From the NCBI GenBank assembly GCA_963802345.1, contig CAWDIK010000011.1:65757-129756 (forward strand): DNA of 64,000 nt, in the 5' to 3' direction. Positions 1-64,000 of the stretch are shown piece after piece; position 1 is the stretch's first letter, and each line of letters starts with the position of its first letter. The notes beneath the pieces are model-generated. The model was given only the letters and a program-made list of their open reading frames with translations. It did not search any database and was not told the DNA's origin. The position numbers and the translations under genes are program-made. The DNA is from Vicinamibacterales bacterium. GTDB lineage: Bacteria > Acidobacteriota > Vicinamibacteria > Vicinamibacterales > JAMQPK01.

Positions 1-712
1 CTGCACCCCGGCCTCCGGCACGCTCCGGCAGCGCTCGAACGTTCACGTCGACGCCCGCGTCCAACAGCACCCGAGCCGACTCGAGGTCTCCTTCGCGAGC
101 CGCAAAGTGCAACGCGGTGAACCCGGTCTTGGTGTGAGCTTTGACATCCGCATGCGCCTCGATCAGCGCCTTCACAACACTTGGGTGCTGTTCCGCCGCG
201 GCCCACATCAACGCGGTTTGATCCTGAGTGGGCTCTTTGGCATTCACGTCGGCGCCATGAACCAGCAGCATGCGAACCGCTTCGACACTGCCGGTGTGGG
301 CGCACGTCATCAGCGGCGTCTCACCGGTCCCGATTGGGGTGTTGGGTTGTGCGCCGGCTTTCAGCAGCAAGTCGACCAATGCCGAGCTTCCGTTCGTGCA
401 GGCTCGAGAAAGCGGAGTCATCCGCAAATCGTTCGCCGCGTTGGCATCGGCGCCGGCCCTGAGCAGCAGCTCCGCAGTGCGGACATCGTTCCAATGCGAC
501 GCCCACAGGAGTGCCGTCGAGCCGTCTGCGGATCGGACGTTTACGTTCGGATTCCCCTTGAGCAACGCAGCCGTCTGCTGCGCGTCCTGGTTTTTTGCAG
601 CCTCGACCAGCCGGAGGTCGTCGCCAGCGGCGGCCGCGCCGACAACCATGAGCAGCGTGAGCGAACACGCCCGAAGGACGCCCTGCCAATTGCAGTCGTC
701 TGACATACTCAT
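1..712 (-). CDS. Ankyrin-repeat protein with N-terminal signal/TM segment; 3' end lies outside the window
   Basis: Absent from the ORF track because it has no stop in the window. Reverse translation from ATG 712 gives MSMSDDCNWQGVLRACSLTLLMVVGAAAAGDDLRLVEAAKNQD... This is followed by consecutive ~33-aa ankyrin repeats (DGSTALLWASHWNDVRTAELLLRAGADANAAN; TPLMTCAHTGSVEAVRMLLVHGADVNAKE; TALHFAAREGDLESARVLLDAGVDVN). Confidence 0.8.
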   Translation of the reverse strand, partial: MSMSDDCNWQGVLRACSLTLLMVVGAAAAGDDLRLVEAAKNQDAQQTAALLKGNPNVNVRSADGSTALLWASHWNDVRTAELLLRAGADANAANDLRMTPLSRACTNGSSALVDLLLKAGAQPNTPIGTGETPLMTCAHTGSVEAVRMLLVHGADVNAKEPTQDQTALMWAAAEQHPSVVKALIEAHADVKAHTKTGFTALHFAAREGDLESARVLLDAGVDVNVRALPERAGGRGA

Positions 713-1131
713 CCCCTCATTATGTACAATCTTGCCGACTGGGTTATCTCTGAGCGTAACACACGCCTGGGGACCACTCCTCAAAAAGAGCCGGGGCGTC
801 CTCCCCAGAATTCCGAGCTTAAGATGCGACGGCTCCATGTCGCGTGCAGCTCTTCGGACGTCATGAGGCCGATTGAAGCGATGACGGCGCGTTGAAGCCC
901 TGGGTGCAGCGCTTCTTCACCCAGTGAATCTGATCGGCCGACGTCGAAAAGGAGAATCCTCGCGATTCCGCCCCGCAGTGACGGGGAAGACTTCGTGTTA
1001 TAGGCACGCTGTAATTATCGGCCATTCACGGGTTCGGCTTCGCAAAGGCAAATCCAAGGCGTCTAAGGGATGCGCTGCTGTTCCGGCGGACGCAGTTCAT
1101 GGAATACACGTATCTGATACGTTCCAGTTCG

Positions 1132-3278
1132 TTAACGCGGTGCCGCCTTCGCGAGCATCTCAGTCACCAGCCGCTCGAGCTCGTTGACGCGTGCTTTCAA
1201 CGCATCGTGCTCCGCCTTCAGTTCCTTGACGGCCTGAATCGTCAGCAATGGGAGCATGGTGTAGTCGATCGCCTTGAAGCCGTCGTCACCCGTTATCACG
1301 AGCTGGACAATATCTTCCTCGACGTCCTGCGCAATCAAGCCGTAGGCGCGGCTGTCGCCGAAATGCTGCTGCGGGAAGTCCGCCGCGCGCCAGAAGTAGT
1401 GCACCGGCTGCAAGGCCGTCAGTTGATTCAGCACGGGACTGAACGGCGTGATGTCCTTTTTGAAGCGGCGGTCGGACGAGCAGACGCCGATCAGCCCTGT
1501 CCCGGCGAAGTTCCTGAGGCAGCCGTTGGTGCCGCTGGTGCCCATCCGGATATCGCCAAACACCTGCAGCTTGTCCGTAATCGTTGGGATGTCGGTGAAC
1601 GTGCCAATGCCGACGTTGCCGTCCGGCATAATCGCCATGCGCGTGGTGGGCGTGTTCGTCCCGGTCGCGGTCGTGTTGAAGTGGATTGAGGTGCCCTGTG
1701 CCGAGTCCGTCCAGGTCTCGGCCGCTCGCACGAACATTCCGCCGTTGCCGGTTCCGTTGAAGTTCGTCGCCCCATAGCCGCGCCCGAGGAATCCCGCGAG
1801 CACATCGCCATCCTGGACCGCCGATGGCGCATCCGCAGTGCCCCTGGTCATTCGACCGACGAACAGTGAACCCTGGGGAGAACTTGCAACTGTCGTGGCG
1901 GACACTTGTGTGTACGGCAGCGGTAAGTCGGCATTGCTGGCTTCGAGGGTCCCCGTGACCGGCACGGTGCCGGTACCGATGCCGAGCCTCCCTGACGCCT
2001 CGAGCGTCATCCGAGTCGTCGGGGAAGTCGCATTGATCGATGTGGTCATGAACGTGAGCGCGGTGCCCTGTGCAGTGTCCGAGAAGTTTTGCGCGGCCTG
2101 CACCGTCATGCCTCCGGTAAAGGCCGGACCAAATGTCGTCGTGCCGTAGCCTTGGCCGTAGAAGCCTGCCAGGCCATCGCCGGTCTGCACGGCCATTGGC
2201 CCGCCGGACGTGCCTCTGGCTCTCCTCGCCAGGTAATAGGGGCCGAGAGTGTTCGTGTAACTGGTCATCCACATGTTCGCGGGCCCGCCGGGCACAGCAT
2301 TGCTGACTTCGAGGAGCGCCGACGGCGCCGTGGTTCCGATTCCGATGTTGCCGTTGTTACGGACGAAGAAGCGCGAGGCGCTGCCGGTCATGAAGTTGAT
2401 CGACGGGTTCGACGCAATGTTGTTGATCCGGTATTCGTGGGTGACGTTGTTGAAGCCCTGGAATTGTGCGAGCGCCCCAAACTGGTCGTAGAACAACGTC
2501 CCCGAATACGACGTCGTCGTATTCCCCAGGTTCTGCACCGCGAGCCCCGTGATCGCGCCGTTCGTGTTGTTGAACCGCAGGTGCAGCTGGTCAGGGGGGC
2601 CGTGGTACCGATGCCGACCGCTCCCGTCGGCACCGCGGCGGTGGGCGTCTCGTAGACCGCCGAGTTCCCGACATCCGACGTATTCACATACTTGGCGAGA
2701 AAATTCGTCGTCCCCGGCAACACCGCCGCCAGGCTGGGCGCTTCCGTCACCGTCAACGTCGATGTCGTCGTCGATGGCTCGCGGCTGATGCCGTCGGTCG
2801 ACGCCGCCGTTGGCGCGCGCAGATACGCCGAGGCCGGCAGCCCACCGAGCGTCTCCGCATCCGACGCCTTCAGCGCATACGGCACGCTCGCGATGCGTAC
2901 CCGCGCCTGCTCCCGTTCGCCCGCGCGCTCGAAGAGCAGACTCATCCACTGCCCGTCGCCGGAGGCAAACACCTCGGCCGGAATGCCGGCCGGATGGCTC
3001 GCGCCGAGCAGCAGCGTGAAGCGGCCCGTCGTCTTCTCGATCGCCACAGTCTGTTGTTCCTGCCACACCGGCAGGCCTCCAGCCGCCTCCGCGTAGACCG
3101 ACAACGTGACGATCTCGACCGCGGACGGCGGCTGGCCATCCACCGGCTGGAACACGCCGGAGATCTGAATCAGCCGAGGGACCGTTATTGAGGGATTCGC
3201 TGGCGCTGATTGCCCGAAAGCGGTGACGGAACTCAGAACACAGACGACCGTGACGAGGGCGGTAGAGATCCGTCGCAT
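1132..3278 (-). CDS. Secreted tail-fibre-like repeat protein with C-terminal intramolecular-chaperone (peptidase S74-type) domain; frameshifted as assembled
   Basis: ORF 2388..3278 (signal peptide MRRISTALVTVVCVLSSVTAFGQSAP) and ORF 1132..3066 join at a G6/C6 run at ~2594-2599 (...GAVGIGTTAP|PDQLHLRFNN...). GN(I/V)GIGTTAP-type motifs are repeated. The C-terminus CSSDRRFKKDI...YGLIAQDVEE...LKAEHDALKARVNELE carries the SDxRxK autocleavage signature of endosialidase/tail-fibre chaperone domains. Confidence 0.8.
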
Positions 3279-3531
3279 GGAGAACTCCTTGTGCCTGTTT
3301 CAGTCGAGTTGGTAGGACTTACGAGAATTCGCTCGCTCACGTATTTCGTCATCGCCCTCACGGTCGGCTTCGTCATCGGCGGCGCGTGATCGGCGCAGCA
3401 GACGTCAGTATTCGGCTTGTAGGGGCCTCTCGCCTCTATGGCTCGAAGCAAGTGCCCGAACGGTTCTGCGACTTGGATAACGTGCGGTTCTTGCCACACG
3501 CGACCACGATGCTGCCCGGCAGGCGCTTCGC

Positions 3532-3663
3532 GGCTTCCTCGATAAGATCGCAATTCCGCCCGGCGACGGACTGCCACAGATTGTAGGGAATCTCGGGGAG
3601 ATGCTGAAGGCCGCTGCGACTCGGAACGGCTCTGCGTCTGTCGCTTATGTTGGTTGCGGGGGG
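3532..3663. repeat. Copy A of a ~135-bp direct repeat (3' end of tRNA-fMet plus its downstream flank)
   Basis: 3651..3663 (tggttgcgggggg) equals the last 13 nt of the tRNA gene (5302..5314). The adjoining ~67 nt match 5235..5301 at roughly 85-90% with one 2-nt gap. A further ~55 nt match at roughly 70% ungapped. Identities were counted by eye. Confidence 0.7.
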
Positions 3664-3804
3664 CCCGCAACCGTCAATACCGACGGCGCTGTACGTGGTG
3701 GCCGCTTGATCTTCTCCGTAGTGCCCCGCCTCCCTGCCCATGTGGAGCGTCGCCAACCCGCCTTCCGTGCGAGCCAGAGGAAAGCCGGGCCGTGATAGCG
3801 CATC

Positions 3805-5146
3805 TCATTTCACGCGCATGACATGATCCGCAACGGCGCGGTAGGCGGGTAGTGACATGGGATCGAGATTCGCGTTGCCCGCCAACGGGTGCGACGCGAA
3901 GCGCGCGATCACCATCTCGGCCTTCGGATCGACGTAAATCGCCTGTCCGTGGATGCCACGGGCCATGAAGACGCCGTGGGCGTCATGCGACACCCACCAG
4001 AAGTTGTGATAACTCCAGCCTGGTAGCGTGGCGTAGCCGGCTTTTGCGAAGGCTGCCGGGCTGCCGCCAGCGACGATGTCCGCGACCACAGTGGCTGGCA
4101 CGATCTGGATGCCGTTGAACGCGCCGCCGAGACGCATGACCTCGCCGAACCGCGCGAGATCGCGCAGGCGTGCATTCAGCGAACTGCCCATGAGCGGGAC
4201 ACCGGTATCGTCCACCTGCAGAAACGCGTCGCCTTCGGCGCCCAGACGGCTCCAGATCCGATCAGTCAATACCGCGGCAGGAGATTGATGGGTGACACGC
4301 GCGATGAGCCAGCCGACGACGTCCACGTTCGGCGTGTGATACGTGAAGCGTTCGCCATGCGCGCCGTTCTTCGGAACACTGGCAAGGAAAGGGAGAATGG
4401 ACCGCGGACCTGGATCATCGGCCGGTCGCGGGATGAAACCGGTCGCCCGCCGGTACGCCTCCATCGTGGGCGACTGACCCTCGTAGTTCTCCGTGAACTC
4501 GATTGCGGTAGTCATGTTCAGCACGTCGGCCACCGTCGCGTCGCCGAAGCCGGAGTTCACCAGTGCGGGAAGATAGCGGGACACTGGCGCGCGCGCCTCG
4601 AGAGCGCCCTCCGCGATCAGCATCGCGGCAATGGTGCCGGTGAAAGACTTGCTGACCGAAAATGCGATGTGGGGGCGATCGGCGGTCAACGCACCGAAAT
4701 ACCCGCCGTACACGATCCGGCCGCGATGCAGAATCACGATGCCGTCGGTGTAGTTCAACGTAAGGGAGTCTGCCCACGTTACCGGTGCGATGCCGCCGAT
4801 TGGCACGAAGGTCACGGCATCGATGTCCGTGCGCTCCGCGCGCGGCAGCGCCCGAACGAGACCGTCGCCGCGCGACACGTTGACCGTAGGCCGGAACTGC
4901 CTCCAGTTCGAGAAGCTCCAGCGCCACTGTGGAAACCTGTAGAAACTGCCGTCGTCGTACCGGATCTGCTTGTCTGGGCGGCGGCGACCCCACCATCCAT
5001 CCGAGCGCGACGGGATCGGTGGCGCGTGCCTTGGCGAACTCATCCCGGCGATCGCTCTGCGCCGCCTCCGGACGAGACAGCAGGAACAGCGCGATGCACG
5101 TCGCGCACACGGCGGTGATGATCGATTGCGTTCGGACCATGCTCAT
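3805..5146 (-). CDS. Serine hydrolase, beta-lactamase/transpeptidase-like family, with signal peptide; frameshifted as assembled
   Basis: ORF 3805..5043 carries the SxxK motif (FSVSKSFTG) and a class-C-like fold. The N-terminus lies in ORF 4415..5146 (MSMVRTQSIITAVCATCIALFLLS...LGWMVGSPPP) and joins ...DKQIRYDDGSFYRFP at ~4976-4985 through a 1-nt indel in a C/G run. Confidence 0.8.
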
Positions 5147-5180
5147 GCTGCTGTGCAGGTGATTCTACGGGCGACGCCGT

Positions 5181-5301
5181 GGCTTTCTGGAGAAGACCGT
5201 GATTCAGCCCGGTAACGGGCTGCTCCAAGTCGTCGGGAATTTCGGGGAGATGTTGAAAGTCCCGCTGCCGCTCGGAACGGCTCTACGGCTGTCGCTTATG
5301 A

Positions 5302-5316
<15 letters not shown>
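5181..5316. repeat. Copy B of the ~135-bp direct repeat; overlaps the 3' end of the tRNA-fMet gene
   Basis: See copy A. 5302..5316 is part of the intact tRNA and 5181..5301 is its downstream flank on the minus strand. The two copies bracket the serine hydrolase gene. Confidence 0.7.
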
Positions 5317-5377
<61 letters not shown>

Positions 5378-5647
5378 TCAATGTGTGAGGACTGGCCTTA
5401 CGAGACCGATCTAACCCTACAAGACTATCACAGAACCCGTGTCCGTTGGCGCGCTGACTTGTTGGCGGCCGACCTGAACGGGCACGATTGGAGAGCACTC
5501 ACCAGATGGAAGAATCGTTGCGCAGATCGATCGAGTGACGATAGCCTGAGTATTCGCGGCCACTGTCGCTGGGCGCCAGCGAATCAGACCTCAGCATCTC
5601 AGACCGTTAGTTTCCCGATCATCACTCTTCACTCGTCGACATTCTGA

Positions 5648-5675
5648 CAATCTATCAGATCTACCAATCATCAAT
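5648..5675. repeat. Tandem 7-9-nt repeat array (caatcta tcagatcta ccaatca tcaatg)
   Basis: Read directly from the sequence. It lies in the divergent spacer between the tRNA and the ORF starting at 5674, and is related to the arrays at 36487 and 53596 (rc GATTGGTAGAT-type). Confidence 0.7.
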
Positions 5676-6738
5676 GCGGATTGAGGGGGAACCACCAACC
5701 ATCGGCCTTTCGTACGGTACACTTCCACACTCCATGCGGGAACCGGGCGCGCCAGCGCCGTCGCGGGCGAGAATCCGGCCGATCGCCGTCGTCGCGGCGA
5801 TTGCCGGTGTGCTGCTCTTCATCTACACACTGCAGGCCTCCGGCCCGCGAGAAATCCTCCGGCAGCTCCGGCAAATCGGCGCCGGGTTCATCGTCGTCCT
5901 CGCGCTTTCGGCCATCCGTATGGCCGTACGCGCGAAGGCGTGGTCGCTGTGCGTCGAAGACACCGAGCGCTTCACGTTCGGGCAGGCCTTCAAGGCCTAC
6001 GTCACCGGCGACGCCGTCGGCAACGTGCTGCCCCTCGGACCGCTGGCCAGCGAAGGCACCAAAGCGCTGCTCATCCGCCGCAACATCGCGACATCAGCGG
6101 CGTTTTCATCCGTCGTCCTCGAGAACATTTTCTACAGCATCAGCGTCGCGATCATGATCATGATCGGCACGCTCGCGTTCCTCCTCGGCTACAGCCCGAC
6201 GAACGCCGCGCTGACGATCACGCTGTCACTTGGCGCCGTCGCGATCGTCTCCGTCATCGCGGTGTGGTGGCTGCTTCGAAGCGAGCCGCGGTTTCTCAGT
6301 CGATTCCTGAAACATTCCGCCGTGCGCGATGCGGAAGATCGCGTCTTCCGCTTCGCGGCCACGCGCAAGGAACGCATCGGGCAGATTCTGCTGCTGCAGT
6401 TCGCCTTCCACGTAACGGCGGTGCTGGAGATCTATTTCCTGCTGCGGCTGCTCGTGGGCCACGGCGATCGCACGTGGCTGATGGCGCTGGTTCTCGGCAC
6501 CGTCGAGCGCCTCATCATGATCGCGTTCAAGTTCGTGCCGCTGCGGCTGGGCGTCGATCACGCGGGATCGGGATCGATCGCGCAGATTCTGGGGATCGGA
6601 GCGGCGGTAGGCGTCACGATCGCAACGGTACGAACCGCAAGAAATCTGTTCTGGGCTGCTCTCGGCCTGGCGTTGCTGGCGATGGAGGCACGAGAAGCAG
6701 CCGAGAGCGGCCTAGGCCGAGATCAGCACGGCGCCTAA
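5674..6738 (+). CDS. Multi-pass membrane protein, flippase-like / lysylphosphatidylglycerol-synthase TM-region family (tentative)
   Basis: Intact 354-aa ORF with ~8 hydrophobic segments. The N-terminal pattern ...IAVVAAIAGVLLFIYTLQASGPREILRQLRQIGAGFIVVLALSAIRMAVRAKAWSL resembles UPF0104/LPG-synthase-TM proteins. An alternative start is ATG 5734 (MREPGAP). Confidence 0.55.
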   Translation: MRIEGEPPTIGLSYGTLPHSMREPGAPAPSRARIRPIAVVAAIAGVLLFIYTLQASGPREILRQLRQIGAGFIVVLALSAIRMAVRAKAWSLCVEDTERFTFGQAFKAYVTGDAVGNVLPLGPLASEGTKALLIRRNIATSAAFSSVVLENIFYSISVAIMIMIGTLAFLLGYSPTNAALTITLSLGAVAIVSVIAVWWLLRSEPRFLSRFLKHSAVRDAEDRVFRFAATRKERIGQILLLQFAFHVTAVLEIYFLLRLLVGHGDRTWLMALVLGTVERLIMIAFKFVPLRLGVDHAGSGSIAQILGIGAAVGVTIATVRTARNLFWAALGLALLAMEAREAAESGLGRDQHGA

Positions 6739-6750
6739 AGGCCAGCACTA

Positions 6751-6816
6751 CGACGACGACTAGACGCCACTGAGACGCCGTACGAGGTGCCGACTGCCGA
6801 CGACGGACTAGACGGC
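6751..6816. repeat. Direct repeat CGACGAC(G)GACTAGACG(C/G)C x2 filling a convergent spacer
   Basis: The two copies are 6751..6768 (cgacgacgactagacgcc) and 6798..6816 (ccgacgacggactagacggc). They lie between the stop at 6738 (+) and the stop at 6816 (-). Confidence 0.6.
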
Positions 6817-7421
6817 TACTTAGCCTCCGCCGCCGCCTTCTTCGCCAGGTCCGGCGTAATCGTCCAGTAGTACACCGTGGCGCCGTCGACGTTCAGCGTC
6901 TGCTCCGGTTTCCAGTCGCCCATGTCGAAATCGTGCGAGACGATGCGGGTGCCGGGTTTCAGCGTCCTCCACAGCGTCGGCCGCAGCTTCAGGTTGAGCG
7001 ACGGCAGCAGATACAACGACACGACCGTCGCTTCGCTGATGTCGGTGGTGAACAGGTCCTGATTCAGCACCCGCACGCGATCGCCGACGTTGTTCTTCTT
7101 GACGTTCTCGTTGGCTTCGGCGATGCGCCGCGGATCGATGTCGATGCACACCGCGCGGGCGCCCAGCTTGGCCGCCGTCACGGGAATGCGGCCGTCGCCG
7201 CAGCCGAGGTCGTACAACACGTCGCCGGCTTTCACGTTCGCCACTTTCAGCATCGCGTCGACGACGGTTTGACGCGTCGGCACGTAGATGACATCCGGCT
7301 GTCGAAGGCCTTGCTGCGCGGGGGCCGGCGCGGCCTGGCCGGCCGGCGCGGGCTCCGCCGAAGCGGCGCCGAGGCCAAGCACGAACACACCCACGAGAGC
7401 CGCCGCGAATCTAAGACGCAT
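6816..7421 (-). CDS. Secreted class I SAM-dependent methyltransferase
   Basis: Intact 201-aa ORF with signal peptide MRLRFAAALVGVFVLGLGAASAEP. SAM motif I is VLYDLGCGDGRI, followed by ...AVCIDIDP... Confidence 0.8.
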   Translation of the reverse strand: MRLRFAAALVGVFVLGLGAASAEPAPAGQAAPAPAQQGLRQPDVIYVPTRQTVVDAMLKVANVKAGDVLYDLGCGDGRIPVTAAKLGARAVCIDIDPRRIAEANENVKKNNVGDRVRVLNQDLFTTDISEATVVSLYLLPSLNLKLRPTLWRTLKPGTRIVSHDFDMGDWKPEQTLNVDGATVYYWTITPDLAKKAAAEAK

Positions 7422-7478
7422 GGATACCTTCCTTTGTGAAACCCGCGCGCTGGGGCAGGGGTCAATTGATTGTACCAG

Positions 7479-9117
7479 TTAAGCGACCTTCTGCACGATC
7501 GCGTGCAGGTCGCGAAGCCCGGCGCCGAGGTTCTTCAGATGCACGCGCAGCACGCGGCGTCCGCGCGACGCGAGCACTTCGAAGTCGCCGCGCGCCTGCA
7601 GCCGCTTGATGATGCCAAAGCTGTAGCGCTGCCCCGGCACCGGCAAATCCTCGGGATCGTCGCACGTGATCACGAGAAACACGCCGGAGTTCGGACCGCC
7701 TTTGTGCGCCTGCCCGGTGGAGTGCAGGTACCGCGGCCCGAATCCGACGGACGTCGCCACTTTCCTGCGGTCGCGCACGACCGCGCGAATGGCTGCGAGC
7801 GCGTCCTGGTGCGCGCGGTTCATCTCGATGAACGCGAGCAGCGCGAAATAGTCGCCTTCGCGCAGCTGATCGAGCAACCCCTTGATGTCCGTCTCCCCCA
7901 ACGCCGGCTCGTCGTCTCCCAACGTGCCGGTCTGCTCGTACTCGGCGGCAAGACGGCGCGTGACGATTTTCGCGGCCTCGACGTCGGGCTGATCGAACGG
8001 ATTGACGCCCAGCACGGCGCCGGCGACAGCAGTCGCAAACTCCCAGCGATAGAATTCGGCGCCGAGCGCGTGCCGATCGGGCCAGTCGATGCGCACCACC
8101 GGATGGCCCGCGCGTTCGAGCCGCTCGACCAGGGCGTCGGATGCGGGATCCGCCGCGCCCGACGAAACGGAGATGGATGAACACGCGGTCGCGGCCGTAG
8201 ACCTCGGGCGGTCCAGTCATCTCGCCTTCGATCGGGATGATGCCCTTGCCCTGCTTGCCGAGCGATTCGGCGACGAGCTGTTCCAGCCATCCGCCGAAGC
8301 TCGCCAGGCCGGGCGGCGCAATCAGCGTCGGCTTGTCGCGCCCCTCGAGCGCAAGCTCGCCGAGCAGGACACCAAGCTCGAGCGCGGAATTTTCAGGACC
8401 ATCGGCCGCACAACGCTGTGCCATTTCCCGGGCGCGATCGAGCAGCAGTTCCGGGTTCGCACCCAGCAACGCGGCCGGCACAAGGCCGAAGTTGGACAGC
8501 GCCGAGTAGCGCCCGCCGACGCTCGGGATGCCCGGGAAAATCGCGCGAAAGCCTTCCTGCTTCGCTGCCTGCTCGAGCTTCGAGCCCGGATCCGTGGTCA
8601 GCACGAAGTGACGTGCAGCGTCCGACTCGCCGAGCGCCTGTACCGCTCGATGGAAAAAGTGCTGCTTCAGGATGTTCACTTCGAGGGTCGTACCGGATTT
8701 CGATGCGACGAGAAACAGCGTTCGCCGAAAATCGATTGCCCGTTCCACCGAGAGGATCTGTCCGGGATCGGTCGAGTCAACGACGTGCAGGTGTGGATAG
8801 CCCTCGCCACGGCCAATGACCTCGCGCATCACCTCGGGCGCGAGGCTCGAGCCGCCCATTCCGAGCAGGACGACGTCGTTGATGCCGCCGGCCCTGACTT
8901 CGTCAGCGAATCGGGCGATCGCGGCGACGCCGCTCCGCTCCTGCATCGGCAGCGTCAACCAGCCGAGCCATCGGTCCTCATCGGCACGAGACCAGACCGA
9001 GGGGTCGCGATCCCAGATGCGGCGCACGATCTGCTGCTGCCGGTAGTCGGCGAGGCGCTGACGCACCTTATTGGCGAGAGTCTCGGACGCACTCCACGTC
9101 AGATCAGTTGTCGGCAT
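7479..9117 (-). CDS. pgi: Glucose-6-phosphate isomerase (PGI of the type found in Tal-PGI fusions); frameshifted as assembled
   Basis: The N-terminal part is the inner segment of the artefactual ORF 7462..10599 ([18 protein letters not shown]...VVLLGMGGSSLAPEV...LFLVASKSGTTLE...GGRYSALSNFGLVPAAL...). The C-terminal part is ORF 7479..8099 (...GVNPFDQPDVEAAK...GFGPRYLHSTGQAHKGG...). They join at ~8145-8163 (...HLRFVG|AADPASDALVERLERAGHPVVRIDW) at a G-run. Confidence 0.85.
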
Positions 9118-9771
9118 GTGTCTATGCGCCTGCCTGGAGCGGGCTGACGCTGCCATCGCGATTTCCTGAACGCGAGCGCGAGGCGGAAACAGAGGAGAAG
9201 GGCGACGATGCCCGCGTAGATCAGCGGATGCAGCGTGTCGGCTTTCACGCGCCACAAGTAATGGATGACGCCGGCGATACCCGTCACGTAGATAAGGCGG
9301 TGCAGCCGCTGCCAGTTCCGGCCGCCGAGCCGCCGGATCCATCCGGTCGTCGACGTCAGCGCCAGCGGAATCATCGACACGAACGCGATGAACCCGACAG
9401 TGATGTACGGCCGCTTGGCGACATCTTCCCAGATCGACGCCAGCAGGTTGACGAGGGTGCTCCAGGCAACGAAGCCGTCCGGAAAATCGAGGCTCGCAAA
9501 CCGATCGCCCACGAGATACGTGAGGAAGTGGAGCATGGAATAGAAAAAGGCAAACAACCCGAGCATGCGCCTGAAGCGGATAATCGGGTTCCAGCCGGTC
9601 GCGCGGCGAATCGGCGTAATGGCGAGAGTAATGACGACGAAGCGGAGCGTCCAGAGACCGGTCTGGTTGGTGATTTCGACGAGCGGATCGGCGGTGAGGT
9701 CGCCGTTGAAGCCGCGCCAGATCAGGTGCGCGAACGGAACGAGCGCAGCCGCAAAGACGAGCAGCCTTCAA
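9099..9771 (-). CDS. msrQ: Protein-methionine-sulfoxide reductase heme-binding subunit MsrQ (YedZ)
   Basis: ORF 9099..9566 ([18 protein letters not shown]...[24 protein letters not shown]) extends upstream in the same frame ([39 protein letters not shown]...) to the msrP stop without a canonical start. A TTG at 9771 overlaps the msrP TGA but is one nt out of frame (GG run ~9765). The true start is therefore either that TTG plus an indel, or CTG 9764. Confidence 0.8.
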
Positions 9772-10729
9772 TAGTATCTCTTCAGATCCATCCCGGAGTA
9801 CAACGACGCCACCTGATCGCCGTAGCCGTTGAAGATCAGCGTCGGACGCATGAGGAACTCGCCGATGCGGCGTTCGCGCGCCTGCGACCATCGCGGGTGA
9901 TCGCGCTCGGGATTGACGTTCGAGTAGAAGCCGTACTCGTTCGGCGCGCTCAGCTGCCAGCTGTTCATCGGCTCGCGATCGGTCAACCGGATGCGCACGA
10001 TCGACTTGATGCTCTTGAACCCGTACTTCCAGGGGACGACCAGCCTGATCGGCGCGCCGTTCTGGTTCGGCAGGTACTCGCCGTAGAGTCCCACCGCAAG
10101 AATCGCGAGCGGGTGCATCGCTTCGTCGAGCCGCAGGCCTTCGGTGTAGGGCCACTCGAGCACCTGACGCCGCTGGCCGGGCATCTGCTGCGGGTTGAGC
10201 AGCGTCGTGAATTCGACGAACTTCGCGTTCGACGTCGGCTCGATCCGCTTCAGCAGCGTCGACGAGCGGAAACCCGACCCACGGGATCACCATCGACCAC
10301 CGCTCGACACAGCGGAGGCGATAGATGCGCTCCTCCAGCGCTTGCGGCTTGACGATGTCTTCGAGGTTGTAATCCGCGGGCTTGTTGACGAGACCGTCGA
10401 TCTTCACCTTCCACGGCGTCGTCTTGAGGGTGTGCGCGTTGACCGCCGGATCGCCCTTTTCGGTGCCGAACTCATAGAAATTGTTGTAGGTGGCGATGTC
10501 CTGATACTCGTTCAGCTTCTCGCCCTTGCCCCAGCCCGACTTCTCGATCGTGCCGGGAATCTTCACGCGCGGCCACGACTGCGCGTCGGCCTCGTCCATG
10601 CCCGAGGGCGCCGGCAGCCGCTCCGACGGTCGTCAACGCTGCGGCCTGAATGAATTCCCTTCGCCGCAAATACACCTTTTTATCGGTGATTTCCGAAGAC
10701 GGAATCGGGGCGTGACGTCTGAGCAGCAT
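9768..10729 (-). CDS. msrP: Protein-methionine-sulfoxide reductase catalytic (molybdopterin) subunit MsrP (YedY), Tat signal; frameshifted as assembled
   Basis: There are three pieces. ORF 10472..10729 has the Tat leader ...[27 protein letters not shown]. The start of ORF 7462..10599 reads ...[15 protein letters not shown]...[27 protein letters not shown] 9768..10184 reads ...[14 protein letters not shown]...[22 protein letters not shown]...HPRWSQA.... The match to E. coli MsrP is collinear from memory. Frame changes are at ~10600 and ~10260. Confidence 0.9.
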
Positions 10730-11405
10730 GGAACCATTATATTCTCAGGCGCACGTGGTCGTCGTTTACCTTCACGGGTTTGCGTCCTCGCCGGACTCCT
10801 CGAAAGCGGCGCTTCTTTGCGGAGCGGTTCGCCGAACACGGGGTCACGTTTCTGTGCCCGGATCTCAATCAGCCGGCGTTTGCCACACTGACCGTCACGC
10901 GGATGCTGCAGCAGCTCGACGCGCAGATCTCCGCGCTGCCGCCCACGGATGTCGTGCTGATCGGGTCGAGCCTCGGCGGGTTCGTGGCGGTCGAAGCCGC
11001 CGCCCGCCAAGGGGAGATCCGCAGCATCCCATCTCGCGCCTGGTCCTGCTGGCGCCCGCCGTCGAGCTCGAATGGGATCGCTGGTCCGAGGTGAGGCCGG
11101 GCGGCATCGAGGGCTGGCGGAACGCCGGCCACATCGAGGTATTCCACTACGCGCTGGACCGGCCGGAGCGACTCGGGTTCGACTTCTACGAGGATGCCGA
11201 GCGCTATCACCCCGCAACGCGGCGGCTGAACCTGCCTCTGCTGATCTTCCAGGGCCGGCAGGATGAGTCCGTCGACCCCGACCTCGTCGAGCGCTTCGCG
11301 CGGCAACAGAGCCAGGCGACGCTCCACATGCTCGACGACACGCATCAACTGAAGAACAGCCTCGACGTCATCTGGCGGGAAACCGCACGATTTCTTGGAC
11401 TCTAG
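10728..11405 (+). CDS. Alpha/beta-hydrolase, YqiA-like esterase family; frameshifted as assembled
   Basis: [27 protein letters not shown] (frame of 10728) continues as FFAERFAEHGVTFLCPDLNQ...VVLIGSSLGGFVAVEAAA (ORF 10780..11094, GxSxG) and then HPISRLVLLAPAVE...LLIFQGRQDESVDP...DDTHQL (frame of 10728). Frame changes are at ~10810 and ~11012-11030. Confidence 0.7.
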   Translation: MEPLYSQAHVVVVYLHGFASSPDSSKAALLCGAVRRTRGHVSVPGSQSAGVCHTDRHADAAAARRADLRAAAHGCRADRVEPRRVRGGRSRRPPRGDPQHPISRLVLLAPAVELEWDRWSEVRPGGIEGWRNAGHIEVFHYALDRPERLGFDFYEDAERYHPATRRLNLPLLIFQGRQDESVDPDLVERFARQQSQATLHMLDDTHQLKNSLDVIWRETARFLGL

Positions 11406-11447
11406 ACTCTTGGACTCTAGACTCTGGACTCTGGACTCCACTGGACT
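11397..11447. repeat. Tandem heptamer array GGACTCT/AGACTCT (about 7 units) forming the whole convergent spacer
   Basis: The sequence is ggactct agactctt ggactct agactct ggactct ggactcc actggact. It contains the stop codons of both flanking genes (TAG 11403-11405 on the plus strand and TAG 11446-11448 on the minus strand). Confidence 0.85.
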
Positions 11448-11839
11448 ACAAGAGCCTCTGACACCCCGGCCGGCAGCGGCATTTGATCTTGCCCTTCGCC
11501 GTCGGTCATGTAGTCGTAGGTGAGCTCTTCGCCCTTGCGGATGGTGCGCGCGGCGCGAATCCAGATGATGTCGCCGACGATCTGCACGTAGCAGTTGCCC
11601 TTGCAGGAATGATTGATGAACCGCGCGATGTTGCCGCCGACCGCGGCGTCGCGCACCCAGCGGCGGTTGATCTGAAAGCACCAGATCAAGCCGCGCTTCA
11701 TGTAGCGGTTCTCGCGCGTGAGGCTCTCCTGATGCGAGATCTTCTGGCCCGCGTAGTCGATGATCCGCTTGTTCTTCGGAATGCGTTGCGTGGCGAACAC
11801 TCCCCAACCATGCAGCTTCGAACGGCGGCGTCTGATCAT
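11446..11839 (-). CDS. SET-domain protein (putative protein-lysine methyltransferase); frameshifted near the 3' end as assembled
   Basis: ORF 11417..11872 reads ...SKLHGWGVFATQRIPKNKRII...RFINHSCKGNCYV...GEELTYDY. After ~11488-11494 the adjacent frame gives the canonical Cys-rich post-SET end GEGKIKCRCRPGCQRLL-stop (TAG 11446-11448). The likely start is ATG 11839 (MIRRRRSKLHG), with 11872 as an alternative. Confidence 0.8.
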
Positions 11840-11992
11840 GGGTATGCGGCCCAGCCGGCAGGATGCCGGCACTACGAAAGCGTATTATGCGCGCTGACGC
11901 GGTCTCGAACCGTTCTGGTACAGTTGGGGCTCTTGGTTGGTGGTCTAGTGGTTGGTGGTAGTGGTGAGTAGTCGGTGGCGACGAGGAGCTGA

Positions 11993-12988
11993 ATGGAAGG
12001 GATCATCAAGGCGTGGGGCCGGATACTGGCCGGGTATCAGCCGAACCTGTCGATTGAGATCACACGCGAGTGCCCGCTGACCTGTCCGGGTTGTTACGCC
12101 TATGGCAGCGATCACCTTGGCGGCGACGTCAAGCTGCGCGAGCTGCAGGACTTCAAGGGACAGCAGCTCGTCGATGCGATGTTCGCGCTTCTCGAGAAGC
12201 ACAAGCCGCTGCACGTCTCCATCGTCGGCGGCGAGCCGCTGGTGCGCTACCGCGAGCTCAACGAGATTCTGCCGCGCATGGCCGAGATGGGGATCTACAC
12301 GCAGCTCGTCACGAGCGCCGTGCGCCCCATTCCGATCGAGTGGGCCGGCCTGCGCCGTCTGCAGATCGTCGTCTCGATTGACGGATTGCAGCCGGAACAC
12401 GACGAGCGCCGCAAGCCCGCGACCTACGAGCGCATCCTGAAGCACATCGAGGGGCACGACATCCGCGTGCACTGCACCGTGACGCGCCAGCAGGTGCGCC
12501 GCGACGGCTATCTCGAAGAGTTCGCGAAGTTCTGGTCGGCCAATCCGGCGGTCTCGCAAATCTGGATCAGCCTCTACACGCCGCAGGTCGGCGAAGTATC
12601 CGACCGAGCGCCTCACGAAGGCCGACCGCCAGAAAGTGGTGTCGCGACCTGCTCGCGTTTCGGTCGAAGTACCCGAAACTGCGCGCGCACGAGGCGATGC
12701 TCGACGCCTATGTCGCTGCCGCCCGACTCGCCGGACGACTGCATCTTCGCGAAGACGACGGCGTGTGTGTCGGCAAATTTCGAAAAGCCGATCACGCCGT
12801 GCCAGTTCGGCGGCAACCCCGACTGCGCGAATTGCGGCTGCCTCGCATCTGCCGCGCTCGCGGCCGTCGGCCGCCACAAGCTGCCGGGAGGCATCCAGGT
12901 CGGCAAGCTGTTCGAGGCGTCGTTCGAGATCGGGAATCGCGTGAGGGCAGTGAGGGAGAGCTTCGTCGACGAGATGAAGAGCTTCTAA
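11993..12988 (+). CDS. Radical SAM protein with C-terminal Cys-rich (SPASM-like) region; frameshifted as assembled
   Basis: The CxxxCxxC motif is ITRECPLTCPGCYAYG, followed by ...VSIVGGEPLV.... The C-terminal cluster is CQFGGNPDCANCGC. The central part reads through three frames (...YTPQVGEVS|ERLTKADRQKVVS|DLLAFRSKYPKLRAHEAMLDAYVAA|DSPDDCIFAK...) with changes at ~12605, ~12640 and ~12720. Confidence 0.75.
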   Translation: MEGIIKAWGRILAGYQPNLSIEITRECPLTCPGCYAYGSDHLGGDVKLRELQDFKGQQLVDAMFALLEKHKPLHVSIVGGEPLVRYRELNEILPRMAEMGIYTQLVTSAVRPIPIEWAGLRRLQIVVSIDGLQPEHDERRKPATYERILKHIEGHDIRVHCTVTRQQVRRDGYLEEFAKFWSANPAVSQIWISLYTPQVGEVSDRAPHEGRPPESGVATCSRFGRSTRNCARTRRCSTPMSLPPDSPDDCIFAKTTACVSANFEKPITPCQFGGNPDCANCGCLASAALAAVGRHKLPGGIQVGKLFEASFEIGNRVRAVRESFVDEMKSF

Positions 12989-13053
12989 CAGGAGATTAGG
13001 AGAATCAGGAGAATTTTTTTCGAAAAGAATTCTCCTGATCTCCTAATCTCCTG
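12989..13053. terminator. Bidirectional hairpin terminator built from inverted 8-9-nt repeat arrays
   Basis: The sequence is caggagattaggagaatcaggagaatt-tttttcgaaaag-aattctcctgatctcctaatctcctg. It has a ~26-bp stem with one bulge and T/A runs on both sides. It sits exactly between the stop at 12988 (+) and the stop at 13063 (-). Confidence 0.75.
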
Positions 13054-13062
13054 TTTGTTTGT

Positions 13063-15467
13063 CTACCGGCCCACGCTCAACCGAATCCCACCATTGACCA
13101 GCCGCGGCGTGCCGATTGTCGTCGGGTTGGTGCCTACGTAATAGAGCGTGTCGAACAGGTTCTGCACGCCGAAGAACAGATCGACGTTGCGATTGACCGT
13201 GCGCGAGACCGTGAGGTTCATCACGTTGTACTCCGGCAGGCCCACTTCCCGCTTCTCCGGGACGCCCGGGAGGATCGCGGCCGTGTTGAGGTCATCGTCG
13301 AACTGGTGGCCGACGAACTGATTCTCGATCGCAAAGTTCACGTAGCGCGGGTTGGTGTAGTTCAAGCCCAACGACACGCGATTCTTGGGCACCTCGGCGA
13401 GATATTTGCCCGTCAGATCGATGCCCGCCGCGTCGACCTGCGACTCGTGCACCTTCGCGATGTCGAAGACGTACGCGGCCGAGACGCCCCAGTGGCCGTT
13501 CACGCGATACGACAGGTCGGTCTGGAACCCTGCGATGTTCGTGCTGCCGAGGTTCTGCAGCTGGCGGCAGGTCGGCACGCCGGCGCAACCGGGTGTGACG
13601 GGCACGTTGTTGGTCGCCACGGTGACGTTGGCAATCGGATTGTTCACGCGGTTGTTGAAGAACGTCCCGCGCACGGTGACGCGCTCGGTCGCCGCGACGC
13701 TGACGCCGGCTTCCTCACCGGTCAGCCGCTCGGGACCGAGCGTCTCGTTCGCCAGCGTCAGCACCTGGCCGACGCGGAACGGGCTGTAGAGCTCCTTGAG
13801 CGTCGGCGCGCGGAAACCCTTGCTGAAGCTGCCCCACACCGAGACGCGATCGGTCGCGCGATAGAGCGCGGCGCAGTCGCGGGCTGACGGTCGTGTCGGA
13901 TTTGTCGGCCAGCGACTCGCGATGCGCGGCGTCGGCTGCCCCGTCGCGATCACCGTCTCGAGGTTGTGCGCGTCGTAGTTGCGCCAGCTGTCGACGCGCG
14001 CGCTGCAGCGTCACCTGCAGCTTCGGCGTCACTTCGATCAGGTCCTGCACGAACACGCCCACGAACCTCTGCGTGCCTCCCGCGACGCGATGGATGAGCG
14101 GCGTCAGCCCTGTCGGGAGCGCGTAGGTGAGCTCGTCGCTGTCGCCGTCGATCCACCGGAAGTCGGTTCCCGCCGACAGGACGTGCGAGCGCGAGCCGAA
14201 CTGGAACGGACGCGACCACTGCACCATCGATCCGAAGGCGTTGGTCGGCACGGTCTTCTCGAGCGACAGGTTGCTCTGGCTGCGCGGCGGCGTCGCGGCC
14301 GGCACGGCAAAGGTGTTCTGGAAGAAATCCTCGTTGTCGAAGAACATGCGCGCCTCGACGTTGCTGCCTTCGGCGAACCGCAGCCGCGCGCCGCCGTTGC
14401 CGAACTTCCAGTTCGTGTCGTTGACCTCGCCGATCTTGCCGTTGTTCCGCTCCTCGTCGAACACGCCCGCCGCGGACGAACAGGTTGACGCGATCGGTCG
14501 GGTTGTAGTCGATTTTGCGCGCTGAAGCTCTGGTACCCGACGTTCGCTTCGTTGTCGATCGCGCCGCGCTCTTCTTCGGCCACGATGGTGTAGCCGTCGG
14601 TCTGCAGGCTGGTCGCGTCGAAGGTGACGCCGAACTTGCCCCACACGTCGCTGGCAAACAAATCCATCTTCGGCGTCGAGCGGTTGCCGTACTGCGGCTT
14701 GAAGATGAGCGTCCGCGGCGTCGGACGGTTCGTCACGATGTTGATGACCCCGCCCATCGCGTAGTTGCCGTACAGGCTCGAGGTGGCGCCGTCGATGATC
14801 TCGATGCGCTCGGCGTTCATCATCGGCACGCGCGTCCAGTAGACCCAGCCGCCGAACGGATCGTTGAACGGAACGTCGTCGAGCAGCACGAGCGTGCGGC
14901 TGACGCCGCTCGGCCCGATGCCGCGCAGCGACACGCCCTGCGCGGTCGGGTTCGCCGCGATGCTGCTGGTTCGCCGGAACAGGCTGAACGTCGGCACCTG
15001 CCGCAGCACGTCGTCTGCGACGACCGCGGGCGATTGCTCGATCTGCTCGTTGGTTACGATGTTGATGCTGGCCGGCACGTTGGTGATGCGCTGTTCCGAG
15101 CGCGTCGCCGTCACGACGAGCTGCTCGGCGTAGCCGGCGGGTTTGAGACGGACTTCGACGGTCTGCATCATCTCGGTCGTCAGATCGACGGTCACGTCCT
15201 GCACCTGGAAACCCGACGCCGACACGCGCAGCGTGTAGAGCCCGGCATCAGACCCGCCAGCGAGAACCGCTCGTTCGCGCTCGACACCGTCCGGCTGATA
15301 TTCGCGGCGCGCAATGTCGCGGTCACGTGCGCGCCGACGACGGCCAGCCCCTGCTCGTCGAGCACGGTGACGTCGATTCGGCGATCGGCAGCCGGAGTTT
15401 GTGCGAGCACCGGGGACGCGAGCGCGGCCATCCACACAGCGCACAGCAATAGAGCTGAATTTTTCAT
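13063..15467 (-). CDS. TonB-dependent receptor with N-terminal carboxypeptidase-regulatory-like domain; heavily frameshifted as assembled
   Basis: ORF 15192..15467 has the signal peptide MKNSALLLCAVWMAALASPVLAQ plus an Ig-like N-domain. ORF 14104..15444 has the plug (...TATRSEQRITNVPASINIVT...GVSLRGIGPSGVSRTLVLLDDVPFNDPFGGWVYW...IEIIDGATSSLYGNYAMGGVINIVT). ORFs 13950..14657, 13715..14644 and 13063..13953 carry the barrel (...FSKGFRAPTLKELYSPF...). There are at least six frame changes (~15240, ~14525, ~14465, ~13990, ~13940, ~13890). Confidence 0.85.
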
Positions 15468-15504
15468 AATTAAGCGCTTAGATTACCACAGCGCTCGCGC
15501 GGAC

Positions 15505-18500
15505 TTAATGAAAGTCGTGCGAGTCGATGTCGATCGCAACACCGCCAAGCGCGTGTAAACGTTCGGCTTTGACCGACGTAACGCCGTCCTGGTTCTGCAG
15601 GATTCCATCGATGAGCAGAAACGGCTCGTCCAGAATCTTGAATCGCTCGCGGTCGAACAGATCGGGCCGGACGATGATGTTCGCGATGCCGGTTTCGTCT
15701 TCGAGCGTGAGAAAGACAAACCCTTTGGCCGTGCCCGGGCGCTGCCGCGTGATGACGCTGCCGGCCACGCGAATGCGCCGCCCGTTGCGCGCGCGCGACA
15801 GATCGACAGCGCGCAGCACCCCGCGCATCGCCAGCTCGGGCCGGCGCATGGCCATCGGGTGGGGGCCGATGGTCAGATGCGTGCCCGCATAGTCGGCGAC
15901 GAGACGCTCTTCGCGCGGTCATGGCTGGGAGCGGGCACTGCTCCTGCTAATCCGGGACTTCGGCAGATCGGCGAGGGACTCTGGGGATTCGGCAGTCCTG
16001 GAAGAGTTCCCCAGCAGGCCGTATCGCCTTTTCCACCTGCCACAGCGCTTCGCGGCGTTCGTAGCCGAACGACGCAAACGCGCCGATGTCGGCGAGCGTC
16101 TGCAATTCTTCGCGGCGGATGCCGGTGCGGTTGCCAGATCGTCGACCGACTTGAAGCGCGGAGGCGCTTCAATGGGCAGCATGGGTTGCGTGGGGTTCGT
16201 AGGGTCGCGTGGGGACGGTCCAATCGTGCGAGCAGGTGTTGCAGAAATATGCGCCCGCCTTCACCGTCTCGATCATCGACTCATCGTCGCACCCGCACTT
16301 CGGGCATACGCATGTGGCACCCGTGACTGCTCTGATCCCTAATCGCCCATCCCTGATCCCTGCTTTTTCTATGGCGCGTCCGACTTCTTCGCGCAAGCCC
16401 CGACACATACCGCAGCCCCAGCCGGACGCTGCCGTCTGTATCCACCCGGCACAGCCAGTCGGAGTGCTGCACGTCGACGCCGGTAAAGCGCACGCCGCGG
16501 CGCTGCGCGTCCTTCACGAGCGTGGCCGGGTGATAAAACCCCATCGGCTGGTTGTTGAGCAGCGCGGTGTAGAACGCCGCTGGAAAATGCACCTTCAAAT
16601 ACGCGCTGGCGTACGCGAGCAGCGCGAAGCTCGCGGCATGCGACTCGGGAAATCCATACAGCGCGAACGCCGTGATCGACGAAATGATCTGCTCGGCGGC
16701 GTCCCCCGTGATTCCGTTGTTCGCCATGCCCGCGCGCAGCTTGATCTCGACCTCTTTCATGCGCTTCTCGGATCGCTTGAAGCCAAGCGCGCGCCGCAGA
16801 TCTTCGGCCTGCCCGCCGGTGAAGCCGGCGGTGACCATCGCCATCCGCAGCAACTGCTCCTGAAACAACGGCACGCCGAGCGTGCGCGCGAGAATCGGCT
16901 CTAACGATGGATGCGCGTAGGTCACGGGTTCGCGCCCCGCGCGCCGGTTCAAATAGGGATGCACCATGTTGCCGACGATGGGGCCCGGGCGGATGATGGC
17001 GACTTCGACGACGAGATCGTAGAAACGCTCGGGATGCAGCCGCGGCAGCGTCGCCATCTGCGCGCGCGATTCGACCTGGAATACGCCGATGGTGTCGGCG
17101 TCCTGCAGCATCTTGTACACGGCCGGATCGTCGGGGGGCAGGTGTGCCAGATCGACAATGGGCTCTGGGCTCTGGGCTCTAGGCTCTAGGCCCGGTTCGT
17201 TCACCAGCGTGATCGCATCCTGCAGCACGGCCATCATGCCGAGGCCGAGCAGATCGACTTTGACGAGCCCCATGTCGGAGCAGTCGTCCTTGTCCCACTG
17301 CAGCACGACGCGCCCGGGCATGCTCGCGTTCTCGAGCGGCACGACGCTGTCGAGCTGCCCCTGGCAGATCACCATGCCGCCGGAATGCTGTCCGAGATGT
17401 CGCGGCAGATCCTGCATGCGGTTCCACAACTCGGCGAACCATCGGAATGTCGGGTGATCGAGATCGCAGCCGGCCTCGACCATCCGCTTGCGCAGCGTGT
17501 CGGCCGGATCGATGAACTCGAACTGATTCATCACCTTCGCGAGACGATCGACTTGCGTCGCGTCGATGCCGAGCGTCTTCCCGACTTCGCGCGCCGCGCT
17601 CTTGCCGCGATAGGTGATGACGTTGGCCGTCATCGCCGCGCCGAGCCGGCCGTATTTCTCGTAGACGTGCTGAATCACCCGCTCGCGGCGATCGCCGCTC
17701 GGCAGATCGAGATCGATGTCGGGCCATTCGCCGCGCTCTTCAGAAAGAAACCGCTCGAACAGCAGATCCATGCCCACGGGATCGACGGCGGTGATGCCGA
17801 GGCTGTAGCAGACGGCGCTGTTGGCCGCCGAGCCGCGCCCCTGCACGAGGATGTCGTTGTGCCGGCAGAAATTCACGATGTCCCAGACGATCAGGAAGTA
17901 GCCGGCGAGATCGAGACGCTCGATGAGATCGAGCTCGCGCGCAATCTGCGCCCTGGCGCGGTCGTGATACGGCCGATACCGCTCGCGGGCGCCGAGATCG
18001 GTCAGCTTGCGGAGAAACGAGATGTGCGTCTCGCCCGGCGGCACCGGATAATCGGGAAACCGATAGCCGAGATCGGCCATCGTGTAATCGAGCCGCTCGC
18101 CGAGCGCCTCGGTCGACGCCAGCGCCTCGGGCAGATCGCGGAACAGCCGCGCCATCTCTTCGGGCGGCTTCAGATAGCGCTCGGCATTGCGCGCGAGCGT
18201 CTTTCCTGCCTGCGCCAGCGTCGTCTTGTGATGAATGCAGGTGAGCACGTCGAACAGCGGCCGCTCGGCTGGATCGGCGAAGCGCACGCCGTTGGTTGCG
18301 ACAATCGGCACGTGAAACGTGCCGGCGATGTCGGCGAGCATGCGGTTGTCGGCCTCTTCGTCGCGCAGGAGATGGCGCTGAATTTCGACATACACACTGC
18401 CGCGGCCGAACACGCCGACGAGCGGATCGATCAACCCGCCGACGCCGTATTTCTGAAACCCGAGCAGCTCGCGCCCCGCAAGCGCGATGAGACCCCGCGT

Positions 18501-18914
18501 CTGCCCGTCGAGCTCGTCGAGCGTAAGGGCGCCCTCGCCTTTCGGCGCGCGCATCTTCATGCGCGTGATGAGCCGGCAGAGGTTCCGGTAGCCTTCGGCG
18601 GACTCGACGAGGACGGGAATGCGCAGGGGCGAGGGGTGCAGGGGTGAGGGATGCAAGGGTGCAGCTGCGGCGCGAAGCTCGGACGATGCATCGAGCGTAG
18701 GCGAGATCGTGAGCTCGGCGCCGATGATGGCCTTGATGCCGGCGGCCGTCGCCGCGCGATGGAAGCGCGGGGCGCCGTAGACGCCGTCGCGATCGAGCAG
18801 CGCCATCGCCGGATACCCGTAGCGCGCCGCTTGCGCGATCAGCGTTTCAGGTAAGGAGGCCGCTTCCAGAAAACTGAAAGCGGACGCGGCGTGTAATTCG
18901 AGATACATAACCAT
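15505..18914 (-). CDS. dnaE2: Error-prone DNA polymerase III alpha-like subunit DnaE2 (ImuC); C-terminal quarter frameshifted as assembled
   Basis: ORF 16281..18959 is an uninterrupted PHP plus polymerase core (MYLELHAASAFSFLEAASLPE...; ...LFERFLSEERGEWPDIDLDL...; ...IGVFQVESRAQM...). The C-terminal HhH/OB part continues in ORFs 16169..16408, 15919..16182 and 15505..15855 (...KGFVFLTLEDETGIANIIVRPDLF...). There are >=5 frame changes between ~16400 and ~15915. The start is ATG 18914 or 18908. The gene follows imuB, as in known imuA-imuB-dnaE2 cassettes. Confidence 0.9.
16331..16363. repeat. Heptamer array (rc: AGGGATC AGGGATG GGCGATT AGGGATC) inside dnaE2
   Basis: It encodes ...A-GIRDGRLGIR-A... 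in the dnaE2 frame, immediately before the zinc-ribbon insert. Confidence 0.75.
17160..17193. repeat. Heptamer array GGGCTCT x3 / AGGCTCT x2 inside dnaE2
   Basis: The sequence is gggctct gggctct gggctct aggctct aggccc. On the coding strand it is translated as ...EPGLEPRAQSPEP... between ...AITLVN and IVDLAHLPPDDPAVYKMLQ. Confidence 0.85.
18623..18665. repeat. Degenerate 7-8-nt array (GCAGGGG CGAGGGGT GCAGGGGT GAGGGAT GCAAGGGT GCAGC) inside the dnaE2 PHP domain
   Basis: It encodes ...AAAPLHPSPLHPSPLRIP... between IIGAELTI... and ...VLVESAEGYRNLCRL. Confidence 0.7.
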
Positions 18915-18942
18915 TGATTGGCAATTCTGTCCAATGCTGCAG

Positions 18943-20424
18943 TCAGTCAACCAGCCCATCGACGAACCAGGCGCCTAGCGTCGTGCGCCTGGGAAATTCG
19001 ATACGTCGTTCCGTCACTGAGCGCCACGTCCCACTCGTCGCAATTCCACGGCGAGGTCGCGTGGGTCGTGGCGCGTGCGAAGAACCCACCAGTCGCCTGA
19101 CGACCGCCACGGTCCCTCGCTGCGTTCGACGCGCCCGCCGGCACAGCCGCGGCGATCGGTGGTGACCCGGACGGGGCGTCCCTGTTCGACGACCACGCGG
19201 GCGGGAATCGGGACTTCGAAAGCGCCGCAAACGGACGCTGCGCCGCCGCTTCGCCGGATTAGGGATTGGGGATTGGGGATTAGTAAAGGTGCGCGGTGGA
19301 TCGAACTTCGCCATCGCGAAGGCGCCTGGACGATAGGTGTCGACGAGCGAGGGCGCGCCGACGTGGTCGCTGCCCATGAGCGCGCCGAGCCGCGCGAGCA
19401 GCGTCGCCAGCGTGTCGGTGGGCAGCGCGCGCGCGAACAACCCGAACTGCAGGACGCGCCCTTCGGCGACGTCGACACCGACGGCGACGCGATCGATCGC
19501 CGCCGGCGGCGGGTTCGACTCGAGATCGAGCAGCGCCAGCGTGCGCAGCACGCGCGCATCGCGCATCGGCGCTGGGAGCTCCAGCACGCGCTCGTGCCGG
19601 TCGCGCCCGCCTTCGCCGAGGCTATGGCGAGGTCCCGTGACCAGCGTCAACGTGACGCGCAGCACGACCGCGCCGCGATCGCCGCGCTCGAGCCGATCGC
19701 ATAACGGCTCGAACAGCCGCGCCAGGACGAAGGACAACGGCTCGAGCCCGTCAATCGGCCATTCGAGGTCGAGCGATTCCTCGAACGACTCCGCCACGCC
19801 GGCCGGCACCAGCGGCCGCATCTCTTCGCCGCGCGCCCAACGCTGCCAACGGAGGCCGGTCTGGCCGAGCCGCGCGGACAGCTCAGCTGGAAGGGAGGGC
19901 CGCCAGATCGCCGAGAGTGCGCAGGCCCCAACGAGCGAGTTGCTCGATGGGTCCAGGCTCCGGGCTTTGGGCTTCAGGCTTTGGGCTGCGTTGGGCTTTG
20001 GGCTGCCGAGAGTCCAAAGCCCAGAGTCCGAAGTCCAACTGCGTCAGTGTTCTGAGCGGCAGCGGCGCAAGCGCCGCCGCTTCGTCGCCGCGCGGCACCA
20101 CCGTCAGCCCGCGCGTGCGTGCGCGAGAAGGATCGCCGCCGTCGACGAAGCCGCTATCGCGATGTGCACGCCCAGCCCGGCATCGGCGGCCGTGCGGCGC
20201 AGCTCTTCGCCGATCGCTCGCGGCTCGCCGATAAGGCTGCCAAGCCCGCTGATGTCGAGCGTGACCGTGTCGTCTCCATGCGTCTCGACGCGCGGCGAAA
20301 AATCACGCGCGATCTGAACGATCGTGGGATCGTCGTGCGTGGCAATTCGTCGCTCGCCCCTTGCCGCTTCGCCCCTATCAGGTGCCGAGTTAGCACGCCG
20401 CGGCAGATAAAGGCACGCGAACAT
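18943..20424 (-). CDS. imuB: ImuB, Y-family-polymerase-like mutasome subunit; heavily frameshifted as assembled
   Basis: RBS GGAGAG precedes ATG 20424 (MFACLYLPRR...FSPRVETHGDDTVTLDISGL...; ORF 20104..20460). It continues in 19883..20101, then 18943..19821 (...RPLVPAGVAESFEESLDLEWPIDGLEPLSFVLARLFEPLCDRLE...), 19014..19559 (...GPWRSSGDWW...) and 18947..19144 (...DEWDVALSDGTTYRI...). It ends ...AWFVDGLVD at 18943. There are >=5 frame changes (~20105, ~19885, ~19240, ~19075, ~18985). Confidence 0.85.
19256..19283. repeat. Heptamer array GGATTAG GGATTGG GGATTGG GGATTAG inside imuB
   Basis: On the coding strand it is translated as ...TNPQSPIPNP... (or LIPNPQSLI in the neighbouring frame). Confidence 0.85.
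19954..20038. repeat. Inverted heptamer arrays (GGGCTTT/GGGCTTC ... CCAAAGCCC/AGAGTCC) inside imuB
   Basis: The sequence is caggctc cgggcttt gggcttc aggcttt gggctgc gttgggcttt gggctgc-cgagag-tccaaagccc agagtcc gaagtcc. It encodes ...LDFGLWALDSRQPKAQRSPKPEAQSPEPGP... between APLPLRTL and IEQLARWGLRTLGDLAALP. Confidence 0.85.
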
Positions 20425-21160
20425 ACTGGTCGCTCTCCACTTTTCGGGCTCGGATGACACGCGCGTTCAGGCCAGGAGCCTGAAGCCGGGAGCCTGACGC
20501 CAACTGCACCGTGACTCCCCCGCTGCTCCGCGCAATGGGCTCGCTGCCAATCAGGACGCACGCCGTTTCGCTGCCCTCGATGACGCGGTGCAGGCGCAGC
20601 CACGTGGTATAGGGCAGCCGCTTAATCGTCTGCGCGGCGACTTCGCCCAGATCGAGCACCACCAATCCAAAGCCACCCGCCTGCAGGACGATGTTCAGTG
20701 CCTTGACGGCGCGGTCGAGGCTCTTCTGCAGAGTGCCGTATTCGGACGAGAGGCTGACGCGCGCAGAGCCGGACGATTCGCCGCGAATCCACAGCATCCG
20801 CTGAAAATCGACTCCGCTGGCCGATGCGGTCACGGGGTCGAACATGTCGAGCGGATCGATCGAGCGCCACCGCTTCGCCCCGTGACGTCGCACCCGCCAG
20901 TGCCGAGACAAGAATGGCGAGGCGCCCTGACGACCGCGGGCCGATGACTTCAGATAGATGACCGCGCGGCAGGCCGCCCTCGAGCCGCGCGTCGAGCTCG
21001 GTCATCCCGGTCGGCACGAGCCAGCGGATGGGGTCTGACCCCGGTTCATGGGGTCTGACCCCCTTGCTAGTACGGGGGTCAGACCCCAACACGTGTGGTC
21101 GAGCTTGCGATCGCGAAGAAGCGATTCGAGGTAATCCCGGTCGATGGCAGCTGAAGGCAT
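20390..21160 (-). CDS. imuA: ImuA, RecA/SulA-like mutasome subunit; frameshifted as assembled
   Basis: RBS AGGAG precedes ATG 21160 (MPSAAIDRDYLESLLRDRKLDHT...). A palindrome-containing stretch follows, then ...IRWLVPTGMTELDARLEGGLPRGHLSEVIGPRSSGRLAILVSALAGATSRGEAVAL (ORF 20622..21092), then IDPLDMFDPVTASASGVDFQRMLWIRG...GFGLVVLDLGE... (ORF 20390..20911). Frame changes are at ~21030-21090 and ~20860. The 3' end overlaps the imuB start by ~35 nt. Confidence 0.75.
21030..21087. repeat. Three copies of a 13-nt palindrome GGGGTC(T/A)GACCCC (two direct, one inverted) inside the imuA 5' region
   Basis: The copies are at 21030..21042 and 21050..21062 (both preceded by ATG) and at 21075..21087 (inverted). 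Copies 2 and 3 form a perfect 14-bp stem with a 10-nt loop. Confidence 0.85.
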
Positions 21161-21251
21161 GGCGCTCCTACTTTCGCTTTATTTTCGCCATCCTAGATCG
21201 AACCGGACTGCCAATGCAAGAGCCGCAAAACTGAGGGGCTGAGGGGGATGA

Positions 21252-21282
21252 AACGAAAAGCGAAGAACTGAAAAGCGAAGAG
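21252..21282. repeat. Direct repeat GAAAAGCGAAGA x2 (16-nt period) between the RR-PP2C stop and the imuA start
   Basis: The sequence is aacgaaaagcgaagaactgaaaagcgaagag. It belongs to the purine-rich CGAA-type low-complexity class also seen at 30998..31080 and 60360..60585. Confidence 0.7.
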
Positions 21283-21283
21283 C

Positions 21284-22405
21284 TTAGATGAGGCGGCTCG
21301 CCGTCATCAGCGTGACGTCATCGGGCTGAGGGCTTCCGTCGAGCTTCTGCTGCACGTCAGCGAGAATCGCATCCAATAACTGCATGCCTCCGCCGGTTTC
21401 GCGATGCATCGCGTCGATGATCTGTGATGGCGCTGCAGCGTCATCCGATTCGAGCGCGTCCGTGACGCCATCCGTATAGAGCAGCAACCGGTCGCCTGGC
21501 CGCATCGCCACCGATTCGATCGACCACATCGAGGCCGGAAGTGCGGGAGAGATCAGCGGGCCCGTGCTCGCCAGCCACACAGGATCGGCGTCCTTCCACA
21601 ACAGCCCCGGCGGATGGCCCGCACTGACATAGCGCAGGTGATTGCCCTCCGGCGCGATCAACGCCGCGAACAGGGTCACGAATTTCTCAGGACCGAATGC
21701 CGCCAGGCCGGCCCATACGCGATGGACCACGGTCAGCGGGTCGTACCCATCGACGCGCGCAGCGTGGAACGCGCTCTTCACCACGCTGGTCATCATCGCC
21801 GCCGCCAGCCCGTGTCCCGACACGTCGGCGACGAGCAGCGCCGTCTGCCCCGAATCCGCCGGCGCGTAGTCGTATAAATCGCCGCCGATCTCCGAGCACG
21901 GGAGGTACTGACTGCACACCGACAGCCCGTTCACCATCGCCTCGCGCGGGGGCAACAGACTCTGCTGAAAGGTGCGAGCCTGCGACAGCTCGTTTTCGAG
22001 ACGCTGAAGATGGCGGCGATGCGCTTCGCGCCGCCATTGCAATTCCAGACATCGCTCGACGAGCGTCTTCAACACTTCACGATCGAATGGTTTTTGAATG
22101 AAGTAGAACGCAGCATTCTTGATCGCTCGAATCAGCTTCTCGTCGAGGTCATCGACGCTGCCCGTCATCAGGATCACGTCGATCTGCGGAAGACGCGCCT
22201 TCAGTCTGGCCATCAGCTCGAAGCCATCGACTTCGGGCATTCTGATGTCGACGATCGCCAGCGTGGGGAGAAATTCTGCGGCGAGCGAGACGGCGTCTTT
22301 TGCCGAGCTCGTTCCACACACGTGATGCGTGTCGCCGAGAACCCGTTCCACCGCTCGAAGAATCCCCGGCTCATCGTCGACCACGAGAATCCGCGATCCC
22401 GTCAT
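21284..22405 (-). CDS. Response regulator (receiver domain) fused to a PP2C/SpoIIE-type serine phosphatase
   Basis: The real gene is the 3' 374 codons of ORF 21284..22963. It reads MTGSRILVVDDEPGILRAV...LAIVDIRMPEVDGFEL...ILMTG..., then ...GGDLYDY...LLVADVSGHGLAAAMM...LLLYTDGVTDA...DDVTLM. Its ATG 22405 overlaps the kinase stop (ATGA). It is intact. Confidence 0.85.
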   Translation of the reverse strand: MTGSRILVVDDEPGILRAVERVLGDTHHVCGTSSAKDAVSLAAEFLPTLAIVDIRMPEVDGFELMARLKARLPQIDVILMTGSVDDLDEKLIRAIKNAAFYFIQKPFDREVLKTLVERCLELQWRREAHRRHLQRLENELSQARTFQQSLLPPREAMVNGLSVCSQYLPCSEIGGDLYDYAPADSGQTALLVADVSGHGLAAAMMTSVVKSAFHAARVDGYDPLTVVHRVWAGLAAFGPEKFVTLFAALIAPEGNHLRYVSAGHPPGLLWKDADPVWLASTGPLISPALPASMWSIESVAMRPGDRLLLYTDGVTDALESDDAAAPSQIIDAMHRETGGGMQLLDAILADVQQKLDGSPQPDDVTLMTASRLI

Positions 22406-24094
22406 GACGCCTGGACCTGCGAATGGCGCGCCGCCAGTGGGAGCGTCAGCTCCACGTGCGTCCCGACGCCCGGCTGGCTCTCGAGCGTAATCGTTCCGCC
22501 GATTTCCCAGAGGATGGAGCGGCAAATCGGGAGGCCAAGTCCGTTGCCGTGAGGTCTCGTCGTAAAAAACGGTTCCATCACCCTCGGCAGATCCTCCGGC
22601 AGAATCCCGCATCCGGTGTCGCGGATCGAAATCCGCAGGATTTCGGGAGCCGGTTCCACCACGACGGCAATCCGTCCTCCCGGGAGCGTGGCCTCCCGTG
22701 CATTCGTGAGGAGGTTGAGGAGGACCTGCTCCAGATCGCTCTGACCGCACGCCACCGCCGGCGCATCTTCGGGAATCTCGGTGTCGAGCTGGATGCCTCG
22801 GCGGCCCATTCCGTATTTCAAGATCGCCGATGCCGTCTCGAACGCCCGCCGCACGTATCCATGCCGGCTTCGCCGGGCGGCGCCGCGTGAAAACGAGAGC
22901 ATGCCGCCGAAAATCCGGCGGCAGACCTGCAGCGATTTCTGAACCTGCTCGAGGTCTTCGCACAGCACATCAGGGTTGTGGATGCCGGAGCGCAGATCTT
23001 CCTGCATCTGCTGCACCAGCGGCAGCATCGACCCCAGCGCGTTGTTCACGTCGTGCGACACGCTGCGCGCAAGCTCGGCCATGGCGTGCTTCCGTTCGGC
23101 GGTCACCACTCGCGCGCGGAGCGACGCCGTCCGGTGCAGGTTCTGGATCGCCACGGCCGCCTGCGAGCGGAAATGTTCCACCAGCTCGCCATCGTAGGGC
23201 TTGAGCTGCGCCGGATACCGTGCCGCGATCTTCAGAATTCCAATCAGACCATCGCGCGTGACCAGCGGTGCGCACAGCATCGAGCCTTCGCGAAGGCCGC
23301 CGCCGTCGCCGTCACGGCCATCGGCGTTGTAATCGAGCAGCGATGCGAGGTCGCCGGCAGCCCGTCCACTCCACTCCTGCCATCGCTCGCCGTGGCGATC
23401 GAAGCCGTAGACCTGCTCTGTCAAGAGCAGCGTCGCGGTTTCCCGCGCAATTGGAAGGCGCAAGCCAATCCGATGACTTTTCGCCTTCGCCCACGCGATC
23501 TGCTCTGCAACGAGGACGAGCGCGGGATCGTCTTCCGTTCGAATCAACAGCGCCGATGAGTGATCGTACTGAGTCAGCGAACGAAGGCCATCGAGAATCT
23601 GGTAGAACAGGTCCTTGGGATCGATCTGCTCCATGATCTTTCGATCGATACGGTCGCGCACGCCGACCATGCGGTCGTTGTCTATGTGGTGAATCGCGTC
23701 CGACAGCACCGCGGCCACTCGCGAGACAAGACGCCGGTCGTCGCGACCGAACGCTCCCCCAGGCCGGCTCAATGCCAACGCGCCCCACGCCCCGCCGCGC
23801 CGTTTCAGCGGCGCCATCACCACATCCTGCTGCACGGGAGGATGCCGGCGATCGATGAACAGCGTCAGGTCGTCCAGATTCCAGCGGCCCGCCCTTGGGA
23901 ATATTGAAGAGAATTTCTGCGTGTGGCCGGCCGGGCTGGAGCCTCGCGATGCAACCGTGTGAGGCGTTGAAGAACTCGTGCGTCTCGCGCAGCGTGTAGC
24001 GGAGCGCTTTCTGCGGCTCGCGGACGTGCTTCAGGTGACCCTGGAGGCGATCGAGAAACTTGAGTGCCGATAGCTCATCTCTTTGCACCGACAT
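22402..24094 (-). CDS. GAF-domain sensor histidine kinase; one frameshift as assembled
   Basis: The N-terminus is in ORF 23312..24094 (MSVQRDELSALKFLDRLQGHLK...FNIPKGG) and joins ORF 22402..23835 at ~23888 (...G|RWNLDDLTLFIDRRHPPVQQDVVMAPLKRRGG...). The H-box is ELARSVSHDVNNALG, the N-box is LLNLLTNAREA, and G1/G2 are IRDTGCGI and GNGLGLPI. Confidence 0.85.
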
Positions 24095-24187
24095 GCATCC
24101 ACTTCTTTGGAGGAGCGATACTACCCCTAATCCCTGAGCGCGGGCAGAAACTGACGGGAAATTCGGTTACGATACGGGCAATTCCCG

Positions 24188-25480
24188 TTGGCTCAGGCCC
24201 ATCCCGCCACTCCCAGCGAAGCCCCCGAAGCCCCCGCGCCACTCAAGGGCCTGCGTCGCATTGCCGCCGCCCTGCATCACCGCGACTTTCGAGTTTTGTG
24301 GTTCGGCGCGTGTTTCTCGAGCATCGGCACCTGGATGCAGAGCCTCGCCGAGAACTGGCTGGTGCTCTCGCTGACGGCGTCGGCCTTCTACCTCGGGCTC
24401 GACGCGTTCCTGCAGCAGCTCCCGATCATGCTGTTCACGCTCATCGGCGGGGTCGTCGCCGATCGCTACGATCGCCGGCTGACGCTGATGACATCGCAGT
24501 GGATACAGCTCTCCACGGCAGCCATCCTCGCCGCGCTCGTGTACTCCGGGGTCGTCGAGGTGTGGCACATCCTGCTGCTCTCCTTTATTACAGGCACCGC
24601 GCAGGCGTTCGGCGGCCCGGCGTACCAATCGCTGATCCCCTCGCTTGTCGGCAAGCAGGATCTGACCAATGCGATCGCGTTGAACTCGATCCAGTTCAAC
24701 GTCGCGCGGATGCTCGGCCCGCTCCTCGCGGGCGGCACGCTCGCCATGCTGAAGCGCTGGGGGGTCGCCGACATGACGGCGCTCGCCATCTGCTTCGCGA
24801 TCAACGCGCTGTCGTTCCTGGCGGTCATCCTGTCGCTGATGTCGCTCCACCTGAAACACTTGCCCGCGGCGCGCACGCAGAACATGTTCGGCGAGCTGAA
24901 GCAGGGCATCGCCTACGTGCGCGAACAGCGCAGCATCATGGCGCTGATGGTGCTCGGCGCGGCGACGGCGTTCTTCGGCATTCCGATGCTGACGCTGCTG
25001 CCGGTGTTCGCGCGGGACGTGTTCGGTTCCGGCGTCGAACTCTACAGCGTGCTGTTGTCGTTCTCGGGCGCGGGCGCGGTGTCGGGGGCGATGGTGGTGG
25101 CGTGGCTCGGCCGCTTCCGCCACATGGGGCGCACCACGCTGCTCGTCGAGGCATGGCTCGGGGTCATCATCGCGCTGGTGGCGTGGAGCCGATGGCTCCC
25201 GTTGAGCTACCTGCTGCTCTTCGCCAGCGGCGTCACGCTGATGATCGTGGTGTCGTGCCTGATGTCGCTGGTGCAGCTGATCGCGCCCAACGAGATGCGC
25301 GGGCGCGTGATGAGCATCTATCTGGTGGCGTTTCGCGGCGGGATGCCGCTCGGCAGCCTGGTCAGCGGCTATCTCGCCAGCGTCAGCTCGGCCCCGAGCG
25401 TCATCGCATTCAACGGCATCGCGTTGCTCGCCGTCAGCGTGTTTTTCCTCTTCAAGACCAAAGAAATCAGAGCCCTGTAA
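24188..25480 (+). CDS. MFS transporter (EntS/MFS_3-like, ~12 TM)
   Basis: Intact 430-aa ORF (TTG start in the track). It reads ...LHHRDFRVLWFGACFSSIGTWMQSLAENWLVLSLT...LIGGVVADRYDRR... with hydrophobic periodicity throughout. Confidence 0.8.
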   Translation: MAQAHPATPSEAPEAPAPLKGLRRIAAALHHRDFRVLWFGACFSSIGTWMQSLAENWLVLSLTASAFYLGLDAFLQQLPIMLFTLIGGVVADRYDRRLTLMTSQWIQLSTAAILAALVYSGVVEVWHILLLSFITGTAQAFGGPAYQSLIPSLVGKQDLTNAIALNSIQFNVARMLGPLLAGGTLAMLKRWGVADMTALAICFAINALSFLAVILSLMSLHLKHLPAARTQNMFGELKQGIAYVREQRSIMALMVLGAATAFFGIPMLTLLPVFARDVFGSGVELYSVLLSFSGAGAVSGAMVVAWLGRFRHMGRTTLLVEAWLGVIIALVAWSRWLPLSYLLLFASGVTLMIVVSCLMSLVQLIAPNEMRGRVMSIYLVAFRGGMPLGSLVSGYLASVSSAPSVIAFNGIALLAVSVFFLFKTKEIRAL

Positions 25481-26159
25481 TCCAGTAGATCCCGAGCGCC
25501 AGCGAGCCGAGCGCGGTCGCGGCGGCCGAGAACCGGGCGACGTGGCCCGTCATGCGCCGATCGGCGAGCGTGTGCGCGAGCACGATGCCGAAGAGCGACA
25601 TCGACATGAGGATGCCGATGGCGAAGATCGTGACCAGGAAGAGCAGCGACCAGAAATGATTCGCGCTGCCGGTCGAGCTCCACAACGGCAGCGACAGGAT
25701 GAGCGCCCTCAACCCGCTGACCGCGAACACGGCGCCGAGCACGCCGGGCAACATGGTGTGAATCGCCGGACGATGGGAATGCTGGCGGCCGAGATGGAGG
25801 TGCCAGTGGCTGTGGGCGCGCTGCTCGCCGGCTTCGTGTGCGTGCGTGTGCACGTAGAGGCGGCCTGACACGGTGAGCCACCCCACGATGAGACCGAGGG
25901 CGATCAGCAGACAGCCGCCGACGAACTCCCCGCCCTGCTCGAACCGCACCGGAATCTGCCAGCCGAAAAACAGCACGAGCCCCGCCCCCAGCGCCAGCAG
26001 CACGGCGTGTCCCACCGCGAATCGCAGCGCCAGTCCGAACGCGCGCGCGTAGCGCGCCGGGCCGAGCGGCGTGGCGAGCGACAACGCCGCGATGGCCATG
26101 AGGTGATCGGCGCCGAGACCGTGAAGGAAGCCGAGCGCGAGCATGGAACCGGTCAGCAC
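25467..26159 (-). CDS. Metal-transporter-like membrane protein (HupE/UreJ- or NicO-like motif, His-rich loop)
   Basis: Intact 230-aa ORF with the motif GFLHGLGADHLMAIAAL and a central His-rich loop HTHAHEAGEQRAHSHWHLHLGRQHSHRP between two 3-TM halves. The family assignment is tentative. Confidence 0.55.
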   Translation of the reverse strand: MLTGSMLALGFLHGLGADHLMAIAALSLATPLGPARYARAFGLALRFAVGHAVLLALGAGLVLFFGWQIPVRFEQGGEFVGGCLLIALGLIVGWLTVSGRLYVHTHAHEAGEQRAHSHWHLHLGRQHSHRPAIHTMLPGVLGAVFAVSGLRALILSLPLWSSTGSANHFWSLLFLVTIFAIGILMSMSLFGIVLAHTLADRRMTGHVARFSAAATALGSLALGIYWITGL

Positions 26160-26182
26160 GTCGGAGGGATTATAGCGGAGTC

Positions 26183-26263
26183 GGGATTTGGGATTGGGCT
26201 TGGGATTAGACTGGCAGGTATCCGCGTGTTCGCTGTTCAGACCTAATCCCGAGTCCCGAGTCC
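26183..26263. repeat. Inverted heptamer arrays (GGGATTT GGGATTG GGCTTG GGATTAG ... CCTAATCCC GAGTCCC GAGTCC)
   Basis: Read directly from the sequence. It occupies the divergent spacer between 26159 (-) and the sahR-like gene. Confidence 0.8.
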
Positions 26264-26275
26264 GTACCAGCCAGC

Positions 26276-26311
26276 TTGCATTGTTATATACATGAATGTA
26301 TATTCATGTAT
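26276..26311 (+). promoter_or_regulatory. Sigma70-like promoter with an overlapping 10-4-10 palindromic operator in front of the ArsR/SahR-like gene
   Basis: This is an AT-rich island in GC-rich DNA. It has TTGCAT (26276-81), a 17-nt spacer, then TATATT (26299-304). A perfect inverted repeat ATACATGAAT-gtat-ATTCATGTAT (26288-97 / 26302-11) covers the -10 box and the ATG 26306 / GTG 26312 start region. This suggests a leaderless or near-leaderless, autoregulated transcript. Confidence 0.5.
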
Positions 26312-27247
26312 GTGAAAAGAGCCGGCGAGCTCTACCGGCTGCTGGGCGACGAGGTGCGTCTGCGCCTGCTCCGCGTCCTCGCGGGGAAGCACGGCCGGCT
26401 GAACGTGACCGAGCTGACCGCCGTGCTCGGCATCGCGCAGTCGGGCGTGTCGCGCCATCTCCGCCTGCTCAAAGAAGCGGGGCTCGTCGTCGAAGAACGC
26501 GGCGGCGGGTTTGCCTTCTATCGCCTCTCCCCTGCCCTGCTCGACGGCGGGTTTGCCGGCCTGTGGCCGGCGCTGCAGGCGCAATTCGCCGAAGCGGCGC
26601 ACACGCCGGCCGTGCGCGGCGACGAATCGCGGCTGCAGGAAGTGATTCGGCTGCGTAAGGAGAACTTCGCCGTCCATGGCACCGACCGGGCGCAGTTCGT
26701 GCCGGGCAGAAGCTGGGCAGGCTGGTCCCGCGCGCTTGGCACGCTGTTGCCGCCGGCCGACGTCGCCGACATCGCCTGCGGCGAAGGATACTTGTCTGTC
26801 GAATCTGCCCAGTGGGCCAGGCGCGTCGTCGGCATCGATCGATCGGCGGACGTGCTGAAACGGGCGAAGGCCCTCGCCGAACGGCGCGGCGTGGAGAACA
26901 TCACGTGGAAGCGCGGTGACATGGAAAAGCTGCCGCTTCAGGACGGATCGGTCGACGTGGCGCTCCTCTCGCAGGCGCTGCATCATGCGGTGAACCCGTC
27001 GCGCGCCGTCGCCGAGGCGGCGCGCATTCTCCGGCCGGGCGGCCGCGTCCTCGCACTCGATCTGCGCGAACACGATCAAGAATGGGTGCGCGATCGCGTC
27101 GGCGACCGCTGGCTCGGATTCAAGGATGAGGATCTCGAGCGGTTTCTGACCGGCGCAGGGCTGAAGGACGTGAACGTCCGCGTCGGATCGCGCTCGCCCG
27201 GAGATCCGTTTACGGTGTTGATTGCGTCTGGAGTGAAGCCGGCCTGA
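26306..27247 (+). CDS. ArsR-type HTH regulator fused to a SAM-methyltransferase-like domain (SahR-like)
   Basis: Intact ORF. The HTH is ...LYRLLGDEVRLRLLRVLAGKHGRLNVTELTAVLGIAQSGVSRHLRLLKEAGLV. The MTase fold is ...VADIACGEGYLS...VVGIDRS...LRPGGRVLALD. This architecture is the one described for SahR, the SAH-responsive regulator of methionine-cycle genes. It sits directly upstream of metH. Confidence 0.7.
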   Translation: MYVKRAGELYRLLGDEVRLRLLRVLAGKHGRLNVTELTAVLGIAQSGVSRHLRLLKEAGLVVEERGGGFAFYRLSPALLDGGFAGLWPALQAQFAEAAHTPAVRGDESRLQEVIRLRKENFAVHGTDRAQFVPGRSWAGWSRALGTLLPPADVADIACGEGYLSVESAQWARRVVGIDRSADVLKRAKALAERRGVENITWKRGDMEKLPLQDGSVDVALLSQALHHAVNPSRAVAEAARILRPGGRVLALDLREHDQEWVRDRVGDRWLGFKDEDLERFLTGAGLKDVNVRVGSRSPGDPFTVLIASGVKPA

Positions 27248-27255
27248 AGGCCGGC
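27238..27255. repeat. 18-nt GC hairpin GCCGGCCTGAAGGCCGGC (copy 1)
   Basis: A 7-bp stem with a 4-nt loop that contains the TGA stop (27245-47) of the SahR-like gene. An identical 18-mer occurs at 32601..32618. Confidence 0.8.
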
Positions 27256-27286
27256 ACTCACGCTGAAGGCGGACTCGACAGTGCAT

Positions 27287-30997
<3,711 letters not shown>

Positions 30998-30998
<1 letters not shown>

Positions 30999-31080
30999 CG
31001 AAAAGGAAACGAACGAAAAAGCGAATCGAAGCAATCGCAGCGTCGCTGGCTCTATTCGTTTTTCGCTATTCGTTCTTCGT
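30998..31080. repeat. Purine-rich CGAA-type low-complexity repeat with an imperfect inverted partner
   Basis: The sequence is acgaaaaggaaacgaacgaaaaagcgaatcgaagcaatcg ... attcgtttttcgctattcgttcttcgt. It fills the metH-to-CPXCG spacer. Confidence 0.6.
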
Positions 31081-31091
31081 GACACATTTCT

Positions 31092-31310
31092 ATGAACATC
31101 TCCGTCGAATGTCCCTACTGCGGCGAGCCGCTCGAGCTGTATGTCGACTCGAGCGGCGGCACGACGCAGAAGTACGTCGAAGATTGCGCGGTCTGCTGCC
31201 AGCCGATGGAAGTGATGGTCGAGATTGAGGGCGATGAGGAGGCTTCAGTCTCGGTGCAGGAGATTCGACGACTGAACCACGAAGACGCGAAGAGCGCGAA
31301 GACACGATGA
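31092..31310 (+). CDS. CPXCG-motif cysteine-rich small protein
   Basis: The protein is MNISVECPYCGEPLELYVDSSGGTTQKYVEDCAVCCQPMEVMVEIEGDEE... The CPxCG ... CxVCC pattern is typical of this small-protein family. Confidence 0.75.
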   Translation: MNISVECPYCGEPLELYVDSSGGTTQKYVEDCAVCCQPMEVMVEIEGDEEASVSVQEIRRLNHEDAKSAKTR

Positions 31311-32231
31311 GCGATGCGGTCGCGATCAACACAAGATTCGGCAGCCATGCGCCGGCAAACGGCGGGTATCGTGCCCGCAAATGCGGGCGCGAGCGGGCTG
31401 TAGACCGCGAGCCCTTCTCCGACAAAGATCAAGGCCCAATAGGTGAAACAGGCAAGCAAAGCGGTGAGAGCGCGCGCTGCCGCACTCCTGATCGCCGTCG
31501 CGACAAGCAAACCGGCGAGCACGACGGAGGCTGCGGACAAAGCGAATCGCAGGTGAAAGGACCATGCATAACTGTCGGCGGTCCTCGTATCGCCCGCCGC
31601 GGCCGCAACGGCGGACTGACGATCCAGTTCCGAGAAGCTCATCTCATTGGGTCCCCTTACCAGCGGCACCGTGATACCCGTCTCTTGCGCAATCGATTCG
31701 CGCCACGCCTGATTGCCGGCAGGCATGACCCACCCTATCGTCCCGAAGCTGACGATTGATGCGAGCAGCGCAGCCAGCAGAATGACTCTCGTGACTCCTC
31801 GAGTGGCACGTACGACGGGCCATTCCAACAGCAATGCCGAATGTCAGCCCGATTGGAATCGCCAACGGCACTGCCTGCGGTATCAGTGCCGCCAGAGACA
31901 TCGACATGCCCGCGCCGTCGACGATCGAAAGTGGCGGCAACATCAACGCCAGAGTGAACGCGATCGTAAAGGCGAAGGACCATGCCATCGTTCGTACGAT
32001 GGCTCGCTGGTCGTCGGCCGTGGCGAGAGAGACGCTCAGTGCACACATGGCAATCACCTGGAGGATGGCGGTGTAGCCGGCAATCAGTGCGCGAGCACGT
32101 CCGGCGCTGGACGTTCGAGCCTGCGCGTATTCCTTCTGCAGGTCGGCGATCGCCGGCTCGACGACGCGCTCGAGCGTTTTCGCGCTGCAGACGCGCGCGG
32201 CAAGCCGATGGAGCATGCGGCCGGGCATCAT
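31115..32231 (-). CDS. PadR-associated multi-pass membrane protein (possibly LptF/LptG-like permease); 3' boundary uncertain; frameshifted as assembled
   Basis: The start MMPGRMLHRLAARVCSAKTLERVVEPAIADLQKEYAQ... (ORF 31644..32372) overlaps the padR stop (TGATG). It joins ORF 31115..31834 at ~31830 (...VVRATRGVTRVILLAALLASIVSFGTIGWVMPAGNQAWRE...PNEMSFSELDR...). The last ~60 codons overlap the convergent CPXCG gene, so the true stop is probably hidden by another indel near ~31300. Confidence 0.45.
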
Positions 32232-32536
32232 CAGGCGTGCCGCAATCTCGGTGGACGTGCCAAGGCGCGCGCGGCAGCTTCCCACGCGGCGAGCACCCGC
32301 AAGCCGTAGCCCGTCGGGCGATACAACCGTCTCGGAAGCCCGATGGCGCCCGGCGGCTGCTTCTCGGTCCACGATTCGACGTATCCCTTGTCCTGCATGC
32401 GGCCCAGCGTCACGTAGACGGTGCCCCGCTTCAGGGCTCCCTTCGACTGCTCCACCAGCTGCAGCCCGAACATCTCTTCACCGGAGAGCAGCTCGAGTAT
32501 CAGGCGCTCGGTGGGCGACAGCTTCGGAATGTCCAT
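32231..32536 (-). CDS. PadR-family transcriptional regulator
   Basis: Intact 101-aa ORF: MDIPKLSPTERLILELLSGEEMFGLQLVEQSKGALKRGTVYVTLGRMQDKGYVES... This is the typical PadR winged helix. Confidence 0.85.
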   Translation of the reverse strand: MDIPKLSPTERLILELLSGEEMFGLQLVEQSKGALKRGTVYVTLGRMQDKGYVESWTEKQPPGAIGLPRRLYRPTGYGLRVLAAWEAAARALARPPRLRHA

Positions 32537-32547
32537 TTAGTGCAGTT

Positions 32548-32575
32548 ATTATCGATCTTACAATTTGTAAGTCAA
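32548..32575 (-). promoter_or_regulatory. Sigma70-like promoter of padR with a 15-bp perfect palindrome in the spacer
   Basis: On the minus strand: TTGACT (32575-70), a 16-nt spacer, then GATAAT (32553-48), 11 nt before ATG 32536. The palindrome CTTACAA-A-TTGTAAG (32557-71) overlaps the -35 box and the spacer. This is an AT-rich island in GC-rich DNA. Confidence 0.5.
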
Positions 32576-32600
32576 GGAAGAATCATTCGCCGTCGTCACC

Positions 32601-32618
32601 GCCGGCCTGAAGGCCGGC
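32601..32618. repeat. 18-nt GC hairpin GCCGGCCTGAAGGCCGGC (copy 2)
   Basis: Identical to 27238..27255. It lies 36 nt downstream of the ABC-2 permease stop and upstream of the padR promoter. Confidence 0.8.
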
Positions 32619-32653
32619 CTGACGACCGTCTAATGCCAGACCATCAGGTCGCA

Positions 32654-34015
32654 CTACGCCTGACGGGCCCACTTCAGGAGTGTCGCGAAGTTCGGCGGAC
32701 GGCCGTGCATCAACAGGCCGATCTTGAAGACGCGCGACGCGAACCACAGCGCGCCGCCGGCCGCGATGATCCCGACCACGATGGACAGCCATACCTGCCA
32801 CATCGGCGGCGGCGACGTCGACGTCAGGCGCAGCAGCATGGCAAACGCGTTCATCGGCGGGATGAAGCTGACCACCGTGGCGAACAGCGAATTGGGCTCT
32901 CGCGAGATCGGGAACCAGAACAGCCACGGGATCATCATCAGCAGCGTGATTGGCGTCATCAGCGACTGCGCTTCGCGCAGCTCGTTCACCGACGAGCCAA
33001 TCGCCGCCATGAGCGATCCCATCGTCACATACGTGATCAGGAAGAAGATGAACAGATACACGAGCAGCGACGGGTCGATCAGATCCAACATCGCCATCGA
33101 CACCAGGCTGAGAATGCCGATCGAGGAGTACGTGACGAGAATCGTGAGACCGACGGCCATCTGGCCGAGGATTTTTCCGGTCAGCAGCTCGAACGGCGAC
33201 ACCGCCGACAGAATCACCTCCATCGTCCGGCTCGACTTCTCTTCTATCGTCGTCGTCAACAGGTACTGGCCGCTGCTCATGACCGAAATCATCAGCAACA
33301 GCGCAAACCCCATCGGCAGCAGCTGCCCGAAATCCGGTCTCGTCGCCGATTCTCCACTCGCGGTCACGGTGATCGACGCCGGCCGCGCGACAGTGGTCAG
33401 CGCGTCGATCCGCTTCCGATCCAGGCCCGCGGCGCGCACGCGGGCGTCGACGATGGCGTCGGCCGCGCCATTGCGAATCTCGTTTTGAATGCGGATGTCG
33501 AGGTTCCGGCGGACGAACAAATCGTACGCGCCCAATTTGCCCTCGGCATTCGGCGCAACAGCATGCGGGTGAACGACCAGCACCCCGAGCCGCCGAACAC
33601 CGTCGTCTCGCGTGAGCTGCTGCTTCTCTTGTTCCAGTGCACCGGCCGGCGACTCGGTGATTTCGATCGTCGTCGACTCTCCCATCACCGCGCGCTGCGC
33701 CACGGCGCCGCCGGCACCTGATGACGCGGCGCCTCCCATCGGAGTCGATTCCATCGCGCGATTGAACGCGGCCTCTCGCCTCGCGGCCATCGCCTGCGGC
33801 TCCAGGTATCGCCGCACGCCTGGCGTCACTTGCCCCGTTTGATCGATGACGACGAGGCCGCCAGAGACGGCGGGCACACGGTTGTTCATCAAACGTGGGA
33901 ACACCGTGATGATCGCCGTGTAAATCAGCGGGGGCACCATGATGGCGATGATGAAACCCTTCGTGCTCACGGTCGCCAGGAAATCGCGCCTCGCAATGAG
34001 GAAAATCTTGCTCAT
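32654..34015 (-). CDS. ABC-2-type transporter permease (NatB-like)
   Basis: Intact 453-aa ORF. It has an N-terminal TM (MSKIFLIARRDFLATVSTKGFIIAIMVPPLIY), a large extracytoplasmic loop, then five C-terminal TM segments. Its start overlaps the ATPase stop by 4 nt. Confidence 0.8.
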   Translation of the reverse strand: MSKIFLIARRDFLATVSTKGFIIAIMVPPLIYTAIITVFPRLMNNRVPAVSGGLVVIDQTGQVTPGVRRYLEPQAMAARREAAFNRAMESTPMGGAASSGAGGAVAQRAVMGESTTIEITESPAGALEQEKQQLTRDDGVRRLGVLVVHPHAVAPNAEGKLGAYDLFVRRNLDIRIQNEIRNGAADAIVDARVRAAGLDRKRIDALTTVARPASITVTASGESATRPDFGQLLPMGFALLLMISVMSSGQYLLTTTIEEKSSRTMEVILSAVSPFELLTGKILGQMAVGLTILVTYSSIGILSLVSMAMLDLIDPSLLVYLFIFFLITYVTMGSLMAAIGSSVNELREAQSLMTPITLLMMIPWLFWFPISREPNSLFATVVSFIPPMNAFAMLLRLTSTSPPPMWQVWLSIVVGIIAAGGALWFASRVFKIGLLMHGRPPNFATLLKWARQA

Positions 34016-34911
34016 GTCACCAGCCCGATGAAGATGTCCTCGAGGGACGGGCGATGGACTTCGAGACGTGACGGCGGCACGGCCGCGGCGACAGCCCGCA
34101 TGGCGCGCACTGGATCGGCGCCCTCTCGCAAATCGATGCGATACGTGCCTCCGTCGCGCGTGATCTTGTCCACGCCGTCGAGCGCGGCCAACGCACTGGC
34201 ATCGGCCCCGCGCTCGAAGGGCTCGAAGATGAGCGCGCGCGGATCGTGACGCCGCTGCACCGACACGAGGTCTTCGTCGAGCACCTTGCGTCCCTGGTGA
34301 AGCATGACGATGTGGTCGCAGATCTCCTCGGCGTGCACCATCACGTGCGTCGAGAAGATGATGGTCGCGCCTCTGCGATGCTCGGCGAGTATCAGCTCGC
34401 GCAGCAGCCGCATGTTCACAGGGTCGAGTCCGCTGAAGGGCTCGTCAAGAATCAGCAGATCGGGCGCATGCAGCACCGCGGCAATGAGCTGCACTTTCTG
34501 CAGCATGCCCTTCGAGAGCTCTTCGCACTTCTTGTCCTGCACGCCTGCGAGGTTCAAGCGCTCGAGCCACGCCGCCGCGCGCTCAGGCGAGAAGTCCTTT
34601 ACTCCCTTTAAGCGCGCCATATACATGAGGAAGGCGCCGACTTTCATCTTTCGATAGACGCCGCGCTCTTCCGGCAGGTAGCCGATCCGATCCTTGGCTT
34701 CGATCGCGCCCGGCCGCCCCAGCACCGACAGCTCGCCGCGATCGGGAAACAGGATCGACATGATCATCCGCAGCGTCGTCGTCTTGCCGGCGCCATTGGG
34801 TCCAATGAAGCCGTACAACGCGCCCACGGGTACCGCGAGGTCGAGGCTGTCGACCGCGACGGTCGAACCGAACGTCTTTGTCACGCCGGAGAGCGAGATG
34901 GCGAGACTCAC
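34012..34911 (-). CDS. ABC transporter ATP-binding protein (NatA-like)
   Basis: Intact ORF. Walker A is GPNGAGKTT, the signature is LSKGMLQKV and Walker B is LLILDEPFSGLD. Confidence 0.9.
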   Translation of the reverse strand: MSLAISLSGVTKTFGSTVAVDSLDLAVPVGALYGFIGPNGAGKTTTLRMIMSILFPDRGELSVLGRPGAIEAKDRIGYLPEERGVYRKMKVGAFLMYMARLKGVKDFSPERAAAWLERLNLAGVQDKKCEELSKGMLQKVQLIAAVLHAPDLLILDEPFSGLDPVNMRLLRELILAEHRRGATIIFSTHVMVHAEEICDHIVMLHQGRKVLDEDLVSVQRRHDPRALIFEPFERGADASALAALDGVDKITRDGGTYRIDLREGADPVRAMRAVAAAVPPSRLEVHRPSLEDIFIGLVT

Positions 34912-34951
34912 AGTGCCGTCAGCTCCGGAACACGAAATACACGGCGCCCAT

Positions 34952-35401
34952 CTACGTCAGCGTCTTCCTGAAGGCGTTTTGTGTTTTTGCCAACTTGTAT
35001 CCGAGATGCTCGTAGAAGCCCCGTGCCTCGGTCCGGCGCTGGTTCGATCCTACCGCCATCGCGCGAAGCCCCCGCCGCAGCGCCCACTCCTCAGCGGCTT
35101 CGACCAGACGGCGACCAACGCCGGTTCCGCGCGCGCTTTCGCCGACCACGAGTCCCCAGATCTCGGCACGCGCGTCGCATTCCAGCAGATGCGTGGCCTG
35201 AACGTGAACCCATCCGACCACGACGTTCCGGGCGTCATGCGCGACGAACAGGCTCGCATCCGGTCGATTGATGATGAGGCCGTAACGCCGGCGGATCTCG
35301 TCCTCGGTTGAGGGATACCCGAGCTCCGTCGTGAGCTCGGCAACTCTGGCGGCGTCCTCCGGGCGCATCGGTCGAATGGCAACGCTCGTCACGCCGGACA
35401 T
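34952..35401 (-). CDS. GNAT-family N-acetyltransferase
   Basis: The start is taken at M34 of ORF 34952..35500 (MSGVTSVAIRPMRPEDAARVAEL...). The acetyl-CoA motif is ...VVGESARGTGVGRRLVEAAEEWA...FYEHLGY. Confidence 0.8.
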   Translation of the reverse strand: MSGVTSVAIRPMRPEDAARVAELTTELGYPSTEDEIRRRYGLIINRPDASLFVAHDARNVVVGWVHVQATHLLECDARAEIWGLVVGESARGTGVGRRLVEAAEEWALRRGLRAMAVGSNQRRTEARGFYEHLGYKLAKTQNAFRKTLT

Positions 35402-35402
35402 C

Positions 35403-35915
35403 TCACCAGTCCTCGGAGAGGATTGCCCAGCGCTCGTGATCGCGCCAGCGGCCGTTGATCTTGAGGTATCGCGGAGACAATCCCTCGCGGCGGAATCCAA
35501 GTTTCTTTACCAGCGCTTTCGAAGCGCGATTGGCCGGCTGAATGTTGGCCTCGAGGCGATGAAGCTTCGTCACCTGGAAGGCATGGGTGATGACCTGTGC
35601 GAGACCCTCCTTCATCAGCCCGCGGCCGGCGAACGGCACGAACGCATAGTATCCGAGGTACGCGCTGCGAAAGCAGCCGTGCACGATCTCGCTGACGTTG
35701 ACCACGCCGACCAGTCCGCGCGACGCCTCGAGCCAGATGAAGAACGTGATGCCGTGTGGTTCCTGGTGCTTCGACAGGTAGTCGCGATACGCATCGGGGG
35801 TGTTCGGAGGCTGCACCCAGGGATGATGGAGCCTGCGGCTGCGATCGACCGCGGCGAGGAACTCGGGCTCGTCTGTCAGGCTGCCGCGACGAATGAGAAC
35901 CCGTTCGCCAGTCAC
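35403..35915 (-). CDS. GNAT-family N-acetyltransferase (RimJ/RimL-like)
   Basis: The GTG 35915 start overlaps the upstream stop (GTGA). The protein reads ...TGERVLIRRGSLTDEPEFLAAV...LGYYAFVPFAGRGLMKEGL...LHRLEANIQPANRASKALVKKLGFRREG... Confidence 0.8.
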   Translation of the reverse strand: MTGERVLIRRGSLTDEPEFLAAVDRSRRLHHPWVQPPNTPDAYRDYLSKHQEPHGITFFIWLEASRGLVGVVNVSEIVHGCFRSAYLGYYAFVPFAGRGLMKEGLAQVITHAFQVTKLHRLEANIQPANRASKALVKKLGFRREGLSPRYLKINGRWRDHERWAILSEDW

Positions 35916-36466
35916 AGGAAATGCAGTGCAGCCGCAGCGCCGGCGCCGATGATCGCGCCAAGGGCCACCTCGAGCGGCGTGTGACGCTGAAGGACAAGCC
36001 GAGACCACCCGAGCGCCGGCAGCGCAAGCAGCAGCAGGTAGCCAATCGGCGATCGCGCAAGGGCCAACGCGGTTGCCGCGAGCGCCGCAAATGCCATGTG
36101 CAACGAGACTTTGATCCACCGGGTGGCGCCGGCGGACAGCGCCATCATACCGAGCGTCGCAATCACCCCTCGCACCATGAACGACTGCTGACGAATGAGA
36201 ACGACATACGCGAGCAGCGCGACGACTCCCGCTCCGCCGACCACATAGAGGATCGGCCGCTCGCCGCGATTGGATGCGTCGGCGTTTTCCCACTGGCCGC
36301 GCCGGACCTGACGCCACATGAGAACCGCCAGCGGCACGATTGTAAATAGCACGACGGTGCCGACGCTGCGCACGGCTTCTCCTGCCGTCTGCCTCGCTGC
36401 GGCGGCCGCCCGACCATCACTCCTACCATCACGAAGGGATGAAAACGATCGACAGCCATCGCGCAA
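35912..36466 (-). CDS. PAP2-like membrane phosphatase family protein (tentative); start uncertain
   Basis: Hydrophobic ORF with PAP2-like motifs (...KVSLHMAF... and ...WSRLVLQRHTPLEVALG). Confidence 0.5.
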   Translation of the reverse strand: MRDGCRSFSSLRDGRSDGRAAAAARQTAGEAVRSVGTVVLFTIVPLAVLMWRQVRRGQWENADASNRGERPILYVVGGAGVVALLAYVVLIRQQSFMVRGVIATLGMMALSAGATRWIKVSLHMAFAALAATALALARSPIGYLLLLALPALGWSRLVLQRHTPLEVALGAIIGAGAAAALHFL

Positions 36467-36486
36467 TCGTTACATGTCCATTCTGG

Positions 36487-36514
36487 CAATCTATCAATCT
36501 ACCAATCTACCAAT
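36487..36514. repeat. Tandem octamer array (rc ATTGGTAG ATTGGTAG ATTGATAG ATTG)
   Basis: The sequence is caatcta tcaatcta ccaatcta ccaatt. It fills the spacer between the stop at 36515 and the start at 36466 of two co-oriented genes. Confidence 0.85.
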
Positions 36515-37042
36515 TCATGGATGCAGTGGAATCGTGTACGACAGCATCACGATGCCGCTCTTCGGCAGCGTCTCGCACTTATCGAGCTTCATGCCGGTAA
36601 TGCGGGCGCCAGGGGCGAGCAGCTGCACTCCCTGCGACAGCAGCACCGGCATGACGGCGACTTCGACAGTATCGACGAGTCCCGCGTCCGCGAGCGTGCG
36701 AAACATCGATCCCCCGCCGAATAGCCAGATGTCCTTGCCTGGCTGCTGCTTCAGCTCGCGAACGGTATCGGCGGGCGATGTGCTGACGATCCGTACGCCC
36801 GGACGCGGGGGCGCCTGCAGCGTCTTCGAAAACACGATGACGTCCTTGCCGCCGAACATGTCGGCGAACTCTGTCGGCGCCGACACGTCCCACGTCTTGC
36901 GCCCCATGACGAAGGTATCGAACTCGTCGAAAATCGCGGCGAAGTCGATCGCGTCGTCCATGATGATCCAGTCATAGCCGCCATTCGGATCGGCAATGAA
37001 TCCGTCGAGGGTGGCAGCGACGGAATAGCGGACACGGCGCAT
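36515..37042 (-). CDS. Dihydrofolate-reductase-family protein (RibD C-terminal-domain type)
   Basis: Intact ORF: MRRVRYSVAATLDGFIADPNGGYDW...FVMGRKTW...IWLFGGGSMF... Confidence 0.8.
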   Translation of the reverse strand: MRRVRYSVAATLDGFIADPNGGYDWIIMDDAIDFAAIFDEFDTFVMGRKTWDVSAPTEFADMFGGKDVIVFSKTLQAPPRPGVRIVSTSPADTVRELKQQPGKDIWLFGGGSMFRTLADAGLVDTVEVAVMPVLLSQGVQLLAPGARITGMKLDKCETLPKSGIVMLSYTIPLHP

Positions 37043-37158
37043 CGCATACCTCCTGTCTTCTCGCGTCCAGTCAGACCGATGAGCTGCCGGGAGCGCTCAC
37101 GTGTTCGATCGCATCCCATTCGCATGCATGCGCGGCGAAACGCTCGTCGGCTCTTCGC

Positions 37159-37902
37159 TTATCGCCTGCGCGCTTCGACAACGAGCTCATCCCCGTCGCG
37201 TTCGAACGCGCGGCCGTGAAAGTCTCCCGAAATGCGCGGAGGCTCGAACCCGGACTCCTCGAGCAGGCTTGCGATGTCGGACGCGTAGAGGTACGCGAGC
37301 TCGAGATGCATCATGTTGGTCAGCAACAAGGATCCATCGGCCCCAAATTCTTCCGTGCGAATCATCGACTCGAGGCGCTGCCGAACCGTGTTGTAGCGAC
37401 TGGCCTCGGAATAGACGACGAAGCGCCCATCTGGAAGCGTGACGGTCTTGCGCCAGCGCCACACGCCCGCGTACGCGCCGGCGTTGGCCGACATGTATTG
37501 GAGCGAAGGGTGAAACACATTCAAGGCGAGCTCCCCGCCAGGCCGCAGGTGCGCGTGCGCACGCCGCAGAGTCGCCAGTTGATCGTCGCGCGTGATGTTG
37601 TGGAGAAAGGCGCGGAACGGGATGATGACCAGCGCGTACTGCTCGTCGAGTGCGAACGAGCGCATATCGCCTTGATGCACGGTGACGCGACTCTGTGCCT
37701 CGGCGGGCAGCGTCGCGGCCTTCTGCCGCAGTTTGTCGAGCATGCCCGCGTCCAAATCCACCGCCGACACGCGAATGCCCGCTTCGGCGATGGGAATCGT
37801 CACCCGCCCGGTACCCGCGCCCAATTCGAGCACAGGTCCGCCCGACTCGACCGCCTTGCGGCGATACCATTCCACATCGCCCTGAAGCGTGCCGCGATGC
37901 AT
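37159..37902 (-). CDS. Class I SAM-dependent methyltransferase
   Basis: Intact ORF with motif I VLELGAGTGRVTIP...AVDLD. The in-frame upstream sequence ...ITNYNADIYDF before M1 has no canonical start, so the N-terminus may be slightly longer. Confidence 0.8.
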   Translation of the reverse strand: MHRGTLQGDVEWYRRKAVESGGPVLELGAGTGRVTIPIAEAGIRVSAVDLDAGMLDKLRQKAATLPAEAQSRVTVHQGDMRSFALDEQYALVIIPFRAFLHNITRDDQLATLRRAHAHLRPGGELALNVFHPSLQYMSANAGAYAGVWRWRKTVTLPDGRFVVYSEASRYNTVRQRLESMIRTEEFGADGSLLLTNMMHLELAYLYASDIASLLEESGFEPPRISGDFHGRAFERDGDELVVEARRR

Positions 37903-37956
37903 GAAGTCGTAGATGTCGGCGTTGTAGTTTGTGATGGTGGGATTCTACCGCAGGGC

Positions 37957-38020
37957 TCGGACTCGACTTTGGACTCTTGGACTTTGGACTCTTCGGACTC
38001 TTGCTGGACTTCCGTCGACT
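37957..38020. repeat. Tandem 8-9-nt array (CGGACTCGA CTTTGGACTC TTGGACTT TGGACTCTT CGGACTCTTGC TGGACTTCC)
   Basis: Read directly from the sequence. It fills the spacer between the parE stop (38021) and the start of the methyltransferase. Confidence 0.8.
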
Positions 38021-39922
38021 TTACACGTCCAGCTCCTCCGCCTCTTCCGCCCGTTCCATGATGAAGCGGAAGCGCGCGCTGGCGTCCTTTCCCATCAGCT
38101 CGTTGATGACGCGATCGGTGACGATCTGATCCGACACGTCGACCCGCAGCAAACGCCGCGACTTCGGATTCAGCGTCGTCTCCCAGAGAACCTTCGGCAT
38201 CATCTCGCCGAGCCCTTTGAAGCGCGTGATCTCCGGCTTGCCACGGCCGTTGCCGTGCTTCTTCAGAAGCGCATCGCGCTGCGCATCGTCCAGAGCCCAG
38301 AACGTCTCCTTGCCGATGTCGATGCGATAGAGCGGCGGCTGCGCGAGGTACACCTTGCCCTCTTTCAGCAGCTGCGGGATGTGGCGATAGATGAACGTCA
38401 GCAGCAGCGTCGCGATGTGATTGCCGTCCGAGTCGGCGTCGGCCAGGATGATGAGCTTGCCGTAGCGAAGCCGCGACAGGTCGAAGTTCTTCCCAAGACC
38501 GCAGCCGAGCGCCGTGACGAGATCCGACAGCTCTTTGTTCTCGAGCACTTTCGCAAGCGATACGCTCTCGGTATTGAGCACCTTGCCGCGCAGCGGCAGA
38601 ATCGCCTGGCGCGTGCGATCGCGGCCCTGTTTGGCCGACCCTCCGGCGGAATCCCCCTCGACGACGAAGAGCTCCGAGTCGGATCGTCCGGTGCCCGTGC
38701 AGTCGCTGAGCTTTCCTGGAAGATTCAACCGTCCCGACGTCGCGCTTTTGCGGGTGACTTCGGCCTGGGCGGCGCGGCTGGCCTCGCGCGCGCGTGCGGC
38801 GAGAATCGCGCGCGCCACAATCGACTCGGCGAGCGTCCTGTTCGTGTTCAGCCAGTGCTCGAGCGCCGGGCGGACGATCGAATCGACGGCCGACAGTATT
38901 TCGGGGTTGTTCAGCCGATCCTTCGTCTGTCCCTGAAACTGCGGCTCGGCCACGAACACGCTGAGGACGCCGGTCAGCCCTTCGCGGATATCCTCGGCAG
39001 TCAGCGTCACGCCCTTCGGCGACAGGTTGTGCGTGTCGATATAGTTGCGCACCGCCTTGCCCAGGCCCGCGCGCATCCCGTTTTCGTGGGTACCGCCGGA
39101 TCCTGTCGGAATGCCGTTGACGTAGCTGCGGATGTGCTCGTCCGTCCCCTCGGTCCACTGCAGCACGAGATCGACCCGCATGCCGTTCTCCTTCTCGAGT
39201 GAGAAGGCGGCGTCGTGGACGGGCTTGACTCCCCTCTCGCTGACGATCTTCCGCAGGTACGCAAGAAGGCCCTCGGTATGTTCGAACGTCTCCTTCGTGT
39301 GCTCGCTCTCGTCCTCGAAGGCGATCTTGAGGCCTTTGTGCAGGTAGCTCGCGACTTCGAGCCGCTCGCGGATAATCGCCGCCTCGAGCTCGATCTTCGG
39401 GAAAATGCCGGGATCGGGGTGGAAGAAGACCCTGGTGCCGCTGCCGCGCGCCGGTCCCACCTTCTTCGGAGGCCCGAGCGGTTTTCCCTGCTTGAAGCGC
39501 TGCTCCCATTCCGCGCCGTCGCGGCGAACCGTCGCGACGAGCTCTTTCGAAAGGGCATTGACGACGCTGGCGCCGACGCCGTGGAGCCCGCCGGCGGTCT
39601 TGTAGTTGTCGTGGTCGAATTTGCCGCCCGCGTGCAGCACGGTGAAGATGACCTCCAGCGCGCTCTTCTTGCTGGTCGGGTGCTTGTCGATCGGGATACC
39701 GCGCCCATCGTCCTCGATCGTGATCGAAGAGCCGTCCTTGTGAAGGGTCACCCAGATGTTCGAGGCGTGCCCGTTCATCGCCTCGTCTATGGAGTTGTCG
39801 AGGATCTCCCACACGAGATGATGCAGGCCCGCGCTGCCGACCCCTCCGATATACATGCCGGGCCGGCGACGCACGGGCTCGAGCCCCTCGAGAACAGTGA
39901 TGTCTTTTGCTGTGTAGGCCAT
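38021..39922 (-). CDS. parE: DNA topoisomerase IV subunit B (ParE-type type IIA topoisomerase ATPase subunit)
   Basis: Intact 633-aa ORF: ...LEGLEPVRRRPGMYIGG...GGLHGVGASVVNALS...EGDSAGGSAKQGRDR.... The ParE-like signatures are QAILPLRGKVLNT and RYGKLIILADADSDGNHIATLLLTF, whereas GyrB has ...IIIMTDADVDGxHIRTLLLTFF. Confidence 0.8.
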   Translation of the reverse strand: MAYTAKDITVLEGLEPVRRRPGMYIGGVGSAGLHHLVWEILDNSIDEAMNGHASNIWVTLHKDGSSITIEDDGRGIPIDKHPTSKKSALEVIFTVLHAGGKFDHDNYKTAGGLHGVGASVVNALSKELVATVRRDGAEWEQRFKQGKPLGPPKKVGPARGSGTRVFFHPDPGIFPKIELEAAIIRERLEVASYLHKGLKIAFEDESEHTKETFEHTEGLLAYLRKIVSERGVKPVHDAAFSLEKENGMRVDLVLQWTEGTDEHIRSYVNGIPTGSGGTHENGMRAGLGKAVRNYIDTHNLSPKGVTLTAEDIREGLTGVLSVFVAEPQFQGQTKDRLNNPEILSAVDSIVRPALEHWLNTNRTLAESIVARAILAARAREASRAAQAEVTRKSATSGRLNLPGKLSDCTGTGRSDSELFVVEGDSAGGSAKQGRDRTRQAILPLRGKVLNTESVSLAKVLENKELSDLVTALGCGLGKNFDLSRLRYGKLIILADADSDGNHIATLLLTFIYRHIPQLLKEGKVYLAQPPLYRIDIGKETFWALDDAQRDALLKKHGNGRGKPEITRFKGLGEMMPKVLWETTLNPKSRRLLRVDVSDQIVTDRVINELMGKDASARFRFIMERAEEAEELDV

Positions 39923-39943
39923 GAACGCCGTACTAACGCTGAT

Positions 39944-39974
39944 CGGGATTAGGGATTCGGGATCGGGAGATTAG
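39944..39974. repeat. Heptamer array CGGGATTA GGGATTC GGGATC GGGAGATTAG
   Basis: Read directly from the sequence. It lies in the divergent spacer between the parE start and the EF-hand gene. Confidence 0.8.
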
Positions 39975-40084
39975 CCCCGCGAGATTGTACCAAACGCGAA
40001 GGCAGAGTACCAGAGTGTCAAATCGGGCACATCGCTTGCACTCAAATGCAGGTAGTGATTCGACCAACACGAAAGGATGCAGCC

Positions 40085-41114
40085 ATGCGATTTCCACTGC
40101 AGATAAGCGTGGCCGTCGTGGTGCTCGCGAGTGCGGCGACTGCCCAGGGTCAGATGCGTTTTCAGGGAATGGACACGAACGGCGACGGCGTCATCACGCG
40201 CCGCGAATGGCGCGGCAACGATAACTCGTTTCGAAATCAGGATTGGAACGGCGACGGCATCCTGTCCGGCGACGAGGTTCGTACCGGAGCGCGCCGGCAG
40301 ACCGGCTGGAGTGAGGACTGGAACCAGGACGGCAGGGTCGACAACCTCGACAACCAGATCGCCCAGCGTTTCCGCGGCTACGACATGAACAGCGATAGCC
40401 GCGTCGGACGCAGCGAGTGGCCCGGCGACGCGCGTCTGTTCACGCGCCTCGACGCGAATCGCGACGGCTACCTCTCAATGCAGGAGTACTCGCAGGGCGG
40501 AGGGTTCACACTCGATTCGCTTGGTGGTGCGTCATACCGGTTCTCCAACATCGACGTCAACGGCGACGGCCTCATCACGCGCAACGAGTGGAACATGAAC
40601 AGCGCCGACTTCAACCGGCTCGACGTGAATCGGGACAATCGCATCAGCCGGTTCGAGTTCGAGAACGACACCGCGGCGTATAACGACTACCGCTACTCGG
40701 CGGCGCAATTCAACGCGTTCGATGCAAATCGCGATGGCTGGCTCACGCGGGCCGAATCCGGCATGCGCACAGGCGAATTCGACCGTCTCGATAGCAACAG
40801 AGACAATCGCGTCAGCCGCTTCGAATTCGAGAATGCGGTCAACCGCATCAGATGCGACGTACGACAGAAACCGCAGCGCCGCGTGGCGCACAGGCTACGA
40901 CCGGGGAATCCAGGAGGGTCGAGCCGCGGGCCGCGAAGATTACACTCGCCGCCAGGGTTGGGATTTGGAGGGCCAGCGCGAGCTCGAGCAGGCGGACTCC
41001 GGATACACACCACAGATGGGCACGTTGAGCGACTATCAGGCCGGTTATCGCGAAGGGTTCAGGAGCGCCTATCGCGCGGGCTTCGCGGAAGCGGGGGGCA
41101 CGCCGCCGCGGTAG
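40085..41114 (+). CDS. Secreted EF-hand repeat (calcium-binding) protein; one frameshift as assembled
   Basis: AAGGA RBS precedes ATG 40085 with signal peptide [22 protein letters not shown]. There are nine DxDxDG-type loops ([60 protein letters not shown] ...). The C-terminal part is in ORF 40722..41114, with the frame change at ~40850. Confidence 0.8.
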
Positions 41115-43561
41115 CAACGCGACAGATCTGAGAAACTGACGAACACTGGAGATGCTAGAAACTTGAATCTAGGAGCTGCGTAAAGAACAGGCAGTTCCGG
41201 CGGTGCCGGCAGGACGCGCGTGAACTCTCCTCGTTGGAGCAGTTCACGTCCGCGTCCACCCCGGCTCGTCAGGCTGTATTTGCCTGTGCTGATCGTCTGG
41301 GCGGCTCCGCGCGTCGTTTCTACCGTCAGGAGATCGCGGTCCCCGCTCGACGCGATGAATCCAAGGACCCGATCCTCGTCCTTATCGACCTTGATCAGGA
41401 TGACGCCGCGGCCAGGGCCTGACAGGAAATTCACTTCGTCCACCTTGCACAACAGCGCACGCGCCTGACGGGTGGCCGCGATCAACACCTCGCCGCCCTG
41501 CACGATGGAAACGCCGACGACTTCGGCGCCCTGTCCGAGGCGCGCAAATCGCCTGCCCGCGCGCGTGCTGACTTCGACAAACGGCTCGAGACCAAAGCGC
41601 AGGCTGTATCCGTCGCTCGTGACGGCCACGGCGTGCGTCGGCGGCACGTCGCCTTCCTTCTTGGCCTTGATGTTCGTCGCAACGCGCGGGTCCAGGCTCG
41701 CAGCGGCCACGACGCGCTCGCCGTCCTTGAACTTGAACAGGCTCTGCACCGGCTCGCCGTATCCGGTAGACGCCGGCACATCGATCAACCTCGCGGTATA
41801 CGCCGTCCCGAAATTCGTGAAGAACACGACGGTGGCGCGCGTGCTGCCGGCGAGCACGGCGAGCACCGAGTCCCCTTCCCTCAGGCGGGTCGTCGACAGA
41901 TCCTTCACTTCCTTCTGCCGCTTCACCCATCCGTCGTTCGACACGATGACGATGTTGTCTTCTTCGATGATGAAATCGTCGGCGGTGTACTCGACGCTCT
42001 CTTCGGCCTCGATCAGCGTGCGCCGCTTGTCGAGCTTCGCGTCGCCGTAGGCCTTCTGAATGGCTTCGAGCTCTTCACGCACGAGCTTCCAGCGGCTGTC
42101 CTCGTTCTTCAGCAATCCGCCGATCTGCCTCGCGCGCTTCCTCTTCTCCTCGAGCTCCTGCTGGATCACCAGAATCTCGAGCCGCGCCAGGCGGTAGATC
42201 TTCAGCTCGAGGATGGCATCGGTCTGCTCGGCGTCGAGGCCGAACCGCTTCATGATCTTCTCGGCCGCGTCGGCCTTGCCGTCCGACTTGCGGACGATGC
42301 GGAGCACTTCGTCGAGGACGTCGAAGATTTTTTCAAAGCCTTCGAGCAGATGGATGCGCTTCTTCAACGCCTCGAGCTCGTGCTCGAGGCGCGCCGTGAC
42401 CACTTCGAGCCTGAAATGGAGGAAATGCCAGAGAATCGATTTCAGATCGAGCCGCTCGGGCCGGCCGACTTCGGGGTTTTCAGTCGGAATCAAGCACGTC
42501 AGGTTCACCGGGAAGGTGATCTGCATGGCGGTGTGCTTGTAGAGATACGCCATCACCATCTTCTCGTCGGCGTCCTTCTTCATCTCGATCGCGATGCGCA
42601 CGTCCTCGGTCGAGACGTCCTTCACGTCGAGCAGCTGCGGCAGCTTGCGCTTCTCGATGACCTCGCCGATCTGCGAGACGAGCTGCGACTTGTCGACCGT
42701 GTAGGGGATGCTGTCGATGTGGATCGTCTTGGTCGATCGCGCTTCCTCGCCGATGTCCCACGTGCCGCGCAGGCGGATGCTGCCGCTGCCGGTCTTGTAG
42801 ATCGCCTTGAGCTCGTCCGGCGAGTTCAAAATCTGCCCGCCGGTCGGAAAGTCCGGCCCCTTGATATAGCGCGAGAGCTGCGCGTTGCCGAGCTCGTCGT
42901 TCTCGAGCAGCTTGATGAGCGCCGTGCACACTTCCCCGAGGTTGTGCGGCGGGATGTTCGTGGCCATCCCGACGGCGATGCCGGTGGCGCCGTTGATCAG
43001 CAGGTTCGGCAGGCGCGCCGGCAGCACCACCGGCTCGGTCTTCGTGCCGTCGTAGTTCGGACGGTAATGCACCGTATCCTGCTCGATCTCGGCGAGCAGC
43101 TCGTCGCTGATCCGTGTGAGGCGGCACTCGGTGTAGCGCATCGCCGCGGCCGGGTCGCCATCGAGCGATCCGAAGTTTCCCGATCCGTCGACCAGTGGAT
43201 AGCGCAGCGAGAACGACTGCGCCATACGCACCAGGGTCTCGTAAATGGCGGCGTCGCCGTGCGGATGGAAGCTGCCCATGACATCGCCCACGACCTTCGC
43301 GCACTTGCGGTGTTTCGCGTCGGCGGTCAATCCCTGCTGCCACATCGTGTAAAGGATGCGGCGCTGGACAGGCTTCAATCCGTCCCGCACATCGGGAAGC
43401 GCGCGGGACGTGATGACCGAGAGCGCGTAGTTGAGGTACCGCGACTGGGCGGCCTCGTGCAGCGGCACCGCGCCATCGCCGGTGCCGTTGCCCGACGTCC
43501 CGCCGTCCACCGGGGCATCGAAATCGAAGGTGTCGTCTGAGGGTTTCTTTCGCTTCGCCAT
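41069..43561 (-). CDS. parC: DNA topoisomerase IV subunit A (ParC-type type IIA topoisomerase subunit A)
   Basis: ORF 41069..43705 has its real start at M49 ([13 protein letters not shown] 43561). It reads ...[21 protein letters not shown]...[17 protein letters not shown]...[10 protein letters not shown]...[15 protein letters not shown]. No GyrA-box (QRRGGKG) is present where GyrA has one. The last ~45 codons are lower-GC and overlap the convergent EF-hand gene, so they may be read-through. Confidence 0.8.
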
Positions 43562-43575
43562 GGGACTATTCGACT

Positions 43576-43613
43576 GGGCTCTAGGCTTCCGGCTTCGGGC
43601 TTCAGGCTTGGGC
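43576..43613. repeat. Heptamer array GGGCTCT AGGCTTCC GGCTTC GGGCTTC AGGCTTG GGC
   Basis: It lies upstream of parC, on the 5' side of the four-helix-bundle gene. It is inverted relative to the array at 44042..44078. Confidence 0.85.
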
Positions 43614-43669
43614 CGAGTGCGCTGCCGCTGTCGCGGCGCGCAGCATTGCCACGTGAGGAGGCGCCGGAC

Positions 43670-44078
43670 ATGAGCCGAGATCACCGAAAACTCAAGGTTT
43701 TTCATGAGGCCGACGAATTGATTCTCACAGTGTACGCAGAAACTGCCACGTTTCCGGCGGAGGAACGTTTCGGATTTGTGCGCTCAGGTCCGTCGGTCGG
43801 CTGTGTCGGTCGCCACGAACATCGTCGAAGGCTGCGCTCGTCGGACCACGCGCGAATATCTGCAATTCATCAACATCGCGACAGGTTCGGCAGCGGAGAC
43901 GTTGTATCTGCTCGAATTGTCGCATCGACTCGGCTTCTTGAAAGCCGAAGTGTACCGACAATTCGATCGCCAAGTACAACCGCCTGCTGATCAAGGATTG
44001 CAGAAACTCCAACATCTCGCTGCGACCGACCGGGACGCCGCAGAGCCTAAAGCCCAAAGCCTGGAGCCGAGAGCCTAG
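43670..44078 (+). CDS. Four-helix-bundle protein (former 23S rRNA-intervening-sequence protein family); frameshifted as assembled
   Basis: GAGGAG RBS precedes ATG 43670. [35 protein letters not shown] joins [55 protein letters not shown] (ORF 43776..44078) at a T-run at ~43773-43776. The C-terminal tail is read out of the repeat array and is unreliable. Confidence 0.75.
44042..44078. repeat. Heptamer array (rc CTAGGCTCT CGGCTCC AGGCTTT GGGCTTT AGGCTCT), inverted partner of 43576..43613
   Basis: Read directly from the sequence. Both convergent ORFs (43776..44078 on the plus strand and 44047..44721 on the minus strand) terminate inside it. Confidence 0.85.
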
Positions 44079-44670
44079 TCTCCCCCACCGTCACCACTTT
44101 GCGCATGCTGCGATGCGCGTCGAGCACTTCCTGGCCGAGCTTCTTGCTGAGGTAGACCTTGGATTCCTGGTTGTCGGGGTGCGGCTCGTACTTGACGACG
44201 TTGAAATGGAGATGGTCGAGCGTGCCTCGCATCTCGTAGAAGCGATTCTTCGTCTTCACGAGGATCTCGTCGAATCCATTCTCGATCGCCCACGCTTCCT
44301 GCTGCTCGGTGAGCGCGCGGAAGTGTCCCTGGCCCCGCCAGTCGCGGCGCGTGCCGCCGATCCAGGTATAGAGGATGCGCCGGCCATCGAACTCCACGTA
44401 GTCGCGCAGCCGCTCGACCAGGTCCGCCAGCTTCGGAATACGCTCCTCGGCCCTGATTTCGTGCGCCACTTTGTACGACGCCGGGACGACGGTACCGGGA
44501 TCGTCAGGAAGCGGCGCCATCGCCATCAAGATAAGGTGGTCACGGTTCTGCAGGCGCCCGACGATCTCGGCGGCGGTCTTCCGGCGCTTGTATTCGCCGA
44601 AGAATTCCTCGATGTACTCAATCTCCAACGCGCCCTGCTCGAGGGGATACTTCGTGATGCGATGTTCCAA
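44047..44670 (-). CDS. GNAT-like acetyltransferase-fold protein (tentative)
   Basis: The C-terminal half IGGTRRDWRGQGHFRALTEQQEAWAIENGFDEILVKTKNRFYEMRGTLDHLHFNVV resembles GNAT motif A. The likely start is TTG 44670 (LEHRITKYPLEQG). ATG 44721 would put the hairpin array inside the ORF. Confidence 0.45.
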   Translation of the reverse strand: MEHRITKYPLEQGALEIEYIEEFFGEYKRRKTAAEIVGRLQNRDHLILMAMAPLPDDPGTVVPASYKVAHEIRAEERIPKLADLVERLRDYVEFDGRRILYTWIGGTRRDWRGQGHFRALTEQQEAWAIENGFDEILVKTKNRFYEMRGTLDHLHFNVVKYEPHPDNQESKVYLSKKLGQEVLDAHRSMRKVVTVGETRLSAPGFGL

Positions 44671-44683
44671 CGTTGATCCCTTT

Positions 44684-46365
44684 TTACAGAAGATCAGGAG
44701 ACCAGGAGAATCTCCTTTCAAGCGAACTCCTGATCTTCTGATCTTCTGTTGCAGAATTTACTTGCTCGAGTTCGATGTTCAGCTCGGCCCCGAAGACCAT
44801 CGTCCGATCGTTGTCGCGCGCGGCCCACTTCAGCATCGTCTGCACGTTCGGCTCGACCAGGCCCTCGAAGACCGTGCGGCCGTTCGCGACAACCTTGATC
44901 GGACGGCGGAAATCGAAGATCGACGGCGACAGCAGCAGCGTAAATGCTCTCACGCCTTCGGTCGATGCCTCCACTACATTCCCACGCCGCACGAGATCGA
45001 CGCGGCCCGACGGCTTGCGCCGCGGAAAAATCGGCGTCGGCGGCCGCTCGACTTCGACGGGCGAGAACACACCCTCGAGCGTCTTCCGCTCGCCGCCACG
45101 CTCGACGACGAGCCGCACGCGCTCGCCCTGGACCCACTTCTCCATGATCTGCACCATGTCGAGCCCGTTCTCCACGGCCTTGCCGTTGACCTCCACGAAT
45201 CGATCGCCGGTGCGCAGGCCGATCTGAAATGCATTCGACCCGGCCACGACCTCCTGCGCACGGCGGCCGCGATCGATCGACGTGTTGATCCTGAGGCCGA
45301 AATCGAGCTCGCGTCCGCGGTGCAGCAGGTTGCTGTCGGCCAGCCGGCTCTCTCCCTCGACCGGCCCCAACCTATCGATGACGAGCCAATTCGCGCGATT
45401 GAACCGATCGACGCGCTCGGTCTGCCACGAAATCCTGTCGGGCAGCGGCTCGCGTGGATGGTCCAGCACGAACTCCTCGATGTCCGGCCGCTCGTCCGCC
45501 CACCACCCGGTTGTATGTTCCATCTCGGCGTAGACGCGGAAGACGACGGACGCCCCGAGCTTGCGCAGATGGTCGACGTACGGTTCAACGGCGTGCGCGG
45601 GATACAGCGGATCCCGCCCTGTGTTGACGACGTAGAGCGGCCTGTTGACCGCGTTACCTGGAAACATCTCGCCGTCGGTGTGCACCGACGGCGTGCCGAG
45701 CACCATCATGTTGCCAATCAGCGGAATGAAGCTCGCCCACGCCGTCGTGTCCCTGAAGGCCATGTAATACACACCCGTGCCGCCGTCGGAGGAGCCCGTC
45801 AGGTACACGCGATTTTCATCGATGTTGTAGGTCCGCTTGAGCCGATCGAGGATGCGCGCGAGGTTATCGACCTGCGTCGAGGACCACCACAGCGCCCGCA
45901 CCCATCCATTCGGAAAAACCCGAATTTCGTCGACTCCGCTGGGCAGCGCGTCGACCCTGATGCGATTGACCGGAGCGGCACGGGCGCGCGCGATGCCGCC
46001 GTGCAGGTAGAAGCGCACCTGATAGGGACGCGACGGGTCGTAGTCCCGGGGCACGACGAACGCGTAGTCGTGCTCGATGCCGTCCATGGTGCGGTGGTGG
46101 TCGAACTGCAGGCCCCGCGGCACGTCGGCGCTGTAGTCGGGACCGTGCCGCACGCGCTCCAGAGCTTCTTCGAACGAGACGCCCGTCTTGAGAATACGGC
46201 TCGATGCGATCGGCGGCGCCGGCGGCATTCGGGCTGCCCAGAACGATCGAAACGCGCGGTCGATGGCCGACGCGGCTGCTGGGCCGACGCCACCAGCGTG
46301 GCAGCAAGGCCGACGACGGCAACAGCGAGGCCGTTGGCGCGCCAACCTGCGCTCGGACGCCGCAT
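44684..46365 (-). CDS. Secreted alpha/beta-hydrolase (esterase/depolymerase-like) with a C-terminal PDZ domain; one frameshift as assembled
   Basis: The signal peptide is in ORF 45799..46398 (MRRPSAGWRANGLAVAVVGLAATLVASAQQP, ATG 46365). It joins ORF 44684..46390 at ~46270-46290. The nucleophile elbow is VYLTGSSDGG and the PDZ-like segment is ...FQIGLRTGDRFVEVNGKAV... Confidence 0.7.
44687..44748. repeat. Inverted 7-8-nt arrays forming a hairpin (CAGAAGATC AGGAGACC AGGAGAATCTCC ... CTCCTGATCTTCTGATCTTCTG)
   Basis: Read directly from the sequence. It sits between the stop at 44684 and the next co-oriented gene. Confidence 0.8.
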
Positions 46366-46450
46366 AACATGAGCTACGGCTGGCAGGCACGGCCGCATTA
46401 TAGGCGGATGTACGCGCTGACGGACTCGGATCGCTGGCCTGAGGTCACTG

Positions 46451-46504
46451 ACACAGAGAAAGGGCCGGAAGACACGAAGCCTGCTGAGCTTCAGCGTCCG
46501 GCCC
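46451..46504 (-). terminator. Rho-independent-type terminator of the small zinc-ribbon gene
   Basis: On the minus strand GGGCCGGACGCTGAAGC-tcagcag-GCTTCGTGTCTTCCGGCCC is followed by TTTCTCTGTGT. Confidence 0.5.
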
Positions 46505-46569
46505 GAGTCGACCTACGCCCGAGCGTTTCCGCCTATGCCCTGAGCTCTCAGCTCTTGCTGCGAAAGTGC

Positions 46570-46728
46570 TTACGCCTGCTCGCCGCTTGGCGCCACCGAC
46601 GTGCGGCCGCAATCCTCGCACGTCAGGTAAATAACCGGCAGGCTCTCGGATCGGCCGATGATTCGCGCGGCCAGCATGCCGCACCTCGGACAAACCACCC
46701 CTACTGCTGCATTGGGTCTTCGTGCCAT
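46570..46728 (-). CDS. Small zinc-ribbon protein (52 aa), function unknown
   Basis: AGGAG RBS lies 7 nt before ATG 46728. The protein is MARRPNAAVGVVCPRCGMLAARIIGRSESLPVIYLTCEDCGRTSVAPSGEQA (CxxC...CxxC). A terminator follows. The longer track ORF (46570..46980) starts in an AT-richer non-coding-looking region. Confidence 0.6.
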   Translation of the reverse strand: MARRPNAAVGVVCPRCGMLAARIIGRSESLPVIYLTCEDCGRTSVAPSGEQA

Positions 46729-47173
46729 ACGCTCGCTCCTAACCCGTTTAGACGCCACGGCGTCTCTAACGGTTCTATCCATACCTGAAATGTCGGCAAC
46801 TGCCCGCCTCTGCGCCCCGGTGTTGGAAGATGCGTCGTTTCTCCGCGGCAAATCGGTGTTTCTCCTCTCAATTCGGAAAGCATGCAAGAAACCGCCCCGA
46901 CGCGTTCGCGCAGTCGCCCTACATTTGTGGATACGACGGCGGAACAGCCGACATTTCCGTCCGACGCTCATTGGCTGCATTTGCCGGTTTCACGGCACGA
47001 TCCAACATCTTTGTTGGTTGCCTGTCCACAATGGACGCGATTGTCAGAAATCTGGCGATATCCGGCAGAGCTCTCCCGAGCAAGATCGCTAAAAACAGGC
47101 CTGAAAACGCATATTCACGCGCAATCCGCGCAGTGGTATACGCGTTGCTTTGATATGTCGCGGAAGGAATCAC

Positions 47174-47365
47174 ATGAGCCCGAACATCAGTCTCCTCAAC
47201 CGCGTGCGAAGCGAATTCATCGAAATGCCTGGACTGCGGCTGCGGATCGATCAGGCTCAGCGCCTCTGGAACCTCGACCGGGCCATGTGCGAAAGCGTGC
47301 TGCGCTACCTGGTCGACGTCAAGTTCCTCGGCCAGTTCGACGACGAGCGCTACGCCCGGCTGTGA
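47174..47365 (+). CDS. Small protein (63 aa), possibly winged-helix-like, function unknown
   Basis: GGAAGGA RBS precedes ATG 47174. The protein is MSPNISLLNRVRSEFIEMPGLRLRIDQAQRLWNLDRAMCESVLRYLVDVKFLGQFDDERYARL. Its stop abuts the convergent stop at 47369. Confidence 0.5.
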   Translation: MSPNISLLNRVRSEFIEMPGLRLRIDQAQRLWNLDRAMCESVLRYLVDVKFLGQFDDERYARL

Positions 47366-47368
47366 GCC

Positions 47369-49861
47369 TCACTGCGGGTCGCCACCCGGAGCGCTGGCGA
47401 TCGCGTCGCGGAGCTTCTGCAGCGTCTCCGGCGATCCGCTGAACAGACCCTCCGGGTACTTCTTGTGCCGCAGGATGTCTGCGTAGATCGGCCCGCTCTG
47501 GTACAGGTTCAGCCCCAGGCCCGCGAGATACTGCAGCCGCAGATCGCGGTCGCGGTTGATCTGCGCATCGGCCAGTATACGCCTTCAGGTCGGACGCCCG
47601 GCCCGCGTAATTCGCGAACAGATCCAGCGCCGAGTAGATGCTGATTTCCCGCAGCGAGTCTTTCACCGCCGCATACTGCGGGCTGTTGAGCCGCGCTTCC
47701 CATTCGTCGACGTTGAAGTGCGGCGCCTCCACCGTGCCCATCAGCACGGTGTCGTACCCGCGCCCCTGGTGCGTGTTGCCCCAGATGACGCCGTTCGGGA
47801 ACACCTCGAAGAACGTGCCGATCTCGCTCTTGACCGCTTCCGGCGTGCTCTCATACAGCTGCACGAACAGCGTGACCGTGCCGCCCGGGTTGAGCTTCGA
47901 TTTCGCGAGCTCGAAGAACTCTTTCGTATACAGCGTCGCCGCGCCCTTCACCCACGGATCGAGCGGATCTGACGTGATCGCGTCGAATCGTCTCGTCGGT
48001 CGTCAGCAGAAAATGCCGCGCATCGTCGATGACGACGTGGGTCTTCGGGTTTCGGACGACGTGGAAATTGTGCTCGCCGAAATGCTCGGAGACGACGCGC
48101 GGCACGAGCGGCTCGATTTCGGCGATCGTCAGCGACTTCCACGTTCTGATCGATGCTGACGGCTCCGGCGGTCGCGCCGGCGCCGCAGCCGATGACGAGC
48201 ACCCTCTTCGGCGATTTCGGCACGAGCGTCGTGAAGTGCCCGAGCATCCGCTGCAGCCGCATGTCCTGCGGCTGGCTCGAGGCCTGCACTTTTCCCGCGT
48301 TGTGGTAGTTCATCACGTCGCCGAAGCGCGACACGGCGACCGACGAGCTGAGGCCTTCGCCGACGTAGAAGATGTCTCCCTGCTGCCCCATCCATGTCGC
48401 CGCGTACCGGCCGTAGGCGACGAGAATGCCTGGAATCGTCGGCACGGTCCGAATCAGAAACGCGGCAACCCCGAGCGCGATGATGAGCATCACGTTCGGC
48501 GACCCAGCGCAGCGTGTAGTTCCGTCCTGCCGAGACCTTTTCTGACACCGAGCTCAGCTCCGCCGGCGCGAGCAGGAGCAGGCCGGACATCCCCGAGACG
48601 ATCATCAGCACCTGCTGCGCGCGCTGCGATCCGAACCAGTAGACGAGAATCAGGCTGGCGATCACCGAACCGAAAATCGCGCCGACCGTGTTGGCGGCGT
48701 ACACGCCGCCGACGAGCCGTCCCGGGTCTTCGCCCCGTCTCGCCACTGACGCGAGCGCGAGCGGAAAGCTCGCGCCCCACAGAATCGGCGCCGGGCAGCA
48801 CCGCCCAGAACGCGCGCACGAAATCGAGCTGGAAGTTGTACCAGATGCTGGTCGTGATCGACGTGTTGATCGGCCAGTACGGCAGCGACTCCATCAGCAT
48901 GTAGGCGCTCCACGCCATCGCGCCGACGTTGAGCAGCTGGCACCAGCCGAGCGCGACCCGCGGCCGCTCGACGCTCTTCGCCATGATCGATCCGAGGCTG
49001 CTGCCGATGCCAAGCCCAATCAGGAACACCGCGAGGATCAGCGAAAACGTGTAGGTGGAGGCGCCGAACAACAGGCTGAGCACGCGCGTCCAGATGACCT
49101 GTGCGGCCAGCGCGCAGAACCCCGACAAGGCGATCGCCACATACACGAGCGCCCTGTCGCCTGAGGCCTTGGTATCGGGATTAGGGATTGGGGATTCGGG
49201 GATTGGCATCGGAGTCGCTCGCACGCTCGACCGTCGCCGGCGTTTTCGCGGCAACGAGCAGTCCGAGTCCGCCGACGGCGAAATTGATCGCCGCCGCCAC
49301 GTAGGTCGCGGTGCTCATGTCGAACACGCGCAGCAGGTAGAAGCCCGCGAGCAGCGTGCCCATGACCGCGCCTGCGATGTTGCCGGCGTAGAAAAAGCCG
49401 AGCCACGACACGCCTGCCGGCGTCGTCTTCACCCAGCGCGCGACAGCGGGCAGCGTGGCGCCCATCGCGAGCGTCGGCGGCAGCAGACAGATGCTCGCGA
49501 CCAGACCGCGCAGCAGGTACCCGGTGATACCGTAGCCTCCCCACGCGGTGTAGACATGGCCGACCAGCGGCAGCACGAGAATCAGCAGCAGGCCGATGAT
49601 GCCGATCGCAATCTCGAGGAGCGCGTACACCTTCAGCGGGTGATGCCTCGGGGAGATATAGCGCGGCAGCAGAAAGCTGCCGAGGCACATGCCGCCCATG
49701 AACGTGCCGAGCAGCACGCCAATCGATACCGATGAGGAGCCGACGAACAGCTCCAGCATCTGGAACCAGACGATCTCGTAAATCAGCGCCGCGCAGCCGC
49801 TGCCGACGAACAGCAGCAGCAGCACCGGCAGCCATTGTTCCGTCGACTGGACTCGGCCGTC

Positions 49862-49865
<4 letters not shown>
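47369..49865 (-). CDS. Fused MFS-like membrane domain (two related TM modules) / spermidine synthase-like protein; heavily frameshifted as assembled
   Basis: ATG 49865 overlaps the upstream stop (ATGA). TM module 1 is in ORF 49181..49825 (...GSGCAALIYEIVWFQMLELFVGSS...FMGGMCLGS). Module 2 is in 48490..49254 and 48129..48746 (...ALSGFCALAAQVIWTRVLSLLFGAS...). The synthase part is in 47948..48493, 47851..48105 and 47319..47951 (...RVLVIGCGAGATAG..., ...DAITSDPLDPWVKGAATLYTKEFF...). The end ...APGGDPQ stops at 47369. There are >=7 frame changes. Confidence 0.75.
49176..49206. repeat. Heptamer array CGGGATTA GGGATTG GGGATTCG GGGATTGG inside the MFS/spermidine-synthase fusion
   Basis: It encodes the inter-module linker (...PIPESPIPNP... 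or ...NPRIPNP... depending on frame). Confidence 0.85.
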
Positions 49866-52844
<2,979 letters not shown>

Positions 52845-52862
52845 CGCGACTCCGAGAGCGGC

Positions 52863-53567
52863 TTACTTCCAGACGGCTTCGATGGCCTCGAAGCGCGTCT
52901 TGCCGACGTTGGTGATGGTGTGGGTGACCGGGCCGGTGTGCCACTCGAATTCGCCGGCTTTCATCTCGATGCGGTGCGCGGCCGAGCCTGGGCGCTCGAC
53001 TGAAATGGCTCCGTCGTGCGCCGCGATGAGCAGCCCCGATCGCGGCAGCGTATAACGCCCGGTCGACTGGCCGGGCTCGAGGATCAGCCGCTCGACGCGT
53101 ACCAGCTCGTTGTCGAGCGCCGGTTTCTCCTGATAACCCGCGGGCTTCGGCGACGCGAGAAACGCGCCGGCCGGCGAGACGTCGTCGCGCGACTGAATCT
53201 GGACCGTGATGTTGCGGAACGTCGTCGACGCGATGTTGCCGACGCGATGCGTGAGGGCCGGCGAGTACCGCACTTCGGCGTCGACCGGCTCGATGTTGAT
53301 GATCTCCCTGGCGCCGAGCGTCTGGCCGCGCAGCGTCGCCGCGCCGATGGAAATCCAGAAGTACGGGTTCTCGTGAATGTGATACAGCGTGCCGCTGAAC
53401 GGCTCGACGGTCACGTCGAGCACGCGCGCGTACTTATTGTCGAGCTTGACGAAATGATGCGGCTCGCGAATCGCGGGAACCTGCATGTCGGGTGTCGCCG
53501 CGCCTTGTGCCAGCGCGGCGGCTGTGAGCATCACGATGCCCAGCCCCACTCCGTAAATTTTCGTCAT
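52863..53567 (-). CDS. Secreted bicupin-like protein, function unknown
   Basis: Intact 234-aa ORF with signal peptide MTKIYGVGLGIVMLTAAALAQG. It has two beta-barrel-like halves with His-containing motifs (...GTLYHIHENPYFWI... and ...GEFEWHTGPVTHTITNVG). Confidence 0.5.
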   Translation of the reverse strand: MTKIYGVGLGIVMLTAAALAQGAATPDMQVPAIREPHHFVKLDNKYARVLDVTVEPFSGTLYHIHENPYFWISIGAATLRGQTLGAREIINIEPVDAEVRYSPALTHRVGNIASTTFRNITVQIQSRDDVSPAGAFLASPKPAGYQEKPALDNELVRVERLILEPGQSTGRYTLPRSGLLIAAHDGAISVERPGSAAHRIEMKAGEFEWHTGPVTHTITNVGKTRFEAIEAVWK

Positions 53568-53595
53568 GAATCGGGATAATACTTGATGCAGTCCG

Positions 53596-53676
53596 AATTG
53601 GCAGATTGGAAGATTGGCAGATTGGCAGATGACACGTCATCGGTCCAATCTCAATCTGCCGAATCTTCCAATCTTC
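53596..53676. repeat. Inverted octamer arrays (ATTGGCAG ATTGGAAG ATTGGCAG ATTGGCAG ... CCAATCTC AATCTGCCG AATCTTCC AATCTTC) forming a ~30-bp hairpin
   Basis: Read directly from the sequence. The centre is ATGAC-AC-GTCAT. It lies between the stop at 53685 and the start at 53567 of co-oriented genes. Confidence 0.85.
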
Positions 53677-53684
53677 ATCGCAAT

Positions 53685-54075
53685 TCACGCGTAGGATTTC
53701 CTGCGCTGCCGCACCTCGGCCGCGGTTCTCATCTTTGGAATCCGCTGATCGGATTTCTTGACCCCCTTCATCGTCGGCGCGGGCTTGCGGCGGCGCTTGC
53801 CGGGCGCGTGCGCGGGGTCGGCCTGCCGCGCGGACGCGGCGCGCGAGGGCTTCTTGTTCTTCGCTTTCGCGCCTCTTCGCTGTGCCGCCCGTCAGCCCTT
53901 CCAGCATCTGGGTCGCGCTGTCGCGCACGCGCGTGAGCTGGTCGGTCAGCGCCTGCCGGTTCATCCAGGATTCGGCCGTCCCCTCGATGGTGCCGGCGAT
54001 GCGGCCGAGCTGTTCGGCCAGCGCGATCGCCTGCTCACCCAGGTCTGTTGCGTTCTTCTGCTCTCGTGTCGCCAT
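53685..54075 (-). CDS. Small protein with a helical N-terminal half and a Lys/Arg-rich tail, function unknown; one frameshift as assembled
   Basis: MATREQKNATDLGEQAIALAEQLGRIAGTIEGTAESWMNRQALTDQLTRVRDSATQMLEGLTGGTAKR is in ORF 53434..54075. After ~53873 the neighbouring frame reads ...AKAKNKKPSRAASARQADPAHAPGKRRRKPAPTMKGVKKSDQRIPKMRTAAEVRQRRKSYA-stop (TGA 53685-87), ending just before the hairpin. Confidence 0.45.
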
Positions 54076-54177
54076 TGAGCGTTTTCCTCCAGCGGATTCG
54101 GCAGCAAGAACGACGCCAGAAAAGCGGAATACGGTAAAATACCGGCTTTCTACCCGTAGCTATCCAAGAGGTGAGAC

Positions 54178-55800
54178 ATGCGGATTGCCGGTTTGCTTCT
54201 CGCGGTCATGAGCCTGTCTGCCGCCGCGCAGGCGCAGCAGACGCTGACGCTCGAGATTAAGGACTTCGCGACCATGCCGATCACGGGGGTGCCCCTCGGC
54301 AAGACGACGAATGAAATGCTGCTCTCCCGGGTCAACGCCATCCGCGAAGAACCAGGAGGCGCGCCACGGCTGTTCGTCGCGGATATGAACGGGCCGCTCT
54401 ACATCCTCGACAAGAAAACCAGACAGTTTACGAAGTACCTGGACTTCGACGGGCGCGACGACCGGCCGGGCCTCTTCCATCGATTTTTCATTACGAGCGG
54501 CTACGGCAACGGCCTCAACGGGTTCTATTTCGATCCCGACTACCGGCGCACCGGCAAGTTCTACACGGTGCACATGGAAGACCCGAACCTGACCGTGTCG
54601 AATCTCCCGGACAACAAGAACCACGCGGGCCTGAACGTCAGCGGGTACTCGGTCACCGCGACCATCGACACTCCAGGCGTGACGATCAACGAGGGCGTGC
54701 TGATCGAATGGACCGACACCAACCCATCGAACAACGCATTCGAAGGGACCGCCCGTGAATTGATGCGTCTCCGGTTGAACACCCGGAGTCACCCCATGGG
54801 CGATCTGACGTTCAATCCCGCGGCTCGCCCCGGCGATCCCGACTGGCGCGTGCTGTACGGCGAGGTGGGCGATGGCGCATCAGGAGAGTCCCGGATTGTC
54901 GCCATCCGCAACAACCCTCAGCGCCTCGACAACCTGGTTGGGAAGATCATCCGCATCATTCCGGATTTGAACGAGCACGTCGACACGAGCACCGTGAGCG
55001 AAAACGGCCGCTATCGCATCCCGAACGACAACCCGTTCGTCAAGACCAAGGGCGCACGCCCGGAGATCTGGGCGTACGGCCTTCGCAATCCGCATCGCTT
55101 GAGCTGGGCGCCCGACCCCTCGAACCCGCGCAGGCCGAAACTGCTGGCCAACTCCGTCGGGTACCGCACATGGGAGACGGTGAACGTCATCGAACGAGGC
55201 AGCAATCACGGCTGGCCGTACCGCGAAGGCAATCAGGTGCTCTCGCCCGACCAGCGATCGCATGGGCCTCTTCCCGAAGTGGACAAGATTCCGACGCAAA
55301 TCGGCGACGAAATCACCGACGAGGTGGTGACCCCCAGGTATCCCGTGATTCAGTACCCACACGACCCGTCGGGCGGCGACGCCATCGGATCGGGCTACGT
55401 CTATGAGGGAAAGCTGATTCCAGAGTTGCGCGGCAAATACATCTTCGGCGACATCACGACCGGTCGCTTCTGGTACGCCGACTACAAAGAGATGCTGGCA
55501 GCCGACGCCGACGGAAACGCCGGCACGCTTGCCAAGTACTACGACGTCAAGTTCGTCTGGGACAACCCAGACGACTCGCCCGACCGGGGCAAGCAGGTGT
55601 ACGACACGATGTTCCCCATCAACGAGGCGATTTACCACTCCCGCGGCGGGAAAGAAGAGCACCTCGCGTCGCGACAGAAAGTCGCCAATCAGGGCCGTGC
55701 CGATGCGCGCCTCGCAGTGGATTCGAACGGCGAGCTGTATATCTACAGCAAGAGCGACGGCATGATTCGCCAGGTCGTGGGCGGCGGCGCCGCCAAATAG
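54178..55800 (+). CDS. Secreted PQQ-dependent sugar dehydrogenase-like beta-propeller protein (soluble glucose/sorbosone dehydrogenase family)
   Basis: Intact 540-aa ORF with signal peptide MRIAGLLLAVMSLSAAAQA. Motifs include ...FVADMNGPLYILDKK..., ...EIWAYGLRNPHRLSW... and ...RGSNHGWPYREGN.... Confidence 0.7.
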   Translation: MRIAGLLLAVMSLSAAAQAQQTLTLEIKDFATMPITGVPLGKTTNEMLLSRVNAIREEPGGAPRLFVADMNGPLYILDKKTRQFTKYLDFDGRDDRPGLFHRFFITSGYGNGLNGFYFDPDYRRTGKFYTVHMEDPNLTVSNLPDNKNHAGLNVSGYSVTATIDTPGVTINEGVLIEWTDTNPSNNAFEGTARELMRLRLNTRSHPMGDLTFNPAARPGDPDWRVLYGEVGDGASGESRIVAIRNNPQRLDNLVGKIIRIIPDLNEHVDTSTVSENGRYRIPNDNPFVKTKGARPEIWAYGLRNPHRLSWAPDPSNPRRPKLLANSVGYRTWETVNVIERGSNHGWPYREGNQVLSPDQRSHGPLPEVDKIPTQIGDEITDEVVTPRYPVIQYPHDPSGGDAIGSGYVYEGKLIPELRGKYIFGDITTGRFWYADYKEMLAADADGNAGTLAKYYDVKFVWDNPDDSPDRGKQVYDTMFPINEAIYHSRGGKEEHLASRQKVANQGRADARLAVDSNGELYIYSKSDGMIRQVVGGGAAK

Positions 55801-55801
55801 C

Positions 55802-57399
55802 ATGCGCCTGACAATCCCCGCCGTCGTCTTCGCAGCGTCGGCGGCTGTCCTGGCTGCGCCGCCGACGGCGCCCGAGCCGCTCACGCTCGAGTTGAGGGAT
55901 TTCGCGGCGCTGCCGATTACGGGCAATCGTCGCCGGCGAGGGACAGGTCGATGGCCTGCTCGCGCGGGTCAACTCGATTCGTGAGGAACCGGGCGGCACC
56001 GGCCGACTGTTCGTCACGGACATGAACGGTCCGATCTACATCCTCGACAAGAAGACCAAAGCGTTCCTTCCGTATCTCGATTTCAACGGCAGCGGCGATC
56101 GGCCCGGGCTCTTCGACCGTCTGATTCACGATCCCGGATACAGCAGCGGCATCAGCCAGTTCCAGTTCGATCCGGATTACCTCCGCAACGGCAAGTTCTA
56201 CACGGTGCACATGGAAAGTCCCGTGTTGCCCGGCTCCCAACGGCCCGATACGACGCGGCTGCCGGGATTGACCTTCGGGCCGTTTGGCTACGAGCCGACG
56301 GCGGCCGTTGGCACTCCCGGGACGATCACCTATGAATCGGTCCTCATCGAATGGACCGACGCGCTGCCGCGGAACGCCACTTTCGAGGGCACGGCGCGTG
56401 AAGTGCTGCGCGTGCAGCTCAACAGCCGTATTCATCCGATGGGCGAGGTGGTCTTTCATCCAACCGCCCGGCGCGGCGATCCGGAATGGGGCGTGATGTA
56501 CATCGGCATGGGTGACGGCGGTTCCGGAGAAACGCGGACGCCGGCACGGCCGAACCCACAGCGCCTCGACACGCTGGTCGGAAAAATTCTTCGCATCGTC
56601 CCGGATACGTCCGAGCACGTGGCCACGAGCACGCTGAGCGAGAACGGCCGGTACCGCATACCGAACGACAATCCGTTCGCCGCCAAGCCTGGAGCCCGCA
56701 AGGAAATCTGGGCGTACGGCCTCCGCAATCCGCACCGGTTGAGCTGGGCCGCGGATCCCGCTGATGCCCGGCGGCAGCACCTGATCGCGGCTGTGGTGGG
56801 ACTGCGCACGTGGGAAATGGTCAACATCATTCGCAAGGGCGCGAACTACGGATACTCGCAGCGCGAGGGCAACCAGCTGCTGCAGCCCGACAACGTCATT
56901 GCGGCGTTGCCCGCCGTCGACAAGATCGCGGTTCAGATTGGCAACGAAGTCACCGATGAAACGGTCGTGCCGACCTACCCGGTCGTTCAGTACGGCCACG
57001 TGCCAACCGGCGGCGACGGCATCGGCAGCGGATACGTCTACACCGGCAAGGCGCTGCCGGCGCTGCGCGGCAAGTACATCTTCTCGGACCTTTCAACGGG
57101 ACGCGTCTGGTACGCCGAATGGAAAGACATGCTCGCCGCCGATGACGGCGATCCGAAGACGATGGCGCAGATGCACGAAGTGAAGTTGCGCTGGAACGAC
57201 CAGATCCACGACACGTTCACGTCGATCGCGCAGGCGGCCTATCAGTCGCGGGGCGGCAAAGATCCGGATCTGCCCGGCCGCGGGACCATATCAGGGACGC
57301 GGCGCGCCGATGCGCGGTTCGCCCTGGATGCCGCCGGTGAGCTGTTCGTGTACAGCAAGACCGACGGAATGATCCGGCAAGTGTGTCGTGTCGAAATAG
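55802..57399 (+). CDS. Paralog of the preceding PQQ-dependent dehydrogenase-like protein; frameshifted as assembled
   Basis: MRLTIPAVVFAASAAVLAAP...LELRDFAALPITG joins AIVAGEGQVDGLLARVNSIREEPGGTGRLFVTDMNGPIYILDKK... (frame of ORF 56022..57614) at ~55920. It is collinear with its neighbour (...EIWAYGLRNPHRLSW..., ...KGANYGYSQREGN...). The expected end ...DGMIRQVVVSK-stop (TAG 57397-99) needs a 1-nt correction at ~57385. As assembled, the ORF runs on into the next gene. Confidence 0.7.
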
Positions 57400-57437
57400 A
57401 CGAACGTCAGTCTCCTTTGACCGGACGAGAGGACCTC

Positions 57438-58517
57438 ATGCGAAAACTCTTCGTTCCTGCTCTCGCCCTGCTTGTTCTCACTTACGCGATGCTCGCGCAG
57501 GCGCAGCGCGGCGGCGGCCTCCGGCCATGCCGCCGGAGCCGGGCTCGCTTCCGACGCACAAGTTCGAAAAAGTCGCCGAAGGCGTCTATTACGCGACGGC
57601 GACCGGATCGATGACGATCGGCAGCAACGCGGTCGTCATCGTGAACGACGACGACGTCATGCTGGTCGATCCCGGGCATCTCCGCGGCGGCCGCCACGAC
57701 GTTCCTGGCCGACGTGAAAACGCTGACGAACAAGCCGATCAAATACGTGGTCGACACGCACTACCACTACGACCATGCCTTCGGGAACCAGGTCTTCGGT
57801 CCCGACGTGACGATCATCGGCCACGACACGGCGCGGCGCCGCCTCACCGGACCGGGCTCGCTGAAGGAGCGGACGTACCTGACCAACAGCACCGCCGCCA
57901 TCGCCAGCCGCTTCACGCTGCTGAAGCGGCAGATCGCGGAAGCGAAGGATCCGAATGAGCGCGCGATCTACGAGCGCCAGCTGGCGATTCATCAACAGTA
58001 CGCGGACGAACAGCCGAAGCTGAAGCCGACACCGCCGAACGCAACGCTTTCTCGCGACATGACGCTTCACCGTGGCAGCCGGGAGATTCAGATTCGATTC
58101 TTCGGCCGCGCCCACACCGACGGCGACATCGTCGTCTTTCTGCCGCGCGAGCGAATCGTCTCTACCGGCGACATGATCACGAGCGCGCTTTCCTATACGG
58201 GCGACGCGTTTGTCGAGGAGTGGCCGGCAACCCTCGAAGGGGTGCTGTCGCTCGACTTCGACACGGTGCTCCCTGGGCACGGCAGCGTGTTCAAAGGAAA
58301 AGATCACATCCGCAACCTGCAGGCGTATTGGCGCGATTTCTACCAGCAGGCCACCGCCCTGCGAAAACAGGGCGTGTCGCCGGAGGAGGCAGCCAAGCGC
58401 ATCGACCTGACGAAACACGCGGGCGCGATTCCGGCGGCCAAGACTCCCGGCGTCGATCCGCGCGGCGTCGATCGCATCTACGACCTCGCGGCGAATCCGA
58501 ATGCGCCAGTCCGGTAA
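57438..58517 (+). CDS. Secreted MBL-fold metallo-hydrolase; frameshifted as assembled
   Basis: GAGAGGA RBS precedes ATG 57438 (MRKLFVPALALLVLTYAMLAQA). It continues in ORF 57383..57958 (...HKFEKVAEGVYYATATGSMTIGSNAVVIVNDDDVMLVDPG) and ORF 57714..58517 (...YVVDTHYHYDHAFGN...GRAHTDGDIVVF...LPGHG...). Frame changes are at ~57515 and ~57680. Confidence 0.8.
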
Positions 58518-58908
58518 CTAGCTGGGCGCGCGCCGCGCTTTTCGCGCCATATCTTCTGTAGGACGTTCGTATGCTGTCGAGGTCTGATTCTTCGAGCTCC
58601 TCGATGTCGAGCAGCTCGTTCTTCGCGTTGCCGATGGCCCTGATGATCTCGTCGAGCTTCAGCTGCATCGCTTCTGCATCGCGATTCTGCGTCGCCTGAA
58701 TCAGAAAGACCATCAGAAAGGTCACGATCGTCGTGCTCGTGTTGATGACGAGCTGCCACGTGTCGCTGAACGCGAACAGCGGGCCGGTCAGCCCCCACAC
58801 GATGACCGTGAGCCCGCCGATCACAAAGGCGATGGGCCGTCCCGTCGCGCGTGCCGTCGCTTTGGTCAGGCGCGTAAACCAACTGCGGCTCTTCGTCGGT
58901 CGCATCAT
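58518..58908 (-). CDS. Low-affinity iron permease family membrane protein; 3' end frameshifted as assembled
   Basis: ORF 58291..58908 reads ...FTRLTKATARATGRPIAFVIGGLTVIVWGLTGPLFAFSDTWQLVINTSTTIVTFLMVFLIQATQNRDAEAMQLKLDEII..., which is characteristic of this family. Beyond ~58555 the track ORF overlaps the convergent MBL gene. The neighbouring frame ends ...EDMARKARRAPS-stop (TAG 58518-20). Confidence 0.8.
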
Positions 58909-58917
58909 CCCTCCGTG

Positions 58918-60318
58918 TTATGCGCGCACAATTTCCACCGGCCCTACATGCGGCCGTCCCAGCGGGTCGATCCTCGCAATGTCCACCGGATCTCGATCGG
59001 GCGCCTCGGCCTCGCCGATCGCGCGGACGCGCATGGTGTCGCCCGTGATGTTCGCCAGCAGAAAATGACACTCGGTCGCCCACGTCACCGTGTGGGCCTC
59101 TTCGAAGCGGTCGGGCGGCGTGCGGCGAAGCTTGCCGGCCGCTCCGGTCACGAAATAATGGATTCCGTCGGCGAGCGAATGCTGGAAGTTGTGTTCGTGC
59201 CCGGCAAAGACCACTTTCACGCCGGCGCGCTCGAACAGCGGAAGGAGACGCTCCATTCCCTTCGTGTTTCCGTGCTGGGGTCCGGCGCAGTACGGCGGAT
59301 GGTGGCAGAACGGAATCCGCCACAGGCTCGCGCCCCGATCGTCGGGGAACGCCGACTCGACGAACTCCCAGTGCTTGGGATATTCGAACAGGCGGTGCCC
59401 GCGGAAAAACCCTTCCTTCGAGGTATCAAGGCACACGAACTCGATGTTGGACCCGTAACGGAAGCGGTAGAACAACCCCGGACAGAATGAGGCGCGGCCG
59501 GCGGCCTCTTCTCCTCCGCTCAACCGTTCGCGCAGGTAGAAGTTGTCTTCGACCTGCGCGCGATCGTCCCGCTCTTCTGTCTCGTCTGCGTCGTGGTTCC
59601 CAATCGAGGGAAACACGGGCACGCGGTTGATCACATAGCGATAGGGCTGGAAGTAGGTGAAGAACCAGTCGTCGTCTTCGTCTCCGCTGCCGCCAATCGG
59701 AATCCCCAGCAGCCGGGTGCCGGCGTAAATGTTGTCGCCGGTGGTAAGAATCAGGCGGACGCCCTGCGTATCGATCGTGCGCCGAATCGCGTTTGCCACT
59801 TTCTGCTGTCTGCGCGTCGGCGAATCCCTCTTCACGCCGACGCCGAAATCTCCCATCACCGCGAAGCTGAGCGAGCCGGCGGGCACAGTCGGATCGGGGT
59901 TCGTGCAGAACCGGTTGTCATAGCTGTTGCCCACCTGGACAAGCGCGCTGTCCTGCGCGGACCAGTCCCAGCGCTCGCCCGCCGCCCACTCTTCGTTTTT
60001 CACGAACACTTTGTAGGTGTATTCGGTGTCGGGCTTCAGGCCGGGCAGCCAGCAATGATTCGCGACCTCGGTCTTCGCCACACTGGCAAGGACGCCCGCC
60101 TTGTCGTACACCTCGACACGAGCCGGACCATACGGCGCCGACAGCGCGCCGATGGAATCCTTGCGCGGCGGGTGGACGTACTTCAGATCGTGGTCGTCGA
60201 CGATCTTCCACTTGCCGCGGCTCGTGGTGCGGAAGTAGAAGGCGCCCCAGGCCACCAATGCCGACTTGTGCGTGACCGCCGGCAGGTAAATGTACGGCTC
60301 GGCGTGAAATTCCGGCAT
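58918..60318 (-). CDS. Calcineurin-like metallophosphoesterase (purple-acid-phosphatase-like, N-terminal Fn3-like domain)
   Basis: Intact 466-aa ORF with the motif series ...VMGDFG..., ...TTGDNIYAG..., ...SIGNHD..., ...FAGHEHNFQH... Confidence 0.85.
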   Translation of the reverse strand: MPEFHAEPYIYLPAVTHKSALVAWGAFYFRTTSRGKWKIVDDHDLKYVHPPRKDSIGALSAPYGPARVEVYDKAGVLASVAKTEVANHCWLPGLKPDTEYTYKVFVKNEEWAAGERWDWSAQDSALVQVGNSYDNRFCTNPDPTVPAGSLSFAVMGDFGVGVKRDSPTRRQQKVANAIRRTIDTQGVRLILTTGDNIYAGTRLLGIPIGGSGDEDDDWFFTYFQPYRYVINRVPVFPSIGNHDADETEERDDRAQVEDNFYLRERLSGGEEAAGRASFCPGLFYRFRYGSNIEFVCLDTSKEGFFRGHRLFEYPKHWEFVESAFPDDRGASLWRIPFCHHPPYCAGPQHGNTKGMERLLPLFERAGVKVVFAGHEHNFQHSLADGIHYFVTGAAGKLRRTPPDRFEEAHTVTWATECHFLLANITGDTMRVRAIGEAEAPDRDPVDIARIDPLGRPHVGPVEIVRA

Positions 60319-60359
60319 GACTGGAATCTACCAGATTGCGTGCGCGTGCTTACGATGAT

Positions 60360-60585
60360 TTTGCTGTCTCAACGCAGAGACGCGGAGCCGCAGAGGTGCA
60401 CGGGGCGCATGAAAATGCGAACACGAAGTCACGAAGAAATGCATCGACATGCGCGCCATCGGCGTCTTCGAGCTCTTCGTCGCCCAATCCGTGCGTATTC
60501 GAAGCCTAAGACACGCAGATTGCGTTCATGCTTTTCATCGCGTCGTCGCCTCTGCGTCCTCGTGCTTGTCGTGAGACAGCCACAC
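60360..60585. repeat. ~225-bp imperfect inverted repeat (long hairpin) between ppc and the phosphoesterase gene
   Basis: The left arm is ttgctgtctcaacgcagagacgcgg...gcgcatgaaaatgcgaacacgaagtcacgaagaaatgc. The right arm is ...cttcgagctcttcgtcgc...gcgttcatgcttttcatcgc...cctctgcgtcc...gtgagacagcc. The outer, middle and inner blocks pair in register. It begins 4 nt after the ppc stop. Confidence 0.55.
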
Positions 60586-60588
60586 ACG

Positions 60589-63248
60589 TCAGCCGGTGTT
60601 TCGCATGCCTGCAGCGATGCCATTCACGGTCACGACAAACGCATCGAAGAGTGCCGGATCCGGATCGGGCGCGCGGAGGCGGCGCAGCAGTTCGACCTGC
60701 ACGAGGTTGATAGGGTCGACATAGGGATTGCGGACGTCGATCGAGCGGCGCAGCACCGGGTTGGCCTCGAGCAGCATCTGATGGCCGGTGACGGCGAGCA
60801 CGGCATCGACCGCACGCGACAGGCGGCGCCGAAGGTCAAGGCCGAGCGGGCGCAGCTCGTCCGGCGCCAGCCGATCGTACCGTGCCGCAATGCGGCCGTC
60901 GGCCTTGGCGAGGGTCATCTCGACAAGGTCAATCGTCGACGCGAAGAACGCCCAGTGCGCATACATCTCCCGCAGCATCCCATCGTGGCTGCTCGGACAA
61001 CGCGTCTTCGATGCCGAGCCACGACGGCAGCATCAAGCGGGTCTGCGTCCAGGCAAACTGCCACGGAATCGCGCGAAGGCTTTCGACTCCCTTCCCAGGC
61101 GAGCGGCGCGCCGGCCTGCTGCCGATGCTGACTTGCGCGAGCTCGGGCTCGGGAGTGGCCGCGTGAAAATACGGAATGAAGCGGGGTTCGTCGTAGACCA
61201 CTGACCGGTAAGTGCCCCGCGCCCGCCCCGCCACGTCGTCCATGCACGTGCGCCATTCGGCCTTCGGGAGGGGCTGCGGCACGAGCGCGGCCTCGAGCGT
61301 CGCGGTTGTATACACCTCGAGCGTGCGGATGGCGATGTCGACGAGGCCGAACTTGGCCTGGATCATCTCGCCCTGTTCGGTTGCGCGAAGTGTTCCCCGA
61401 ATCGAACCCGGGGGCTGCGACTGAATGGCGAGATACGTCGGCCCGCCGCCACGGCCGATGCTGCCGCCGCGCCCATGAAACAGGGTGAGGCGCACGCCGT
61501 GCTCTTCGCACGCGGCGACGACGTCCTCCTGCGCGCGGTACAACGCCCAATCGGCGCTCAATCGGCCGGCATCTTTCGCGGAATCGGAATAACCAATCAT
61601 CACTTCCTGATGACCGCCGAGCCGGTTCGCGGTACCACGGGATCGCGAGCAGATCGCGCATGATGGCGCCGGCATGCTCCAGATCGCGCAGCGTCTCGAA
61701 GAGCGGCACGACACGCTGCGGGTGCGACGTGCCGGCCGCCACCTGTAGAAATTCCACTGCGAGCACATCCGATGGCGCGCTTGCCATCGTGATCACGTAC
61801 GCGCCAAGAGACTCCGGGTGAATGCGCGCGGCTACGCGAAACGTGTCGAGCACTTCGCGCACCTGATCGTCGGACGCCGTCCTGGGAAGGTCGTCGAGCC
61901 GCACGTCACCCGCTGTCAAATGTCGTTCGAGGAATCTCTGCCGCTCAGGCTCGGAGAGCGCCGCGTACTTGCCGAGCCCTGCGGCCTGAGCGATCCAATC
62001 GACAGCAGCCGTATGACGCTGGGCCTCCTGCCGAAGATCGAGGCGCGCGAGCGTGACGCCAAACGTCGTCACGCGGCGCAAAAGGTCCGTGAGCCGGCCG
62101 CCGGCAATGACGCCGTTCCCAGTGGACATGAGCGAGCGGAAGCAGAGCTCCAGCGGCTCCGCGAGCTCGGCGGCCGCGAGGTAGGGCGCCACGCCCGTCA
62201 GCTTCGGAGCCGACTCCGCGAGCGCCTCTTCGGCCAGATCGCGCGTCGCCTGAAGCCGATCGCGCACTTCGGCGAGCAGCACGCGATACGGCTCGTGCGC
62301 GGCGCCGACGCGCGCGCGAAGCTCCTCGCTCGCATGGCGCCCAGAGAGCGACAGCTCGCTTCGAAGAGCGACGACGTCCTTGAGATACAGGTCGGCGGCC
62401 TGCCAGCGTGCCAGCCATGTGGCCTGACGTGTCACTTCCGCGGTGATGCTCGGATTGCCGTCGCGATCGCCGCCAATCCACGATCCGAATCGGATCGGCG
62501 CGGCGTCGAGCGGCAACGCGTGCCGGCCGCCGCCATCAGCGCACGGTCGACCGCGCGTAGATACTGCGGCAGCGCATTCCACAGACTCTGTTCGAACACA
62601 ACGAGGCCCGCCCGCACTTCGTCGAGCGGGCGTGACACGCTCGCGGCGCACTTCGTCGGTTTGCCACGCGGCCGCGATCTCGCGCTGGAGATCGGCCAGC
62701 GATTCCTCCTGCTCGTCGGGCGTCAGGTCGGGACGATCGCGAAACGCAAGAATCTCGGCGATGCGGTTGTGCTTCTGCAGCAGCGTGCGGCGAACGATTT
62801 CGGTCGGATGCGCGGTGAAGACCAGCTCGACGCGCATGGAGAGGATCGACGCGGCGAGGGCGTCCGCCGGCACGCCGGCCTGTCGCAGCCGCGCAAAGGT
62901 CTCGGCGGCGGAGCCGCGCTGCGGATGGCCGGCCGGATCGCGCGCGTGGTCGCGCCGGCGATGCACGCGGTGGTGCTGCTCGGCGATGTTGGCGAGCGTC
63001 AGAAAATGCGCGAACGCGCGCGCGACGGTCAGCGCCGACGCCATCGGCATGTCGCGCAGCAACCGATCGATGTGCTCGAGCTCGCTGTCGAGCGTGCGCG
63101 CCTTCTTGGCGGCCTCGCGCACCTGCTCGACCCGTTCGAAAATCTCGTCGCCTTCGTGATGCCGCAGCACACGGCCCAACACTTCCCCGAGCAGGCGCAC
63201 GTCATCGCGCAGCGGCTGGTGTGGATCGACGCTCGATCCCGAGCGCAT
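60589..63248 (-). CDS. ppc: Phosphoenolpyruvate carboxylase; frameshifted as assembled
   Basis: ORF 60915..63248 reads [25 protein letters not shown]...[16 protein letters not shown]...[13 protein letters not shown].... A short excursion into ORF 62432..62638 follows (changes at ~62635 and ~62525). ORF 60929..61768 reads ...[13 protein letters not shown]...[17 protein letters not shown]... (change at ~61640). ORF 60589..60978 ends in the canonical ...[11 protein letters not shown] (change at ~60975). Confidence 0.9.
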
Positions 63249-63275
63249 CCTACTGCAGGACAGACTAAGATCGAC

Positions 63276-64000
63276 ATGAATGTCGGCGACCAGACTCGCT
63301 TCTCATCGCCCTCGGCATCGTCGCCGGCAGCGTTCGTCGTCACGTGGCTCGTCTTCGCGTTCTGGCGCGTGCGATCGGAAATGCAGCGGCGCGCGGCCGG
63401 CGATGCTCCGCTGACAGCGCGGCGCAGCGTGATCTGGCGCGATCCGGGTCCGGCGGAGAGCCTCGACCTTGCTGCCGGCCCGGGCGGACGCGACGGCGCA
63501 CCGATGGCGCCGTTCACCGTTCATCGAAGAGCACGGCACCGGCAGCTTTCCCTGCGTCTCCGTGCGCGACGCGCGCGGGCACGTGTGGCGCGTGAAGTGG
63601 GGCGACGAGGTGCATACCGAAGCGTTTGCCACGCGCCTGGCGTGGGCGGCCGGCTATTTCGTCGAAGTGAACTACTTCGTGCCCTCAGGCACGCATCGAC
63701 GGCGCGAACACCCTGCAGCGCGCCGGCGAGTGCATCGCCGAAGACGGCACCTTTCGCAACGCGCGGTTCGAGCTCGACGAGCCGGGGGTCGTCAAGCACT
63801 TCGACGAGCATAGCTGGGCGTGGAACGAGAACCCGTTCGTCGGCACGCGCGAGCTGAACGGGCTGAAGATCGTGATGATGCTGCTGTCGAACTGGGACAA
63901 CAAGGATGTGCGAGACGTCGCCCGGGGATCGAACACGGCGATTTTCGAGTATCGGATGGACCGCGACGTGCGCGAGGCCCGCTATCTGATCATCGACTGG
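63276..64000 (+). CDS. Conserved-looking hypothetical protein with an N-terminal TM segment (possibly an atypical kinase-like fold); 3' end outside the window; frameshifted as assembled
   Basis: ATG 63276 gives MNVGDQTRFSSPSASSPAAFVVTWLVFAFW...SLDLAAGPGGRDGAPMAPFT. The next frame reads IEEHGTGSFPCVSVRDARGHVWRVKWGDEVHTEAFATRLAWAAGYFVEVNYFVPSG. A third frame is open to 64000 (...IDGANTLQRAGECIAEDGTFRNARFELDEPGVVKHFDEHSWAWNENPFVGTRELNGLKIVMMLLSNWDNKDVRD...). Changes are at ~63515 and ~63690. The last piece is absent from the ORF track because it has no stop. Confidence 0.5.

Follow-up and report, generated by a model that had tools for sequence, protein, structure and literature searches.

The stretch of DNA analysed here, from a Vicinamibacterales (Acidobacteriota) bacterium of soil (64 kb, GC content 64%; hereafter the window) raises the question of what the short tandem arrays that punctuate it are, and whether they belong to a larger element. 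Arrays were counted with Tandem Repeats Finder when they had a period of 7-9, at least 2.8 copies and a score of at least 30. By this measure, 22 were seen in the window against 2.0-2.2 expected by chance in order-1 and order-3 Markov simulations, and 11 against 0.11 at a score of at least 40. The excess is restricted to period 7 (13 vs 0.8) and period 8 (7 vs 0.8-0.9), that at period 9 being marginal (3 vs 0.4-0.6), while the counts at periods 4-6 and 10-12 are near chance level. The most frequent array length is 31 nt (34 of 177 arrays). MAGs built from Illumina reads, MAGs built from Nanopore reads and the finished genomes of cultured strains all contain similar arrays, which speaks against an assembly artefact. 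The short intergenic tandem arrays are real and non-random, and the first-pass annotation was correct in excluding CRISPR.

The program calls all the sites named in that annotation except 5648-5675. On the other hand, the statement that almost every spacer is occupied was too broad, as 13 of the 34 spacers between 5000 and 54300 contain an array according to a crude gene model. Several ORFs do run into arrays, as had been described (11091-11405, 11417-11872, 44684-46390 and the ORF 43670-44078 discussed below). Inverted halves that form hairpins exist at 3-4 sites, whereas the majority are lone direct arrays without a fold (z ~0). Canonical terminators show no enrichment anywhere in the window. 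The arrays outside the operon and the gyrB/gyrA region described below are listed here; L numbers are locus handles.

5648..5675, no strand assigned: degenerate CAATCTAY 8-mer array, recognised by eye (Tandem Repeats Finder silent at score >=30), upstream of the + gene starting at 5674/5809.
11393..11447, + strand: GGACTCT/AGACTCT array of ~6 copies, no significant fold (z -2.5), containing the ends of both convergent ORFs, 11091-11405 (+) and the SET-domain gene 11417-11872 (-).
11934..11959, + strand: weak TGGTTGG array of 3.6 copies in a divergent spacer.
12989..13053, no strand assigned: inverted AGGAGAWT arrays forming a 31-pair hairpin (-48.4 kcal/mol, z -10.7) between the convergent genes 11993-12988 (+) and 13063-13953 (-), with a U-rich tail (UUUGUUU).
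26183..26209, + strand: GGGATTK array between divergent genes, beside a TATAAT box and including a G-quadruplex motif; the - gene 25467-26159 starts 23 nt downstream of it.
31053..31080, + strand: TATTCGT/TTTTCGC array 3' of metH; L161 has the array, L002 lacks it.
31280..31313, + strand: CGAAGACG 8-mer array; the matching L002 site has a cluster of related CACGAAGA arrays.
36487..36514, - strand: CAATCTAC 8-mer array of 3.5 copies, adjoining the stop codon of the RibD_C gene 36515-37042.
44687..44748, no strand assigned: inverted AGRAGAYC arrays forming a hairpin (-38.1 kcal/mol, z -7.2) at the end of a PDZ-protein ORF, the next gene lying 14 nt further; the hairpin is found in L161 and L002, not in L081 and L003.
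49176..49206, + strand: GGGATTR array of 4 copies, including GGGGATT, at the 5' end of a - gene resembling spermine synthase; the unit recurs in L002, L161 is longer by 33 bases at this site, and L003 lacks the array.
53596..53676, no strand assigned: inverted ATTGGCAG arrays (~4 + 4 units) forming a hairpin (-41 kcal/mol, z -6.4 to -7.3) between divergent genes, of which the - gene 52863-53567 starts 28 nt downstream of it; a -35-like CTGCCA, 17 nt from a TATTAT box, is provided by the proximal unit.

The window also encodes the error-prone imuA-imuB-dnaE2 system. Seven arrays lie inside its ORFs, so that the arrays are neither strictly intergenic nor, as had been stated, devoid of coding content.

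16182..16213, + strand: TGGGTTGCG 9-mer run between dnaE2 ORF fragments, containing a G-quadruplex motif.
16332..16362, - strand: CTGATCC-type array at the 3' end of a truncated dnaE2 ORF.
17159..17193, + strand: GGGCTCT array of 4.7 copies, in frame in dnaE2, translating to PGLEPRAQSPEP between the NTPase and finger domains.
18623..18664, + strand: GCAGGGGT/AGGGGTG array, in frame in the dnaE2 PHP domain, translating to PLHPSPLHPSPL, 16 inserted residues that E. coli DnaE lacks.
19256..19283, + strand: GGGATTR array with exact GGGGATT units, within the imuB-like ORF 18943-19821.
19954..20038, no strand assigned: GGGCTTY array followed by a partly inverted AAAGCCC/GAGTCC half (z -1.5), inside the imuB ORF fragment 19883-20101 (-).
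20471..20502, - strand: AGGCTYC-type array in the 3' part of an imuA-like ORF (assigned period 14 by Tandem Repeats Finder), in inverted orientation to the array 19954-19979.

With regard to the units, the claim that they differ from locus to locus does not hold. Locus pairs within one mismatch number 11 against 2.6 expected for 7-mers (P ~0.001) and 2 against 0.1 for 8-mers. The 7-mers form a one-mismatch network, GGACTCT-GGGCTCT-GGGCTTT-GGGATTT-GGGATTG, which extends to the RGGCTNN-type unit found beside the gene 43670-44078. The arrays at 19256, 26183, 39943 and 49176 make up a GGGATTN family with exact GGGGATT units in ~4 copies, those at 5648, 36487 and 53596 make up one 8-mer family, and the hairpins at 12989 and 44687 are paralogues by unit comparison. 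The units constitute a small related repertoire, which is genome-specific rather than locus-specific. Independent assemblies of relatives exhibit similar arrays with their own 7-, 8- or 9-base units, among them L001, one of the densest loci (8 arrays in 12.5 kb), L033 (14 arrays, mostly one 9-mer family) and L039 (GGTGCTCAG x14.6), and outgroup loci have almost no arrays. In a 96-97% identical strain, arrays are present at the same sites with changed copy number and sequence, and are the most divergent stretches. At ~80% nucleotide identity, their presence is patchy.

In the gyrB/gyrA region, two arrays enclose a small gene.

37957..38020, + strand: TTGGACTC/GACTCTT array adjoining the gyrB stop codon; relatives exhibit extra units (L161), GGACTC arrays (L002), ATCGTCC units (L001) or no array (L003).
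39943..39974, + strand: GGGATTM array in the gyrB leader, between a conserved extended -10 box TGGTACAAT and the ATG, of which the mRNA would bear the C-rich strand; degenerate in L161 and L002, missing in L003 and L001.
43576..43613, + strand: upstream terminal array of the putative cassette, RGGCTYC, ~5 units, 14 nt from the gyrA start codon.
43670..44078, + strand: IVP gene (PF05635/TIGR02436, "four helix bundle / 23S rRNA intervening-sequence protein"), frameshifted by one base near 43795; the downstream array contains its final codons.
44042..44078, - strand: downstream terminal array, AGAGCCT-type, inverted relative to 43576-43613 and adjoining the stop of the - gene 44047-44670.

The IVP assignment is based on matches to Pfam (E 2.8e-29), TIGR02436 (96.5 bits) and PDB 2GSC (E 3.9e-21), and the family is homologous to the retroelement protein Avd. 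The two arms pair in both the MFE and the centroid fold of 43568-44086 (z -6.8).

This arrangement is not peculiar to the window. All four IVP genes of the window and of L001-L080 are bracketed by arrays, with a 7-mer, 8-mer or 9-mer unit depending on the genome. Among 55 metagenomic IVP genes with full flanks, arrays lie upstream of 42, downstream of 36 and on both sides of 33; array density is 2.28 per kb near these genes versus 0.43 per kb elsewhere. Their flanks show significant inverted complementarity at 48 of the 55 loci, with a median score of 39 versus 19 for direct similarity, and the unit families follow the IVP clades. At least one flanking array is present at all nine IVP loci on finished plasmids (Nostoc, Calothrix, Trichormus, Pseudanabaena, Picosynechococcus, Gemmatirosa and Azospirillum), on both sides at eight and inverted in seven, and taxa rich in STRRs (short tandemly repeated repetitive sequences) dominate the plasmid matches of the window protein. 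In the tRNA gene arrays of L136 and L098, most inter-tRNA spacers contain heptamer hairpins, and an IVP cassette with a closely related unit is also present. In Xanthomonas, the crystallised IVP is XCC0516, and the start of its gene is overlapped by a GGGAATC array.

The arrays belong to a known class, the 7-9-nt long-unit tandem repeats of STRR-rich cyanobacteria, Xanthomonas and Geobacter. The analogy with STRRs drawn in the first-pass annotation is apt, as the gene family enclosed by the pair in the window is likewise bracketed by STRR-like heptamers on plasmids of Nostoc, Calothrix and Trichormus. Like the window arrays, the STRRs of heterocystous cyanobacteria (Calothrix, Nostoc/Anabaena) are mostly intergenic heptamers with few units that recur genome-wide and no known function; they differ in phylum and GC content, and 8- and 9-nt units are as common here as 7-nt ones. 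The classical STRR units are CCCCAGT, TTGGTCA and CAACAGT, none of which equals the consensus unit of any window array. The belief that such arrays had not been described in a high-GC genome is contradicted by two publications. In Xanthomonas (coding GC ~65%), GGGAATC arrays often form inverted pairs beside ORF ends (PMC4692102). These GGGAATC / GGGGA(T/C)T repeats of Xanthomonas and Nostoc (Rehm et al. 2015, PMC4692102) resemble ours in the high-GC host (Xanthomonas), in lying ~50 bp or less from ORF ends, in preferring ~4 units, in the inverted pairs of Xanthomonas, in a position kept between species with variable length, in an intragenic minority, and in the exact GGGGATT shared with the window GGGATTR family. 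They differ in being one G-rich unit explained by G-quadruplexes, which most window units cannot form; the overlap with XCC0516 was not noted by the authors. Geobacter metallireducens has families of four, sometimes five, tandem hepta-/octanucleotides in dozens of copies, mostly as opposite-strand (inverted) pairs at variable distance and also within genes, sometimes several per gene; unlike ours, they carry an annotation as putative binding sites of global regulators or as regulatory RNAs, and the IVP family is not mentioned in the paper's text (PMC2700814). The TAACTGA repeats of Beggiatoaceae, cyanobacteria and Bacteroidetes are likewise patchily distributed intergenic heptamer sets (2-6 copies) near start codons, where they replace the ribosome-binding region, but they consist of a single AT-rich unit, nearly always direct and strongly biased in their orientation ahead of start codons (PMC4679880). 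No paper linking such arrays to the PF05635/IVP gene family was found in the literature.

Our preferred reading, to which we give a probability of about one half, is that the arrays stem from IVS-like cassettes, as their termini, as miniature derivatives or as relics. When complete, a cassette would comprise a small IVP gene between two inverted arrays of one unit, as at 43576-44078; the ORF-less inverted pairs at 12989, 44687 and 53596 would be miniature cassettes, the single arrays half-sites or decayed copies, and all would change rapidly through slippage. A known counterpart is the 23S rRNA IVS with its S23p/IVP ORF (Coxiella, Leptospira, Brucella, Xanthomonas; PMC4990558), which shares the PF05635 ORF family, terminal inverted repeats forming a ~30 bp stem around the ORF, and a size of ~430 nt. 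In Coxiella, tandem heptamers (GACAGAT x3, of strain-variable copy number) are present at the 5' arm, and RNase III has been shown by experiment to cleave the stem at the first of them (PMC4990558). The paired arms here fold into stems of at least 30 base pairs, which, by analogy, are probably cut by RNase III inside host transcripts. The insert would in this way be excised from the transcript or insulated within it, which would make insertions tolerable in leaders, operon spacers, tRNA arrays and rRNA, and tandem-repeat arms would still pair in any register after indels. In contrast to the 23S rRNA IVS, the cassettes are found within operons and in the gaps separating protein-coding or tRNA genes, not in 23S helix 25 or 45, and both arms are largely tandem units.

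Several observations argue against cassettes. Only one of the ~22 window arrays or array pairs touches an IVP gene, and under a strict criterion 164 of the 212 arrays of the Vicinamibacterales loci have no inverted partner, so that a stem mechanism is inapplicable to most arrays in their present form. The GGGATTN, GGACTCT, ATTGGCAG and AGGAGAWY families have no IVP partner inside the 64 kb; what links them to IVP is the resemblance of their units and the occurrence, in other organisms, of IVP cassettes with similar units (L156, L107, L114 and L168). The seven in-ORF arrays are also unfavourable, as RNA processing at such places would do harm, except in a decaying operon. No target-site duplications were recognised around arrays, and neither a transposition enzyme nor a RAYT was detected among ~30 ORFs scanned against Pfam or NCBIfam. 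Another possibility is that IVP genes do not bring the arrays with them but use them as landing pads.

Alternatively, the arrays might be neutral by-products of slippage favouring ~7-nt units, a polymerase preference proposed by Mrazek and colleagues in 2007 (as cited in PMC4692102), with in-place origin, copy-number drift and no function or gene link. The hypervariability between 96-97% identical strains, the arrays within ORFs, the majority of single unstructured arrays and the presence of error-prone imuA-imuB-dnaE2 would fit. However, in-place origin predicts unrelated units, yet units recur and most L033 arrays are one 9-mer family; inverted pairing is far beyond chance, the 31-nt mode is not a decaying distribution, and arrays cluster at IVP genes in taxa otherwise poor in arrays. 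We thus regard neutrality as unlikely. It is also unlikely that the arrays, paired or single, are binding sites for a sequence-specific DNA- or RNA-binding protein, acting in trans-regulated gene control or element maintenance, for which a pentameric IVP would be the most economical candidate. Avd, a pentamer with positive charge, binds RNA stem-loops (bioRxiv 10.1101/2023.10.23.563531), 2GSC was deposited with five chains, and the 31-nt mode corresponds to five cores at 7-nt spacing, which would fit a homopentamer. Moreover, unit families co-vary with IVP clades, arrays far outnumber IVP genes (186 repeats in Xanthomonas), as expected for a trans-acting factor, several occupy -35 or leader positions, and the Geobacter arrays were annotated as "global regulator sites" (PMC2700814). 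Nevertheless, inheritance of gene and arrays as one unit explains the co-variation equally well, units spaced by 7-9 nt do not keep phase with the turns of the DNA helix, and the window has several unit families for one IVP gene.

Regulatory G-quadruplexes of the GGGNATC / GGGGA(T/C)T type would suit the GGGATTN family with its ~4 copies of exact GGGGATT; canonical motifs number 9 against 0.7 expected in the window, six of the nine within arrays, and the G-rich strand is the non-coding strand in 4/4 5'-proximal cases, as in PMC4692102. As a general explanation this is very unlikely, since 16 of the 22 arrays have no such motif, and units without G-runs, common here and near IVP genes (CAATCTAC, AGGAGAAT, AGCATTC, TCAGAAT, AAAAGCT), keep the same architecture and ~4-copy preference. 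That the hairpin arrays are factor-independent terminators or 3'-end stabilisers, built from repeats for want of canonical terminators, is suggested by the convergent-gene hairpin at 12989-13053 followed by UUUGUUU, by the arrays at 36487, 37957 and 11393 adjoining stop codons, and by the lack of canonical terminator enrichment in the window. This appears highly improbable, as only 3-4 arrays are hairpins, those at 44687 and 53596 lack U-tracts, many arrays are in 5' leaders, divergent spacers or ORFs, and IVP bracketing and inter-tRNA hairpins are left unexplained. REP/BIME-like or MITE-like palindromes mobilised by a transposase elsewhere, e.g. a RAYT, are likewise short, intergenic, genome-specific, patchy among relatives and often inverted pairs with hairpins at gene ends, and the paralogy of the 12989 and 44687 hairpins is compatible with them. 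Yet REPs are unique palindromes served by a Y1 transposase, without the internal tandem structure and variable copy number seen here, and the gene between the arms is consistently that of a four-helix-bundle IVP, not of a transposase; together with the absence of a RAYT or transposase among the ~30 ORFs scanned and of recognisable target-site duplications, this makes such an origin extremely unlikely.

The bracketing of IVP genes by arrays across many phyla hints at the origin of the long-puzzling STRR-type repeats of cyanobacteria.

With regard to the reality of the repeats, Tandem Repeats Finder (TRF) reported 22 arrays with a period of 7-9 nt and at least 2.8 copies in the window, counted after merging overlapping rows, compared with 2.0-2.2 in order-1 and order-3 Markov simulations (maximum 9 in 100). 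Eleven arrays scored at least 40, where 0.11 were expected. The excess concerns period 7 (13 observed, 0.8 expected) and period 8 (7 observed, 0.8-0.9 expected) and is marginal for period 9 (3 observed, 0.4-0.6 expected), periods 4-6 and 10-12 being near chance. The repeats are therefore real and do not result from base composition. TRF also recovered every array reported by the first-pass annotation except the one at 5648-5675, a degenerate CAATCTAY run seen by eye alone. The same annotation placed arrays in almost every spacer; many do hold one, but not almost all (13 of the 34 spacers between 5000 and 54300, on a gene map drawn from a crude codon model).

The units are contiguous 7-9-mers, which rules out a CRISPR array, with its 23-47-nt repeats and unique spacers of similar length, as had already been noted. 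A known RNA family was also rejected, as an Rfam scan of the window gave a tRNA-Met at 5305-5377 alone above the gathering score. Arrays survive in independent assemblies, namely Illumina (k141/megahit, SPAdes) and Nanopore MAGs and finished plasmids of cultured strains, and this independence across both technologies excludes an assembly artefact. No independent assembly of the same strain was found, the nearest being that of strain L161, at 96-97% identity.

The proposal that the unit differs from locus to locus was not borne out, since units recur among loci of the window above chance: 11 pairs of heptamer loci are within one mismatch (2.6 expected, P about 0.001), as are two octamer locus pairs recurrent where 0.1 were expected. 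The heptamers are linked in a one-mismatch chain. The unit families are as follows.

Unit families of the window arrays (start coordinates)
19256, 26183, 39943, 49176: GGGATTN
17159, 19954, 20471, 43576, 44042: GGGCTYT/AGGCTYC
11393, 37957: GGACTCT, the inverted half at about 20005 having GAGTCC units
5648, 36487, 53596: CAATCTAC/ATTGGCAG
12989, 44687: AGGAGAWY

The heptamer arrays of cyanobacteria known as short tandemly repeated repetitive (STRR) sequences have been on record for decades. Like these, the window arrays consist of head-to-tail units (7 nt in STRRs, 7-9 nt here) above chance, and a small number of units come back at many loci within a genome. They exhibit neither the classical STRR1-3 units nor a heterocystous cyanobacterial host: the units differ, and GyrB (38021-39922) places the window in the Vicinamibacterales, Acidobacteriota, its best relatives being Vicinamibacterales MAGs with up to 94% amino-acid identity.

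The arrays had been described as intergenic and encoding nothing, which is contradicted by seven arrays located within ORFs of the imuA-imuB-dnaE2 SOS-mutagenesis operon (15505-20911, - strand; split into several ORFs), the densest array cluster of the window. The "892-aa DnaE" at 16281-18959 is the error-prone DnaE2 (NF004225, "error-prone DNA polymerase", 1029 bits). Array 18623 codes for PLHPSPLHPSPL, which adds 16 residues compared with E. coli DnaE, and array 17159 codes for PGLEPRAQSPEP in an inter-domain linker of DnaE2.

Two of the arrays enclose a small gene, forming a cassette with the following features.

43576-43613: array
43670-44078, + strand: ORF encoding a PF05635 "23S rRNA-intervening sequence protein" (IVP)
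44042-44078: array, inverted relative to the first

The ORF matches PF05635 with an E of 2.8e-29 (101.9 bits, cut-off 33.8) and TIGR02436, "four helix bundle protein", with 96.5 bits (cut-off 24), and its product matches the Xanthomonas structure 2GSC/XCC0516 (E 3.9e-21). The match to the retroelement protein Avd is sub-threshold; PF05635 is regarded as Avd-like (PMC10053308). Over the 519 nt of the cassette, the two arrays pair to form a long stem, with interruptions, that surrounds the ORF (z -6.8), and this pairing holds in the MFE and centroid structures. The cassette thus exhibits the terminal inverted repeats pairing around an ORF that are typical of IVSs. It is not located in 23S rRNA (helix 25/45), as it sits between gyrA and a protein-coding gene, and the Rfam scan found no rRNA in the window. 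RNase III excision from the transcript is known for rRNA IVSs alone (PMC4990558). Elsewhere in the window, the suggestion that many arrays form hairpins from two inverted halves holds for three strong sites (12989, 44687, and 53596; z -6.4 to -10.7) but not for the rest, as array 19954 folds weakly (z -1.5) and single arrays show no fold.

The IVP ORF carries one single-base frameshift, at 43795, and its counterpart in L161 is also frameshifted, at a different place. Likewise, metH is split in the window (27859-28788/28715-30940) and exhibits single-base frameshifts at other positions in L161. As the places differ between the two sequences, these frameshifts are probably long-read indel errors and not marks of pseudogenes, and ORF ends near arrays must therefore be read with care.

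Bracketing by inverted arrays appears well beyond the window. Searching with the window IVP protein by tblastn detected one relative only, and a small HMM together with inspection of the ORFs of the relative L033 recovered others. All four IVP genes found by this HMM in the window and 80 GyrB-bearing relative and outgroup loci are bracketed by inverted arrays of the host's unit, which is a 7-mer in the window, a 9-mer in L033 (twice) and an 8-mer in the relative L046. A metagenome scan seeded on the IVP protein alone yielded 80 loci with a GC content of 0.36 to 0.69. Among the 55 with at least 300 nt on each side, arrays are found upstream of the gene in 42, downstream in 36 and on both sides in 33. 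Their period is almost always 7 and sometimes 8, and the upstream and downstream arrays share one unit in inverted orientation. Array density is 2.28/kb near the gene versus 0.43/kb elsewhere. Significant inverted complementarity links the flanks in 48/55 loci, among them six of the ten in which TRF finds no array. Unit families track IVP clades; a test of the orientation of the AGGCT core carried no information, since the core differs from its reverse complement at one base only. The IVP loci examined on finished plasmids of cultured strains carry arrays in nine cases out of nine.

Arrays at plasmid-borne IVP genes
Nostoc punctiforme: GGGTGTG / ACACCCT
Calothrix brevissima: AGGGTGT / CTACACC
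Calothrix PCC 7716: TTAGCTG / AGCTAAA
Trichormus variabilis: TCAGAAT / ATTCTGA
Picosynechococcus PCC 7003 (L168): AGGAGATA / ATCTCCTA, gene between cas10 and cmr3
Pseudanabaena pPg_01 (L166): 11-16 copies, between cas6 and cas4
Gemmatirosa: 8-mers
Azospirillum: GAGGACG
Nostoc 7120: downstream array only

The Picosynechococcus unit is close to the AGGAGAWY of the window. In L166 and L168, the cassettes and their arrays lie within CRISPR-Cas operons, invading tight operon spacers. In Xanthomonas, a GGGAATC array overlaps the start of XCC0516 in the supplementary table of Rehm et al., who make no comment on it (PMC4692102).

TRF analysis of the 80 GyrB loci showed that arrays are lineage-wide, each genome having its own units, and that most outgroup loci (Phycisphaerae, Polyangiaceae, Woeseiaceae) have no or almost no arrays.

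Arrays in relatives of the window
L001: ATCGTCC, GCCCAAA
L002: GGACTCAT, CACGAAGA, AATCCCC
L033: fourteen arrays, mostly of one 9-mer family, up to about 10 copies each
L036: heptamers, up to 12.6 copies
L039: GGTGCTCAG, 14.6 copies

L161 (ENA ERZ25039547 contig_9539) covers 27504-49808 of the window. Eight of the nine arrays of this stretch could be anchored in L161, and all eight are present at the matching site. Arrays are the most divergent stretches between the two sequences, L161 having additional units at 37957 and 44042, an extra 33 bases at 49176 and a decayed gyrB-leader array. Orthologous spacers keep their array sites and change in copy number and sequence. At about 80% nucleotide identity, array presence is patchy and independent from site to site: hairpin 44687 is present in L002 and absent from L003 and the metagenomic IVP locus L081, and the cassette upstream of gyrA is present in L081, where L002 has a solo array and L003 nothing. 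When hairpin 44687 was compared with L003 and L081, no target-site duplications could be made out, and no RAYT, the gene that accompanies the unique imperfect palindromes of REP/BIME elements, was found among the ORFs examined within the 64-kb window.

Other features of these loci are of a more local nature. An extended -10 box, TGGTACAAT, is kept upstream of gyrB in the window (about 39990-39998, - strand), L002 and L003; L003 has almost no gyrB leader, and an array lies between the box and the ATG in the window and L002. Several window genes (52863-53567, gyrA) seem to have a -10-like box that precedes the start codon by a few bases only, so that their mRNAs may lack a leader or have a very short one. 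Consensus sigma-70 promoters are at or below shuffle expectation across 1-64000. Downstream of gyrB in L002 (11922-12776), a segment of about 383 bp is tandemly duplicated in two or more copies, each bounded by GACTC-type arrays. In L033, a 9-mer array (13894-13987) lies within the ORF of a Ser/Thr kinase, where it separates the DWG (DFG-like) motif from the APE motif and shifts the reading frame. Just downstream of gyrB in L001 (2529-3166), inverted ATCGTCC/GACGATC arrays stand 563 nt apart, and the stretch between them resembles, by eye, a gene for a GNAT-type acetyltransferase and not one for an IVP; in that case, small genes other than that of the IVP can also be bracketed by arrays.

Some hints concern RNA. 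Two metagenomic IVP loci contain tRNA gene arrays (19 tRNAs in L136, 1-3902; 11 in L098, 23-2260), in which hairpins of inverted heptamer arrays (AGGCTTA / AGGCYAG types) make up most of the spacers between tRNAs and one spacer contains an IVP cassette in antisense orientation, whose unit is closely related. In Coxiella, RNase III cuts the 28-bp terminal stem of an IVP-bearing 23S rRNA IVS, and on the 5' side it does so at the first of three GACAGAT heptamers in tandem, a repeat whose copy number differs among strains (PMC4990558).

According to the best-supported interpretation, the window arrays derive from IVS-like IVP cassettes, as their termini, as miniatures without the ORF and as relics. 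Arrays derived in this way would diversify by slippage, and their paired arms would act as long double-stranded RNA stems once transcribed. The main weakness of the cassette origin is that arrays without an inverted partner prevail (164 of 212 in the Vicinamibacterales loci, on a strict test); moreover, four of the five unit families of the window have no IVP gene within 64 kb. Slippage could also be the sole origin of the arrays, but this leaves their recurrence, pairing, length mode and IVP association unexplained. The period-7 arrays of the metagenomic IVP loci (L081-L160) show a sharp length mode at 31 nt (34 of 177, with 57 of 177 at 30-32 nt), corresponding to 4.4 copies or to a 3-nt core occurring five times, and this sharpness argues for a constraint and against free slippage.

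This length mode matches the "preference for four units" reported in Xanthomonas and Nostoc, which has been put down to G-quadruplex formation (PMC4692102). As a basis of the arrays, quadruplexes cover a subset: the G3+N1-7 x4 motif, a sequence-based prediction of quadruplex potential, occurs in 6/22 window arrays only, and the GGGGA(T/C)T / GGGNATC type of unit from that study, in at least two tandem copies, is found in one family alone (19256, 26183, 39943, and 49176; exact GGGGATT units at 19256 and 49176). A role as terminators fits one or two window sites, as 12989-13053 is the only array with a stem and a U-rich tail and a consensus scan flags, among the arrays, part of 44687 only; canonical intrinsic terminators are at or below shuffle expectation across 1-64000. 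Arrays are possibly protein-binding sites, the IVP itself being a candidate binder. Extending the cassette origin further, we tentatively propose, with a probability of roughly one in four, that IVP cassettes (a PF05635 gene between inverted arrays of 7-9-nt units) form a widespread class of selfish IVS-like elements outside rRNA and have given rise to the STRR-type arrays that are spread genome-wide in cyanobacteria, Xanthomonas, Acidobacteriota and Geobacter-like genomes. The pentameric Avd-related IVP would recognise its own unit, a 31-nt array offering five cores, one per subunit, and would drive array maintenance or spread, possibly via an RNA intermediate released by RNase III.

Intergenic heptamer arrays are already known from high-GC Xanthomonas (PMC4692102), Geobacter (PMC2700814), Beggiatoaceae (PMC4679880) and cyanobacteria, and were explained ad hoc, case by case, by G-quadruplexes, regulator sites, translational control or polymerase slippage. 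The open-access literature, to which our search was confined, yielded no description tying PF05635/TIGR02436 to heptamer repeats beyond the Coxiella IVS paper, and nothing on Vicinamibacter and tandem repeats. Three points appear to be new: Vicinamibacterales are rich in such arrays, built of 7-, 8- and 9-mers; inverted arrays flank PF05635 genes outside rRNA as a general rule; and STRR-type repeats are thereby tied to this gene family. In practice, arrays lengthen or break ORF calls in MAGs, concentrate variation between strains and insert in frame into proteins. In at least four phyla, members of the IVP family stand between inverted arrays of the unit that the host genome itself uses. If the proposed link is true, two orphan observations, the arrays on the one hand and the multicopy genes for a "four helix bundle protein" on the other, would be a single element, and the origin of the arrays would become testable in tractable organisms such as Nostoc or Xanthomonas, where a crystal structure of XCC0516 exists.

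Follow-up and report, generated by a model that had tools for sequence, protein, structure and literature searches.

Heptamer tandem repeats translated within loops of the ImuA-ImuB-DnaE2 proteins of a soil Acidobacterium

Short tandem repeats occur in the imuA-imuB-dnaE2 operon of a soil Acidobacterium, in a stretch of 64,000 nucleotides (the window). We describe where they lie, how they are translated, their placement in loops, their turnover, the conservation of the reading frame and the enrichment specific to this operon. The arrays are probably copies of a heptamer tandem-repeat family present throughout the genome, which are translated in frame within permissive loops and do not appear to act as a switch. 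The features are listed in the table.

A preliminary description of this DNA listed five arrays in the mutasome genes and a sixth one at 49177. All of them are real: TRF reports 424 rows of period-7 arrays with at least three copies in the genome G000 (3.5 Mb), or 405 after merging, versus 12 in a block-shuffled copy of the same genome. For the six arrays this means a density about 35 times that expected by chance (real versus block-shuffled genome); the shuffled-genome count predicts approximately 0.02 arrays in an operon of 5.9 kb. Every peptide ascribed to the arrays is present in the minus-strand translations. The list itself was incomplete, and arrays in the C-terminal region of ImuA (20471-20502) and 3' of the DnaE2 Zn ribbon (16182-16213) had been overlooked.

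Features of the operon and repeat arrays in the window (array statistics from TRF; frameshifts from frameshift-aware alignment with intact proteins of the closest relative)
Feature	Position	Strand	Repeat	Peptide	Remarks
dnaE2	15505-18959	-			Error-prone Pol III alpha paralogue; Pfam PHP, DNA_pol3_alpha, finger, HHH_6 and OB on pieces; as assembled, four frame pieces (18959-16281, 16513-16169, 16168-15947, 15918-15505); 6 frameshifts required (~16400, 16204, 16127, 15994, 15944, 15913)
imuB	18943-20424	-			Catalytically dead Y-family subunit; weak IMS hit (Pfam), N-terminal piece; 6 frameshifts required (~20105, 19885, 19212, 19084, 19064, 18976)
imuA	20396-21170	-			RecA-like subunit; weak RecA-like hit (Pfam); aligns to a ~280-aa ORF of G002; 2-3 frameshifts required against that ORF (~21170, 21042, 20861)
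Array 3' of DnaE2 Zn ribbon	16182-16213	-	9-nt period, degenerate		
Zn-ribbon mini-domain (CxxC...CxxC)	16235-16330	-			Inserted in the DnaE2 HhH domain; weak Zn_ribbon_IS1595 hit
DnaE2 HhH-domain array	16332-16362	-	period 7, 4.4 copies, 70% matches	GIRDGRLGIR	Degenerate; just upstream of the Zn-ribbon insertion
DnaE2 palm-finger junction array	17159-17191	-	period 7, 4.7 copies, 96% matches	EPGLEPRAQSPEP	(GAGCCCA)x4.7; the cleanest heptamer array
DnaE2 PHP array	18623-18664	-	period 7/8, best read as 15, 2.6 copies, 87% matches	AAAPLHPSPLHPSPL	Effective period 15 nt (7+8); PLHPS x2.6
ImuB C-terminal linker array	19256-19281	-	period 7, 3.7 copies, 94% matches	TNPQSPIPNP	(CCAATCC)x3.7
ImuB hinge composite array	19962-20037	-	two arms	LDFGLWALDSRQPKAQRSPKPEAQSPEPGP	
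ImuB hinge array, first arm	19962-20004	-	period 7, 5.7 copies, 74% matches		
ImuB hinge array, second arm	20005-20037	-	period 14, 2.4 copies, 84% matches		Reverse-complement partner of 19962-20004
ImuA C-terminal array	20471-20502	-	period 14 = 2x7	ASGSRLQAPGLN	Minus-strand translation
Spermidine-synthase fusion array	49177-49206	-	period 7, 4.1 copies, 87% matches	PMPIPESPIPNP	(CCAATCC)-type; upstream of the TM helices

Seven is the modal TRF period of G000. Its arrays belong to 114 unit families (median 4.3 copies, 83% matches), and the mutasome arrays share unit families with the intergenic ones (GGGATTG, GGGCTYT, GGACTCT). Coding sequence is generally avoided: only 3.7% of the G000 arrays occupy in-frame coding positions versus 39.8% of random positions (approximately 10-fold depletion), and 37 of the 44 arrays in 400 kb sampled from the relative G006 are intergenic or at the 5' edges of ORFs. 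A G3 or C3 run occurs in only 26% of units, and therefore G-quadruplexes are not a feature of the family as a whole. Palindromic structure is found in the ImuB composite, in 28 neighbouring array pairs of G000 that are inverted (none is direct) and in elements of L077 (Pyrinomonadaceae); the other four mutasome arrays of the preliminary description are single. The L077 element, (AAAGTCC)5 followed by about 50 nt and (GGACATT)4-5, has a fold energy of about -57 kcal/mol; two copies, 135 and 144 nt long (both multiples of three), lie in one dnaE2, and in the whole genome four copies include the centre, while about 15 loci consist of arms alone. Inspection of the two L077 copies revealed no obvious target-site duplication, and no sign of transposition, a transposase included, was noted.

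The placement of the arrays in loops is based on gaps in orthologues, alignment with E. coli Pol III alpha and pLDDT at two arrays. Compared with E. coli Pol III alpha, the PHP array inserts 16 residues, in a loop that is hypervariable among relatives. In an AlphaFold2 model of mediocre quality (mean pLDDT 66.7, with further low-confidence stretches; two arrays examined), pLDDT is below 50 both at this array (residues 89-108, between two strands) and at the palm-finger array (residues 592-599, between two helices). Between the same anchors, the 17160 loop measures 5-6 residues and the 16331 loop 4-7 in Acidobacteriota other than Vicinamibacteria (n=58), and the median for the PHP loop is 7; in Vicinamibacteria-type relatives the three loops are hypervariable and filled with repeats, with respective ranges of 0-59, 3-51 and 7-78. 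These alignments support the view that the three DnaE2 sites are lineage-specific insertions into short loops. DnaE2 proteins of other Acidobacteriota use different loops from those used in the window.

The content of these sites changes between close species. At the 17160 site, array length is equal in the window, L013 and L018, while L014-L017 carry a CCAATCC unit instead; at the 16332 site, unit families differ between members of the genus alignment. The Zn ribbon of DnaE2 has arrays on either side (16332-16362 and 16182-16213), and its CPKCGCD motif is kept in the genus and in some Vicinamibacteria and is absent in Terriglobia.

The arrays were originally thought to be insertions into linkers that are short in other bacteria; gaps in orthologues agree with this at the three DnaE2 sites and only in part at the two ImuB sites, where every group examined has a variable linker devoid of repeats, with medians of 17 and 24 residues in distant groups versus 38 and 23 in the window. 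Judged by the refuting condition given in the preliminary description, the 19256 array overwrites a pre-existing linker with no gain in length; it is orthologous and equally long in L013, L014, L016 and L017 (five species with the window). At the ImuB hinge, the coding strand has a GGACTCT/GGGCTTT array followed by its reverse complement (AAAGCCC), which gives a hairpin with an RNA fold of -39.1 kcal/mol (z = -2.45; 3 of 200 shuffles were as good). The inverted layout recurs in L013 and L018, and the arms match about ten further G000 loci, with the centre covered by a single weak match. The ImuA C-terminal array has an identical length in G002. The assignment of the sixth array to the spermidine-synthase fusion is supported: in G006, a Spermine_synth protein of 846 aa contains an orthologous array near residue 245.

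The arrays can be understood as follows. Copies of the heptamer family sit in loops and linkers of ImuA, ImuB and DnaE2 whose structure permits them. A 7-nt repeat is read through all three frames in turn, and the survivors would be limited to stop-free units and to net length changes in multiples of three; the outcome is segments rich in Pro, Ser, Gly and Gln with a period of seven residues. The loops are probably old landing sites: the same five positions bear arrays within the genus, with turnover of unit family and length, and across Vicinamibacteria the loops remain long as they decay to non-periodic low complexity.

The operon is recognized by its gene order, by its domains (RecA-like, Y-family-like and Pol III alpha with PHP, palm, finger, HhH and OB) and by the collinearity of the region with intact imuA-imuB-dnaE2 cassettes of 18 relatives; among solved structures, E. 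coli Pol III alpha matches best. The description of the arrays as lying inside coding sequences has to be corrected in that the ORFs are broken as assembled: the operon requires 14-15 frameshifts, none of them inside an array, and also carries one in-frame stop. Intact dnaE2 ORFs of relatives encode 1116-1143 aa, and the intact imuB of G002 encodes 500 aa. Relative to continuous ORFs of G002, 22 other genes of the window contain 36 frameshifts in 25.4 kb. The rate across the whole window is about 1.4 per kb and the operon matches it; therefore, the operon frameshifts are most likely consensus errors of long-read metagenome assembly.

One could propose that the arrays or the broken frames stem from misassembly or from a decaying, non-functional operon, considering the fifteen frameshifts and the stop codon as well as the incomplete source genome (a MAG, 82.6% complete, 27 contigs). 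We regard this as extremely improbable: the orthologues are intact, with arrays inside their host ORFs at fold-compatible positions; the same array positions are found in independent assemblies of at least eight species; arrays are also present on metagenome contigs from related lineages; and other genes of the window are equally dense in frameshifts, as is the essential dnaE1, which is likewise split in the source genome. The preliminary description speculated that the operon is a slipped-strand contingency locus, in which gain or loss of a single 7-nt unit shifts the frame; imuB or dnaE2 would then be switched off and on, and mutagenesis would be phase-variable. Since seven is not a multiple of three, the arithmetic is right for four of the five arrays (16332, 17159, 19256 and 19962) and wrong for 18623, whose effective period of 15 nt makes one-unit slippage frame-neutral. 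A heptanucleotide precedent exists in neuO of E. coli K1, whose tract close to the 5' end comprises 3-53 repeat units and which is OFF in 65.6% of genomes (PMC13001214); as in neuO, a 7-nt unit within coding sequence encodes a heptad peptide, and the frame in principle depends on copy number modulo 3. Homology is full-length at 167 of the 178 dnaE2 loci examined, and the frame is changed at six; six of nine frame breaks fall at arrays, and therefore units are miscounted at times, be it in cells or in the long-read consensus. The six frame-changed loci come from five MAGs of the MFD series, which we take to be a long-read series, and from the 40-contig MAG G016, and the array-located breaks are limited to these sources. 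No frame break occurs at any of the 125 arrays carried by 80 dnaE2 contigs from short-read metagenomes, and none of these contigs is broken elsewhere. A search for conspecific metagenome contigs gave a best identity of 76% and none that was conspecific. Unlike the neuO tract, the arrays in question are short and imperfect (3-6 copies in internal loops; 2.6-5.7 copies and 70-96% matches by TRF), with frames conserved across assemblies; orthologous arrays keep the same length across three to five species, and all fifteen frameshifts of the window are outside arrays. We thus consider a slipped-strand mechanism very unlikely, and the behaviour of the arrays as an on/off switch is not supported.

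The distribution of the arrays among genes presents a separate problem. Across Acidobacteriota, heptamer repeats have a hotspot in dnaE2 and imuB. Four of the seven coding arrays in the G006 sample are inside dnaE2 (the remaining ones are in a cytochrome and in a spermidine-synthase fusion), and array density in the operon is about 100 times that in other coding sequence of the sample. In the same genomes, DnaE2 has 17 arrays in 48 kb versus at most one in 74.8 kb for DnaE1 (p = 1.3e-6), and the 35 kb of the DinB control contain a single weak array (p = 0.001). Tolerance alone is insufficient to account for the enrichment, because DinB, also a dispensable damage-inducible polymerase, is essentially array-free. 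It is conceivable, though rather unlikely in our opinion, that the arrays are cis-acting attenuators under selection: mRNA or DNA with structure or repeats would dampen or adjust expression of the mutagenic polymerase, or floppy loops would adjust its activity. Such selection would account for accumulation in this operon and for its lack in DnaE1 and DinB; the pattern is kept across the phylum, and hairpin potential exists in the imuB composite (z = -2.45) and the L077 elements (about -57 kcal/mol). However, there is free variation in unit sequence, position and length, many arrays stand alone and form no hairpin, and order-level relatives retain long loops after the periodicity has decayed, which is consistent with neutral drift. 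We give still less weight to a preferential generation or insertion of repeats at the mutasome locus, either through slippage or gap filling by the mutasome on its own genes, heavily induced in the SOS response, or through homing to pre-existing arrays. It agrees with the roughly 100-fold density, with the re-use of the same sites by different unit families and with the L077 dnaE2, which holds two of the four complete element copies of its genome; but arrays elsewhere are mostly intergenic and have no link to SOS genes, and the other coding arrays of G006 are in the cytochrome and the fusion protein. We know of no mechanism coupling a polymerase to its own gene.

Several known repeats resemble the heptamer family in part. 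Rickettsia palindromic elements (RPEs) are selfish palindromic repeats located in frame within protein-coding genes (PMC10969869). Like RPEs, the described repeats are short dispersed DNA, palindromic in part, in frame inside unrelated ORFs, translated as an additional peptide where the fold permits, with several copies per gene possible; the L077 element and the inverted pair of imuB agree with this. RPEs have a conserved consensus of about 150 bp and are spread over many metabolic genes, whereas the arms considered here are tandem heptamers of many unit families, numerous copies consist of one array only, insertions cluster in a single operon, and the Acidobacterium that carries them lives freely in soil. 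By analogy with RPE-like elements, we infer the arrays to be passengers close to selective neutrality.

The cyanobacterial STRR are 7-bp short tandemly repeated repetitive sequences (PMC2670836), which are reported to lie also inside the RNase P RNA gene (Vioque 1997, NAR 25:3471, as cited in PMC2858038). The two kinds of repeats share 7-bp tandem units, many mostly intergenic loci, hairpin-forming arrangements and occasional tolerance within a functional gene. They differ in phylum and in unit sequences, and the arrays described here are translated within protein-coding sequence and enriched in one operon, an enrichment not described for STRR. Membership of the STRR1-3 families is rejected on the basis of the host phylum (Acidobacteriota; order Vicinamibacterales) and the 114 diverse unit families. 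In Xanthomonas (GGGAATC) and Nostoc (GGGGAYT), 89-93% of the heptameric G-rich SSRs lie between genes, and coding regions contain fewer of them than expected (Rehm et al. 2015, PMC4692102). They too show over-representation of heptamers, some inverted pairs, and conserved locations with length and sequence varying between close species, and the GGGATTR family is similar to their units; the low share of units with a G3 or C3 run and the coding hotspot, which is not described in Rehm et al. 2015, set the Acidobacterium repeats apart.

We believe that the observation is best understood as follows: heptamer repeats of a soil Acidobacterium, which are usually intergenic, are inserted in frame into flexible loops of error-prone DNA-repair proteins in this operon, probably as tolerated passengers.

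The three mutasome genes, imuA, imuB and dnaE2, lie in a MAG of 3.53 Mb (27 contigs, 82.6% complete, 64% GC), and the closest named DnaE2 loci belong to MAGs of Vicinamibacterales and Vicinamibacteria (Acidobacteriota). All arrays of the preliminary description, i.e., those in dnaE2 (16331, 17160 and 18623), in imuB (19256 and 19954-20038) and in the spermidine-synthase fusion (49176-49206), were recovered by Tandem Repeats Finder with boundaries differing by 1-8 nt, and every peptide quoted there was found in the minus-strand translations. The proposal that the 7-nt period shifts the frame needs an exception for the PHP-domain array at 18623, which repeats every 15 nt (PLHPS), so that its period is frame-neutral. 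Period-7 arrays with at least 3 copies number 405-424 in the real genome and 12 in a block-shuffled one; therefore, at least five arrays in the 5.9-kb operon are far above chance.

Genes, additional arrays and other elements located in the window
Feature	Position	Strand	Basis or content
imuA	about 21170-20396	minus	weak RecA-like Pfam match
imuB	20424-18943	minus	weak IMS Pfam match
dnaE2	18959-15505	minus	Pfam PHP, DNA_pol3_alpha, finger, HHH_6 and OB on pieces
Additional array in imuA	20471-20502	minus	Tandem Repeats Finder
Additional array in dnaE2	16182-16213	minus	Tandem Repeats Finder
Zinc-ribbon insertion in dnaE2	16235-16330	minus	CxxC...CxxC, CPKCGCDDESMIE...FCNTCSHDW
Small PF05635 gene	43576-44078		23S rRNA intervening-sequence protein, four-helix bundle
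Intergenic inverted pair	44687-44748		CAGGAGA... / ...TCTCCTG
Intergenic inverted pair	53597-53676		ATTGGCAG x4 / CAATCT...

The imuA-imuB-dnaE2 operon is a hotspot of heptamer arrays, and the enrichment is specific to the operon. In 400 kb of G006, a relative with a cleaner genome, four of the seven coding arrays fall in dnaE2, whose share of the sampled coding sequence is about 1%; the remaining ones belong to a multihaem cytochrome and to the counterpart (orthologue) of the window's spermidine-synthase fusion. The dnaE2 genes of genus and order relatives contain 17 arrays in 48 kb; in the same genomes, the genes for the Pol III alpha paralogue DnaE1 contain at most one in 74.8 kb (p = 1.3e-6), and dinB, coding for another translesion polymerase, one weak array in 35 kb (p = 0.001). 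Further afield, 55 arrays were counted in 58 dnaE2 genes (Terriglobia, Bryobacterales and others) and 125 in 80 dnaE2 genes from metagenome contigs. Those outside Vicinamibacteria concentrate in a few DnaE2 loops: the PHP loop, a beta-hairpin before LRYV and the HhH loop before RRxALWQ. It is tempting to propose that dispensable, weakly expressed genes tolerate insertions; however, dinB is essentially free of arrays, which rules this out as the full explanation, and dispensability together with damage-inducibility is thus insufficient for the enrichment.

The position of the arrays in the proteins was considered by aligning the conceptual DnaE2 of the window with 89 orthologues, and ImuB with 76, and comparing segment lengths between conserved anchors. 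In 58 Acidobacteriota outside Vicinamibacteria, the DnaE2 segment at 17160 has 5-6 aa (11 in one case; e.g., DHYGEE), that at 16331 has 4-7 aa, and the PHP segment (18623) has a median of 7 aa; in the Vicinamibacteria-type relatives the respective ranges are 0-59, 3-51 and 7-78 aa, and the segments are of low complexity, with DNA often periodic at lag 7. The PHP array is aligned with a 16-residue gap in E. coli Pol III alpha. In an AlphaFold2 model, itself mediocre (mean pLDDT 66.7, 23 sequences), the two arrays tested (residues 89-108 and 592-599) have pLDDT below 50 and sit between well-predicted secondary-structure elements. The two ImuB sites are variable non-repetitive linkers in every group (medians of 17 and 24 aa in the distant ones), and array 19256 fills a pre-existing linker without lengthening it. 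Thus, the earlier idea of loop insertions is supported for DnaE2, given the short loops of the 58 distant orthologues, and only partly for ImuB.

A separate feature of the DnaE2 HhH domain is an inserted zinc-ribbon mini-domain with repeat arrays on either side. It is kept in the genus and in some other Vicinamibacteria and is absent from Terriglobia; a search by terms in the Pol III alpha survey PMC3919608 found no HhH-domain insertion of this kind.

In the source genome of the window (G000), the repeats form 114 unit families, the median array having 4.3 copies with 83% matches; the units, at about 49% GC, are AT-richer than the genome. Coding location was judged by an in-frame criterion with a random-position control and by an ORF-based census of G006; these two superseded a GC3-based flank classifier, which was too strict and missed four of the five operon arrays. 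Arrays are about 10-fold depleted at in-frame coding positions of G000, and 37 of the 44 arrays in the 400 kb of G006 lie between genes or at the 5' edges of ORFs. Neighbouring arrays form 28 inverted pairs and no direct pairs. One inverted pair is the imuB array, whose fold surpasses that of 197 out of 200 shuffles and whose arm family occurs at about 10 loci, two of them flanking the small PF05635 gene. In the dnaE2 of a Pyrinomonadaceae MAG (L077), two copies of one element (5542-5676, 135 nt, and 5854-5997, 144 nt) occupy different loops, both as in-frame insertions; a copy consists of heptamer-array arms around a centre of about 50 nt (fold energy about -57 kcal/mol), and elsewhere that genome contains two further copies that include the centre, plus about 15 loci with arms only. 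On account of the inverted pairs, the imuB fold, the recurring arms and the L077 copies, at least part of the family behaves like small dispersed palindromic elements. A G-quadruplex explanation was also considered, since GGGATTG, GGGCTCT and GCAGGGGT resemble G3N4 motifs; but G3 or C3 runs are too few to make it general, occurring in 26% of the 392 unit consensuses of exactly 7 nt in G000 (expected 15%), and it was dropped for this reason and because of the GC content of the units.

Several related arrangements were seen. The PF05635 gene, frameshifted in the assembly, lies between inverted arrays of the GGGCTYT family, which is common to imuB and dnaE2; a second pair of GGGCTYT-type arms, about 460 nt apart, is found at C8:302817-303307 of G000. 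Both intergenic inverted pairs of the table form long imperfect hairpins, and the ATTGGCAG pair is 72 nt longer in G002, the closest relative. In the HhH loop of a Terriglobales MAG dnaE2 (L090), the peptide HPERSEGP occurs twice, about 20 residues apart, as if a further palindromic repeat family had been inserted in frame and translated.

When nine species of the genus are aligned at the nucleotide level, the five array positions coincide, but unit family and length differ. At 17160, the window and relatives L013 and L018 have GCCCARA-type units (14 aa each), L014-L017 have CCAATCC-type units, and no units are present in L019 or L021. Five species share an orthologous array of equal length at 19256 (TNPQSPIPNP). 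Comparison of the window with G002 shows that arrays mostly retain their family and gain substitutions; some differ in length by a multiple of 7 (-21 twice), but the difference is often not such a multiple; in intact genes the net change is always a multiple of three. Spacer arrays are gained or lost among species that are 92% identical: at its imuB-dnaE2 junction, G002 carries an additional 44-nt CAATCTTC-type array, missing at window 18915. Elsewhere, about 3.1 kb of window region 46574-49230 is duplicated in tandem in G002 (C8:38427-41594), with the GGGATTG array (window 49177-49230) at the junction; arrays may mediate duplications or confuse long-read assemblers.

Judged by stop-to-stop ORFs, the window dnaE2 is split into four frame pieces, and imuB is split into four or more. 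In 18 relatives all three genes are intact, with products of about 280 aa for imuA, about 460-560 aa for imuB and about 1100-1200 aa for dnaE2. Plain tblastn reads through frames and is unsuited to placing the shifts; intact G002 proteins (92% nucleotide identity) were instead aligned to the window by frameshift-aware dynamic programming. Against G002, imuA requires 3 shifts, imuB 6 and dnaE2 6, none of them inside arrays. By the same alignment, 22 other syntenic G002 ORFs require 36 shifts in 25.4 kb, and the syntenic part of the window (9200-64000) has about 1.4 single-base shifts per kb coding; one gene of about 3 kb (49758-53035) has 10. The essential dnaE1 of the window genome is split too (C20:37613-40118), and G002 also has a few breaks. 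Pseudogenisation limited to the operon was rejected, its rate of about 2.5 per kb being comparable to the average in the other window genes; the shifts, a window-wide property, do not point to mutasome decay or phase variation. Because they occur throughout the window, the most economical reading of the operon frameshifts is that they are probably consensus errors of a low-accuracy long-read MAG.

The preliminary description also speculated about a slipped-strand contingency locus. Among 178 dnaE2 loci, 167 have full-length homology and 6 change frame; five of the latter are in MFD-series MAGs, which we take to be long-read assemblies, and one is in a 40-contig MAG (G016). Six of the nine breaks are located at heptamer arrays; the 80 metagenome dnaE2 contigs, with their 125 arrays, have no frame breaks. 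Since the arrays are also short and imperfect, we do not retain the contingency proposal: the consensus sequences argue against an on/off device, although rare slippage within populations may occur. The array-coincident breaks, at L049 (GCCAGAA, 13.4 copies), L057 and L100 of the MFD-series and at L015 of G016, reflect either genuine unit-number variants or miscounting of repeats by consensus callers. At the L015 site orthologous to window 16331, an in-frame TGA in the array (GGATGAGGG vs GGATTAGGG in relatives) cuts the dnaE2 ORF to 888 aa; it could be a true nonsense mutation or an assembly error. Scans of metagenome and genome contigs gave no conspecific contigs, the best match having 76% protein identity.

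The heptamer hairpin elements resemble Rickettsia palindromic elements in their in-frame insertion into genes (PMC10969869), and the family is similar to the cyanobacterial STRR heptamers (PMC2670836) and to heptameric SSRs in Xanthomonas and Nostoc, 89-93% of which lie between genes (PMC4692102). In contrast, the neuO heptanucleotide switch has 3-53 units, and 65.6% of complete genomes carry it in the out-of-frame, OFF state (PMC13001214), whereas the mutasome arrays are short and imperfect and mostly keep the frame. They are best described as in-frame RPE/STRR-like repeat passengers. In-frame passengers and intergenic heptamers are each already known; our literature search found no report of a coding-excluded heptamer family packed in frame into an SOS mutagenesis cassette phylum-wide with DnaE1 and DinB clean, and no paper tying Vicinamibacteria, Acidobacteria or the mutasome to tandem repeats.

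In practice, array loops muddle gene calling and pseudogene calls of dnaE2 and imuB in long-read MAGs, and the window exemplifies an assembly carrying about 1.4 frameshifts per kb. It is a rather unlikely proposal that, throughout the phylum, heptamer hairpin elements specifically accumulate in, or are targeted to, the Acidobacteriota mutasome operon, owing to the activity of the mutasome or a need of it, and that the repeats help to control induced mutagenesis; candidate causes would be repeat-driven attenuation, occasional slippage inactivating the error-prone polymerase, or locus-directed repeat genesis in the SOS response. A mechanistic cause of the enrichment, if there is one, would tie repeat biology to how induced mutagenesis is controlled.
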